Part shown: piece by piece, positions 1 through 64,000 of the stretch | Layout: each line of letters opens with the position of its first letter | Position numbering within the stretch: position 1 is the first letter of the stretch | Assembly: GCF_963921235.1 (NCBI RefSeq) | Contig: NC_086101.1 | Span: 30,194,001-30,258,000, forward strand | From: Mobula hypostoma | Lineage: Eukaryota | DNA: 64,000 bases | Reading direction: 5' to 3' | Program-made: the position numbers and the translations under genes | The notes under the pieces: model-generated | Told to the model about the DNA's origin: nothing | Databases searched by the model: none | The model's input: only the letters and a program-made list of their open reading frames with translations

Positions 1-87
1 GTCTCGGCCTGAAACGTCGACTGCGCCTCTTCCTATAGATGCTGCTTGGCCTGCTACGTTCACCAGCAACTTTGATGTATGTTGCTT
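1..87 (+). mobile_element. Penelope-like terminal repeat fragment (3' half of hammerhead motif), cut by window edge
   Basis: gtctcggcctgaaacgtcgact...gatgctgcttggcctgctacgttcaccagcaactttgatgtatgttgctt matches the PLE terminal repeat at 58303-58450 and 55451-55610. Confidence 0.85.
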
Positions 88-439
88 AAGTGTTTAAAGC
101 TGTGGTTATCTTACCCAGTCAGTAGCCAATAACTTACACATGATATGCTAAAGCCCCTCCACTATCTTCATGGTTCAAGCAGCACAAAACCATGAGGCCT
201 GATTTCTACTGTGTGTGTGAAGCCACAAATTTTTTGCTTCCACGTATGTAGTGTGCACTGTCTATAAAATACACTGCAGTCATTTGCCTAGGCTACTCTA
301 GCAACAAGAAGCAAATATATGACCAGTACAACCATGTACGATGAAGGCATAGAATATAGCATGTTACAGTAGAGACCATGCACTACAGCTCATGATGTTG
401 AGTGCCAGTTTTAACCTACTCCATCATCAACCTTGCCCT

Positions 440-1190
440 TCCCTGTAACATAGCCCCACGTTTTCCTATCACATGTGCCTATCTAGGATACTTTTAATTA
501 TCCTTAATGTATCTACCTCTAGTACCACTCCATGACAGCATATTCCATGTAATCAACGACTCCTTTATAAAGATCACAAAGAGCAGATATCCTAAAACAG
601 TTTCCTGCAGGAAATTATTGGTCACCAGCCTCAGGACAGAATATGCTTCATCTACAGTGACTTATTGTCTTCTATTGGCAAGCCAATTTTGTATCCAAAC
701 AGACCGGCTTCCCTGTATCCCATGCTTCCAGACTTTCTGAACAAGCCTACAATTTGGAACCTTATCAACTGCTTTACTAAAATCCATAAGCATCCTATCT
801 ACTGCTCTGCCTTCTCAATGTGCTTTGTCACAACTCCAAAAAATTCAATCAGCTTTGTGAGGTATGACCTGCTCCTCATAAACCCATGTGTCTCCAAATA
901 CTCATCCTATATCTCAGAACATTTTCCAAAGGCCTGTCCACATCAGATGTCAAACTCACTAGTCTATAACTTCCAGGGTTATCTGTACTCCCTTTCTTGA
1001 ACAAAAGAATATTTGCCAAGCCTCCCTCATCTCGTCCTATTACTGCTTCCAGTGAGCACGCAAAAACATCACAAAAAGTGTATCAATCTCCTCCTTCATT
1101 TCCCATAGTAACCTGGGGTATACCACCATCCAGCCCCAGGGACTTATCTATCCCAAAGTTCTTCAGAAGTTCCAGTGATTTCACTTAATA
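440..1190 (-). mobile_element. degenerate CR1 LINE RT/3' fragment
   Basis: Same antisense signature as other minus-strand CR1 copies here (ggaaccttatcaactgctttactaaaatccat; tcaatcagctttgtgaggtatgacct); ORF 665-1000 is its antisense frame. Confidence 0.7.
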
Positions 1191-1846
1191 TGAGTATGGT
1201 CAGACATATCATCATGTCCTTGCACTACCCTCACAATCATCAAGTTGCCTCTCACTGGTGAATGCAGAAACAAAAAATTCATTAAGAAGCTCCTATCAAA
1301 CATACATTGATCATAATTCATACTCATTTGTAAGGAGAAATGCAATAAAACAAACAAGAACACAAAGTCCATGCTAGCACAACATTATGAAAATTAATTC
1401 TAATTTTACATCTTAATTTTTGCATTCTACTATGAAGTTGATTTGATTACACTACAACTTGCCAATATACACCCTATCCACTGTATTACTTTAACACATT
1501 GTTTCAGACGCAGGTTCCTTTCAAACTAATCACAAAATTGAGTTTTTGATCATTGTTCTTCAAATTATACTTTTATATCAAGCATTTAATTGATCCTCTC
1601 TGATTATAAGCACTTAACCCTTTGCTGTCAGCTTCATGCTTTGTTCTGCAATGTGTTGTTTGCAGAGACCTGTTCTGCAAAGTCTATGGAGAAGAGAAGT
1701 TATCCTTTATAAAATAATGCACTGTATACATAGTTCAAGGGAATGCCAGGCTTCTAAAACAACATATAACCTACTTATTTGGAACAATGCCATATCTGCA
1801 AAGCTTATCATTATATTAGTATAATTGCAAAACTATTATTTTTCAG

Positions 1847-1954
1847 ACGGCAGTGGGAAGAAGGACAGGCACATTGGGTTGATCGGTGTATGTATTCTTT
1901 TATTGCTGAGTACTATCCTTGCAGGAATTTATTGCTGGACAAAGAAGAGAAGCG
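1847..1954 (+). CDS. transmembrane exon of a type I membrane protein
   Basis: tattatttttcag|AC...AGCG|gtaaga; 108 nt, phase 1-1; encodes (D)GSGKKDRHIGLIGVCILLLLSTILAGIYCWTKKRS, a ~21-aa hydrophobic helix followed by a basic stop-transfer KKR. Confidence 0.8.
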
Positions 1955-3983
1955 GTAAGATGAAATTGCTAATGAAACCATTGACTTTGAAGAAAATGAT
2001 CAATCCCAAGTAGAATAATAGAGTAGATGATGAGAATCTGTTACTGAAATGCCCAAACTGCACACTGCTATCATGCAACCTTTGTACTTTTGGTATATTT
2101 TTCCCACAATCAGATATTTGAAAACTATTTATGTAGATGTAGAGTATCTGAAAATAATGCAGTTCATTACATTAATATATTTGAAGGACCCTTGGATATG
2201 CAAATGATATAAAATGGAAGTCTAGAGGTTGTGTGGGAGGAATAGGTTATATTGATATGGAGTAGATTTTTATATATTTATATTGTGTTCTAGGGCCTAT
2301 ACTGTTCTGCACACTTCTAGAAACATAATGAATTCACCTGCATGATATCCCAAAAATGAATTTGAAAACTGCATAATTCTGTAAAGAAAGGCACAAGAAA
2401 CAAACTGCTGGTGTAATGCTGAGTTAGGCATCATCTGTGGAGGCAAAGTAGTGGTTCACATTTCATATAATTTAGTTCACATTTAAGGTCAAGACAGCAT
2501 CAGTGCTGAGAGTGTAAAGAAGGAATATTGAGGTTTACTACTGACCTATCTATACTGCAAAGGTGTGCTTGTTAGAGAATGTACAGTAAAGGCTTACCCT
2601 ATTGGCTGCTGGTACTCTAGATTGTGCTGAGGAGATTCCAAAGGAAGTTGTTGGACATGGACTGTCTCAGTTATGAGGAGAGACTGAACTTCATTTCACT
2701 TGTAGCACAGGGGATTTCAGTTGTATCAAATGTACAAACTTATAAGGCTCAAACACAAAGCAAATATTAAGAGCCCATTTCCATTACAGAGGTACCCAAG
2801 ACCACAAGGGGTATCCACATGGCAGATGGACTAGATGGATAGAGGACCTTTGTTTCTCTGCTGAAGGTCTATATGACTCCTTTAGAACAGGGAATTGGGA
2901 CTTATACTGTGCATCTGGACTGACAAGGTGCTCCAGCACCCTGTCTCTCACATGCTTTAACCAAATGGTTTCACAACAGGATGATTAGTTTAAAATAGCC
3001 ACTGGTTATACATACCAGAATTAGTGCTGGAGATTTGCATAGAAGTGTAGGAATACATTTCAAAGTTCATGGTTTTGTTTACTGGACACTTACAAATATA
3101 GAGAGACCAATCTCATCATTTAAGAAGGATTAAATACAGTAAAATATGAACGAAGTTGATGGGTATTTGCACATGAAGAGAGTAATGCCACTATGAGGGA
3201 TTGGATTCTACGGTCTAACAGTACTTCAATTACCATCAAGATATCAACTGATTTTATGAATACATAAATAAGCTCATGGTTCTGCTTCCAGTAGGAATTT
3301 CAGTTGACGTCAATCTGAGGTCTGTGCTGATGAGGATGTTGCCAATCACTGTGGAAGTCAAATAAAATTATTTTTACTTGTGAATGATATTGGTTTGGAA
3401 GAGAGGATTCATGAAAGCCTTACAGAATCTGAATGTTTATTATCACTTGCACATATTGTGAAATTTGTCATTTTGCAGGTATGGTGCTGTGTGAGATATA
3501 GACCTTACTTTAAAATGCAAAAGCAAATACTGCAAGAGACAAACAATGAGGCAGCATTCTTAGGTTCGTAGACCATTTAGACACCTGGTGGGGATGTAGA
3601 AGTTTTTCTTTAAATGTTGAGTATTAATCTTCAGGCTATTGCACCTCTTTCGGTGGTAATAATATGAATAGGGCATGTCTGGATGGTGAGTTCCCTTAAT
3701 GATAGATCTGAATCAGAATCAGGTTTCTTATCATCAGCATGTGCCGTGAAATTTGTTAACTGAGCAACAGCAGTTCAATGCAATGCATATTCTAGTAGAG
3801 AGACAATAATAATAATAAATAAAATAAAAATATTAATAAACAAGTAAATCAATTATGTATATTGAATAGATTTAAAAGAATGTGCAAAAACAGAAATACT
3901 GTATATTAAAAAAGTGAGGTAGTGTCCATAGCTTCAATGTCCATTTAGGAATCGGATGGCCGAGGGGAAGAAGCTGTTCCTGA

Positions 3984-4177
3984 TTTGCTAACACGAGGAA
4001 ATCTGCAGATGCTGGAATTTCAAGCAACACACACAAAAAATGCTGGTGAACACAGCAGGCCAGGCAGCATGAATAGGAAGAGGTACAGTCGACGTTTCGG
4101 GACTTTCAGTTAGTCCTGATGAAGGGTCTCGGCCTGAAACGTCGACTGTACATCTTCCTATAGATGCTGCCTGGCCT
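3984..4177. mobile_element. palindromic non-autonomous PLE derivative with one intact hammerhead motif
   Basis: Inverted arms (gcaggccaggcagcat...gtacagtcgacgtttc / gaaacgtcgactgtac...atgctgcctggcct); flanked by CCTGA at 3979-3983 and 4178-4182. Confidence 0.8.
4112..4147 (+). ncRNA. minimal type I hammerhead ribozyme motif
   Basis: agtc-CTGATGA-agg(gtctcgg)cct-GAAAC-GTC-gact: stem I agtc/gact, conserved core, stem II agg/cct, ACGT palindrome in place of stem III. Confidence 0.8.
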
Positions 4178-4934
4178 CCTGAATCACTGAGTGTGTGCCT
4201 TCAGGCTTCTGTATCTCCTACCTATGGTAACAGTAGGAAAAGGGCATGCCCTGGGTGCTGGGGGTCCTTAATAATGGACACTGCCTTTCTGAGTCACTGC
4301 TCCCTAAAGATGTCCTGGGTACTTTGTAGCCTAGTGCCCAAGATGGAGCTGACTAGATTTACAACCTTCTGCAGCTTCTTTTTGTCCTGTGCAGTAGCCT
4401 CTCCATACCAGACAGAGATGCAGCCTGTCAGAATGTTCTCCACGGTACAACTATAGAAGTTTTTGAGTGTATTTTTTGACATGCCATATGTCTTCAAACT
4501 CCTAATAAAGTATAGCCGCTGTCTTGCCTTCTTTATAACTACATCAGTATGTTAGGACCAGTTTAGATCCTCAGATATCTTGACACCCAGGAACTTGAAC
4601 CTGCTCTCTCTCTCCACTTCTGATCCCTCTATGAGGATTGGTATAAAGTTCACAATCAGCTCTTTCGTCTTACTGCTGTTGAGTGTCAGGTTGTTGCTGT
4701 GCACCTCTCCACTAGTTGGCATATCTCACTCCTGTATGCCCTCTCATCACCATCTGAGATTCTACCAACAATGGTTGTATCATCAGCAAATTTATAGATG
4801 GTATTTGAGTTATGCCTAGACACACAGACATGTGTATACTGAGAGTAGAGCAGTGAGATGGGTTGTCTAGTTGAGTGGTTTTGCAACACACCCCTGAGAT
4901 GCGCCAGTGTGAATTGTCAGCGAGGAGGATCAAC

Positions 4935-5300
4935 CTGTGTGCTATCCATCAGAGACAAGCAAAAAGTTACACAAGGCTGTAGCGGCATGCCAAAGCTCTT
5001 CAGATTGCTAATAAGGTGGAGCTGTTGCATGCTTTCTTCAAGACTGTATCAATGTATTCAGTGAAGAATAGATCCACTGAGATGTTGACACTGAGGAGCT
5101 GCTGCTCACCATTTCCATCAGTGAAAGGGTGCTGCAAGAGCTAGAGCACGTACACCCAACTTTCACTTAAGTCTGCAATCAGTTCTTTGGTCTTTCTGTT
5201 GCTCACCAAAAGGATGTTGCAAAACCACTCAACTAGACAACCCATCTCACTCCCCTATGTCTCCTTGTTTCCATCTGAGATTCTCCATAGTAGTGCCATG
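4935..5300 (-). mobile_element. older Rex1-like LINE fragment
   Basis: Minus strand near 5215-5290 reads as a degenerate copy of the DGDERAYRSEI..LVEW motif region seen in the neighbouring Rex1-like copy. Confidence 0.55.
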
Positions 5301-5629
5301 ACCAGAAATTTCATATTAGCTATGACTGATTATGTTGTCAGGAAGTAAATTTGATAAAGTAATTTCAGATCGAGATCTGCAGTGTTGAGGCAGATCATTC
5401 TTTCTCAGCACAAGGATCTATAGAGCAGATTTCAGATTTAAGTTTATTAATTGCATGTACATCGAGCATAGTCTGATATGTGATATGTCAGGGTAGATTG
5501 ACAAATGTTGAAATTTACCACACCTGCTAAAGTAAAAACTGTCTGAATTTCTTTGTAATTTATCACATCACTCTGAAGTATTTTTGTATTCCAGAGTGCA
5601 AGAGGTTCTCTTTAGTTTTATCATTTATT

Positions 5630-6229
5630 TTGGAATATAAAAACAAGGATGTAATCTTGAGATGTTACACAATACTGGTGAGGCCTCACTTGCAGCACTC
5701 TGTGCAGTTTTGGGTCCCTCGTCTTGGAGAGGATGTGCTGAAACTGGATTAAATGAAAATGATTCGAGGATTAAACACCTTGTCATATGAAGAGCATTAA
5801 TGGCTTGGGGCCTCTATTCACTGGAATTTAGTATAGTGAGGGGTGACTTAATTGAAAACTATTGAACGTGGAAAGGCTGTGATAGCATGGATGCGGAAAG
5901 AATGTTTCCTATGGTGGGAGTGACTAAGACCAGAGGGCACTGCCTCAAAATAGAGGGGTGTCCTTTTAGAATGGAGATGAGGAGGAATTTCTTTAGCCAG
6001 AGAGTGCTGAACGTGTGGAATTCGTTGCCACAGGCAGCTGGTGAGAACAAAGCTTTACGTATATTTAAGGCAAAGGCTGAAGATTCTTGAGTGGTCAGTG
6101 TATGAAGGGATATGGGGGAAGGCTGGAGGATAGGACTGAGAAAAAAAAATGAATGGGCCATGATGAATTGGTGGAGTAGAATCAATGGGCCAAATAGCCT
6201 AATTCTGCTCCTATATCTTATGGTCTTAC
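5630..6229 (+). mobile_element. CR1 LINE 3' end
   Basis: ORF 5887-6090 RMFPMVGVTKTRGHCLKI...RRNFFSQRVLNVWNSLP; ends in aattctgctcctatatcttatggtctta tail. Confidence 0.85.
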
Positions 6230-6249
6230 TATAGTATCAAAGGGGGTGG

Positions 6250-6965
6250 AGAATCAGCATACAGAATAGAGAGATTGAAAAAAGATGGCTGAGTGGTGTA
6301 ATAATAACAACCTCTCATTCAATGCCAATAAGATCAAGGAACTGGTTGTAGACTCCAGGAGAGGGGAACCAGAGGTCCATGAACTGGTAATCATTGGGAG
6401 ATCAGTAACTTTAAATTCCTGGTTATTACTATCTCAGATGATCTTCCCCTGGACCTATCATATCACTATTATTGTTAAGAAAGTACAAACACACTTCTAC
6501 TTCCTCAGGAGTCTGGGGAGGTTTGGCATGTCATTGGTAAATTTCTATAGATGTGTGGTGGAAAGTGTACTGACTGGCTGCATTATGGCCCTGTATGGGA
6601 ACACAAATGCCTTTTGAGCAGAATATCCTACAAAGGTAATGGATTCGGCCCAGTATATCATGGGTAAATCCCTCCCAACCACTGAGCATATCTGCATGAA
6701 ACATTGCCATAGGAAAACAGCAAAGATTCTCACTATGCTGGTCATGCTCTTTTCCCACAGCTGCCATCAGGTAGAAGGTAGAGGTGCTTCAGAACTTGCA
6801 CCACCCAGGTTCAAGAACAGTTACCACCTCTCAGCCACCAGGCTCTTGAACAGAAGTGCATAGCTACACTCATTTAAGGACTCTGTTACTTTGTTATATT
6901 GATGGATGTTATATTGTTATTTCATGCTTGTTATAATATTGCTATTTATTCATATCTGTATTTGC
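6250..6965 (+). mobile_element. Rex1/Babar-like LINE 3' fragment
   Basis: ORF 6285-6617 EWCNNNNLSFNANKIKELVVD...FYRCVVESVLTGCIMALYGN. Confidence 0.8.
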
Positions 6966-6971
6966 ATAATT

Positions 6972-9065
6972 TAGACCATAAGATATAGGAGCAGAAGTAG
7001 TCCTTTCATCCATTGAGTCTGCTCCACCATTTAATCATGGGCTGATCCAATTCTTCCAGTCATTCCCACTCCCCTGACTTATCAAGAACGTATCTATCTC
7101 TCAATTAAATGCACCCAAAGACTTGGCCTACACAGCTGACTCGTGACAACAAATTTCACAGGTTTACCACCCTCTGACGAATGTAATTTCTCCGCATCTC
7201 TGTTCTAAATGGACGTCCTTCAGTCCTGAAGTTGGGCCCTCTTGTCCTAGCCTCCCCTACCACAGGAAATAACAATATATAACATATCTAATCTGTTTAG
7301 GTCTTTTAATATTTGGAATGTTTCTCTGAGATTCCACCATGGGGCCCCCCCCCCCCCCCAGTTCTCCTGAACTGCAGGGAATACAGCCCAAGAGCTGCCA
7401 GGTGTTCCTCATACAGTAACCCTTTCATTCCTGCAATCATTCTTGTGAATCTTCTCTGAAACTTCTCCAATGTCAGTATATCCTTTCTAAAATACGGAGT
7501 CCAAATCTGCACACAATACTCCGAAAGTGGTCTCACGAGTGCCTCATAGAGCCTCAAAATCACATCCCTGCTCTTATCTTCTATATCTGTATAAATGAAT
7601 GTGAACATTGCATTTGCCTTCTTCACCACCAACTCAATCTGGAGGTTAACCTTTAGGGTATCCTGTACAAGGGTTCCAAGTCCCTTCACATCTCTGCATG
7701 TTGAATTCTCTCCCCATCTAAATAATTGTCAGGCCATTTATTTCTTCCACCAAAGTGCATGACCATGCACTTTCCAACATTGTATTTCATTTGCCACTTC
7801 TGCCCATTCCCCTAAACTATCTAAGTCTCTGTGTGGGCTCTGTTTCATCAACACTACCCGATCATCCACCTGTCTGTATCATTGGAAAATTTAGCCACAA
7901 ATCCATTAATCTCATCATCCAAATCATTGACATAAATCATAAAAAACAATGGTCCCAACACTGACACCCTTAGAACTCCACTGGTAGCTGGCAGCCAGTC
8001 AGAATAGGATCCTTTTATTCCCTCTCTCTGTCTTCTACCGATCTGCCAATGCTCCACCCATGTGTTCTTATCTTGCTAAGCAGCCTTATGTGCGGCACCT
8101 TTTCAAAGGCCGTTTGAAAATCCAAGTACACCACATCAATAACATTTCCTTTGACTACCATGCTTGTAATTTCCTCAAAATATTGAAATAGATTAGTCAG
8201 GCAGGATATTCCTTTCAGGAAACTATGCTGGTTTTGGCCTATTTTGTCATATGCCTCCGATGCTCCGTAAACGCATCCCTAACAATTGATTCCAACAAAT
8301 TGCCAACCACTGATGTCAGGCGAGTTTATGTCCAGTATACCACAGACATCACACTGTTGCAAAGTATGCATTCAGTTCCTCTGCCATCTCTACATCTCTC
8401 ATTACAATATCTCCAGTGTCATTTTCTATTGGTCCTCAACTCTCTTTTACCCTTTATATACTTAAACAAACCATTTAGTATCTTCTTTGATATTAGTTGC
8501 CAGCATCCTTTCATAATTCTTCTTTTCCTTCCTAATGACTTTCTTAGTTTCTTTCAGCAAGTTCTTAAAAGCTTCCCAATCCTCTATCTTCCCACTTGCT
8601 TTGGCTTCCTTGTATGCCCCCTCTTTTGCTTTTACTTTGGCTCTGACTTCACTTGTCAGCCAAAGTAGTGTCTTTCTTCCATTCAAAAATTTCTTCTTAT
8701 TTTGGAATATATCTGTCTTGCATTTCCCTCATTTTTTTGTAGAAACTTCAGCCATTGCTGCTCTGGTGTCCTTCCTGCTAGTGAACCTTTCCAGTCAACT
8801 TTTGCCAGTTCCCCTCTCATGGTATTGTAATTTCCTTTATTCCACTGAAATACTGTCACATTGGAATTTTGTTTCTCCTTCTCAAGTTTCAAAGTGAATT
8901 CAATCATATTGTGATCACTGTTCCCTCAGGGTTCCTTAACATTAAGCTCTTTTATCACCTCCAGATCATTGCACAACACCCAATCCAGCACAGCCGATCC
9001 CTAGTGGGGTCAACAACACGCTGTTCTAAAAAGCCATCCCTTAGACATTTTACAAATTCTCTCTG
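6972..9065 (-). mobile_element. degenerate CR1 LINE (tether/RT/3' end)
   Basis: Minus-strand ORFs 7306-7689 (RLYEALVRPLSEYCVQIW), 7854-8057 (SVLGPLFFMIYVNDLD...FVAKFSND), 8462-8907; ataagatataggagcag tail at ~6978. Confidence 0.85.
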
Positions 9066-10006
9066 ACATGCCTCTTCTATCTCCTGCTGTAATTTGTAAT
9101 GCACATCCCAGCTGCTGTTTGGAGGCCTGGGTACATTTGCCATTGGGGTCCTTTTACAGTTTACAGTGCCTGATGTTTACATTTACTACTCTATGGATTT
9201 GCTCGGTATGTCCACAGGGAAAGAATCTCAGGGATGTATGTGGTAACATGTATAGCTCAGTAAATCCTAATAGGCTTTGCTGAGCCCAGCTTGGAGATCA
9301 GATGTGACTGGAAAGGAAAGGGGAAGATGCCAGAATAAAAAGGTTGGGGGGAGTGGAGGTAGGCTAGCTAGAACTTGATAGGTAGAGTCAGATGGGTGGG
9401 AAAGATAAAGGGCTGTAGATTAAGGAATCTGCCTGGGAAGGATATGTGACTGTGCTAGCAAGTTTGGATGATGACATGGTCAAAGTGTCAAAGGGAGCGG
9501 AGATCACAGAGATAGAAGTAGCTAGAGAGGGTCTCTCTGAACTCCCATTGAAGAGTAGGTTTAAACATCTTCAGGACAGGCATCCCTTGAGACTTCACAG
9601 TGAATTAGCAAATCGTAAGCACAAGAAAATCTGCAGATGCTGGAAATCCAAGGTAAAACACAAAATTCTGGAAGAACTCAGCAAGTCAGGTAGTGTGAAT
9701 AAATTAAATAATATGAATAGTGTGAAAAAGTCAGGAAGTGAATAAATTGCCAACATTTTGGGCAGACACCTATCTTCTGGACTGAAAAGAAGGGAGAAGG
9801 CTCCAGAATAAAAAAAGTGGGTTGTGCAAAGAAGATGCTGTGCAGCTTTTAAGAGTTTTAATTAAAGATCAGTCTCCTTAGCTGCAGAATTATAAACTTT
9901 CTGTCTGCTAATTTATTTGAGAGATGCAACAGGTATCAGCTTGGCATTGTTGGATCTGGAAAGTTCCTTGGAAATCAGGAATGAGATGTAAATCTTTTGG
10001 TTGTAG

Positions 10007-10060
10007 CTGGCTTATTAAATGTTCATCATGGTGAAGGTCAGATAGAGTCAAGCATCATTA
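10007..10060 (+). CDS. candidate cytoplasmic-tail exon of the membrane protein gene
   Basis: cttttggttgtag|CT...ATCATTA|gtaagc; 54 nt, phase 1-1, open in the frame joining 1954 to 11680: (A)GLLNVHHGEGQIESSII. Confidence 0.45.
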
Positions 10061-11049
10061 GTAAGCAAGGCAGGTAAATTACAAAGGAACTGTAATTGTA
10101 ATAAGGTGAATTTAGCTGTAGCTGCCTGGTTTTAAATCCATTTCACTGTAATTTGATCCAGCTGCAATAAAGGATCATGAGCACACATCCTTTTTTTTTA
10201 ATTCTGAAACTGCTTTGGGCCAGTTTAGATAAGAAAACTGCTTTTGTAGGTACCAGTTTTATCACACCTCAGCTTTGGAGACAGGGTCCACAGAAGAATA
10301 AACTGCAATTTACTAGAGGCTTACAACAGAGAGGTGATTATAATACATATAAGAAGACAAAAGCATTTAAAACTACAAAGACCTTAATCCAATAGCAGTT
10401 TTATTACTGACTGAAATTAATTTACAGTAATCTATGATACAGCTCTAATATGACTTGTATCCATGGCAGCTTGGACTGAGAGCCAAGTCATATGTTGGCT
10501 CTGAAAAGTTTTGTCCTGAAGCTCTGAAAAATTTGGCAGATGGTTGTTCAGAAATCTTGCTAGCCTGTAATTTGGCTCACTCATAAATTTTTCATACGTT
10601 TCAAGAGTTAGGAGTGTTCTGATATTTTCTACTCCCTTTTGAGCTCATTGGGTTCATTGACCAACACACACAATGTGGTGGAGGATCTCAGCCGATCTGG
10701 TAGAATCCATGGAAATGAATAAAGAGACAATGTTTCGTGCCAAGATCCGTCATTGCTTTCATTGTCTAGTGTAAAACATTTTGCAAAATGTGAATTAAAT
10801 GTGGGTTTGAAGTTGTATCCAATAGTCTGGAAAATCAGTGGCTCCAGTGTAGCCAAAGTCTTGAGCGTGCCAGATTGTTAGACATTTAATGCTGATGAAA
10901 CAGTAAATTTTATTAGTGATTTCTTGCCTATGAGAACTTTGTTATTTGCAGGATTGAAATTTATAGGAATCAAAATTGGCAAGGAATTGGCTCTCACTTT
11001 TCACCCTAGTGTTAAAGTTCATTGTATTGAATACTGCAGTATAAAATCG

Positions 11050-11260
11050 AATGCGTGAAGTGCAAATTTTATTGAAATACTTTTGCATCAGCTGAAAAAT
11101 TCATGTTTGAGCGCTGTGACTGCAAGCAATTTTCTATATTACAAGAAAGATGATAAAAAAAACATCGAAGACAACTACATTGACCCTTGAATTCAACTAT
11201 TATTGATGACTTGAAACCAGATATTGCCAAAATAGTGAAGCTGACAAAAATGTATAGGAG
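11050..11260 (+). mobile_element. possible hAT transposase C-terminal relic
   Basis: Degenerate translation CDCKQFSIL..**KKHRRQL...DLKPDIAKIV resembles the hAT dimerisation-domain end; contains stops. Confidence 0.3.
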
Positions 11261-11679
11261 TGAAGCTAGTGTTCAAGTACAACCCACCAAACAAATGGAA
11301 TGAGATATTGAGATCTGATTAAGATCATTACAGGTTGACACTCAGTTAAATTCTCCATATTTCATAGAACTGTCTATTATTTAGGCCTGGCTGTGTGATT
11401 GTGCTGTTTTAATTTATTTACAATATTGTAGATTGTAAATCACTTCAAACAATTTATATAATTTTCATGGCATTATTCCTTTTGCCTTGGGTTGGGGAAA
11501 GACAAGTTTGTTGAATATTTAATTTAAACTGTATTAAGAGTATAAAAGGAAGATGGATACTTTAATAGTGACATGTGAGATGAAGGAAAATCAGAAGAGA
11601 TAAGCAACTGTCATCTTTCTCAGTGTTTTGCTCTAGTCTAACATTTCTAGCTTGTCTAATATTTGGCTTCACTCCTCAG

Positions 11680-11749
11680 ATTATGAAAACATTCGAGCAC
11701 ATCGGAATGTGAACTGCTGATCAGTTGCTGAACAAGCTACATCTCACAT
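11680..11749 (+). CDS. candidate last coding exon (xYENIRAHRNVNC*) of the membrane protein gene
   Basis: ggcttcactcctcag|AT TAT GAA AAC ATT...TGC TGA (stop ends 11720), strong donor cat|gtaagt at 11750; phase 1 start matches upstream exons. Confidence 0.55.
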
Positions 11750-11856
11750 GTAAGTTGGAATGTAGGAACTGAAGAATATGGAACAATTTAAATTAAACTT
11801 CCAGAACATTGCAGACTTTTTCATCAATTGTGTTCTGCTCTTGTGTAAAATAGTAC

Positions 11857-12503
11857 TGTAGTGCCCTAGTTCACACCTTTACTGTTATGTTGTAGGTATT
11901 TCATTTAGCAGCTCTGTAAGAGCAGTGTGTTTTGCTTTCAGCCTCTCTGAGTTACTGGGTGAATTAAAGGGATGATGTGGAATGTGGGCCATCCAATTAA
12001 TGGAAGGTTTTTCTTGGAGAGGGGTTTTTCTTGTCTTGGGCTTTTGTTTGAGGGGAAATGAAGAGAGAAGATGCTGGAGAGGACCGGTCGTAGCATACGA
12101 TCCATTGGGAGACCCGTTTGTTTGAGATGGGTTGTGAGCAACATTTGGAAGGTGATGTGTGCTTCACATTGACCATCAGCCCAGCGCGCGAGTGACACGG
12201 AAGTTTAAGATGAGCTCCAACTTGTACACACTTGACTGTTTAATAAGAATAGGCCCTTGTCTTTTACTTATTCTTTACTAACTCTTTAGTTAAGATTCAT
12301 AAATGTTTACTTTAATTGTATGCAGCGTGCTGTCTGTTATTTCATGGCATTAATATGTAACAGGGTAGGGAGTCACACAGCATCCACACAAACGGGGGGT
12401 TTGGGGGGGTGGGGGAGGCAGGCTTGCAACTCAATCTCACATGTTTACTGGGGCCGGAGCCTGACTTCCCTGGACTTATACAGTCGAGGAAATCAGTGTT
12501 TCA
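11857..12503 (+). repeat. 5' LTR
   Basis: Starts tgtagtgccct, ends agtgtttca; collinear with 13900-14535 and 20638-21191. Confidence 0.85.
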
Positions 12504-12506
12504 TTG

Positions 12507-12524
12507 TGGGGGCTCATCTGGGAC
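12507..12524 (+). promoter_or_regulatory. primer-binding site, tRNA-Pro type
   Basis: tgggggctcatctgggac vs canonical tRNA-Pro PBS TGGGGGCTCGTCCGGGAT (3 mismatches), 3 nt after the LTR end. Confidence 0.75.
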
Positions 12525-13039
12525 CGATTATGTTGGATGCAGTGTCATTGCCCTGAGCATTGATCAAGTGGGCTGTGTGTTTAAGTCTGTGTTAAACTAT
12601 TGGTCGTTAAAATGATTGCAATGCATGGTTATGGATGCTGCAGTGGTAGAGCGAAGATTAGATAACAGGGCTTGCAAAGGCTTTGTTTTAGTTTGGAATA
12701 GCACTGACATAACAGCAGTAGAACTACTCTGGTACTATTGTGGCCCCGGGAGTGGGTGTGCTATGGGTTGTCCATACTTTCTGGAGGAGGGGAGTGAAGG
12801 AGAGCATATTGAATCGGAATCAGAGTTTCCCACAACTGAGGGCGGAGGCTTTAAAAACAAATTGTTCTTGTTACTGCAAAGCAAGTGGAAGGAGGGTCTA
12901 ATGTGTCTTCTGGAGAGGGCTGAGCATTCTGAGTTGGAAGCGGGCCTCACCTCCCTGGGCAATAAATGGCAAAATGGCCAGGTTCAAAGTTGCAGTTATT
13001 GTAGGCTCAGCCTGTTCTCAGGAATGAAGCCCACTCCTA

Positions 13040-13260
13040 AAGGGGAAAAGGATGTATGATCAAAAAGTTTGGTTCTCCCACCTCATGCCTGGAGACCGAA
13101 TCAAATCTGAGGCAAACTGGGAAGCATAAGTTGGCTGCCTGCTGGGTGGCTATGCCTTATGTATTGGAGAATCAGATGCCAAATGTGTCAGTTTTCTGGG
13201 TGAAACCAAAGGATGGGAATTGGCCTGTTAAAATTCGCCATCGGAGCCACCTTCTAAACC
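13040..13260 (+). pseudogene. Gypsy integrase C-terminal (GPY/F-type) relic
   Basis: Frameshifted KRMYDQKVWFSQ/LMPGDRI.../GKHKLAACWVAMPYVLENQMPNVSVFWVKPKDGNWPVKIRHRSHLL. Confidence 0.75.
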
Positions 13261-13886
13261 AAAGCTTGACCTGGACCCTACACGTAGTAAGAGTACTCTG
13301 CAGCTACATGGAGACACTGTAGGATCAGCAGCAGGAAGAATCCAGCCCCTGAATGGGATGTGGATTGGGAGGATGAGAAAATTAGGGTGTGGTATATGCT
13401 TCCTTTTGCTAACTCTTGACTAATCAAGAAAGAGTTTCCAAACCTTTCTCCTGCTGAGGCAGGTGAAATCAGGGATCTCTCTGTGGGCAGGCAGGTTTGC
13501 AGCTGGAACCTGGAGGGGGACTGGGCTCTAACGTAAACGGGAATGAAGCTGATCTCAGCCAAGTGGCAGACGAACCTGAGTTGCCAGATGGCACGAGTAA
13601 TAGACGGGATGCATTGCCATGTAGACCATAAGTATCCCAAGGAATGTCTGAAACTGAAGTTGTAGACGATGGGTTATGGAGGTCACAAGGATTCAGGAAA
13701 CTCCCACATAGGCTGGCCTATGTAGTACCGGTGGAACAGAGAATTGTGACTACCCTCCTAGCGAGATATGTCACTACAATTTACAAATGGATTGGAGGTT
13801 CTGACATCACAAAATTCCTTTGAAAATGCCGTTATCAAAGAATGGATGACAAATTATTTCAAAATCATTCAGACCTGACTGTTTGT

Positions 13887-13899
13887 GGTGGGGGAAGAG
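13887..13899 (+). promoter_or_regulatory. polypurine tract
   Basis: ggtgggggaagag immediately before the 3' LTR TG. Confidence 0.75.
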
Positions 13900-14535
13900 T
13901 GTAGTGCCCTGCTTCTCAACTTTACTGTTATGCTGCATCTATTTCATTTAGCAGCTCTGTAAGAGCTGTTTCTTCTGCTTTCAAACTCTTTGAGTTACTG
14001 TTGAAGATAAGGGATGAGGTGGAATGTGTGCCATCTGAATAGTGGGATATTCTTTCTTGGTGAGGGACAGTAAGGTTGGTCTTGGGCTTTAGTTCGAGAA
14101 GAGATGAAGAGAGAAGACGCAGGGGAGAATCAGTCAGGGCATACAATCCGTTGGGAGACCCATTTGTTCAAGATTGATTGTGAGCAATGTTTGGAAGGTG
14201 GTGTGTGCTTTCACATATTACCGAAGGCACAGCGCATGAGTGACAGAAGATCAAGATGAGCTCCAACTTGTGCACATTTGACTGTTTAATTAGAATGAGA
14301 TCTTCTCTTTTCATTATTCTTTACTAACCCAACAGTTAAGATCCATAAATATAATTCCTTTAATCAGTGCACTGTTTGTTATTTTGTGGCATTAATTGGT
14401 AGCAAATTGCACACCATCTGCACTCACAGGGGGTGTGTGGGAGTGGTGGGGAGCTTGTGCATTAATCTCACATGTTGGTGGGGCCGGAGGTTGTCCTGCC
14501 AGGACTTACACAGTCGACAAAACAAGAGTGTTTCA
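13900..14535 (+). repeat. 3' LTR
   Basis: Starts tgtagtgccct, ends agtgtttca followed by TSD gtac. Confidence 0.85.
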
Positions 14536-17446
14536 GTACCAAGGCTAAAACATTCTGATTATTGGTGCTGTTCTTGTGATTCCCCTTTCTGTAGAATATA
14601 CCTTGAGATTACAACTCTGAGCATGAATATTTTGAATAAAAAAGGCATTAAGCTGTATTTTCCAAAAGGTCTACTTGCATTTGTTATAGTGGATCAATTT
14701 CACATGTGGAAACAGAATATATTGTCAATTAATATGTAGAAGTCGACAATGTTTGACTGTTTGGTAAAAATCTGTGTTTGAATTTCTTAGCAAAAGTATG
14801 AATTATAGATGCTGCTACAAAATTGTTCTCATTCTTCATAGTTACTGTGGGGGCAAAACAATCACTGATGAATTAGCAGTCAAACAAACACAACAGAAAT
14901 GTCAATAGATTTATTCTTAGGGAGAAAATATGTCTTTCTGACTCAGAACTACTGACTACTGCCTTTAGATTATGAATTCTGGGCTGTAAGGTGCCCCGAT
15001 ATCCTAACTGCATCTAGTTTATTCAGCTCTTAGAATTTTGTGGATCTTTTATCAGATCTAATCTTCTTCAAGTATGTCTCAAATATAGTATAACCCTAAT
15101 TTAGCTCATCTCCCTTCAATCCTTCCAGCCCATGTATCTAATAAGCCTTCATTTCACGTGTTGCATAGTAAGGTAGTCTTTCTGCAAATTTGGAAACCAA
15201 GCTTGCAAACAACATTCAAGGCATAACTCAGCATCGGCAAACATCTGCAGAAAGGTATTACTCTTCCAGGGCTTGAATTTTGCTATGAAGACCCATTGCC
15301 TCAGCATGCACATTTTCCATGAATTGTGGACATTCATTTTTTGTGAGTTTGTTTTAGTTCAGTTAATAATGTGACCAGCTGTTAATGCAACTAAATTGGA
15401 TAGTTTCATACTTTTCCAAGTTATACAGCATTTTCACTGTCCTGCTACCTGCTGAGTTTTTCAAGCATTTGTATGTGTTACAGTGATCATATGCATCTAC
15501 TTAAATCATTTTAAGCTTTTGTGGAGCGGGTGAGGGCTAATAGTCATGAGGAAAAAGAGTAACACAAGAATAATAACGAGGAGTAACATTTCCATGCAGT
15601 GTGTTATGGTAACTTGGAAGGTACTGCTTGTAGTTGTGGTGGATGGTGTATCATTGTGTTCTTTAAAGGAAAATTAGTTGAACGTAGTGTAAGAAAAGAA
15701 ATGCAGGATTATGGTGATGGGCCAAACGGTGGAATTGGTGAGATGCTCCAGAAGAGAGCAGGCAGAGACTTGTTAGGTTGAACGGCCTCTGCTTGTGTCA
15801 CAGGAGTCCTGTTGTTATTATTATTTAGTACCTGACATTCATCATAATTTATAATCAAAGATAAATTGAAGCAGGAATTCTTGTACATAGTTACAGCTCA
15901 AAAATGCTTCATAATAAGTAGTTGTTGAGAATTTCTGCATCATATTATCTGGGGCAAAGTTAGTGCCAAACTTTATGGTGCTAATTTCTTAAAATAAATA
16001 CAAGAAAAACTGTTTACATAAATGTATGAAAAATTCATAAGCCAGAGAGTCTGGACAGTTTTATCATGTAAGCTGCAGTCCAGAGTGGTATTTTGGTGGT
16101 AATGACCATGATTTGGCATAAAAAGGACAAAAATACATGAATAATTAGATTTTCAGTTTAGAAGTGACAAGACAAAGGCCACAATGTAATTTAGTAATAT
16201 TGGAATGGAAATTTTACTTCATGGAGTTAGAGCATGTGAAGCAGTGAGTAGTATTTGTTCCACTGCAATGGAATCAGAATAGGGTTGAAGCAAGAAATGA
16301 CCAGAGAACACTTGATTACATTAAACTAAACAATGTTTTCCTGCAATTGCACTTAAAAGAGAAATAATTAGCTAAATAAATATAAGAACACTCCAATAAT
16401 CTAATATACATACATCTGGACATCTCAATTATTTGGATTTTGTGCAGTAGGTTGTTTTTTGAATATACTTTAAATTCACCGATTTCTCTTAACCCACTGT
16501 CTTTGAACTCTATGATCCGTATTCCTGTGCTATCATGATCTCAACAATGCTTCATTTCCCATTCTTTCTTTAAACTAGCCCCCACTCTCCTCTGGTTCAC
16601 TGGAAAATTTATTATAATATCATGTAAAATCACAAAAAGGGAAAAAAAATAGAAGTATGCTGTGGCTTAGAGAATCTGTGTTGCTCCACATGTGTCCTGG
16701 AGTACCAAAATATCAGAGCAGTGTGCTTCACGTACATGCTCAGTCTCTGCTATTTCTGTCTCTCAACTAAATGTTCATGAATGAATGACCTCAGTCTTTC
16801 TGTTTTCTGGCTGATGGAAATAGCTTCCTTTCCATATGATGAACTTTGGCCATTTGCTTTGAAATTTACCACTCTGAACAATCGCACCTGTTGGATTTCC
16901 TCCAAATTGACATCCTGATTTAGAGATATATTGTTCATCCCATTTTGTATGAAACTTCTTCAAAACCTTTTGAGTTCCTTCACCAGAACTTCCCTGAGGT
17001 TCTATCATGAAGCCTGTGACCCCTTTATTAAAGCCAACAGGGAAAGGGCAATATATTCTTGTACACTTAATGCAAAGCAAAATAAAACTGCTGTTTGTAG
17101 AGACAGTTTATGTGGCCAATCACTTATGCAACTATATAGATTACTTAAATAAGCCAGGAAGTCAGGTAACACATAGGCCTGGTATAGGAAACAGAGAGTA
17201 TCAGCACAGGTGAAGGCAAAAGCAAAGGTGGATATCAATTTGTTCATGCCAGCAAGCCTAACTTGTGAAATGATCTATTGGTTTATACATGGTTACAACT
17301 TTTAATGTATTTTGTTACAGAAGGTGTGGTAACAATTAATATGATTCTGGAAATAGATCTGTGTATTGAAAAGAAACAGTTTGCACTGTGAAATTAACCA
17401 ATAATCCAATTTCCTATGGTTCAAATAAACACAGGATTAAAATAAA

Positions 17447-18662
17447 ATAGAACATAGAACAGTACAGCTTCTCCGGGTTGAACTCCATCTGCCACTTCTC
17501 AGCCCACTTCTGCATCCTATCAGTGTCTCTCTGCAATTTCCGACAATCATCTACACAATGCCCTTCAGCCCACAATGTTGTGCCGACCCTCAAACCCTGC
17601 CTCCCATATAACCTCCCCCACCTTAAATTCCTCCATATACCTGTCTAGTAGTCTCTTGAACTTCACTAGTGTACCTGCCTCCACCACTGACTCAGGCAGT
17701 GCATTCCACGCACCAACCACTCTGAGTAAAAAAAAAAAAAAAAACCTTCCTCTAATATCCTCCTTGAACTTCCCACCCCTTAAAGCCATGTCCTCTTGTG
17801 TTGAGCAGTGGTGCCCTGGAGAAGAGCTGGCTATCCACTCTATCTGTTCCTCTTAGTATCTTGTACACCTCTATCATGTCTCCACTCATCTTCCTTCTCT
17901 CCAAAGAGTAAAGCCCTAACTCCCCCTTAATCTCCGATCATAATCCATACTCTCTAAACCAGGCAGCGTCCCGGTAAATCTCCTCTGTACCCTTTCCAAT
18001 GCTTCCACATCCTTCCTATAGTGAGGTGACCAGACCTGGACACAGCACTCAGAGTGTGACCTAACCAGAGTTTTATAGAGCTGCATCATTACCTTGCAAC
18101 TCTTAAACTCTATCCTTCGACTTATGAAAGCTAACACCCCATAATCTTTCTTAACTACCCTATCTACCTGTGAGGAAACTTTCGGGGATCTGTTGATATG
18201 TACCCCTAGATCCTTCTGCTCCTCCACACTACCAAGTATCCTGCCATTTACTCTGTACTCTGCCTTGGAGTTTGTCCTTCCAAAGTGTACCACCTCACGC
18301 TTCTCCGGGTTGAACTCCATCTGCCACTTCTCAGCCCACTTCTGCATCCTATCAGTGTCTCTCTGCAATCTCCGACAATCATCTACACTATCTACAACAC
18401 CACCAATCTTTGTGTCATCTGCAACCTTGCCAACCCACCCTTCTACCCCCACATTAGGTCGTTAATAAAAATCACAAATAGTAGATGTCCCAGAACAGAT
18501 CCTTGTGGGACACCACTAGTCACAATCCTCCAATCTGAATGTAGTCCCTCCACCATGACCCTCTGCCTTCTGCAGGCAAGCCAATTCTGAATCCACCTGG
18601 CCAAACTTCCCTGGATCCCATGCCTTCTGTCTTCCTGAAAAAGCCTGCCATGTGGAACCCTG
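17447..18662 (-). mobile_element. CR1 LINE 3' part
   Basis: ORFs 17916-18452 (KVADDTKIGGVVDS...RFTGTL) and 17565-17789; atagaacatagaac tail. Confidence 0.88.
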
Positions 18663-19176
18663 ACAAAATAAACTGACAGTTCTTTTATTTAAATAAGAAG
18701 ATGGAAGATTGATTTTCTATGGTCTATACAAAGGCTCTAGCAAAGATACTTTATAAACTGGATTGACACCAGCTTGAGGTTGTAATAGTGTTCATCATTT
18801 AATTTGTTTAACCCTTTATCACGATGGTCTTAGTTGAGAAGAGAAAGAGAACAGGAGTGGGAGCAGGATAAATGGCAATACTGGAGGAAATAAGCAGTCC
18901 AGGCAGCATCTATGGGAAAAAATACAGTCGACTATTCTGGCCGAGACCCTTTGGCAGCATCCTTTACTTTATTTTTGTGACAGGATAGATGGAAAATTTT
19001 TTCAGTTGTGTTTGACTGTTTTAAGTGTGTGACGTCAGTAACAACAGAGTAAGCATAATGAAAATATTAACGTCGTTTAAATAAGGTCAACTTTGATAGC
19101 ATGAAATTTGCGATGCCCATTGCTATAGTCCCTATGGATGGGATTTCAACATGAAATAATGCGCTGATAATGACTT

Positions 19177-19445
19177 CACGTGGCCAGCTGGCAAAGGTGT
19201 CGGTCTAGTGATCTGACGGTCGCTAGTTCAAGCCTCAGCTGAGGCAGCATGTTGTATCCTTGAGCAAGGCAGTTAACCACACATTGCTCTGCAATGACAC
19301 CGGTGCCAAGCTGTATCGACTCCAGTGCCCTTCCCTTGGACAACATCGGTGGCGGGGAGAGGGGAGACTCGCAGCATAGGCAACTGCCGGGGAAACCTTC
19401 GAAGGCGCAAATCTATGGTCTCATGAGACTAACGGATGCCTATTT
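19177..19445 (+). mobile_element. tRNA-derived SINE (V-SINE-like)
   Basis: Pol III A-box-like tggccagctgg, B-box-like agttcaagcc, central tgtatccttgagcaaggcagttaacc. Confidence 0.7.
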
Positions 19446-19689
19446 AACTACTTCTGAAATGCCCTACAGATAATTTTAAAAAGTCCCAATTCAGTATCTG
19501 TATTAGCTTTGTTGAAACAATTTCATTATGAACACGTGAGAAAGAATTTGTACTGAAATATCATTAATGAGACTCGATCTCAAATTTGAAGATGGATTAC
19601 GTTCTACTTCAACTTCATTCCCACGATTTAATAAAAATAAATTGAAGGGGTTTATAATAGCTTTCACTAATGTCTTTTTTTCTCAATTT

Positions 19690-21251
19690 AACCCGAGCCA
19701 TCACTTAAGTAAATCCGTACACGAACTGAGACACTGAAGCATATACACAATGTGTTCCATGATATCGATTGAATCATTACAATCTGTGAGCGTACACTAA
19801 ATCTCTGGAAATTCTGCATAGATGTTACCAGCCAAAACAGAGTAAAACAGCTAGCGATAGAGACAAGTAATATGATCGAATTCCTGCGGTTTACATGCTG
19901 TGGACCATTGCAAGCTTCCCAAATTCCGTCTCCCCATGTCACTTCCTGATCTTATTGCCCCATAATATATGCTGGATGGTCAGAGCATTAAAGAGCACAG
20001 CCAATGAAAATGGCTCAAAAGTTGTTAAGGCGATGTCTAAAAGAAAGTATGCAATTTATGTTGGCAAACTATACGGATGAGACCACATTGCAAAACCAGA
20101 CAACATTGCGAATTAGTTCCCAAGTGTTCATTTTCAAAGTTAATTGGCATATTTTGTACGAAACTAAATCCAACTTTAATTATTATAACCACAGCTGCAG
20201 TTTCCTCAGCGTAATACTGTAAAGTGTTCTCAGGTTCTGTCAACAAATGGCATCAATCGATCACATGGAGCAATCTAAGGCTGAAAAATAGAGTGATCTT
20301 GAGGCTGCACATGGAAAACACACTATTTGTTGTGTATTTAATATTTTAGTTATTCTTGCGTAATCTCGAGTATATCATGGTGGATTAAGTTTTCCTGTTC
20401 GTTTAAATAATTCATTATGGATTATATGTATAAATACATTAATTGCATACGTCATCACGCTATTACCGGATATACGAGGGAACCACTTAAAGACGAAGTT
20501 GCACCCTCTTTTTTCGTACTCCTTTGTCTTCCTTTGAATTAGTTTAATGTTTTGAACTACAAAACATAACATCATTCACCTCATATAATATTACATCGTG
20601 TTGTTATCACCAGTCGATCTTCCACAGCCATTGCAACTGTAATGCCCTGGTTCATATTTCGTTACTGTTATGCTGCTCTGTATTTAATTTGTGCTGTTCA
20701 GTGCAAGCTGCTTGTTTGGGTTACTGTTGAAGATAAGAGATAGAAGAATTTAAGGTTGGTTTTGGGGCTTTTGTTATGGAGATGAAGAGAGAAGATGCCT
20801 GGGAGAAGAGGTCGTAGGGTTCGACCCGGAGCGGGGCTGTGATTCGACAAAGCCCGGGCTGAGATTGAAGGAGGATCGGCGAAGTGAAACCGTGAACTCC
20901 AATTTGGACACATTAGACTGTTTCATTAAAATGGGCCCTTTTCTTGTTTTGTTCTTTCGTTACTAAACCTTTAGTCAAATTAAGAAGTATAAAGCTTTTT
21001 TTAAAAAAAAAATTGTGTGGGGTGTACTGTCTGTTATTTTGTGATACTTATCTGTAACGGGGTAAGGAATCAGGCAGCATCCACACGAGCAGGGGTTTCT
21101 GGGGTGGGCTCGTGCCTCAATCTTACAGGTTTGGCGGGGCCAGACATTGTGTTCCCCAGATTTGCACAGCCGACGGAACCAGGGTGTTTCACAACCATAT
21201 AACGAGTGACTGCGCTTCCCACAAGAGGGAATAACAATTGCCGAAGGCTAT
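19690..21251 (-). pseudogene. GPR139-like class A GPCR exon-2 pseudogene, split by a solo LTR
   Basis: Minus-strand relics in order: acceptor ttttctgcatttacag, AIVI..CGKRS, VAMAVEDRLVI, LDCSM*, DAIC*QNLRT, YYAEETAAVVI, QNMP, WFCNV, LFNALTIQHIL, NRRNSIILLVSIASCFTLFWLV; matches the intact paralogues. Confidence 0.85.
20638..21191 (+). mobile_element. solo LTR of the 11857-14535 Gypsy family
   Basis: tgtaatgccct...gtgtttca, 4-bp TSD CAAC (20634-20637 and 21192-21195); shares internal blocks (gaagagagaagatgc, ctccaa, gcagcatccacac). Confidence 0.85.
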
Positions 21252-21911
21252 CTGTAAATGCAGAAAATCATAAATTGACTGTTTGAATACACAAGAATAA
21301 ATACCTCAGAGAAACCTTCGTTTAAAGCTTTTAGTCTAAGCCCCTCATACTTCGTTTAACATTCTTTTATTTGTATAAGGGAAGAAATTCATTTATGTCA
21401 AAAGTGGATTCAACGATTGTCAGCGGCCAATTTCACTTGGCGGTCCCTTTAATTTGCATGAAGATAAATCCATGTATCAAACTCAGGCAATATTGCCAAA
21501 TAATCAGCATTCTCGCAGGCGATTCAATGATCTGCCATCTTATTGAGGATTGGCTGCTAATTTATAATCATGACTTTAGAAAAGTATAAAGTACAGTATT
21601 GCGACGTTAACATCAACTTCTCTGGAACACTTCCCGAACATCACTTCGTTTGTTAGAATTAATAGCCAACTGCCTGTTATTTTTAATGAAACGAAAATAC
21701 TCTTCCTGTTGCAAATGCTCTTGTTCAGTACCGCAGTTCGAGGTTAAAACTACCCAGATGGTTCAAAATGCGCAAAAATCGAGCAATAAAACTTCTACTA
21801 AATCAGTAAACGAGGAAGCAACATTGTGAACAAGCTCTCTGGTTGCCTGACTGTGACGAGTTATATTCCTCAGAGCTTGGTGTATGTACAGACCGCTTCT
21901 TTTCACGTAAT

Positions 21912-24900
21912 ATGTCTCCAAGCCTCCCGGACGTCCACATCTGCGCCAGGTGCGCCGAGATGCAACTCCTAAGGGATCGCGTTAGGGAACTGCAGCTGCA
22001 GCTCGATGACCTTCGTCTGGTCAGGAAGAGTGAGGAGTTGATAGAGAGGAGTTACAGGCAGGTGGTCACTCCGGGGCCACGGCAGGTAGACAAGTGGGTC
22101 ACGGTTAGGAGGGGGAAGGGGAAGAGTCAGGTAATAGAGAGTACCCCGGTGGCTGGCCCCCTGACAATAGGTACTCCTGTTTGAGTACTGTTGGGAGGGG
22201 CGGCTTACCTGGGGCAAGCGACAGTGGCCGTGCCTCCTGCACAGAGTCCGGCCCTGAGCTCAGAAAGGTAGGGAAAGGAAGAGGAGGGCAGTTGTAATAG
22301 GGGACTCGATAGTAAGGGGGTCAGATAGGCGATTCTGTGGACGCGATCCAGAGACCCGTATGGTAGTTTGCCTCCATGATGCCAGGGTCCGGGATATTTC
22401 TGATCGCGACCAAGATATCCTGAAGTGGGAGGGTGAGGAGCCAGAGGTCGTGGTACATATAGGTAACAATGACATAGGTAGGAAAAGGGAAGAGGTCCTG
22501 AAAGGAGAATACAGGGAGTTAGGAAGGGAGTTGACAAAACGGACCGCAAAATTAGTAATCTCGGGATTACTGCCTGTGCCACGCGACAGTGAGAGTAGGA
22601 ATGCAACGAGGTGAAGGATAAATGTGTGGCTGAGGGATTGGAGCAGGGGGCAAGGATTCAAGTTTTTGGATCATTGGGATCTCTTTTGGTGCAGGTGTGA
22701 CCTGTACAAAAAGGACGGGTTACACTTGAATCCTAGGGGACCAATATCCTGGCGGGGAGATTTGCGAGGGCTACTGAGGTGACTTTAAAATAGAATGGTT
22801 GGGGGGTGGGAATCAAATTAAAGAGGCTAGGAAAGAGGAGGTTAGTTCACAACAGGGGAATGGGAACAAGTGCAGAGAGATAGAGGGGTGTAAAATGAGG
22901 GTAGAAGCAAAAAGTAGTAAGGTGAAAAGTAAAAGTGGCAGGCCGGCAAATCAAGGGCAAATATCAAAAAAGGCCACTTTTCAACATAATTGTATAAGGG
23001 CTAAGAGTGTTGTAAAAGCGAGCCTGAAGGTTTTGTGTGTCAATGCAAGGAACATTTGTAACAAGGTGGATGAATTAAAAGTGCAGATTGTTATTAATGA
23101 ATATGATATAGTTGGGATCACAGAGACATGGCTCCAGGGTGACCAAGGATGGGAGCTCAACATTCAGGGATATTCAATATTCAGGAGGGATAGACAAGAA
23201 AGAAAAGGAGGTGGGGTAGCATTGCTGGTTAGAGAGGAGATTAACATAATAGAAAGGAAAGACATTAGCCGGGAGGATATGGAATTGATATGGGTAGAGC
23301 TGCATAACACTAAGGGGCAGAAAACTCTGGTGGGAGTTGTGTACAGGCCACCTAACAGTAGTAGTGAGGTTGGGGGTGGTATTAAACAGGAAATTAGAAA
23401 TGCGTGCAATAAAGGAACAGCAGTCATAATGGGTGACTTCAATCTCCATATAGATTGGGTGAACCAAATTGGTAAGGGTCCTGAGGAAGAGGATTTCCTG
23501 GAATGTATGTGGGATGGTTTTTTGAACCAACATGTTGAGGAACCAACTAGAGAGCAGGCCATTCCAGACTGGGTATTGAGCAATGAGGAAGGGTTAATTA
23601 GCAATCTTGTCGTGAGAGGCCTCTTGGGTAAGAGTGACCATAATATGATGGAATTCTTTATTAAGATGGAGAATGACATCATTAATTCAGAAACAAAAGT
23701 TCTGAACTTAAAGAAGGGTAACTTTGAAGGTATGAGACGTGAATTAGCTAAGATAGACCGGCAAATGACACTTAAAGGGTTGACGGTGGATATGCAATGG
23801 CAAGCATTTAAAGATCGCATGGATGAACTACAACAATTATTTATCCCAGTTTGGCAAAAGAATAAATCAGTGAAGGTAGTGCACCCGTGGCTGAGAAGGG
23901 AAATTAGAGATAGTATCAATTCCAAAGAAGAAGCATACAAATTAGCCAGAAAAAGTGGCTCACCTGAGGACTGGGAGTAATTCAGAGTCCAGCAGAGGAG
24001 GACAAAGGGCTTAATTAGGAAAGGGAAAAAGGATTATGACAGAAAACTGGCAGGGAACATAAAAACTGACTGTAAAAGCTTTTATAGATATGTGAAAAGA
24101 AAAAGATTGGTTAAGACAAATGTAGCTCCCCAAAAGACAGGAACAGGTGAATTGATTATGGGGAGCAGGGACATGGCAGACCAATTGAATAATTACTTTG
24201 GTTCTGTCTTCAATAAGGAGGACATAAACAATCTTCCGGAAATAGTAGGGGACAGAGGGTCCAGTGAGATGGAGGAACTGAGGGAACTACATTTAGTAGG
24301 TAAGTGGTGTTAGGAAAATTGAAGGGATTAAAGGCAGATAAATCCCCAAGGCCAGATGGTCTGCATCCCAGAGTGTTTAAGGAGGTAGCCCAAGAAATAG
24401 TGGATGTATTAGTGATAATTTTTCAAAACTCTGTAGATTCTGGACTAGTTCCTAAGGATTGGACGGTGGCTGATGTAACCCCACTTTTTAAAAAAGGAGG
24501 GAGAGAGAAACCGGAGAATTATAGACTGGTTAGCCTAACATCGGTGGTGGGGAAAATGCTAGCGTCAGTTATCAAAGATGTGATAACAGCACATTTGGAA
24601 AGCGGTGAAATCATCGGACAAAGTCAGCATGGATTTGTGAAAGGAAAAACATGTCTGACGAATCTCATAGAATTTTTTGAGGATGTAACTAGTAGAGTGG
24701 ATAGGGGAGAACCAGTGGATGTGTTATATTTGGATTTTCAAAAGGCTTTTGACAAGGTCCCACACAGGAGATTAGTGTGCAAACTTAAAGCACACGGTAT
24801 TGGAGGTAAGGTATTGATGTGGATAGAGAATTGGTTGGCAGACAGGAAGCAAAGGGTGGGAATAAAAGGGACCTTTTCAGAATGGCAGGCAGTGACTAGT

Positions 24901-25931
24901 GGGGTACCGCAGGGCTCAGTGCTGGGACCCCAGTTGTTTACAATATATATTAATGACTTAGATGAGGGAATTAAATGCAGCATCTCCAAGTTTGCGGATG
25001 ACACAAAGCTGGGTGGCAGTGTTAGCTGTGAGGAGGATGCTAAGAGGATGCAGGGTGACTTGGATAAGTTAGATGAGTGGGCAAAGTCATGACAGATGCA
25101 ATTTAATGTGGATAAATGTGAGGCTATCCACTTTGGTGGCAAAAACAGGAAAACAGATTATTATGTGAATGGTGGCCGATTAGGAAAAGGGGAGGTGCAA
25201 CGAGACCTGGGTGTCCTTATACACCAGTCATTGAAAGTGGGCCTGCAGATACAGCAGGCAGTGAAAAAGGCGAATGGTATGCTGGGATTTATAGCGAGAG
25301 GATTCGAGTACAGGAGCAGGGAGGTACTACTGCAGTTGTACAAGGCCTTGGTGAGACCACACCTGGAGTATTGTGTGCAGTTTTGGTCCCCTAATCTGAG
25401 GAAAGACATCCTTGCCATAGAGGGAGTACAAAGAAGGTTCACCAGATTGATTCCTGGGATGTCAGGACTTTCATATGAAGAAAGACTGGATGAACTAGGC
25501 TTATATTCGTTGGAATTTAGAAGATTGACGGGGAATCTTATTGAAACGTATGAAATCCTAAAGGGATTGGACAGACTAGATACAGGAAGATTGTTCCCGA
25601 TGTTGGGGAAGTCCAGAACGAGGGGTCACAGTTTGAGGATAAAGGGGAAGCCTTTTAGGACCGAGATTAGGAAAAACCTCTTCGCACAGAGAGAGGTGAA
25701 TCTGTGGAATTCTCTGCCACAGGAAACAGTTGAGGCCAGTTCATTGGCTATATTTAAGAGGGAGTTAGATATGGCCCTTGTGGCTAAAGAGATCAGGGGG
25801 TATGGAGGGAAGGCTGGTACAGGGTTCTGAGTTGTATGATCAGCCATGATCATACAGAATGGCGGTGCAGGCTCGAAGGGCCGAATGGCCTTCTCCTGCG
25901 CCTATTTTCTACGTTTTCCATGTTTTCTATG
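21912..25931 (+). mobile_element. near-complete CR1 LINE (ORF1 zipper plus SGNH esterase; ORF2 APE-RT)
   Basis: CARCAEMQLLRDRVREL; EVVVHIGNNDIG; NARN..NK/GITETWL/YRPP/MGDFN/KSDHN; [31 protein letters not shown]; ttctatgt-type tail. Confidence 0.95.
22799..25830 (+). pseudogene. CR1 ORF2 (endonuclease plus reverse transcriptase), disrupted
   Basis: ORF-track pieces join with one stop at 23978-23980, one frameshift near 24290-24300 and one stop at 25090-25092. Confidence 0.9.
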
Positions 25932-25974
25932 TAATAATTTGGATGCTAGCATTGTGGCTTTATTACCAAGTTTC

Positions 25975-26560
25975 CCGATGATCCGAAGATAGGTGGCACA
26001 GCAGGTAGTGTTGAGGAAGCAGAGATTCTGCAGACAGACATACCCAAATTAGCAGAATGGTCACTTAAATTTGTTAAGAAAAATGTGCTGATATTGGAAA
26101 GTGTCTACAGCAGTTTAGGAGAATGATTGCGGGAATGAATTGGTTAACATATGAGGACCATTTTCTGTCTCTGGGCCTGTACTCGCGGGACCTCAGAAGA
26201 ATGGGGTGGGCAATCTTATTGAAACCTGTCGTATAGTGAATGAGAGGATGGAGAGAGAATGAGTCTTATAGTGGAGGAGTCTTCGGACCACCGGACACAG
26301 GCCGAGAATTGGGGGGCATTCACTTAGAACAAAAATAAAGAGAAATTTCTTTAGCCAAAAGGGAGAAAACCATGAAATTTATTCACACAAACGGCTGTGG
26401 ATGGTAAGTCGTTGGATATACTGAAAGCGGAGGTTTCATGAATAGTAAGAGCGTCAAATGCTCCGTCGAAAAAAGCAGGAGAATGGGGTTGAGAGGGATA
26501 ATAATCTTCCAGTATGATGACTGTGCGATTGGAGGCAGTGGGGGCAGCCAAATGTCTTTA
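25975..26560 (+). mobile_element. old CR1 3' fragment
   Basis: ccgatgatccgaagataggtggc (ADDxKIGG) through a degenerate RT C-terminal region and 3' UTR. Confidence 0.65.
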
Positions 26561-26801
26561 GTAAACAATAAGTCTTTGTTAAACGCAATTTAACAAACGC
26601 TGCTGGACAAAACGAATTTAAAGTACCGCATATGAAATCCCCCTTGACAACAACCGTATTATTTTATTTATTCCCTTAATCTGATTACATATCTATTCCT
26701 CACCGGAAATTACAAAACTAACATTGCACATGATCCTCATATATGTATTCACGTATGGTTGAATGACAATTATTCTTGAACTTAAACTTAATCAGCTATG
26801 A

Positions 26802-26855
26802 CAGGGGTCGCCAACCTTTTTGCCACTGCGGACCGGTTTAATATTGACAATATCA
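26802..26855 (+). mobile_element. hAT/Charlie-like terminal fragment
   Basis: caggggtcgccaacctttttg...gcggaccgg resembles a hAT terminal inverted repeat start; no partner TIR found. Confidence 0.45.
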
Positions 26856-26859
26856 TCGT

Positions 26860-27370
26860 AAGCAGCAGTGGTCCCAACACCGATCCATGTGGAACTCTAC
26901 TGGAAACCAGCAGTCAGCCAGAATAGGATCTCTTTATTCCCACTCTGTTTTTTGCCGATCAGCCAATGCTCCACTCATGCTCGTAAGTCACCATCTTGCT
27001 CAGCAGCCTCATGTGCTGCACCTTGTCAAAAGCCTTCTGAAAAGCCAAGTACACCGCATCCACTGCATCTCTTTGGTCTACCCTGCTTGTAACTTCCTTA
27101 AAAAATTGTAGTAGTTAGTTAGGCAGGAGTTTCCTTTCAGGAACCCATGATGGTTTTGGCCTATCGTATCATGTGCCTCCAGGTACTCCGTAATCCCATC
27201 CCTAATAATCGATTCCAACAACTTCCCAACCGCTGATGTCAAGATAACAAGACTTTAGATTCCTTTCTGCTGCCTTCTACCCTCCTTAAATAGCGGAGTA
27301 ACATTTCCAGTTCTCTAGTCATGCGATACAACGCCAGAATATACCAATTCTTAAAAGATCATTGTTTATT
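26860..27370 (-). mobile_element. CR1 RT fragment
   Basis: Antisense RT signature ccttgtcaaaagccttctgaaa, gactttagattcctttctgctgcc; same region as the 7750-8300 copy. Confidence 0.7.
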
Positions 27371-27943
27371 CCATCTGCATTATCCTATGCATGCATCTGC
27401 AAACGAATATAAGCCTTATAAATAGTTCTCTTTTTTATATGCTTGTTTGTCGCTTTAGTGTGTTTTTCAAGGATAGCGTTTCTTAAACATATCTGAGAAA
27501 TTTTCAACGTGCGCCACAGTATTCGAGTGATTTATTTTTATTGCTGTTTTACATTATGTGATAAATTACGCTTCAGAACTTAGGTATTAGTGATACGTGG
27601 CAGACATAAAATACGGCGGAGAACAATACTTGGTACAACGAAAGTAAAACAAATGGCCTTTACTCCACAGATCATGCCGTGAAGGTATGTTCAACTAATA
27701 TTTGGATACACCATCAGTTCTCATCTGTTGTCAAATGAAAATGATGAAATACCTGTGTACAGTTTATCAATCTAACCGTGTTCATATGCTTACAGAAAAC
27801 ATTGCGCAACTGATGTATCATAGTAATCTCAATCTCGTATGTGACAATTCCCATTGGAAGGTCCTCTGAAACATAAGTAACAGCAAATTTAAAAATTGTG
27901 ATATTCGTGTAGTTGTTGGACTATACAGAAACATAGCTTCTTT

Positions 27944-30587
27944 ATGGTTATGGAAAAACATATAATCCAACAGATAAAAGCAATTTACTATCCAATGCTT
28001 GGCGCAATTGGGATTCCAGGTAAGTTGTTTATAAAAATGTATTTTAACATGCGTCACTTTCGACAGTATCAATCAACGACAAAACTGTCTATGAAAAAGA
28101 GTTTTTCAATTCCTTCGGAATACTACAGCTAACGCCATTCCGATATATAAATAACATTGACTGGCTATCATCAAAGAGTAAATGGTTCGGTAGTACTTTA
28201 TACTTTATACTTTATTGTCGCCAAACAATTGACACTAGAACGTACAATCATCACAGCGATATTTGATTAATATCGTTTCTAGGTAGTTTGAACACTGCAT
28301 TGAGAGAGCAAAATGAAAACATGTGAAAGTACTTATGAACGGACGAAATGATGTATTTCATTTTATTCATGTCCAAACTGCAACACGTTTCCGCTCCTAC
28401 AAGATAAGAGTCTGCTCTATGAAGGGCGGATTTCACGCTTCAAAGGAAGGATTGATTTAAGACTGCAGAATTTCGCACATTTTTCGTGTTTTCCTTAAAC
28501 GCCAGTGAATACTTTCTGCCTAAGGGAAAGTCAATATCCCGTGCCTAACTAATTATTGTGCGTAGCGTTAAGGTAGTTACTAATTTCAATTTCCAAAGTC
28601 ATGGTAGAAACTAACCTGTAAGGCGGTGATTCCCTTTTCATGTTAATACTCGGTACGCTCTATCTTAATCATGCAATGCAGCTGATCAATGCATACACCT
28701 GGCAGTAATTAATATTTTCAATTTGATGAAAACTGAGCTATTACTCAAAACAACTTTGTGATACTGGATAGATTTACATTGCAGTACTATTTGAAAAAGA
28801 TAGTAACATGAGCTCAACCGGTCAGATACAACGAAAACTTCCAACTAGGTGATAAGTTTAACAAACTGTGGAATTGCGACATTCTAACTATAATTACCTT
28901 TTAATATATACAAAATAAATGTATATTGGGATCACATGAAGCAAGGTTTTTCCACGTATATTCACATTTGCAAAGTGATTTGAGCACTTCATGTAAATAT
29001 TTATCAGAATGTAACAGATTCACTGGGACGATAGTTGAATAGATTTTAAGATGTCAGGATATTGTATTCACTTTTTGGTAATACATTAAAGTACACATTC
29101 CCCTTCGAGACTGGAAACCAATGTATTTCAAAAGATAACCACTCAGTCCATTCAAAACTGCATTGCCTTTATTCAGAAATAATTGATGGCAGTGGATTTC
29201 TGATATCTGGAGACAAAGTGCGATGCAATCATATTTTTAAAATAAATTCCAACACTGTTAAAAGAAAATGGATATCCCTAAGCCTGGTTAATATACAGTA
29301 TGTTTAGACAGACGGGAACACAGCAAACTGGGACTTCTTAAACCGAAGAAAATGTTGACAATATCGATTGGTGGGGGCGGGGGGAGAACAAATCTTTAAC
29401 ATTTGCTACGAAAATGATTTTTCCACGTTTTGTTGTTTTTTTAAGTGCACTGCACAGCCAATTGCGAATTTCGGATCTAGAACAAAATATGAGAATAAAT
29501 TACCCATCATTTTGGAATATTGTTTCAATGTTGTTGAAGTTAATTCATTAGCACTGACTCGGTAAAAATTAAAAATAAACACAACCGAAAAATTCTGACA
29601 ACCAAACGCACTAGATTCTCGACTGATTTGCGTTTCTAAAGTAATATATTTTCTTTGTTGGCAGCTAATTTGGTTGCAATTCTCATCCTGACATCCGGAA
29701 AATGCGGTCTCTCCAGATGCATCATCATGTACCTGGTATGGATGGCAGTAGCTGACCTCATGGTTTTGATAAGTAATGTAATGTTGAATGAACTGAAAGA
29801 AGCGTATTTTCCATATTCGTTCCTCAATTACACTCCTATTTGTAGTCTTATTATACAATTGATGTATATTACTCTTGATTTCTCTGTATGGTTAACTGTC
29901 GCTTTCACATTTGATCGATTTATTGCTATTTCCTGTCAGTCATTACGAACAAAATATTGTACTCCCAAAAATGCATCGAAGGTTATAGCAATCGTGTTTA
30001 TTTTCGGCATCATAGAAAATATTCCTATTTATTTTATATTTGAACCTCGGCGTATAATTAACCAGATGCCATGGTCATGTTTTATGAAAGCAAGTTTCTA
30101 CACCAGACCCTCCTGGATTGCGTACTTATGGATAGAAACAGCAATAACCCCATTTACACCGTATCTGTCCATTATTATTCTTAATTCTATAACCATAAAG
30201 AACATTGTAATGTCCAACAGAGTCAGAAGCAAACTACGAGCAAGTAACAAGGAGAGTTGTCAGAATGATCAAGAATCTGGTAACAGAAGGAAATCGATTA
30301 TTCTTCTAATTGCAATATCTGCCAATTTTGTTCTCTTATGGATGGTAAATCTGGCATGTTTCATTTACGTACAGTTTACAGACACCCAGTTTATGAAAAG
30401 AGATATGTTCAACTCTTTCGCAATTGCAGAAAATTCTGGCTACATGTTACGGTGCCTGAGCGCGTGTACAAACACCTTCATTTATGCAATATCTCAGAAA
30501 AAGTTTAGGGAGGAATTGAAGAATAAGATAAAATATGTACTTTTTTTCTGTACTGGTAACTTATGGGAGCGTTGTGTGGTTGTTTAG
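27944..30587 (+). CDS. GPR139/GPR142-like orphan class A GPCR, copy A (join 27944-28019, 29665-30587; 332 aa)
   Basis: Exon 1 MVMEKHIIQQIKAIYYPMLGAIGIP-G|gtaagt; acceptor ttttctttgttggcag|CT; 7 hydrophobic segments, PAN (N1.50), MAVAD, TM3 and ECL2 Cys, TFDRF, TM7 NTFIY, helix 8 KKFREEL. Confidence 0.9.
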
Positions 30588-31572
30588 CGCTTAGCTACCT
30601 ATGTGTAAAGTTGATAAAGTTAGCACATTTGAACTGAACGGAAATGATACTCTTAATGTATTAATGTGTGGCGTGTTGTCCATTGCTGAAATTTCCTGAA
30701 ATTTATTATTGTTTTCTGTTACACAAAAATAATCAGTGAAACAATGCGAGCGATGTGTTCTCTGAGTTGAAATAAAGAATTTAAACAGATTCATTTCAGA
30801 CAGAACAGCCTGAAGGATCACTTCAGTGTCATAAAATATCTGATTTACGAAGGGAGGTCATCATAGATAAGTAAACATAAAGCATAGAACTCAAAAACAC
30901 AATAACAAGGCAACAAAGCTACCAATGCAAACTAATCCGCATGAACTGACAAGTCAGACAGTTATCTGCCCTTTCTGTATTGTTAAAAATGCTTTAGAAG
31001 TTTCTGTTTTAATAGTTTCAACCTCATCGCATATGGGTAATTTCCAGGCACGTAACATTGTCTGAGTTGAAAAAAAATACCACGATCACCCTTTAATTAG
31101 ATTACTGGCAGAATAAATGGATGCATCCTGGTATTTGCAATACCAATCAGAAAATAAAATATAGATTGATTAATCCACAAGCGATTTTGTAAACTACTAT
31201 CCGTTCAACATCAGTTTTTAAAGGCCCAGAGCAAAGAAGCTAATTGGTCGAGCACTTCTCATGGCTCATGATCAGTAATCCCACCAAAATTCTGATGGAT
31301 TTCCTGTGAATGCTTTCTATAGCCTTTATATCCTCCCTATAATGCAAACGGAAGAATGCACATTTTACTCCAAATATACAGATCTTCTCTTATTTGTGAT
31401 TTACTCCGAATGTGTTTCAACAAATGTTCTGTGGAACAACAACGTTACTTCTCGATTTTCTAGTATCTCAGATTGATTAAGGACTGTTTTTTTCACTACT
31501 TTTCCCACATTGGGCGAATCTATAGTTTGACCCTCAAATTCCCGAGTACATCAGTATTCCAAAAGGTCATAC

Positions 31573-33457
31573 TGTCATGGTCCGGTCCGTGATGTCCGCA
31601 TTCCGGTTCACGGTCCGGTCCGTGGACTCAGGACTCCGGGTTTTCCAGCTGTCCTTTGTTTTGGTTGGGTTAATCATAAGCACCTGATTCCCATGGCTTG
31701 GAAAATAAGTGGCCTTGGGGTCGGGTGTGGGCTGCTGGTTTGCCTTGTCAAGATTACCTGGGAGCAACATACCGGTGGAAGGCTAGAGCGGCGACCTGCC
31801 ATCTTTAGGCTGCGTCGGTAACCATCGCCTCATGGAGCCCTGCTATCAGTAGTCGGAGGTGTGTTTGCGGTATGGATTCGTCCGTTTCCTGGGTCAGCTG
31901 ACTGGCCGTCACCCACTCCGAGCTAGGTAGGGATTCGGCTGTTTCCGTAGCCAGCCGAGGTTGCTGGCCGTAACTGCGACTCGGAGCAACCCCAATGTGG
32001 AGATGGAACTGTCTGTCGTTCCTCGGTGTTTGTAGCTTCTTGTCTTCGCCTCCGTGGGTAAGTCAGACCGTTTCGCCGTTACCCAGCGGGGGGCGGGGTT
32101 TGGATCTGTCTTGTCTTGTCTTTGCCTCTGTTGGGTAAGGCCGGCCGTTCTGCCGTTACCCGACGGATGGGCCTGTCCCACCTTGGTGTCGTGTTAAAGA
32201 GGAGACCAGCTTTTCGTAGGATAAGTCCCGGCTCTATGTTTGATGTACAGTTCCCAGTCTGTCTCCGAGTTCCAGCTCAAAGTTATCAGCCTCCGCATTC
32301 CAAGGCCCCAGCTCCCAGCCTGCAGCCACAAGACGCAAGCCCCCAGCCTGCAGCCTCAAGACCCAAGACCCCAGCCTGTCTCCAAGCTCAGGCCTCAAGG
32401 CCCCAGCCTGTCTCCAAGCTCAGGCCTCAAGGCCCCAGCCTATCTCCAAGTTCAAGCCTCAGGACCGCAGCCTGTCTCCAAGCTCAAGCCTCAGGACCGC
32501 AGCCTGTCTCCAAGCTCAAGCCTCAGGACCGCAGCCTGTCTCCAAGCTCAAGCCTCAGGACCGCAGCCTGTCTCCAAGCTCAAGCCTCAGGACCGCAGCC
32601 TGTCTCCAAGCTCAAGCCTCAGGACCGCAGCCTGTCTCCAAGCTCAAGCCTCAGGACCGCAGCCTGTCTCCAAGCTCAAGCCTCAGGACCGCAGCCTGTC
32701 TCCAAGCTCAAGCCTCAGGACCGCAGCCTGTCTCCAAGCTCAAGCCTCAGGACCGCAGCCTGTCTCCAAGCTCAAGCCTCAGGACCGCAGCCTGTCTCCA
32801 AGCTCAAGCCTCAGGACCGCAGCCTGTCTCCAAGCTCAAGCCTCAGGACCGCAGCCTGTCTCCAAGCTCAAGCCTCAGGACCGCAGCCTGTCTCCAAGCT
32901 CAAGCCTCAGGACCGCAGCCTGTCTCCAAGCTCAAGCCTCAGGACCGCAGCCTGTCTCCAAGCTCAAGCCTCAGGACCGCAGCCTGTCTCCAAGCTCAAG
33001 CCTCAGGACCGCAGCCTGTCTCCAAGCTCAAGCCTCAGGACCGCAGCCTGTCTCCAAGCTCAAGCCTCAGGACCGCAGCCTGTCTCCAAGCTCAAGCCTC
33101 AGGACCGCAGCCTGTCTCCAAGCTCAAGCCTCAGGACCGCAGCCTGTCTCCAAGCTCAAGCCTCAGGACCGCAGCCTGTCTCCAAGCTCAAGCCTCAAGA
33201 CCCCATCCTCCCGTCCTGTAGTTAAGTCATGTCCTTGCCTGGTTCTGGGGCCCGAGCCCGAGGCAAGACCCAGGTTCTGGGTCCTTTTCCAGTCTCTGGC
33301 TTGGAGCCCAATCTAGGCACCTGGTTCATAGTTCCTTGTCCAGTTTCCCATTTTCTTGACCATGTCCTAGCCCAGGTCCTGCATCCTTGTCCTGGTCCTA
33401 GTACTTCAGTGTCTGTGTCTTACATCTGGTTCCGTTCCCCACGCCTCCACTGTGATA
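31573..33457 (+). mobile_element. LTR-like element (probable long solo LTR) containing a minisatellite
   Basis: Starts TGTCA, ends TGATA, 5-bp TSD CATAC (31568-31572 and 33458-33462); CpG/GC-rich; no second LTR or pol seen. Confidence 0.7.
32373..33204 (+). repeat. 32-bp minisatellite, 26 units (22 identical)
   Basis: Unit agcctgtctccaagctcaagcctcaggaccgc; identical units 32469-33172, three variant units before and one after. Confidence 0.97.
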
Positions 33458-33549
33458 CATACAATCTACTTTGTATCTTAATCTTCGACTTAACTGTCCA
33501 AAGTCGATCCCATAATTATCATGAGATCATGACAAAATCTTCAGGGCAC

Positions 33550-34055
33550 ATGACCAGATCATGATGATTAGCATTAACAAAATTTCCAGGGCTTTCCATA
33601 CGTACATACGTGAAGAAAAGGAAGTTAAAACAAGTGAAGCAAGGGCGGATCAGGATTAAAGAGGGAAACATGTGATTGCAGTCGGAGAGGATAGAAGAGG
33701 TCCTGAATAAATAATTTGGTTTAAAGCTCACTAGCGAGTTCCTTGCAGAAGATGTGGTCAGCGTGGAAGTACCGAATGTCCTGGGGAATATCGAATTTAA
33801 GAAAGAGACAATTTTAGAGCTTTTAGAAAACAAAAAATCAGAAGAAGAATTCCACGGTGCTGGACAGGATACCCCAGGTTAGTAGGGGAAGCGATGGAAG
33901 ATATTAGTGTGGTGTTAACGTCGACCGTTACTTCATTTAAACCACAGAGGTAGCACCAGAGAATTGGAGACCAAATGCTGTTCCTTTGTTTCAGAAAGTT
34001 AACAAATGGTGCTTGTACACAGTGAACCTTATGCCAGCGGTGGGCTAAATATTGA
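33550..34055 (+). mobile_element. old CR1 tether/RT fragment
   Basis: Degenerate match to CR1 ORF2 (ggacaggatacccc...agggaagcgatggaag...aattggaga...gttcctttgtttcagaaag). Confidence 0.55.
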
Positions 34056-34056
34056 C

Positions 34057-34290
34057 CATAAGACTATAAGAGCATAAGATATAGGGTGCGAATAAAGCCA
34101 TTTTGCCGATCAAGTCTGGTCCGCTGATTTATTTACTTTCTTAACGCCAGTCATCAGCCTTCTCCCCATATACCTTCATGTCCCGAGGTACAAGCATCTG
34201 CCTTAAACATATCCAATAACTTCGCCTCCACAGCCGAGTGTGGCAAGGAATTCCACAGATTCACCACACTCTGGCTGAAGAAATTCCTTT
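34057..34290 (-). mobile_element. CR1 3' end
   Basis: ORF 34154-34381 (-) EMKRNFFSQSVVNLWNSLP; ataagactataagagcataagatatagg tail. Confidence 0.75.
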
Positions 34291-34294
34291 TCAT

Positions 34295-35025
34295 TTCGAG
34301 CAACACACAAAAAATGCTGGATGATCTCAGCAGCCAGTAAACATGTGTGGAGAAGAGTAAACAGACGACGTTTCGGGCCAAACCCCTTCTTCAGTACTGG
34401 AAAGAAATAGGAGAAATCGATGTAACAATGTCATGGGAGGGGAGGAAGAAGCAGAAGGCGGTCGGTGCTAAGTGAAAGCGGGAAAGGAGGAGGGATGAAA
34501 TAAAGTGCTGGGAACTGGATGGGTGAAAGAGATATAGGGTTGACGAAGGGGCAGCTGACAGGAGAAGACAGAAGGCCATAAAATAAAAGGAGGAGGAGGA
34601 GCGCCGCAAGTGGGTAAGTAAATAACGTGAGAAGTGGAAACTGGAATGGGGAATAGTGAAGGAAGGAGGCAAATACCAGAAGAAAGAGAAATTTTTGCTC
34701 ATGCCAACAAGTTCGAGGCTTCCCAGACGGAAGATGAGGCGTTGCTCCTCCGACCTGAAAGTGGCCCCATCGCGGGAGTAGAGGAGGAAATGGACTGACA
34801 CATCGGAATGGGAATGGAAAATAGAACTGAAACGGGTAGCCTCCGGGAGATCCCGCTTTTTCTGGCGGATGGAACGAAGGTACCTTGTGAAGCAGTTTTT
34901 CAAACTACGTCATGTTTCACTGATTCACAGGAGGCCACACCAGGAGCACCGGATAGAGTAGATGACTCCAACAGACTCGCTGGTGAACTGTCGGCTCACC
35001 TGGAAGGTGTATTTAGGGACTTGCC
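34295..35025 (-). mobile_element. Penelope-like element 3' part (GIY-YIG C-terminus plus terminal repeat)
   Basis: ORF 34391-34903 RSIRQKKRDLPEATRFSSIFHSHSDVSVH...EEQRLIFRLGSL; hammerhead core at 34363-34398 with decayed stem I. Confidence 0.8.
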
Positions 35026-35261
35026 GCATTATATGCTGGAAGTGGAGGCTAGTGGGGTAGTAAGTGAGGACAAGTTGAACCGTCAACAATTTACAATCCT
35101 GGACGTAATGCCTCTAGAGATTAAAGTAAAGTGATTTCATCTCAATTAGCGGTTCTCTTTGTGCCCGGCACCATCTTGCGAACAGGAAGTGAGGTTTTGT
35201 GACAATGATCTGATTACCACCTGGACGTTATGATTAAAACAACATATATCAAATACGAAAG

Positions 35262-35352
35262 CAAATGATAATGATGATGATAGTGATAATAATAATAACA
35301 ACAACAATGATGATGATATTAACAACAACAGCAACAATAATAGTAATAATAA
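35262..35352. repeat. compound (AAT/GAT/AAC)n trinucleotide microsatellite
   Basis: gataatgatgatgatagtgataataataataacaacaacaatgatgatgat...aataatagtaataataac. Confidence 0.9.
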
Positions 35353-35374
35353 CCTGCCATTACAAGTGAAAGAA

Positions 35375-36420
35375 TCCATTATAACCGTCCGGATATAATA
35401 CTACAGGATCAACAAAAAATAACAACTTACTTAATAGATATTACCATTTCGAACACACACAATATACAGAAAACTATAACTGAAAAACATCAAAAATGTG
35501 TTGAATCAAAAGAGAATATCGAAAGATTATGGAGCACGCAAGGCGTGTACTATGTCCCGATTGTAATATCTGCAACCGATATCCTCCCAAAACTATTTAA
35601 TAGCATTAAACATTTTGAACTACATAGCAATGTCTAAGCATATCGTCAGAATGGCGGAGGGAGGAGAAGGTGGCGGCGCGAAGCAGCTCGCAGCAGCCAA
35701 TCCGGTGGTGATGTCCGTTATTTGTCAAGTAGGATGCCGTGCCCAATCCTGATTTGATGGAGACGGTCGTGATAGCACGGAGGAACATCCGGTGAAATTT
35801 CTTAAATGCCTGCTTCGCTGCTGCTGCTACTGTATGGTCCAGAATCTCCGGAGGGGAAGGCCCCGACTTCTCGGTTTGCTTGTTGCTCAGCTGCCGGTGC
35901 AGGGTCGAAGCGCTCAGCAGAGGATGGTGCTGGGATAGACTGTGTCAGAGGCTCGAAGTTTTCGGACGGACTCAGAGTCCAATGGTGCTGCATCGGCAAG
36001 TTTGCGGCGCTTGGAGGTTCATGGCAGGGACAGTTTCTCCCTTCTACCGCCTGCGTGAGATGATGAGGCTATCGAGACTTTAAGTCTTTTTCTTTACTGT
36101 GCCCATGGTCTACTCTTTATCAAATTATGGTCTTGCTTTGCACTGTTTTAACTGTATGTTATAATTATGTAGTTTTGTAAGTTGTAGTCTTGGTTTCTCC
36201 GGTGTTTTTCTTGTGATATCATTATGGAGGAACTTTGTATCAATTTTTTTAAATGCATGCATTTCTAAATGACTATAAGCGAGGACCGAGTGTCCTCATA
36301 ATCTAATCTAAATATAACATACCATTAGAATAGTCCAAAAGTTTCTAGCTATTGAGAAATGAGTGTGCTTGTCTATACTCGTACCTCAGGATTGACAAGC
36401 TTGAACTGAGAAAAAATGAA
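35375..36420 (+). mobile_element. R4/Dong-clade RLE retrotransposon 3' end, copy 1 (interrupted at ~35640-36312)
   Basis: NRPDIILQDQQKITTYLIDITISNTHNIQKTITEKHQK...RLW...VPIVISAT (PD..D/E-xK endonuclease); resumes taccattagaatagtcc...ctgagaaaaaa. Confidence 0.8.
35640..36312 (+). mobile_element. unclassified non-autonomous retroelement
   Basis: GC-rich 5' half, T-rich 3' half, hairpin gaggac-cgagt-gtcctc (36281-36297) then (AATCT)n tail; nested in Dong-like copy 1. Confidence 0.55.
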
Positions 36421-36464
36421 TAAAACAATATTCATCATCTTCATCATCATTTTCATAATCTACA

Positions 36465-37985
36465 CCTGGATGACTTGTATTTAGATGTTCCTTCATTAAT
36501 AAACTAATGCAATTCATTCTAATGGTAAAACTATTTTCGAAAGATATAAAAATGGACTTGGACTGGATAAATGCAGAACATTAAACCTAATAAAAGGTGT
36601 AATAGAACAAATGGAATACAAAACATAGCAGTACGGTACCATAAAACCGATGGATTAATAGGAAACATATAAATGTCTTGGATATCAGTAAGCCAAAAGA
36701 AATAGATCATAGTGGGATAAAGGAAACTGTTGTGACAGAATTTACTTCAATGCTTAAGAAAATCTCGCCAAATAGAGGTGAAAGGTAACCATATAACAAA
36801 GGCAATAAGCACTTTAGCTATACCTGTATAAATGTACTGTATTCTGTTGGCATAATATCTTAGTCTGAAACCGATCTGGAAAAATAACAATGAAAAGCAA
36901 GGGCGAAAAAGAAACGTCTCAAAAAACATAATGTACACTCGATTGAGTTTAGATTAACACAACCTTGGACAAAAGGGCGAAGAGAAATAGTGACCTTTAG
37001 AAATATGCACAACAGTCAGAGGAAACTTTTGTGGATATATATTCTTCAACGGAAAAAAGGATTACACAGTCCACACAATCGTGTGCAATTCTGATAAAAC
37101 GTATACACCACTAAAGTTAAATGAAAGCACCATCCAGAAAAAAATGTGAAAGCTGACCAATAGAAGAGTATTACCCTCCATGGAAGATATCCCAACGATC
37201 TGAGCCAAGTAGATGTCGACAAAGAAATGTCGAATGTCTCACTGAGAGTTCGAAACCTCTTCAATGAAACAGAAGGGTTTGTTTTGGCAATACAGGACTA
37301 GGTGGTTAACATATAAAACATCTGTCAACAATACATAAAAAACAATACTTTGAAGATGATAAATGTAGAAAATGCAAAGGAAAACCAAAAACAATCCAAC
37401 ACATCGAAGGATCCTGTAGCAGTTTAACACAATGTGATTACTCAGACAGGGACAATCAAGTTGCAAACGTCATTCACCAAAATCATGCTTTAAAATTAAA
37501 ACTCATAAACTAAATCATTGTTTTCTATAAGTACAATTTTAGAGTCAGAATATCACAAATTATATTATGACCGATCCGTTATTACAGATGGAACAATCCA
37601 TAATAACCGTCTGGAGATAATAATACAGGATAAACAAGCAAGGACAACTAACTTAATAGATATAGCCATTTTAAACACACATGACGTACATAAATCATTG
37701 AGAGAAAAACAGCAGAGATATGCTGAATTGAAAGAGAAAATTGACAAACTTTGGAAAATGAACAGGTTATCAATTCTTCCGACAGTAATATCTACAACTG
37801 GCATAATCTGAAGGGCACTACACAAGAGCATTATATAACTAGCGCTACACAGCAGTATCTATATAAATATCCAGAAAGCCAAAATACTAAACACCACTAG
37901 AACAGTCCAAATGTTCCTAGAAATTCAGACACGAGATTGCTTAGCTATGCCCATATCTCGGGTATTAACAGATTGAGCTAAGAAA
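36465..37985 (+). mobile_element. R4/Dong-clade RLE retrotransposon, copy 2 (RT end, Zn-knuckle region, RLE), degenerate
   Basis: HLDDL, FSKDIKMDLGLDKCRTL, YKCLGY, TEGFVLAIQD, KTIQHIEGSC, DNQVANVIH; ORF 37518-37811 NNRLEIIIQDK...LIDIAI...EKQQRYAELK..LW..PTVISTTG. Confidence 0.85.
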
Positions 37986-38589
37986 ATACGTTCTTATTTT
38001 TTAATAATAATGATGAAAAATCGGGAATAATTTCTTATTGTAGTGCCATTCAAGCACACATACATATCGTCTGACACTATAATCAGAATTGGGTCAGTAA
38101 CATGTGATTTCAAAATTGTTTCTGCACATGCAGTTTTTGACACATATGCAGTTTCAGGCGATATGAGCCATTCGTGTAACTACTTAAAATATTGCTGTTG
38201 CTTGAACATTATACCCAAATAACGTGGAATTCCTTTGGGGGACAGAAAGATAAGTAATGAGTAATGAATTTACGACTGCGTCTTTATAAAGTGGGGGGGG
38301 GGGGGCTCGTTGTTCAGATAGGAACCTCAGTACGGCCTACAATAACTTCTTTATCATTCTTCCAAACGTCTAACAATCATGGAGTAACGTGTTCAGCGGT
38401 TTCAAATATTCACAAGTCATAACTAGTTTCAGGAGGTTTTTAATTAACTTTAATATTTAAAAATGAATATTGTTAGTTTCATGAAGCCATACAAAACCAA
38501 ATCACTTGGCATCAATTATCTATCTTCTCTAATTTTGTTTTTCTTATCAGTGTCTCATTTCTTCTGACACTCTTATCAACATCCTTCTT

Positions 38590-41500
38590 CCCTATAAAGC
38601 AAACAAATGATATATCGACTTTTCCTCTCAGCCCAAATATTCTGCCATCTGCCCATGTTCCATCATGCTCGGATTATTCAAGAATCTGTCAGCCAATGCC
38701 TTAGCATACGCAGTGACTTGTCCTGCACAACTGTCTGTAGCAAGGAAATCCATAGATTGACCACTCTCAGGCTAAATAAGTTTCTCTTCTTCTAAAAGGA
38801 CATTGGTTTTGATGAGACTGTGTTCTCCAATTTAAAATTCACTCACTATAGAAAACATCTTCTCCACATCTACTCCATCGAAACCATTCATCATTCCATA
38901 TGTTTCCATCATGCCACCCGTCATTCTGCTGATTTCCGGTGAATTGAGTCCCAGAGCCTTCAAACATTCCTCATATGACAAACTTTCAATCCCACAATAT
39001 TTTCCTGAAGTGCCTTCGAACCCTCTCCGATGTCAATACATCCTATCTTAGATATTATGCCCAGAACTGCTTGCAATACTTCAGGCGATGCCTCACTAGT
39101 GCCTTATAAAGTCTCAAATTTACGTCATTGCTTTTATATTCTAGTCCTCTCGAAGTGAGTGCTGACATCCCACTTGCCTTACTCACCATCGGCTCAACCT
39201 TGAAATTAACCTTTAGGGAATCTTGCACGAGGATCATCAATAGCCCTTACATTTTAGATTTTTGAAATTGATCTCATTTAGAAATTAGCCTGTGCTTTTA
39301 CGTGTTCTACCAAACTGTATGATCATACGATTCCCGCCACTGTATTTCCTATTCTCCTAGTCGGACTAAGTTCTTCTGTAGTCTGTCAGGTTCATCAAAA
39401 TTACCTGCCACTCCACCTATGTTCATACTGTCGCAAACTTGACGACAAAGCCATCAATTCCATCATGGAATTTATGGACATGTAACATTAACAAAAAACG
39501 ACGGGAGCATCGACCTCTGTGGAGCAGTATTAGACACAACCAACCACAAAATGGCTCCCTTCATTCCTAGAATTTGCGTTCTGCCAATCAGCCAATGCCG
39601 GTATTTTTACTGTAATATCTGGAATCCTCAACTTGTTAATCATCTTCATGTGTGACAGCATGTCGGAGGCTTCTGAATATCCAAGAAACCATTATCCACC
39701 GATCCTGTTTCCTCTATCCTTGATATTTCTTGAAAGAATTTCAACAAAATTAGCAGGCAAGATTTTCTTTCGAGGAAACTAAGCTGTCTACGGCCAATTT
39801 ATTCATGTTCCCCTAAGACTACGAAATCACATCCTCAATAGCAGAATCCAATATCTCCACAAACCACTGAGACAAAGCTAACCAGGATAATTTCATCTGC
39901 CTCTCTTCCTTCTTGAACAGTGGAGTGTCAGCTGCAATTTTTCAGTCCTCTGGAACCATTCCAGAATCACTTGGTTCCTGAAAGATTATTGCTAATACAT
40001 CAACAAGCTCTTCAGCCACCTCTTCCAGAACCCGGAGATGTGTGCAACTGGTCCAGGTGCTGTATCTACCTTCCGCTGTTTCAGTTTGCCAAGACCCTTC
40101 TCCCTGGTACTTGAAACTTCATACACTTCTTACCCCGTCTCTCTCGAACTTCTGAATTCTCCCGTTGTCTTCCACAGTTATGACCGAATGAAAATACTTA
40201 TTCAGTTCGTCTGCCATCTCCTTGATCCCCATTAATACCTGTCCAACATCAGTTTCTAGCGGTTCAATATTTACTCTTGCCTCTCTTTTACCCTTTAAAT
40301 ATCGTAGGAAACTTTTGGTATCCTGTTTAATATTATTAGCTACCTTACCTTCGTATTCAATCTTTTCCTTCTTTATGAGTTTTTAGTTGCCATCTGGTAG
40401 TTTTGAAAATCTTTTCAATTTTCAAACACCCACCCTATTCTTTCCTCTAATATTTGGCCTTTATGTTAGATTTGAAAACTCTTGTCATCCACGATTACGT
40501 CATCCTACCTTTGGAGTGTTTCTTCTTTTGCATCTAAATATACTACGCCTTCTGAATTGCCCCCAGAAATTCCAGCCATTGCTGTTCGGCCGGCATTCCT
40601 TCTAGTGTCCATATCCAATCAATTTTAGCCAGCTTCTCTCTTATGACTCTGTAACTCTCTTTACTCCATTGTACTAACATTGCATCCGACTTTATCTTTT
40701 CCTTCTGAAATTGCCCGGTGAATTTTATCATTTTATCTTCACTGCCCCCGAATGGTGCCTTTACCCGAATCGCCCTAATCAATTCGGTTCATTTCACAAC
40801 ACTCAATCCCGGGTAACTAATCTCCTAGTGGGCCCAACCACGAATTGCTTCAAAAACCCATCTAGTAGACAATCTAGAAATTCACCATCTTGGGATCAAG
40901 CATCAACCTGATATTTTTCAATGAATATCGTAGCATTGTCTTGTTGGGTATTGATTTTCTATATACCGTTGTAAATAGCAGACCACATTTATATATATTT
41001 CAGTACAATGTATATCCTTGAAGGTTAAGTTTCCAGCTGTGATTTTGTTTCAGCCACAAATCAGTGATGCCAACACGTCACACATATCAATCTGAAACCG
41101 TGCTGAGGATTCATGTACATTATTCGGTATACTCTGTGCCTATAAACATAACACATTCAGTTCTGTATTCGCCCTTTTCGATTTTGTCCGTCTTTTACGT
41201 TGCAACTTATCCCGTTGACAGCAAATTTGCCATATCATCAAGCTGTCCTTACCAGCAGTAATGCTACACTCTTCCTCTATTCCTAAACCAACAGCCTCAT
41301 GCCCATCACTTCACTTCAGTTCCTATTCCTCTGCTAAATTACTTTCAGCCATCCGGAGCAGCTGTAGCAAACCTGCCCGTATATTGAACACGCTAGGGTT
41401 CAGATGCAAAATATCCCTTTTGCACAGGTCGTACCTTCCCCAGAAAATGTCCCAATAGCCTACTCCTGCCACAATCACGCATTCATCTGCCAACGTATCG

Positions 41501-41650
41501 TATTTTTGCCCTCACTAGCGCGTGGCACAGGCATCCTTCCGGAGATTACCACCCTGGGGGACCTATTTCCAGCATTTTGTCTAGCTCTCTAAAATCTCTC
41601 TTCAGAACCTCCTGACCCTTCCTCCTTACGACACTGTTGCCAATATATTC
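38590..41650 (-). mobile_element. old, degenerate CR1 including ORF1 esterase relic
   Basis: Minus-strand ORFs 39055-39240 (RLYKALVRHRLKYC) and 40543-40782; 41450-41620 is antisense to the SGNH ORF1 (EVLKRDFREL). Confidence 0.75.
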
Positions 41651-42946
41651 AAAGCCATGAGGCTTCTCGCCCTCGCCCTGTTTAGAAAGTTAGTACACCC
41701 ACAATCCGCAATATATGCCGGTAAAGGCAGGTGAACGTTTAAACACTGTTCTATTATATTTCGAATTGATTGGAATGTAATATATTTATTTTTAATAGCT
41801 ATACTAAGATTACTGGTATATTACTTTTCTTGGATTATATCTTGTATCTTCTGGACCTTCCTTTTCCGCTTTAAACTTATCATTCCTAAACGATCGACAA
41901 TAGGAGTTCAACTTTCAAATTTTACACGAGTTTGGACATAAAGCTCAATACAGGCCCTAATTCTGTTCAAAATGGAGGAGTGTAATCGGTTGAGAGGTAG
42001 TTTGCTTGCACCATCTTAACGTATGATGAAGAGTCAGTGGATTCAGGATTAATTGTTGTGAGGAGATTCTGATGAGGAAACTCGGTTGAATCTAATCATG
42101 ACCATTATACGGACGATTGCTAAAGAAATATTGTGATCGCATCTGGGAATATGTCCTCATGCACCACTCCGAGCAACAATAAATATAGATCACCACATGG
42201 AGTCCTGTATAGTATACATTATAATGATACTACTGTGGAGGGGCACCAGCATTTTATCGAGAGGTGTTTCGCAATATACGCTATTTGCAGTTGTTATGAG
42301 GGATTATGCACAATATCAGAACAAAAACAGAAGCTGCCGGTATATTAGTAAGTCAGCAGCATTTTTGAATTAAGTTTTCCGAAACTCTTAAATTAGTAGT
42401 CGCAAATAGTGATGTTTCATTCCAAACCATTGGATAAAATTGTATAGAAGTGTAAGGCTGTTTCGTGAAACAACAAAAAATACCTCGTAAAGAAAGACTA
42501 GGCAATAATATATATATTTCTTCTGTCTAACATCTTACGTAGTATCATTGTTGACTGCTGATAGTCGACTCGTCCTGTACGAAATCAAAAATGCCTGCTC
42601 ATCAAATTAAATTTATTCTTAAATTATTATTGTTTTATGAATAGTAAATTAATATATACGGACACACAGATACACGTAATTACGCACACATTCACTACAC
42701 ATTCTTGTTTGATTTTCGCACCTTTCTCCGTAAACTCTTTAGACACTGTGCGTAAAAAGTCCCAGGAAGTCAACAGATGTTGAGATACTCAAATCACTTT
42801 GTCTGGCACCATCCATTATTCCACGGTTAAAGAACTTAGAATATATATGTTCCCCAACCTGATGTCTGTTCTGATCATGCCTGCATGTTTTTAAGTACTG
42901 ACCAGCTGCCGCACGATTGGCTGAATAGGTATTCAAATGAGTATCC

Positions 42947-43075
42947 ATTCATTCATTCATTCATTCATTCATTTATTTATATATTGACTTATTTACTTAC
43001 TTGTGTAGCCTGTCTATCTATAGCTATACCTACATCTATACATCCATCCACATGTGCTTACCTATTCACTTACTT
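42947..43075. repeat. compound tetranucleotide microsatellite (ATTC/ATTT/ACTT/ATCT/CATC)
   Basis: cattcattcattcattcattcatttatttat...acttatttacttactt...tctatctatagctatacctacatctatacatccatcc. Confidence 0.8.
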
Positions 43076-44219
43076 CATTAATAGACAAATAGAAAGAAGA
43101 TCACAGATAACGTTTTAAGTAGGAAAATCAGTATCCTAGGTAATGAGATATATTTTTTCCCCAAGAGGAGAATTGGTGTCTCTCCAATGGCACTGCATCC
43201 TTTCTGACATACGTGGCCCCAAACTGTTGACAATGCTCTACGTGTGGCCTGACTCGCGTATTATAAAGGCTAGCATCATCTTCTTGCCTTTATAGTCTAT
43301 TTTCCTGAAGTAAATAGCAACGTTGCATTTGTATTCCAGACTCAACCTGGAAACTAATTTCTTTGAGTCTTGCACAAGGATTCTAAGTCCACCTGCACCT
43401 CTGATTATTGAAACTTCTTCCCATTTAGGTAATAGTTAATATGTTTTCTTGTAACAATGTCTCTACAATATTTTCTCCATCCGACAAGGTTATATACAGT
43501 TTATTTTGGGTAGCCACTGTTTGCATATGATTACCACAACACTTGAATACGATATATTTATGAAGGTAAAATAGAATGGGCCTGTCTGGCGCATATGAGA
43601 CCCGCGCAGCAGAAGAATAGGACGTTCACCGCCTATGTGCAACTATGATCCCAGTCCTTATCAGTCCAATCTGCTTACGTATGGTCCATATCCCTTTATT
43701 CTTTGCCAGATCGCAGAATTCTCTAAAAGCGTCCTAAACATTGCTATCCTATCAATTTCACTCACTGTTTCAAACAAAATCTTAGTGATTATACTATGCC
43801 CCGCATTTGTGACTCAATAGAAATTATTGGACGGGCAAACCGAGCCTTTGCAAAGGCTACGGGCAGTTTCCCCTGGATCATCAATCAACACGCTCACTGT
43901 CTTTTTTACACCCATGAGTTTATTTCAATTCAGCGTGAGGCCTGCTGCCTTCATGGTACAGCAACAAACTTCCAGATGGTTAGAGTACTTGGATCATTTT
44001 CACAGACATCTAAAAATTAAATTTTGCTGGTGTCAGATGCGTACATGTACTGGATCCAGAAAGTACTTCTTATCTCAGAAATTGCAGTTTTCACCATCAC
44101 ACTCATGACTGTGTGGCTAGGTACTGCTCCAACTCCATATACACGTTTCCTGACAATATTATGTGGACCATATTAAAGGTGATGATGAATCTTCATAAAG
44201 TGGGGAGATTGAAAATTTG

Positions 44220-44420
44220 GCGGAGTGGTGTAGTAACAAACTTTCACCTTGTCAATAACACCAAGGAACTGATTGTAGACTTTAGTAGAGGAAAACCAAA
44301 GATCAATGAACCAGTACTCATCGAAGGATCAGAGGTAGAAAATGTTCGTAATTATAAATTCCTAGGTGTTATTGTCTCAGAGGACCTGTTGTGGCCCATT
44401 ATATACCATGTAACATGCTG
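44220..44420 (+). mobile_element. Rex1-like fragment
   Basis: LVNNTKELIVDFSRGK...IEGSEVENVRNYKFLGVIVSEDLLW. Confidence 0.75.
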
Positions 44421-44439
44421 GGAAAGTTTTCATAGAAAC

Positions 44440-45090
44440 TTAGAAACATAGAAAATCTACAGCACAATATATGCCCTTCTGCCCACAACGCTGTGCATAA
44501 CATGTTCTTACCTTAGAAATTACCTAGGGTTATCATTGTCCTCTATTTTTCTAAGCTCCGTGTACCTATCCAGGAGTTTCTTAAAAGACTATATCTTATC
44601 CATGTCCAGCACCATCGCCGGCAGCCCATTCCACGCTCTCACCGCTCTCTAATGCGTAAAAAATAAACTTAGCCCTGACCTCTCCTGTGTTCCTACTTCC
44701 AAACACCTTAAAACTGTACCCTCTCGTGCTAGCCATTTCAGCCCTGGGAAAAAAGCCTCTGACGATCCACACGATCAATGCCTCTCATCATTGTATACAC
44801 CTCTTTCAGCTCACCTCTCATCCTTCATTTCTCGAAGGAGAAAATTCCGAGTTCACTCAACCCAGTCTCATAAGGCATGCTCCCCAATCCAGCCAACATT
44901 CTTGTAAATCTCCTCTGCACCTTTTCTGTGGTTTCCATGTCCTTGCTGTAGTGAGGCGACCAGAAGTGAGCACAGTACTCCAAGTAGGGTCTGACCAGGG
45001 ACCTATATAGCTGCAATATTACCTCTTCGTTTCTCAATTCAATCGCACGATTGATGAAGGGCAATGCACCGTTTACTTTCTTAACCACAC
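44440..45090 (-). mobile_element. CR1 3' end
   Basis: ORF 44825-45220 QLYRSLVRPYLEYCAHFWSP...VQRRFTRML; atagaaacttagaaacatagaa tail. Confidence 0.85.
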
Positions 45091-45659
45091 ATTTCGATAT
45101 CGGGGATATCTCTTTTTCCCTTATTAGAGAGAGACAGAGCCTGCGGTATGTCAAATACCGGGTGAACGAGTAGTGTTTGGGGCACCACAAGTCTGTGTCT
45201 TTATTGATGCTTTCCTGCACGCTTGACTGCTCGGTGGGGTGTGCCGAAGTCTTTTTTTTGCTAGTGGCCGAAGGGGATGTTGTCGTTGCTTTGCTGCTTC
45301 TTATGTGTGGGAGGGGGAGCTTGGAGGTGGTGGAGGGCTTTGGGGTTCTAACATTTTACTGTCGTTCATTCTTTGGGGTACTCCTCTGCTTTCGTGGATG
45401 TTTGCGAAGATGAATTTCAGTACGTATATTGTATACATTTCACTGACGTTAAAAATACCTTCTCAAACCTATTGCTTATCCAACCAATCAGACTCAATAT
45501 TGTAAGACGGCTTTGAAAGCGGCTCCTACGTGGTATTTCAAGCTGAAATAATTTCCGATTGCACGGAGTTGTCACAAGCTTTATTTGGAAGTGCATCGAA
45601 GACATTGTTTCCCCAAAATCGGTCCGGGTTATACAAACCAGAAGTCTTCAATAAATCGT

Positions 45660-46230
45660 TGAGTGCCTGTTCCTCTTTGTGCAAGGGATAAAACCTTTGT
45701 CTCCGGAGGCGAACAGGAGCTCAAGAAAGCAATATGGCAACACAGGGACAAAGTCCAGTCACAACTCTGCGGCAATGACATACGTAGGGCATGGCAAAGT
45801 CTGCACATATCGCCGACTTGAAGAGGAAACGCAGCAGTACGTTCAGATTGCCGACTCGCTCCCAGACGAGCTATCTGTATTTTTACGCTCGATTCGAGGT
45901 TAGTAGGACTGATCCACCAAGGAGAGCCGACGACGAGATCTGCACCTTGGTCCTTTCCGATGCTGAGGAACGTACAGGGCTCCAACGTGTCAACAGCCGC
46001 AGTGCCGCGGGGCCGGACGCCATCTAAGGTCGCGTGGACAATATGTATACGGCACAACTGGCTGATGTGTTTCCGGACATTTTTAATATTTCCTTTTCGT
46101 AGTGTGTAGTGTCCTCCTGTTCCAAATCGTCCATCATTATCGCCAAAGTAGCGTTTCTAAACGATTGGCGTCCTGTCGCAGTCACCCCAATTTTATGCAA
46201 ATGCTTTGAGAGGCATTTACATCTGCAGCA
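45660..46230 (+). mobile_element. Rex1-like RT N-terminal fragment
   Basis: SLPDELSV/FYARFE, LQRVNSRSAAGPDAI, LNDWRPVAVTPILCKCFER. Confidence 0.75.
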
Positions 46231-46964
46231 GGCTACTACCCACATTGGACCCGCTACAGTGGGCCCAAAGATTGGGTTTAGCCCGATACTTTGATTGCTA
46301 ATTGCCCGAGCCATTAAGTTTTGTGTACTTGTGTAGATTTCCAGCATTTATAAGTTCTCTTATGCAGGAATCTCCGGTTGATCTATTTCCCTTCCTCTCT
46401 GTTTAAAAATAATTTCTCATAAAAACACATTAGCAATACCAAGTCATACTAAAAATCAAGAAACATATATCGTCATGAAAAGAAACTGAATTGAAAGAAA
46501 ATCCATTTCCAACTACAGCTGTTATAGCTCTTGAATAATTATCGTACAGATCAATTATACAATGACTTAAGCCATGCTTCAGACAACTAATGAATTATAT
46601 AAAGACAAGAACTGGTACAGTTTGCAAATATTGCAATTGTCACTAAATTCAAATTTTCAATTTACATTTATTGAGGTTTTGTATGTAGTATACAATGAGA
46701 GATTCGTCATCCCGCAGAAAATCACAAAAAAAACGAATTACTATGGAATCCATTGAATGAAAAACTTCAAAAAAACCAATGCGCAAATGAGTGGACCCAT
46801 CACGTAAACAGTTAAAATTCGCCACGAAGGTTCTTTAATCGACATTCAAAAACAGCTAAAGCAAAAACATAACCAATAAAAAAGTGCCATTAATGTATCA
46901 TTCCAATAAGGCATGGTTAATAATTCTCCATCAGCACATCTAATCAGCAGTAAAATTAAAAAAA

Positions 46965-48170
46965 AATGAATGAAGGTAGAGTGGTAGATATAGTGTGTAT
47001 TGAGCTCAGCAAGGCATTTGATAAGGTACCATATGCAAGGCTTATTGAAAAAGTAAGGAGGCATGGGATCCAAGGGGACCTTGCTTTGTGGATCCAGAAT
47101 TGGCTTGTTCACAGAAGGCAACGAGTGGTTGTAGACGGGTCATATTCTGCATGGAGGTTGGTGATCAGTGCTGTGCCTCAGGGGTCTGTTCTGGGGCCAC
47201 TTCTCTTTGTGATTTTTATAAATGACCTGGACGAGTAAGTGGAGGGGTGGATTAGTGAGTTTGCTTATGACACAAAGGTTGGGGTGTTGTGGATATTGTG
47301 GAGGGCTCTCAGAGATTACAGGGGGACATCGATAGGATGCAAAACTGGGCTGGGAAGTGGCAGATGGAGTTCAACCTAGATAAGAATGAGGTGGCTCATT
47401 TTGGAAGGTCAAATAGGATGGCAGAATATAGTATTAATGGCAAGCTCTAGGCAGTGTGGAAGATCAGGGTGATCTTGGAGTCCGAGTCCATAGGACACTC
47501 AAAGCTGCTGCGTAGTTTAACTGTGTGGTTAATTAGGCATACGGTACATTGGCCTTCATCAACCGTGAAATTGAGTTTAAGAGCCAAGGGGTAATGTCAC
47601 AGCTATTTGGGACCCTGATCAGACCACACTTGGAGTACTGTGCTCAGTTTTCGTCACCTCACTACGGGAAGGATGTGGAAAGTAGAGAAAAAGTCAGGAA
47701 ATATTTACAGGCATGTTGCTTGGACTGGGGAGCAGGCCTTATGAGAATGGGTTCAGTGAACTCGGCCTTTTCTCCTTGGAGCGGCGGAGGATGAGAAGTG
47801 ACCTGATGGAAGTTTATAAGATAATGAGAGGCATTGATCGTGTGGATAGTCAGAGGCTTTTTTCCCCAGGGCTGAAATAGCTGACATGATAGGGCATAGC
47901 TTTAAGGTGCTTGGAAGTAGGTACAGACGAGATGTCAGGGGTAAGTTTTTTTTTACGCAGAGTTGTGAGTGCGTGGAATTGGCTGCCAGCAACGGTGGTG
48001 GAGGCGGATACGATAGGGTCTTTTAAGATACTCCTGGATAGGTACATGGAGTTTAGAGATATAGAAGGCTATGTGTAAACTTAGGCAATTTCTAAATTAA
48101 GCACGTGTACTGCACAACATTGTGGGCCGAAGGGCCAGTATTGTGCTGTAGGTTTTTCTATGTTTCTACG
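46965..48170 (+). mobile_element. 5'-truncated CR1
   Basis: ORF 46966-47238 [14 protein letters not shown]...[20 protein letters not shown]; 3' tail ttttctatgtttcta. Confidence 0.88.
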
Positions 48171-48499
48171 AACCTTGCAAAGGTCTTAGGTAGGATTAAG
48201 AAGTCATTAAACAAGAAGCCCTCGAATTAATATGCTCTGCCTAGAACACTTCTTTTCTGATTCAATTAATGACGGATATCTTGCATTTACTGAGCCGGAA
48301 TGATGAGGCTGTGGTCAGCAACCTTTAGTGAAGGTAAGATAGTCAAATGCTGTAAGTCTCAAAACACCCACTTGGTTGAATTTATTATTTTCTCAGAGTT
48401 TTCTTCCTTTTTCTGAAAGCTAAACCTACACAGTGGAGAGAAGAACAGTTAAAAGGCATTGTGCCGCCTCTGTACCTAAAAAAAAACAAGGTAGCATGT

Positions 48500-49680
48500 C
48501 TGAACGATTGGCTCCCTGTCGCACTCACCTCAATTGTAAGCAAATGCTTTGAGAGGCTGGTTAAGTATTACACCTGCAGTATGTTACTACTGAACCCCCT
48601 ATAATGAACCTACCGACGGAACAGGTCTACCGATCACACCACAGCTACAGCACCATTCTTACTCACTTGGAGAAGAGGGATGCATATGTTAGAAGGTTAT
48701 TCCTGGACTACAGTTCAACATCATCATTTCCTCCAGTCTTGCCAGGAAGCTTATAAACCTTGGCCTCCACCCCGGCTTATGCAGCTGGATTCCAGAGGTC
48801 CTGTCGGATTGCCGACACGTCGTAAGCATGGGCTCCCTCACTTCTGCCCCTCTGACCCTCAATACGTGCTCCAGGGTTGTGTTCTGAGTTTTTTGTACTT
48901 TCTTTACACCGACGAATATGCTGCCGTACTCAGCTCCAATCCGCTGATCGTATTCACGAATTTGCTCAGCCTTATTTCTAGCGGTGATGAGACAGCCTGC
49001 AGACGAGGGATTGACACACTGTAACAGCGGTGCCAAGGTAACAACCTCTACCTCAGTGTCCAAAACGTAGAATAACTGGTTGTGTATTACAGAAGGTACG
49101 GAGACAGGCTTTCGCCGATCAACATCAATGGGTCTGCAGTTGAGAGGGCGTGTGGTTTCAAGTTTCCCGGTATACATATCACCAAAGATCTCATCTGCAC
49201 TGTACACAGCGGCTCTATAACAATAAAAAAAACACAACATCACCTTTTCCACTTTAGACGACTGAGGAAGTTCAGCACTAGCCCCCAAATCAAGACCTTC
49301 TACAGATGAACGATTCAGAGCATCATGACTGGCTGTATCAACGCCTTGTAAGGGAACTGCACCAACCTTGATCGCTGTGCAGTACAGAGATTGGTACGGA
49401 CATCCCAGCGCATCTGTGGACGTGAATTTCCCTCCAATAATGGCATTTATAGCAGCAGATGCAGAAAGAAGGACTGGAAGTTCATCGTGCACACCAGTCA
49501 CCCCAACCACCCACTGGTTCAGCTACTGCCGTTTGGCAAACGGTACACCGGCTTTAAAGCCAGGACCAACAGGCTGCGATACAGCTTCTTTCTACAAGCC
49601 GTTAGACTTATAAAGTTACATGTCTGTCCATTGCGACGGAGTAATAACGCAAATTTTTTTTAATCGCTCACGTTGTGGGA
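48500..49680 (+). mobile_element. old Rex1-like LINE (RT to 3' end)
   Basis: ININGSAVERACGFKFPGIHITKDL; PNHPLVQLLPFGKRY...RTNRLRYSFFLQAVRL. Confidence 0.8.
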
Positions 49681-49769
49681 TAGATGTAAGATTTAAAGAA
49701 ATTCAATTGAAATTTAGATCTGCTCACAATACTCCGTGGGGCTCCACCAGTGCCTTTTAAAGATTCAGC

Positions 49770-50180
49770 ATTGCATTCTTGTATTTGTATTCCAGACTTT
49801 TTGAAATGAACGCTAACATTGCAATTGCGTCCTTCAGCACACACTCAACATTCAAATTAACCTTGAAACATCCGGCACAAGGACTCCCAAGTCCCTTTGC
49901 ACATCAGTCGTTTTTTTGTGTTTTTTCTCCATTTTGCTAATAGTCAACCCTTTCATTTCTTCTACAAGAATGCATGACCATACAATTTCCGTCACTGTAT
50001 TCCACCTACCATTTCTTTGTCCGTTCTCCTAATCTGTCTAAGTCCTTCTGTCGCCTCTCCACTTCCTCAAAATTACCTGCCTCTCCACCTATCCTCAAAT
50101 CGTCTGCAGTCTTTGCAACAAAGTAATCAATTTCATCATCCAAATCATTGACACATAACATGAAAAGGATTAGTCCCAGT
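49770..50180 (-). mobile_element. CR1 RT fragment
   Basis: Antisense RT signature (tcgtctgcagtctttgcaacaaag...tcatccaaatcattgac). Confidence 0.65.
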
Positions 50181-50599
50181 CACATCAGATCGGTTTTGGA
50201 CCGAGCAGTGAAAACACAGAAGGCCCAACACAATCGCACACTTACAGATAAGTGCAAATAAGGAATGCAATTAATATAAACTGTGTTGTCTAACTGTGAA
50301 TGTATGTAGCAGTGCGAAGAGGAAAATAGTGGGTACAACGGGGAAGACATTGAAGTGCGTCAGCAACAACGACAAGACAATCTTTGTGAAGAGTGAATGC
50401 GCGTGAGTCAAGAGTGTGTTTACCGATGCTGTCCGTCATTACTGTCAACGGCAATATCGTATAGAGGAACACGACCTACAGTGTTTATTTTCCATGATTT
50501 ATAAGCATATAAATGCATAAATATATGCAAAGCGTTTAATTATGTAAAACATATATTTGATTATTTTTCAGATTGATATCTTGGTCGACGCAGATATAG

Positions 50600-50935
50600 A
50601 AGCACAGAAAACATACAGCACAGTACAGGCCCTTCGGCTCACAATGCTGTGCAGAACATGTACCTACCTTGGAACTACCTAGGCTTTACCCATAGCCCTC
50701 TATTTTTCCTAAGCTCCATGTAGCCATCCAGAAGTATCTTAAAAGACCCGATCGTTTCTGCCTCCACCACCGCCGCCGGCAGCCCATTCCATGCACTCAT
50801 CGCTCTCTGCATAAAAAGACTTAGCCCTGACATCTCCTCTGTACCTACTTCCAAGCACCTTAAAATTATGCCCTCTCGTGCGAACAATTTCATCCCTGGG
50901 GAAAAGCCTCTGACTAGCCACACGATCAATACCTC
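50600..50935 (-). mobile_element. CR1 3' end
   Basis: ORF 50739-50921 RLFPRDEIVRTRGHNFKVLG; atagaagcacagaaaacatacagcacagtacagg tail. Confidence 0.8.
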
Positions 50936-51565
50936 AATGGAGGGAAGAAGTGCCTGTCCGACTTCTGTATTGTTGATGTTCATGCATAGTCAAGAATTTC
51001 ATGCCGAAGAAGAATAAATAAAATTCTATATGCCTTGTGACAATAAGCCTTGCATTATCTTTACATAAAAACAAACGGTTCCAATGAGAATATCCAGGAC
51101 AGAATCAGAACAGTAAAAATCTATTAACTTCGTAGAATTACAAAATTTCTGGCAAAATAACTGGAACGTATATTGAAATTGTATTTTAATTTTCTATGGG
51201 GGAGTATTTATTTCAAGAAACGACGTAGAAATAAACGCACAATGTACTTAATCAAAATAAATAAATGCGTTTCTGATTTCAACGAAAGTGTGAAAGCTGT
51301 CTTCTAATTCATATTTTATTTTATTTACTGGGAAGTTTGTGTAAAAACATTGATGACATAATGCACGACTATGGAAGCTAGCGCTGACGATTCAAAAAAC
51401 AAAACACGGATTCCCGGAGGGCTCACGGGACAGTATATCATACCGCAGTCATACTGCAGTGCTCAGAGCACAGTTCACGCTAACCTCAAATATAAATAAA
51501 ACACACACCGGAAAGCAAGATATCTTCTGCATTTGCCTCACAGAAAGCCGAACTTCTCTCCGATC

Positions 51566-54189
51566 ATGGGATCCTCTGTAACGTTAATCGTAGCACGCAT
51601 TTACAATCCTATTCTCGTAATAATTGGCGTCACCGGTAAGTCAATTTCACAACCTGCAAAGTATATTTAATTATACTTATCTTGATGACATAAATAACTA
51701 TCTAGAAAATGGCTGAACGTATTTACGGTTTCTGGTGTTTTAGAAATAAATATATTCTGCTAAATTCAAACATTGTGTGAGTCATTCATCATAATACACG
51801 CAGTTAAATTTTGTTCGTGTGCAGGCCGCATTTGCATTGGGTTGAGAAATAAACCCAAAAATGAGGGAACGACCTTGGAGATGCCTGAAAAGGAATGGAT
51901 ATTCTGGGATGCCCATTCGTCAAAATCGCCATATCGGCCTCGCCGGTATAGTACAAAGGAAAACGAACCAATACGTTAGGCGCAGGCTAGGCTACAAGAG
52001 CGGCTCGAAGGACGTTCAGTGACGTTCTACAGCCGTACGGGCTCCACACGGGATTTTAAGTCTGGGTTTACTTCTGTTGTTGACGTCTCTCCAAGGTTGC
52101 AAACAAAGCTGCGGCGCTATTTACCCATAAATGGGGATCTGGTTCACAAGCACTAGGCCTTGTCCACACGACGGTGGGCCCGTGTATTACGTGTGGAGGG
52201 GGCCAGACCTCCTCCCGTCCTCTGTAGTTAGACATATACTCATTCGCACGTGAGCATTACTGATTCAGGAGAGGCAACTGAATACTCTGAGTTGAGTGGG
52301 CCGTATACTTTTACGAGACCAATCGAATATCCAGCAGACAATGCATTCGTGTCAGAAAGCTCGGTCAAATTAAATGGTATTAACCAAAATTATATCTCTA
52401 AGTCAGTTTCCCTTTAAGTACCTTCGTAACTTATGTTAAGCACATTTTTTTCAGTTATTCAGATATATTTCGATAACGTCCACGTTATTAGAATCGATAC
52501 ATCACAAGCTAGCCGGATGATGCATATTACTTCATCAGTATGTGGTCACAGTAAAAATATTTTTCTCTGCGATGAGCATATCCAAAACATACTTACATGT
52601 ATATGGATATTTGAACAACATAAGACTTAGAAAAAAAATCAGAGAGGAATATTTCTTAACACAAATTATTTAGAACTGAAACGTCGCTTGATAAACTCAC
52701 AGCGTGTAAGATACGTTTGCTCATTCACTTGGAACTTGAAGGCACTGACGTCTGCGGCTCCTGTGTTGATGAACTAAATTAGTACAGTTAAGTGGAATGA
52801 TTACCTTGGAAATGGGACGAATTTATAACCTGCAGTTGTGCAGTCAGATTTATTGACTAGACGTTCGAGGTTTCTGGTGAGCAACATTGACAAGACAACC
52901 ATTTAGAAAGCTATTGGATCTTTCTGCCGAGATAATAGTACATGCAAATACAATATGAAGCTACACAAGCAATGTTCTCCGATTCCCTGAGACGTTGTCA
53001 CATGTTAACTTAATTTTATTCAACTCGGGGCATATTGTAGGTGGTTTGACAAAAAAAAAAGAAAATTAACACTTCAAATACAAAATACTGCTTTGTAAAT
53101 AACTGACATTTGCGAAAAACTGGAATGTTGGAAAACACTTCCTTTAAGTCAACATTCTAAATTGTATCTAATAAATTTAGCGAAGTGCGATGAATAGATG
53201 AGCAATGAAATAAACGCACACTAACTGCCATTCAACTTTCGAGTAACAGGACGATTTAATACATTTTCCTTTCTTCATTAACAGGTAATTTGGTATCTAT
53301 CTGCATCCTGTCTTCTGGAAGGTGTGGTCTATCAAGGTGTGTCACGCTGTATCTAGTATGGATGGCTGTTGCTAATCTAATGTATGTGATATTCGGCGGA
53401 ATACTTTATCGGATTAAGGACGCTTATTTTCCACGTTCATTTCTCAATTATACTCCTGCTTGCAGTATTAATTTGGCCTTAAATTTTGCTTCTATTGATT
53501 GTTCTGTCTGGCTAACTGTGGCATTCTCATTTGATCGATTCTTTGCGATTTGCTACCCGTCGTTACGGACAAAATATTGCACTGCAAAAAATGCAGCAAG
53601 GCTGTCAACGGTTATTTGTTCGTTATGCCTGTTAGAAAATCTTCCTTTGTACTTCATATTTGAACCCGTCGAAATAATTGACAGTGTGCCATGGTTCTGT
53701 AATATAAAACCAAGCTTCTACATCCTACCTGCTTGGGCTGCTTTCTTATGGTTGGAAGTAATAGTAACCCCATTTCTACCATTTGTGCTGATCCTCCTGT
53801 TCAACGCGCTAACAATAAGGCATATAATAGCGGTTAACAAAGTCAGAAGAAAACTTCAAAATGCAAGGAGTGCAAAGGGTCAAAAAGATCAAGAGATTGA
53901 AAACCGACGGAAATCAATAACTTTACTGCTCTCAATATCTGGAAGTTTCATTCTGTTGTGGGTGGTAAATTTTTCCACTTACATCTCTGTATATTTTACA
54001 GATAATAGATTGATGAAATCAGACAACTATGACGTTTTCACCATCGTGGAAAAGGTTGGCCATCAATTAAGGTTTTTAAGTACTTGCACCAACACCTTTA
54101 TTTATGCTATTTCGCAAAGCACCTTCAGAAAAGAATTGAAAAAAATAATTAAACAACCCTTTGGCTTTATTGCTAAAATCTTCAAGTAA
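51566..54189 (+). CDS. GPR139/GPR142-like orphan class A GPCR, copy B (join 51566-51635, 53285-54189; 324 aa)
   Basis: Exon 1 MGSSVTLIVARIYNPILVIIGVT-G|gtaagt; acceptor ttcctttcttcattaacag|GT; SFDRF, PWFC, NRRKSITLL, TNTFIY; same intron position and phase as copy A. Confidence 0.9.
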
Positions 54190-55404
54190 GTTATTAGATT
54201 TTGGAACACGAAGAAATTGGAAGTACAATTTCAGTTGTTCATTAACAATGCGCCGACGTAAATGCAGAGGTAATGCAATTTTGTCAGGGCAGTGCTTCTC
54301 TCAAATGCATGGGGAAGATTGCTTTGTTTATGATTATATGCATTCTTGTCAAAATTATAGGTACCTAAACAACTTGTTCTGATTTGGAATAAAATGTCCG
54401 AGACAACCCGGTTTCGTGAGTTGATTTGAAGTGATCTCAACACCGTTATATCTTCTAGGAGGGATGTTTTCATAAATCGGTGTACAAGTTGATTTTATAA
54501 AGCAGTGCCAACTGGATGTGTGATATTCATAAAGGCCAAAGAAACAGCTGCGATATCTCGAGACAACCATAAGAGACAGAAATTAAACTTATTTTCAGAA
54601 GATTAAAAAATTGTCGGGCAGTGTATACAGATTATTGGCGATTAACAGAAAAGGAATGACGTTCGACAAAGAGAGATCTGACTTGTTTTTACATCAAATC
54701 TTATGTTTCAGAAAATTTAGTGAAGTGGGGAAAATACTGAGCGCAGTAATTGGGGAAGGAGAAAGGGCAGTGGGCGACAAGATATGAAGAAAAAGCGTCT
54801 GCAGAAAATATTATACAAAATAATCTTCTTGGTATATTTAGAATGACGAGGGTAGAAAAAAGATCAAGACAAGCATCATACCCGAAAATTTGTTAATTCT
54901 AAATTTTAAACAAAAATGCATTGAGCATGAACAGGTCGGGGAGAACTTGCGGAGGGAAACATATTTAAATGTTGAAGTCCTGAGCGCTGCCTGTGGAAAT
55001 TTTAATCTAAAATGTACATCTTGTAATTAGTCGTCATTGCGGTGCTGTAGGGGACAAATCAAATAACATTTTTCCCATACACCTGAAATCAACAGTATTA
55101 TACTGTCTAAAAAAGTAGTATATCGGATAGCGTGAGTTGTAGAAAATATCGAACGCATGGTAACACATATCTAGTTTTGTATAAGGAAGTTGAAGCAGTT
55201 AATGATTTTGTTAAAGACTTATACTGTATACCAGGCATAAAGTTCGTTGAAAGGGAAAGACGGTAATTCAGCCAATAATGAAGCAGAGGGATTCAAAGTT
55301 TTACAAGCTGAGTCATGTAAATCAAAGAACACTATCTATATGCAACACACATCAAGGTTGCTGGTGAACGCAGCAGGCCAGGCAGCATCTCTAGCATGAG
55401 GTAC

Positions 55405-55440
55405 AGTCGACGTTTCGGGCCGAGACCCTTCGTCAGGACT
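55405..55440 (-). ncRNA. minimal type I hammerhead ribozyme motif (intact core)
   Basis: Minus strand agtc-CTGACGA-a-ggg(tctcgg)ccc-GAAAC-GTC-gact. Confidence 0.8.
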
Positions 55441-55476
55441 AACTGAAGGAATCTCTTACTAGCTCTTCCTTCAGTT

Positions 55477-55512
55477 AGTCCTGACGAAGGGTCTCGGCCG
55501 GGAACGTCGACT
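55477..55512 (+). ncRNA. hammerhead motif with mutated core (GAAAC to GGAAC)
   Basis: agtc-CTGACGA-agggtctcggccg-GGAAC-GTC-gact. Confidence 0.6.
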
Positions 55513-56909
55513 GTACCTCTTCCTAGAGAAGCTGCCTGGCCTACTGCGCTCACCAGCAACTCTGATGTGTGTTGCTTGAATTTCCAGCATCTGCAGAATT
55601 CCTCGTGTTGACGTTTTTAAAAACCCTATCTATATAATTAGTTGGTAAAGCTGGTCTCAGTTTTTTTTTCGGAACATGACTGCTTGTGTGCAGATTTTAA
55701 ATCAGTGTTCAAAACAATGAAGGACATAGACATAAACTAATAATCAAACAAGCTGCAGATGATGGAAATTTGAAACGGAATACGAAACGCTGAATATTGT
55801 GAGTCAGGGCTATTTGCGAGAAAAGCTCATTATACACTTAACATTACGCTGACTAAGCAGAAGTAGAACAGTACGTCTTATGTTCTAGAGCTGGACTGAG
55901 CTTGGAATGATCAAATCGGTTGTTCATGATAGCGCAGAAACGAAGGAGGTCCTTGTTACATTGTCCTTTGAAATTAATCATAACATTCATTATGATCACT
56001 TATGGATAAGACGAGTGAGCAATGAAATTTCAGTTTGAATCGATGAGCAATAATTTCGAAATGGAGACAAATCGCCTTTTTTATCTTCTCCTTCTTCGGG
56101 TGTCCATCGATTTCGACGTTGACTGTACTCCAACAAGCCTTCCACAGTAATAAAATAGACGGTGTCGTGCCCCCACCATACAGTCTCTCTGGGCTTCCAA
56201 ATCTGATGCTAAGTGGTACACAGGAGTGTAACAGCGGATAAGGAAGCTGCCCCGCAATGACAACTAACTAGTCTAGTGATGTCATCCGTTGACCAGCACT
56301 CTGGTTCCTCCGCGTGCCACCAAGGTGGCTGTACCATTGATCCTTTTGGATTCATCTGCCGCAGACGCCATCAGACGCCCTGCTGCCGGCGTCCTCGATG
56401 GGTGCAGACTTTGCCTGAAGAGGCATAACCTACGAAGTGGCAAAGGCATGCTGACCTCCTTGACTTAACTAGCCACGATCCTACTACTAGATCTAGTCAA
56501 GGTTAGACCTGTCAGAGAACGAATCTCCGCCGTACTTCGCTGATGTTCGGTCAGTTTCACTCTTAGGCCACGGTGAGGCGCCAAGGAAGGATTTTTTTTA
56601 TGACACGTTATCGGAAACTATCTCGTTTTCTGCAACAGCGATCTGTATAAAATCAGGGAATTCTCTATTATTTCCAACTGTACTCGCTCCAAGTCAAACA
56701 CTTTCCGTTTTTGCTTTTCTAGTTGATTTTCCTGTCCGTCTACAGAAGCCGACCTATCTGCTGTGCAGCTCCCAAAGATTTGTGTTTTTTTTCTCTTTAA
56801 TGTGTTGTTAAGAATAGTTAAGCATAGCAAACTAATATTGACGAGGAAGAGAAGAAACAGACAACATGCGATTCAGATGACATTGCGATGCAAGGAAGAT
56901 TATGAGGGC

Positions 56910-57152
56910 AGCATTCCTGTACAGGGGGAGGGGGAATGACGACTCAGAGCATGAGAGGCCTGCGTCGGGCATTTTCATGCCTTACAAGTCGCAGATTGGA
57001 AGTCTATATGGGGCGCCACTCCTCGCACAGACTAGAGCAATGTGTGATTAAGTGCCTTGCTCAAGGGCACAAACACGCCGCCACAGCTGAGGCTCGAACT
57101 AACGACCTTGAGATAACTAGGCGAACGCCTTAACCACTTGGACACGTGCCCA
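56910..57152 (-). mobile_element. tRNA-derived SINE (V-SINE-like)
   Basis: Minus strand gtgtccaagtggttaagg (A box), gttcgagcc (B box), gtgcccttgagcaaggcacttaatc. Confidence 0.8.
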
Positions 57153-58302
57153 ATACTCCTCTACAACGACTTCATTATTTATTGGCAGCATCACAAAGCT
57201 GTATAAACAAATTCAAATACTTTGTACATTCCATAAAGCATACTCTTGAATATTAAAAGTATTAATGATAGTCCCAAGTTCACTTTCCATACTACCTCCA
57301 TCCTTTCATTTCGAAAAGGATATTATGTGACTAAAAAGGAGCTGTGGCATGTACATTCAGATAGTTCTTGCCGAATTAACAATGAACAAATTGGCATACT
57401 ACCCCGGCCCTAAATTATTATTGTAATCCAGTTTCATTTGTGAATTTTCATTTGCAACTCCCGATAGCTCTAATAACGAAGTCTCATATTTGACAGTATC
57501 CCATTCACAGGAGACAACCCGTTTCAGAAACAGCTTGGGAGGTAGCTTTGACGTTCTTTCTTCCTAATTCCACTCAAAGATGTTGTCTAGCAGAGATTGA
57601 GCAGAGGTATCAAGGCATTCTTCCACCATATACGGTGTGCACTTTGTTTGCCATTTCCCAGCCTCATACAGAGAGGCTGAAGTTGCAAATGACTGAATTT
57701 GCAAGTGGCTACGAATTCAATGGGTACGCAACGAAGAAAAACAGGAGCAATATTTCAGGAAAAAGAATGTATTCATCACAGATGCCTCAGTGCTCTTAAC
57801 AGGCATGAAATGGTAAAATACAATACTTATATTATTGGCTGAATGCGGCCCACGTCGAGCACGATAGAACGTGTCTTTATATTCCGTTTTGTGGCGCAGA
57901 TTGGAGTAAGAAGTGGCCTGGAAGCAAAATGCGAAGGGAATTTGAAATGGCGTAAAACAAACCAATATTAATGAAGGAGGAAGGAACACAGAAAAGAAAT
58001 CAGGGGGAAAATGAAAGGAGAATGGAATATGCCGTGCTAGGTGGATCATAGAGAATCCCTATGAATTTTATGTTTATATTAAGAGAAAGACTAATTAGGT
58101 AACGATTTTATCCACTTAAAGACAGAGATGCGCGTGAACTTTGGTGAGAATAAAAAGTCGAAGCAGTGTTAATATTAAGCATAAGGAGCCGTCGGATACA
58201 TTGAAAAGTAATAAGGTCCATTAGAGACCAGGTCCTGAGAGATTCATGCCAGGATGCTGAGGAAGAAAGGGGGCAGACGGCATAGACAGAGAACTTTGAA
58301 TC

Positions 58303-59772
58303 CGCAAACAACAGGAATTCTGCAGATGCTGAAAATTCAAGCAACACACATCAAAATTGCTGGTGAACGCAGCAGGCCAGGCAGCATCTCTAGGAAGAGG
58401 TACAGTCGACGTTTCAGGCCGAGAGCCTTCGTCAGGACTAACTGAAGGAATAGTGAGTAAGAGATTTGAAAGTGGGAGGGGGAGGGGGAGATCCAAAATG
58501 ATAGGAGAAGACAGGAGGGGGAGGGATAGAGCCAAGAACTGGACAGGTGATAGGCAAAAGGGATACGAGAGGATCATGGGACAGGAGGTCCGGGAAGAAA
58601 GACGGGGGGGGGGTACCCAGAGGATGGGCAAGGGGTATATTCAGAGGGACAGAGGGAGAAAAAGGAGAGTGAGAGAAAGAATGTGTGTATAAACATAAAA
58701 AAAAACAGATGGGGTACGAGGGGGAGGTGGGGCATGAGCGGAAGTTAGAGAAGTCGATGTTCCTGTCATGAGGTTGGAGGCTACCCAGACGGAATATAAG
58801 GTGTTGTTCCCCAACCTGAGTGTGGCTTCATCTTTACAGTAGAGGAGGCCGTGGATAGACATGTTAGAATGGGAATGGGATGTGGAATTAAAATGTGTGG
58901 CCAATGGGAGATCCTGCTTTCTCTGGCGGGCAGAGCGCAGGTGTTCAGCAAAGCGGTATCCCAGTCTGCGTCGGGTCTCGCCAATATATAAAAGGCCACA
59001 TCGGGAGCACCGGACGCAGTATATCACTCCAGCCGACTCACAGGTGAAGTGTCACCTCACCTGGAAGGACTGTTTGGGGCCCTGAATGGTGGTAAGGGAG
59101 GAAATGTAAGGGCATGTGTAGCACTTGTTCTGCTTACAAGGATAAGTGCCTGGACGGAGATCAGTGGGGAGGGATGGGGGGGGGGGTGATGAATGGACAA
59201 GGGAGTCGCGTACGGAGTGATCCCTGCGGAAAGCGGGGGGGGGGGGGAAGAGAAAGATGTGCTTAGTGGTGGGATCCCGTTGGAGGTGGCAGAAGTTACG
59301 GAGAATAATATGTTGGACCCGGAGGCTGATGGGGTGGTAGGTGAGGACCAGGGGAACCCTATTCCTAGTCGGGTGGCGGGAGGATGGAGTGAGAGCAGAT
59401 GTACGTGAAATGGGGGAGATGCGTTTAAGAGCAGAGTTGATAGTGGAGGAAGGGAAGCCCCTTTCTTTATAAAAGGAGGACATCTCCCTCGTCCTAGAAT
59501 GAAAAGCCTCATCCTGAGAGAAGATGCGGCGGAGACAGAGGAATTGCGAGAAGGGGATGGCGTTTTTGCAAGAGACAGGGTGAGAAGAGGAGTAGTCCAG
59601 ATAACTGTGAGAGTCAGTAGGCTTATAATAGACATCAGTGGATAAGCTGTCTCCAGAGACAGAGACAGAAAGATGTAAAGGGGAGGGAGGTGTCGGAAAT
59701 GGACCAGGTAAACTTGAGGGCAGGGTGAAAGTTGGAGGCAAAATTAATAAATTCAAAGAGCTCTGCATGCGT
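58303..59772 (-). mobile_element. 5'-truncated Penelope-like element (RT thumb, GIY-YIG endonuclease, terminal repeat)
   Basis: TDVYYKPTDSHSYLDYSSSHP..K.AIPFSQFLCLRRI; IYCVRCSRCGLLYIGETRRRLGYRFAEHLRS...HF; frameshifted. Confidence 0.92.
58404..58439 (-). ncRNA. minimal type I hammerhead ribozyme motif in PLE 3' repeat (sense to the ORF)
   Basis: Minus strand agtc-CTGACGA-aggc(tctcg)gcct-GAAAC-GTC-gact. Confidence 0.82.
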
Positions 59773-59883
59773 ACAAAAACGAACAAACAATCAAGCAAAC
59801 GAGCAAAGTAACCAAAAAGCGCACTCCTTTCCGGATTCAATACAATTTGAAAGTGATTTTTTTTTGTTTTTTGTTTTTTGCAT

Positions 59884-60537
59884 CTAATTTGGTGGTAATT
59901 GTCATCCTGTCCTCTGGAAAATGCAGTCTCTCCATCTGCATCACCAAATATCTAGTATCGATGGCAGTAGCTGACTTAATGGTTATGCTAATTAATGTGA
60001 TGGTGAATGAACTGAAAGAGGCATTTTTTTCCATATTGATTCCTCAACTACACGCAGATTTGTAGCTCTATTGTCCTACTAATGTATATTTCTCTTGACT
60101 GCTCTGTCTGGCTTACTGTCGTTTTCACATTCGATCGATTTGTTGCTATTTCTTGCCAGTCGTTGCAGACAAAATATTGCACTCCTAAGATTGCCAAGAG
60201 GGTTATAGGAATCGTCGTTTTGTTAAGCGTCTTCGGAAATATTCCAATTTACTTTATATTTGAACCTCGAGGCATACTCAACCAGATGCCATGGTCCTGT
60301 TACGTAAAATCTAGTTTTAACACTTCACCCGCTTGGATCGTGTTCCTGTGGCTTGAAACAGCTTTAACCCCATTTACACCGTATGTCTCGATTTTTTTCT
60401 TAATTCCATGACCATAAAGAATATTGTAATATCCAACAGAGTGAGAAACAAATTACGAGGAAGCAACAAGGACAGTTGCTATAGTGATGAAGAGTTTGAT
60501 AACAGAAGGAACTCCATCATTTTGCTCATAGATAGAT
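59884..60537 (+). pseudogene. GPR139-like GPCR exon-2 pseudogene, close paralogue of copy A
   Basis: Acceptor mutated (ttttgcaT|ctaatttgg), frameshift/stop near 60030, deletion near 60390, truncated after NRRNSIILLI; exon 1 not found. Confidence 0.88.
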
Positions 60538-60539
60538 CT

Positions 60540-60910
60540 TTCAATTTTATTCTTCTGCCGTAGAGTGTTGGGCTTTGGGGTCTTTGAGCACGCGTGATTG
60601 CTAACTAATATTTTGATTGGATTTCTTAAGTACTTGTGTTTTCGGTTTGGTCTTGTTAAGTTAATTTTGTCTGGCACCTGTGCCGGGATTTTATCATTAT
60701 GTTAAGAGGACTCTCTGTCGGTGCCTGAGGTTGGTCATTATGTCGAAGGGAAGCTTTCATGGTATTCTCACTATGGTCGAAGATGATCAGTTTACCTTTT
60801 GGCGTCGATTAGTAGCTATTCCGAGGCTCTGATTCCGATTACGTCTGTGCTTTCCTGGTAATCCTGCCGTTCCTCCACACCTGGGTCCATCCTTCTGGTG
60901 TGCATAATGA
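60540..60910 (+). mobile_element. possible LTR fragment truncating the GPCR pseudogene
   Basis: Abrupt sequence switch at the truncation; ends cctccacacctgggtcc, similar in style to the U5-like end of 31573-33457. Confidence 0.3.
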
Positions 60911-61729
60911 GAGTTTCCAACTGAAATTTCGTATAGAGAGTCCTCATCAGTACTGGAAAGAGGAGGAGAGTGGTCATATTATGAAGGGATTAGGGAGAAG
61001 ACCACCAGATGGCACAGGATCGGTAGCACAGGCGAGAAAAATCTTACGTCGTCGTGGGGGAGAGTGATGATGTGAGAAACTGAAAGGTCGTCATGGAGTG
61101 ATAAGACTGAGTAAGAGTAAGATAATATTTGATGAAGTATATCTTCTAAAGATTGTGCGAATCTACTACGAAGATGTCACCAGTCTGCATTTAAATGCTC
61201 AATATTTTGTAGAATATGTTGACATCTTGATACGATGCACTAAATGAAATATTTAATACATTTCTGCTTTCCCCTAAAATGATATGATGAGTCCATTAAT
61301 ATGGGAATATATGAGACCGTGCTTTCATCCTCCGCAATTCCATGGGTGCGTGCTAAAATATTGAATTTGGTGGCCATACATTGAAGACCTGATGCGGGAG
61401 ACACAAATAAGCGGCCTCTCCTGGAAATGCAACTTTCACTGGATTACAGAAATGAGCTAAACAATCCAAACTAAGTTTATTATCAAAGAACATCGATGCG
61501 CAATTGTGCTATTTTGAGCTTCAATTTCTTGCGGGGATTCGTAGTAGTCACTGGAAAACAACATACAGATTAACAGACAAAAAAACATAAGGTACAAAAA
61601 GAGAAAGACGAATTGTGCAAATAGAAAATAATTATAGCAAATATGTAATGTATTGAAAATAAGAATAAATATTGCATAAAAAATAAACACAACAAAAATA
61701 AAAAAGAGATATTGATAAGCAAGTAGATA

Positions 61730-61841
61730 GAGAGGCAGATAGATAGATAGATAGTCAGATAGATACATGAATGACTTAATAAATAAATAGATAGACAAAT
61801 AGATAGATAAACAAACAAACGAACAAACAAACAAACAAACA
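61730..61841. repeat. compound (GATA/AATA/AAAC)n microsatellite
   Basis: agatagatagatagtcagatagatac...aaataaatagatagacaaatagatagataaacaaacaaacgaacaaacaaacaaac. Confidence 0.85.
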
Positions 61842-62249
61842 TTTCTGAAAACAAGTTTTGTAGAGCCCTTAACACTGAGACCTGAGATTAAAGAATTACT
61901 TCAGAGTTGAGATTACTCAGTCTGATTGTTGAATGCAAATAACTTTCTGAACCTGGTCTTGAGGAACCTAAGACCCCTCTACCTCGTTCCCTATGGCAAC
62001 AAAGACAGGAGAGTATGGACTGGATGGTATTATGTAATTTAACACAGCTGATTCACGTGGTCGTTGGTGTTAATTTGTCATGATACGTGAGGCCAGACAG
62101 AAAATATTCGGTGAGCCATTATCGTGACTTAACGTATAAAAATATTGACTTAATAGCCATATGAATAAGGAGTTTCTGCCTTCCTCTGGCCTTGCGTTTC
62201 ACTTGACTTTAAAACTCACACTGATTAAAGGTTTACCTTAAACTCCGCT

Positions 62250-62410
62250 GTCAGTAAGGAGTCTCTACGTTCTCCCAGTGACCGCGTGGGTGTCCTCAAA
62301 CATTTCCAAGATATACTGGTTAGTCGGATAATTAATAACGTGTGTGCACATGGACGGCTAAGGCTTGTTGGGCCGTACGGGACTGATACAGTGTTGTTTA
62401 TCTAAATTCT
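62250..62410 (+). mobile_element. HE1-like SINE fragment
   Basis: ggagtctctacgttctcccagtgaccgcgtgggtgtcctc...ccaagatatactggttag...gggccg...ataca resembles the elasmobranch tRNA-SINE body; degenerate. Confidence 0.5.
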
Positions 62411-63000
62411 ATATTAAAAATTAAACACTGTAATTCGCAGCTTTGCATATTTTCTAACAATTGCATTACATTTATTTTTGCATAACATTCTTCCTGCTCT
62501 GAATGGCAGTGATTTATTTTCTTTATTTCAATTCGTTTCGCAATCTAATTAGCTTATTCGTACAGTAACATTTCTAAGCATCTGAGTGTTTTTATTTCCA
62601 CCAAGTAGCTCCAAACCAGGTACAGATGTCTCAATTAGTATGCATTGAATAGTATACAGCATTTTAGTAGCAGCTTGGAAGACCTTTAGTTTAAGAAGAA
62701 TTGGAGCATTTATTTGATATAACATTGCAAAAAAAATGCATCCGATGATAATATTTTAATTCTTGAGTCATTAATTAATGAAACCAAAACTGGAAGCATA
62801 TTCTGCACACGCGTTCGTAACTATGTAAGTGGAAGTAAATAATATTACTGCCTTCTGTTTTATTGAATGATTACAGAACTTCAATTATCGTAGAGCGTTG
62901 ATGCCACTCAGGGGATTTCTAGTCGGTATAAATATATCTTAAGATGAAAGAAAGAGACCTAAGAATCTTCTGAACTCCTGGAAAACGTAGAGTTCCTCTG

Positions 63001-63073
63001 ATGATGGGAGAGCCAATAATCTTACAAATAGAAAATATTTATTATCCTATTTTTGCAATTATTGGCGTTCCTA
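63001..63073 (+). CDS. exon 1 of a further GPR139-like GPCR (rest beyond window)
   Basis: MMGEPIILQIENIYYPIFAIIGVP-A|gtaagt; same motif and phase-1 donor as copies A and B. Confidence 0.82.
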
Positions 63074-64000
63074 GTAAGTCAGTAATAGAATGATGAAATC
63101 GGTTTGTTTATGTACTTTAGAACTAGCAGCAAAGGGGTACGAGGTTTGGAGCGTTTCTTTATTTTTTCAATTACCCGTGATTATATCCTACAGGAAACAT
63201 AATATATTTCTGGCCACGATATTCAGATGTATACGACTTAATACTCAATATTGTTCGGGTCGCTTCGGCATTTGATTAAAAATCTATATCAAACGTGTCA
63301 GAATAAAGCAGCATTTCTTCCTTTCCTTTCGATTTTCATCTATCAGTCTACCTTGCAAGTGAGAGGCATGCAGTCACATATTGCTATCTGATTGTATGCG
63401 GGATCGATCTTCAGCCCGACTTCAGAGCAAGTCTTTGGCAGATCTCTGAACAAGCCGTTTGAGCCGATGGCCACCTCGCTCTTTAACGATGTCTATTCAA
63501 GCATCCTCCTGAGCAGCGAGATGGGAGCATAGAGCATTTATTCAATTATAAATTCTGTCCGTATTAATGCGTGGGCTAAAAAAAACGTGTCTTTTGGTGC
63601 TAATCGAAAGTTTGTACCAGCACCATTTTGAGAGCATAAGTTGAAGCGGGAAGATTATTGAATTGTCCTGAATTTGGCTTTGACAAACTACTTGTGTCGC
63701 ATGGAGCAGCAGCCATTATTTGAATATCCAGCCCGAATCACTGAATATTCCAATGACCTACTGCATTTTACGTCACTGACAATCAAATTCACATCCATGC
63801 TTCGCAACATTGTGAACAGAGCATGTAAATTGTTTGTCTCCTACGTTCTGCTGAAGGAAAGGTGAGGGCGTCATGCCAAAGCTCTCAATTTCTACGCTTA
63901 CCCCCCCCCCCCATATTATGAAATGGAAAACTATGTCTCTTCCTATTACAATGCTATTAAATTTTCCTTTCGATTTTTGAATGCAAATTATTAAGGGATT

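Follow-up and report, generated by a model that had tools for sequence, protein, structure and literature searches.

A tandem array of GPR139-related receptor genes in Mobula hypostoma and the expanded chondrichthyan family to which it belongs

Introduction

The receptors GPR139 and GPR142 are activated by the aromatic amino acids L-Trp and L-Phe; GPR139 is found in the habenula, striatum, and hypothalamus, and GPR142 in the pancreas and gut. GPR139 is a two-exon gene, and its agonist pocket includes E3.32, F3.33, H5.43, W6.48, R6.51, and N7.38, among which positions 3.32 and 6.51 make polar ligand contacts (PMC7318219). A group of orphan receptors from coelacanth, gar, and fish, designated GPR210, has been placed near GPR139 and GPR142 (PMC6504862). 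As for recognized chemoreceptors in cartilaginous fishes, the catshark has 2 canonical ORs, 3 TAARs, and about 32 to 35 V2Rs (PMC11979771).

Here, we analyzed a 64,000-nucleotide stretch of the Mobula hypostoma genome (the window; all coordinates are positions within it), in which an initial annotation had described an array of GPR139-like receptor genes. On balance, we favor the view that the window holds part of a chondrichthyan-specific tandem array of class A GPCR genes that undergoes birth and death, is sister to GPR139 and GPR142, and encodes a ligand-diverse repertoire, most likely for chemosensing.

Results

Searches by tblastn with the two long open reading frames (ORFs) and five full-length homologs identified exactly five copies in the window, all from a single class A GPCR family, in line with the earlier count of at least five in 44 kb (two intact, two pseudogenes, and one running past the window end). 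The first, psi1 (19638..20219, reverse strand; located by tblastn), is an old, decayed pseudogene in which pieces of TM3 to TM7 are scattered across three frames and broken up by numerous stops and shifts, and its TM7 reads CTDLLK followed by a stop, as opposed to CTNTFIY in the family. Its presence was thus confirmed, but its extent had to be corrected, to about 20219, some 530 bases past the start coordinate first given. Gene A, on the forward strand, consists of a coding exon 1 (27950..28019; 23 codons plus 1 base, donor G/GTAAGT), which was recovered by tblastn with the N-termini of homologs and is 69% identical to that of stingray P0001, and of exon 2 (29665..30587), an ORF running from N1.50 to the stop behind the acceptor ...GGCAG/CT; the spliced product is intact at 330 amino acids. 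Gene B, also on the forward strand, likewise has a coding exon 1 (51566..51635; donor G/GTAAGT) and an ORF-defined exon 2 (53285..54189), giving an intact product of 324 amino acids in which residue 2.50 is Asn and residue 7.39 is His. The A and B proteins are 55% identical. A second pseudogene, psi4 (59880..60557, forward strand), was delimited by three-frame reading; it carries two frameshifts (at about 60030 and 60402) and one in-frame stop (at about 60037), its homology stops within TM6, and no exon 1 was found for it. At the DNA level, psi4 is 79% identical to gene A over 687 bases, the match ending at 60553. Finally, tblastn with N-termini located exon 1 of copy E (63004..63073, forward strand; 67% identity, donor A/GTAAGT), whose exon 2, given an intron of about 1.6 kb, would lie past base 64000. 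No N occurs in the window, and the copies differ clearly from one another, which rules out assembly error as an explanation.

Genes of this family share a layout of a short first exon (a leader of about 45 nucleotides [nt] and 70 coding nt), an intron of about 1.6 kb, and one large exon. As originally described, a phase 1 intron directly precedes N1.50 wherever both exons are visible, the split codon being G+CT (Ala) in A and G+GT (Gly) in B. The very short N-termini were likewise borne out: N1.50 is residue 25 in both A and B, so the extracellular N-terminus has fewer than about 10 residues. The position of the intron is ancestral to the wider GPR139-like group; an anchovy relative has an intron at the same point (phase 1 verified), and in a silverside relative an intron of 147 nt occupies this site. 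Upstream of the ATG, a conserved box and a TATA element probably act as the core promoter. In gene A (27849..27878, forward strand), the box TCCCATTGGA lies at -101 and a TATA-like CATAAGT at -78, the same offsets at which copy E and genes from shark, skate, and chimaera have their box and TATAAA. In copy E (62903..62932, forward strand), the box GCCACTCAGGGG lies at -101 and TATAAA at -77; compared at matching offsets, this promoter and those of two sevengill-shark genes have 24 to 25 of 33 to 34 bases in common, a score equaled by 0 to 1 of 500 shuffles. Gene B has its TATAAA at 51491..51496 (forward strand), 75 bases before the ATG. Ray, skate, chimaera, and shark genes all have a TATA at -71 to -85 together with a common upstream box.

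Both intact products scored well above the curated cutoff of 30.5 bits for the Pfam 7tm_1 model (PF00001), gene A at 60.1 bits (E 3e-16) and gene B at 67.4 bits (E 1.8e-18). An AlphaFold2 model of gene A showed seven helices plus helix 8 with a mean pLDDT of 86.7, and its structural neighbors are peptide-type class A receptors. The motifs read as the initial annotation had them, with FDRF in TM3, LLWMVN (A) or LLWVVN (B) without Pro6.50 in TM6, and CTNTFIY in TM7. Of the class A microswitch residues, A and B have DRF, W6.48, N7.49, Y7.53, C3.25, and the ECL2 cysteine; they have neither Pro6.50 nor Pro7.50. Of the noncanonical motifs, only the lack of Pro6.50 is a derived trait that arose within the family; the Pro-less NxxxY is nothing special, being ancestral to the GPR139-like group and common to all relatives examined and to human GPR139 (NFFLY), a working receptor that also lacks Pro7.50. 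The residues associated with signaling (D3.49-R3.50, W6.48, F6.44, P5.50, N7.49...Y7.53, and helix 8) are kept in both genes. So is the family signature, taken from the consensus and invariant columns of 70 sequences, namely, IYYP-x-L...G-x-P-A-N (TM1), NYTP-x-C (ECL1), SIDCSVWLTVAFTFDRF, LLWMV, and CTNTFIY. Genes A and B would encode working G-protein-coupled receptors and, together with their paralogs, probably form a ligand-diverse repertoire.

The proposed lineage expansion proved to be extensive. At an E value of 1e-5 or below, the family comprises 1020 database clusters at 90% identity, and all named members are chondrichthyan; at 1e-30 or below, clustering at 50% identity gives 105 representatives. 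Among the best 120 matches alone, at least 26 to 27 distinct proteins come from horn shark and as many from sevengill shark, and individual genomes hold dozens to about a hundred paralogs. The deep branches include catshark, houndshark, skate, stingray, and elephant shark sequences. Gene A is 74% identical to stingray P0001 and gene B up to 63% identical to shark members; in the tree, both fall in a batoid subclade. In this tree, from which true GPR139 and GPR142 sequences were left out, the chondrichthyan clade received an SH-aLRT value of 87, with a salamander gene as its sister (99); the sequences closest to the clade come from salamander, coelacanth, and teleosts, where such "GPR139-like" genes are low copy. 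The tree also supports the idea of birth and death. psi4 is 83% identical to stingray P0001 and pairs with it (SH-aLRT 96), and gene A is sister to this pair (SH-aLRT 100), which makes psi4 the dead ortholog of an intact stingray gene and A an older paralog. Since the split, psi4 has accumulated a terminal branch of 0.15 versus 0.054 for its intact ortholog, about threefold more, which illustrates how a member of this family evolves once constraint is relaxed. A search of the literature found no paper that describes the family or reports its expression, and the short public contigs with family members are genomic, not spliced mRNA.

One reading of such an array is that it is neutral debris, consisting of segmental-duplication copies decaying without function. 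Two of the four assessable copies are indeed dead, retroelements fill the spacers between copies, and neither A nor B has an identical entry in the protein database. However, dN/dS was 0.11 to 0.26 for every pair with measurable dS, indicating purifying selection on the coding sequences; of 104 positions with a conservation of 90% or more among sharks and rays, A and B each retain 97; the conservation of splice sites and promoters extends from ray to chimaera; and the branch of psi4 is some three times that of its intact ortholog. The debris reading is therefore already disfavored, and we regard it as very improbable.

The intact paralogs differ strongly, as had been remarked: A and B are 48% identical on the extracellular side, 60% on the intracellular side, and 42% at canonical pocket positions. 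Across the family, mean variability was 1.29 bits on the extracellular side versus 0.79 on the intracellular side (p 1e-8), and the 26 canonical pocket positions averaged 1.52 bits versus 0.79 (p 6e-6). Higher variability on the extracellular side is usual in most GPCR families. Variability within the helices peaks at positions 3.32 and 6.51, and the variation surrounds a conserved aromatic and acidic core. The term "diversifying," which had been applied to this repertoire, holds as far as elevated variability is concerned but not in the sense of positive selection, which is not demonstrated because dN/dS lies below 1 in every partition, the pocket included.

Discussion

Judged from the sequences, the family appears to be a distant sister lineage of GPR139 and GPR142 rather than an ortholog of either. 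By family profile, the closest solved relative is GPR139 (69.5 bits, E 2.3e-18; the next match reached 49.3 bits, E 3.3e-12), and GPR139 and GPR142 show the highest sequence identity among the structural matches. Shared features include G-(I/L)-P-A-N in TM1, S-x-W-x-T-V with W3.41, an aromatic residue at 3.33, W6.48, and N7.49-x-x-x-Y7.53 without Pro; the window genes also have the two exons, the first of them with a short coding part, that mark the GPR139/GPR142 group. Unlike the family, GPR139 and GPR142 are single copy and highly conserved, have DRY in place of DRF, and retain Pro6.50, and N1.50 of human GPR139 lies at about residue 44. The label GPR139-like is thus apt insofar as GPR139 is the nearest solved relative, but the genes are not GPR139 itself, since identity to the human, mouse, and rat proteins is 21 to 23% whereas the true human and zebrafish GPR139 proteins are 70% identical (PMC7318219). 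It might still be argued that they are co-orthologs, that is, that GPR139 has multiplied in cartilaginous fishes; most members carry the NCBI name "probable G-protein coupled receptor 139," the best PDB match is GPR139, and the two-exon structure and Pro-less NxxxY are common to both. We find this hard to credit and rate it the least probable of the readings considered. Besides the low identity, salamander, coelacanth, teleost, and amphioxus "GPR139-like" genes branch nearby yet score only 59 to 70 bits against human GPR139, and the database names vary widely (others are sex peptide, capa, V2, galanin, and NMU receptor-like). The ligand contacts E3.32, R6.51, and H5.43 are not kept either: of the agonist-pocket residues of GPR139, the family has only the aromatic 3.33 and W6.48. 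Positions 3.32 and 6.51 vary extremely, Trp occupies 5.43, and Tyr is aligned with GPR139 N271, a position numbered 7x38 in GPR139 and 7.39 here. The database label "GPR139" is wrong for this family.

A closer comparison is offered by the low-copy GPR139-like orphans of coelacanth, gar, teleosts, and salamanders (P0220, P0223, P0225, and P0258), which we suspect, although this is a guess, to be the proteins designated GPR210. They are 30 to 33% identical to gene A and share the short N-terminus, the intron before N1.50, and the Pro-less NxxxY; the coelacanth protein P0220, at 32%, falls outside the chondrichthyan clade. They differ in their low copy number, in that several keep Pro6.50 or lack W6.48, and, in the coelacanth and teleost proteins, in having ERF where the chondrichthyan family has DRF.

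In its mode of evolution, the family resembles smell and taste receptors. Like the OR, TAAR, V1R, ORA, and T2R families, it shows tandem arrays with many pseudogenes and lineage-specific turnover, a large copy number in one vertebrate lineage alone, a conserved signaling face combined with a variable ligand pocket, and a short N-terminus. Unlike the coding regions of ORs and TAARs, which are intronless, those of the family are interrupted by an intron. Membership in the OR, TAAR, V1R, or T2R families was considered and rejected: Pfam returned no chemoreceptor family model for A or B, only the general 7tm_1, and the nearest relatives are peptide-type receptors.

The last point leads to the alternative that the family represents expanded internal neuropeptide or neuromodulator receptors, used in brain or endocrine tissue with endogenous ligands. 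Its closest relatives are GPR139, a brain receptor (PMC7318219), and the peptide receptors PrRPR, TRHR, CCKAR, and NTSR1, and the purifying selection is fairly strong. However, pseudogene-rich tandem arrays, dozens to about a hundred paralogs per genome, and turnover between related rays would be unusual for receptors of endogenous ligands, and the very short extracellular N-terminus and the hypervariable pocket contacts also count against this alternative, to which we give a minor though real share of the probability.

Under the chemosensory reading, the most likely use would be the detection of external or luminal chemicals in smell, taste, gut, or gill. The conserved deep pocket (F/Y3.33, D3.37, W5.38, W5.43, W6.48, E7.35, and Y7.39) may hold a moiety common to the ligands, which, by analogy with the aromatic amino acid agonists of GPR139 and GPR142, is probably aromatic or cationic. 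The specificity of each paralog would then be set by the hypervariable positions 2.57, 3.29, 3.32, 3.36, 5.39, 5.42, 5.46, 6.51, 7.36, and 7.43. Such sensing could offset the very small OR and TAAR repertoires of cartilaginous fishes. One speculative extension, which we put forward tentatively and hold to be rather less probable than not, is that the family is an unrecognized seventh vertebrate chemoreceptor family, serving as the main class A odorant or tastant repertoire, with one or a few receptors per sensory cell expressed from the TATA-plus-box promoter. If true, this would explain small-molecule sensing in sharks, rays, and chimaeras with almost no ORs or TAARs.

A further alternative is that the family comprises chemoattractant or metabolite sensors of immune cells that work with adjoining immune genes: in the elephant shark, a TRIM/PRY-SPRY gene is found about 7 kb from a member of the family, and chemokine receptors are among the profile matches. 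These matches, however, fall about 20 bits below GPR139, genomic neighborhood by itself is weak evidence, and we consider an immune role unlikely. Mammalian OR genes, too, flank the MHC and TCR-alpha loci.

Results

Five family copies, and no others, were found in the window by tblastn with both long family frames and five full-length homologues as queries. The two frames, which match Pfam 7tm_1 in the six-frame ORF list, lie on the plus strand at 29655-30587 (E 3e-16) and 53290-54189 (E 1.8e-18) and correspond to the intact genes A and B. Gene A has coding exon 1 at 27950-28019 (plus strand; donor G|GTAAGT), an intron of 1645 nt (28020-29664) and exon 2 at 29665-30587 (plus strand; acceptor GGCAG|CT); its split codon, G+CT (Ala), immediately precedes Asn1.50, and its product has 330 aa. 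In gene B, exon 1 (51566-51635) and exon 2 (53285-54189), both on the plus strand, flank an intron of 1649 nt (51636-53284), the intron splits a G+GT (Gly) codon, and 324 aa are encoded. These split codons confirm the phase-1 intron just before N1.50 that the initial annotation had described. The near-equal lengths of the two introns are probably a coincidence; blastn found no intron or promoter homology outside the exons among gene A, gene B and the partial copies psi4 and E.

Both pseudogenes are on record in the same stretch, in which there are 0 N bases. The first, psi1 (about 19638-20219, minus strand), is reduced to TM3-TM7 fragments in three frames with many stops, and we judge it to be much older than the second, psi4 (59880-60557, plus strand), which carries two frameshifts and one in-frame stop. 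Homology of psi4 to gene A stops abruptly within TM6, at about 60553-60557, and neither frame reading nor blastn detected an exon 1 for it in the window. Directly upstream lie long minus-strand ORFs (58221-59840) without Pfam matches that look like retroelement remains, and an insertion at this place may be the reason that the psi4 exon 1 went undetected. Copy E is a lone exon 1 (63004-63073; donor A|GTAAGT at 63073), whose exon 2 is expected beyond the window, given introns of ~1.65 kb in genes A and B. The DNA reading and tblastn thus arrive at the census first proposed: two intact genes, two pseudogenes and one copy running off the window. In the spacers we also found, between psi1 and gene A, a LINE-type retroelement (22799-25830, plus strand; three ORFs with endonuclease/exonuclease/phosphatase and reverse-transcriptase Pfam matches), a further reverse-transcriptase fragment (46966-47238; Pfam) and a minisatellite (32355-33209; 26.7 copies of a 32-bp unit, 98% matches) that yields long spurious proline-rich ORFs in two frames.

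The split directly before Asn1.50 recurs in gene L003 of a skate, with an intron of about 1.27 kb, and in two sevengill shark genes (L007 and L008), and is probable in an elephant shark gene, whose acceptor has an exon-1-like ORF 7 kb upstream. It is likewise present, with phase 1 verified (G|GT...CAG|CC), in an anchovy GPR139-like gene, and a silverside gene has a 147-nt intron at the matching position. An intron common to ray, skate, shark, anchovy and silverside genes is ancestral to the GPR139-like group.

Upstream of the ATG, by 71 to 85 nt, stands a TATAAA in gene B, copy E, the skate gene, a chimaera gene and one sevengill gene; at the matching place gene A has CATAAGT and the other sevengill gene TATAAGT. 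Copy E and both sevengill genes have in common a GCCACT(C/T)(A/G)AGG element some 12-14 nt upstream of the TATA element. Between copy E and the sevengill genes, 24-25 bases match over 33-34 nt, a score reached by 0-1 of 500 shuffles, although these scores are somewhat inflated because the stretches had been aligned by eye on the TATA element. That the promoter has been kept while synonymous sites between the lineages are saturated argues for a working, shared core promoter. A candidate Olf/EBF-like site was set aside as too weak and post hoc: its one-mismatch matches, found in 4 of 7 promoters, vary in position and share a deviation from the consensus.

When a profile of 70 family members was searched against all PDB sequences, GPR139 was the top match (2.3e-18, 69.5 bits), followed by the prolactin-releasing peptide receptor (3.3e-12, 49.3 bits); a coelacanth relative likewise prefers GPR139 (1.8e-18 vs 2e-10). 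The AlphaFold2 model of the gene A exon-2 product is confident (pLDDT 86.7), and many peptide-type class A receptors fit it about equally well, GPR139 having the highest identity at 21-23%. Structure search was consequently dropped as a family discriminator, since it returned only generic peptide-type class A neighbors. True GPR139, a two-exon gene, is 70% identical between human and zebrafish (PMC7318219), and given the 21-23% identity seen here, we take the ray genes to be GPR139-like as nearest known kin, yet not GPR139. The "GPR139-like" label of the initial annotation therefore holds in the sense of kinship but not of identity. Nor is the anchovy protein P0258, which is named "GPR139," a true GPR139; with 59.5 bits to the human protein, it was ruled out. 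Beside GPR139 and GPR142, a 2019 Ensembl genome survey proposed an orphan, "GPR210," in coelacanth, gar and a few fishes (PMC6504862); the relatives that we found in coelacanth and teleosts may correspond to this group.

With gene A as query, 1020 protein clusters were retrieved from the database at E<=1e-5, and among the best 120 of these every named entry comes from sharks, rays or skates, which upholds the proposed lineage expansion in cartilaginous fishes. Within the same best 120, horn shark and sevengill shark contribute at least 26-27 distinct proteins each, and a sawshark species and a skate species at least 15 each. The closest match to gene A is P0001, a red stingray protein (73-74% identity). 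When the representatives of clusters at 50% identity were searched exhaustively, 105 proteins reached E<=1e-30; the deepest-branching of them come from catshark, houndshark, skate, Atlantic stingray and elephant shark, so that the family is chondrichthyan-wide. Matches weaker than about 1e-32 are single genes from coelacanth, salamanders and silverside (30-33% identity), after which come anchovy, amphioxus and protostome receptors. In a maximum-likelihood tree of 100 rows, built without true GPR139 and GPR142, the chondrichthyan proteins group in a single clade (SH-aLRT 87), to which a salamander gene is sister (99); a coelacanth/teleost group, an amphioxus group and the anchovy gene fall outside. 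At the elephant shark locus (L005), a second family fragment (7932-8102) lies ~2 kb upstream of the member and a TRIM gene (RING plus PRY/SPRY), an immune-type neighbor, ~7 kb downstream (17707-20927).

Database names for the family are inconsistent: mostly "probable GPR139," and also sex peptide, capa, vasopressin V2, galanin, NMU and FMRFamide receptor-like, as is expected where a family is without a close characterized relative. Public gene models often lack exon 1 and start at an intronic ATG (P0044, P0050, P0061, P0080, P0098 and P0129; L007:9034-9103), and the protein collection searched holds no entry identical to gene A or B; the family is thus under-annotated besides being misnamed. 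Logan contigs that carry family members were considered as mRNAs and ruled out, their N-termini being intron read-through and the contigs hence genomic; the run accession behind them turned up in no paper.

The tree also bears on the proposal of a birth-and-death array, which the mixture of intact and dead copies and the history of psi4 substantiate. psi4 clusters with the intact stingray protein P0001 (SH-aLRT 96, 83% identity), and gene A is sister to this pair (100). The duplication that separated gene A from psi4 is therefore older than the split between devil rays and whiptail stingrays, and psi4 is the devil-ray orthologue of P0001 that has since died. At 0.15, its terminal branch is about three times as long as the P0001 branch (0.054), which is what a loss of constraint would lead one to expect. 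Gene B sits on a different batoid branch, and copy E has an exon 1 that is similar to shark-type sequences; the array accordingly mixes paralogues of varied ages and fates.

The motif statements of the initial annotation were all borne out by DNA reading of genes A and B, but its description of the activation motifs as non-canonical needs to be divided. In an alignment across the wider group, supplemented by HMMER alignments to human GPR139, a Pro-less Asn7.49-x-x-x-Tyr7.53 occurs throughout (NFFLY in human GPR139, NIFLY in amphioxus, NFLLY in anchovy, NMYLY in coelacanth and NMCIY in salamander). It is thus an old trait rather than one specific to the family, and the group that has it counts a working Gq-coupled receptor among its members. 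Pro6.50, on the other hand, is kept in GPR139 (LWAP), amphioxus (LLWLP), anchovy, salamander and a deep-branching catshark member (LLWMP), and is Val across the large core clade to which genes A and B belong; by this comparison, the change from Pro6.50 to Val is the sole derived one. The activation machinery is otherwise kept (D3.49-R3.50, S3.39, V3.40, W3.41, P5.50, F6.44 and W6.48), as are helix 8 (KFREE) and the C3.25-ECL2 cysteine pair.

Nei-Gojobori estimates on exon 2 of genes A and B, the skate gene, the two sevengill genes and the chimaera gene gave dN/dS of 0.11-0.26 wherever dS was computable (least saturated pair: dS 0.72, dN 0.19, ratio 0.26), and neutral evolution is rejected. Of the 104 positions with at least 90% conservation in a 70-sequence alignment, genes A and B each retain 97. 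With helix limits taken from the gene A model and numbering anchored on N1.50, D2.50, R3.50, P5.50, W6.48 and N7.49, the extracellular side has a column entropy of 1.29 bits and the intracellular side one of 0.79 (p 1e-8). A fixed set of 26 canonical class A ligand-contact positions averages 1.52 bits, against 0.79 elsewhere in TM2, 3, 5, 6 and 7 (p 6e-6) and 1.11 at other extracellular-half helix positions (p 0.011). Within this set the peaks are 6.51 (2.75 bits) and 3.32 (2.64 bits), exceeded among helix positions only by 6.54 (2.92). In GPR139 these two are Arg244 and Glu108, the polar part of the agonist site (PMC7318219). F/Y3.33, D3.37, W5.38, W5.43, W6.48, E7.35 and Y7.39 are near-fixed.

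For the pair of genes A and B, the extracellular side has a dN/dS of 0.43 and the intracellular side one of 0.13, and no partition exceeds 1 in these crude pairwise comparisons, in which synonymous sites are saturated for most pairs. The repertoire had been called diversifying; this is apt insofar as paralogue variability is concentrated at pocket positions, but the dN/dS values give it no backing. In our reading, a variable rim surrounds a core of conserved aromatic and acidic residues, a pattern that would fit a set of ligands with one chemical moiety in common but is no proof of positive selection.

Discussion

Cartilaginous fishes are noted for keen chemical senses, yet their OR, TAAR and ORA genes number only a handful and their V2Rs about 30 (PMC11979771). 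A missing sensory repertoire would be expected to be class A, lineage-confined and present as dozens of genes per genome, in rapid-turnover arrays, with a conserved signaling face and promoter and a hypervariable ligand pocket, and the family has these features. From its evolutionary behavior, its kinship with amino-acid sensors and the shortage of OR and TAAR genes (PMC11979771), we infer that it is probably a sensory receptor repertoire.

The same kinship could be taken to point to neuromodulation inside the body, as for GPR139, which we think unlikely; that these are immune receptors seems to us improbable. Even as an internal or immune set, the family would be among the largest uncharacterized GPCR expansions in vertebrates. 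It has been hidden in databases by the misleading "GPR139" label, and the literature searched neither describes the chondrichthyan expansion nor mentions the family, its expression included. The conserved aromatic and acidic pocket core, together with kinship to the amino-acid-sensing GPR139 and GPR142, provides a concrete first ligand class for de-orphanization.

In gene B, Asn replaces the near-invariant sodium-site residue Asp2.50, His replaces Tyr7.39, and Thr replaces the Pro of the TM1 G-x-P-A-N motif. The very short N-termini of genes A and B have no N-glycosylation sequon, and both proteins carry a conserved one (NYT) at residue 78, in ECL1 just before Cys3.25, which may assume the usual role of an N-terminal glycan.
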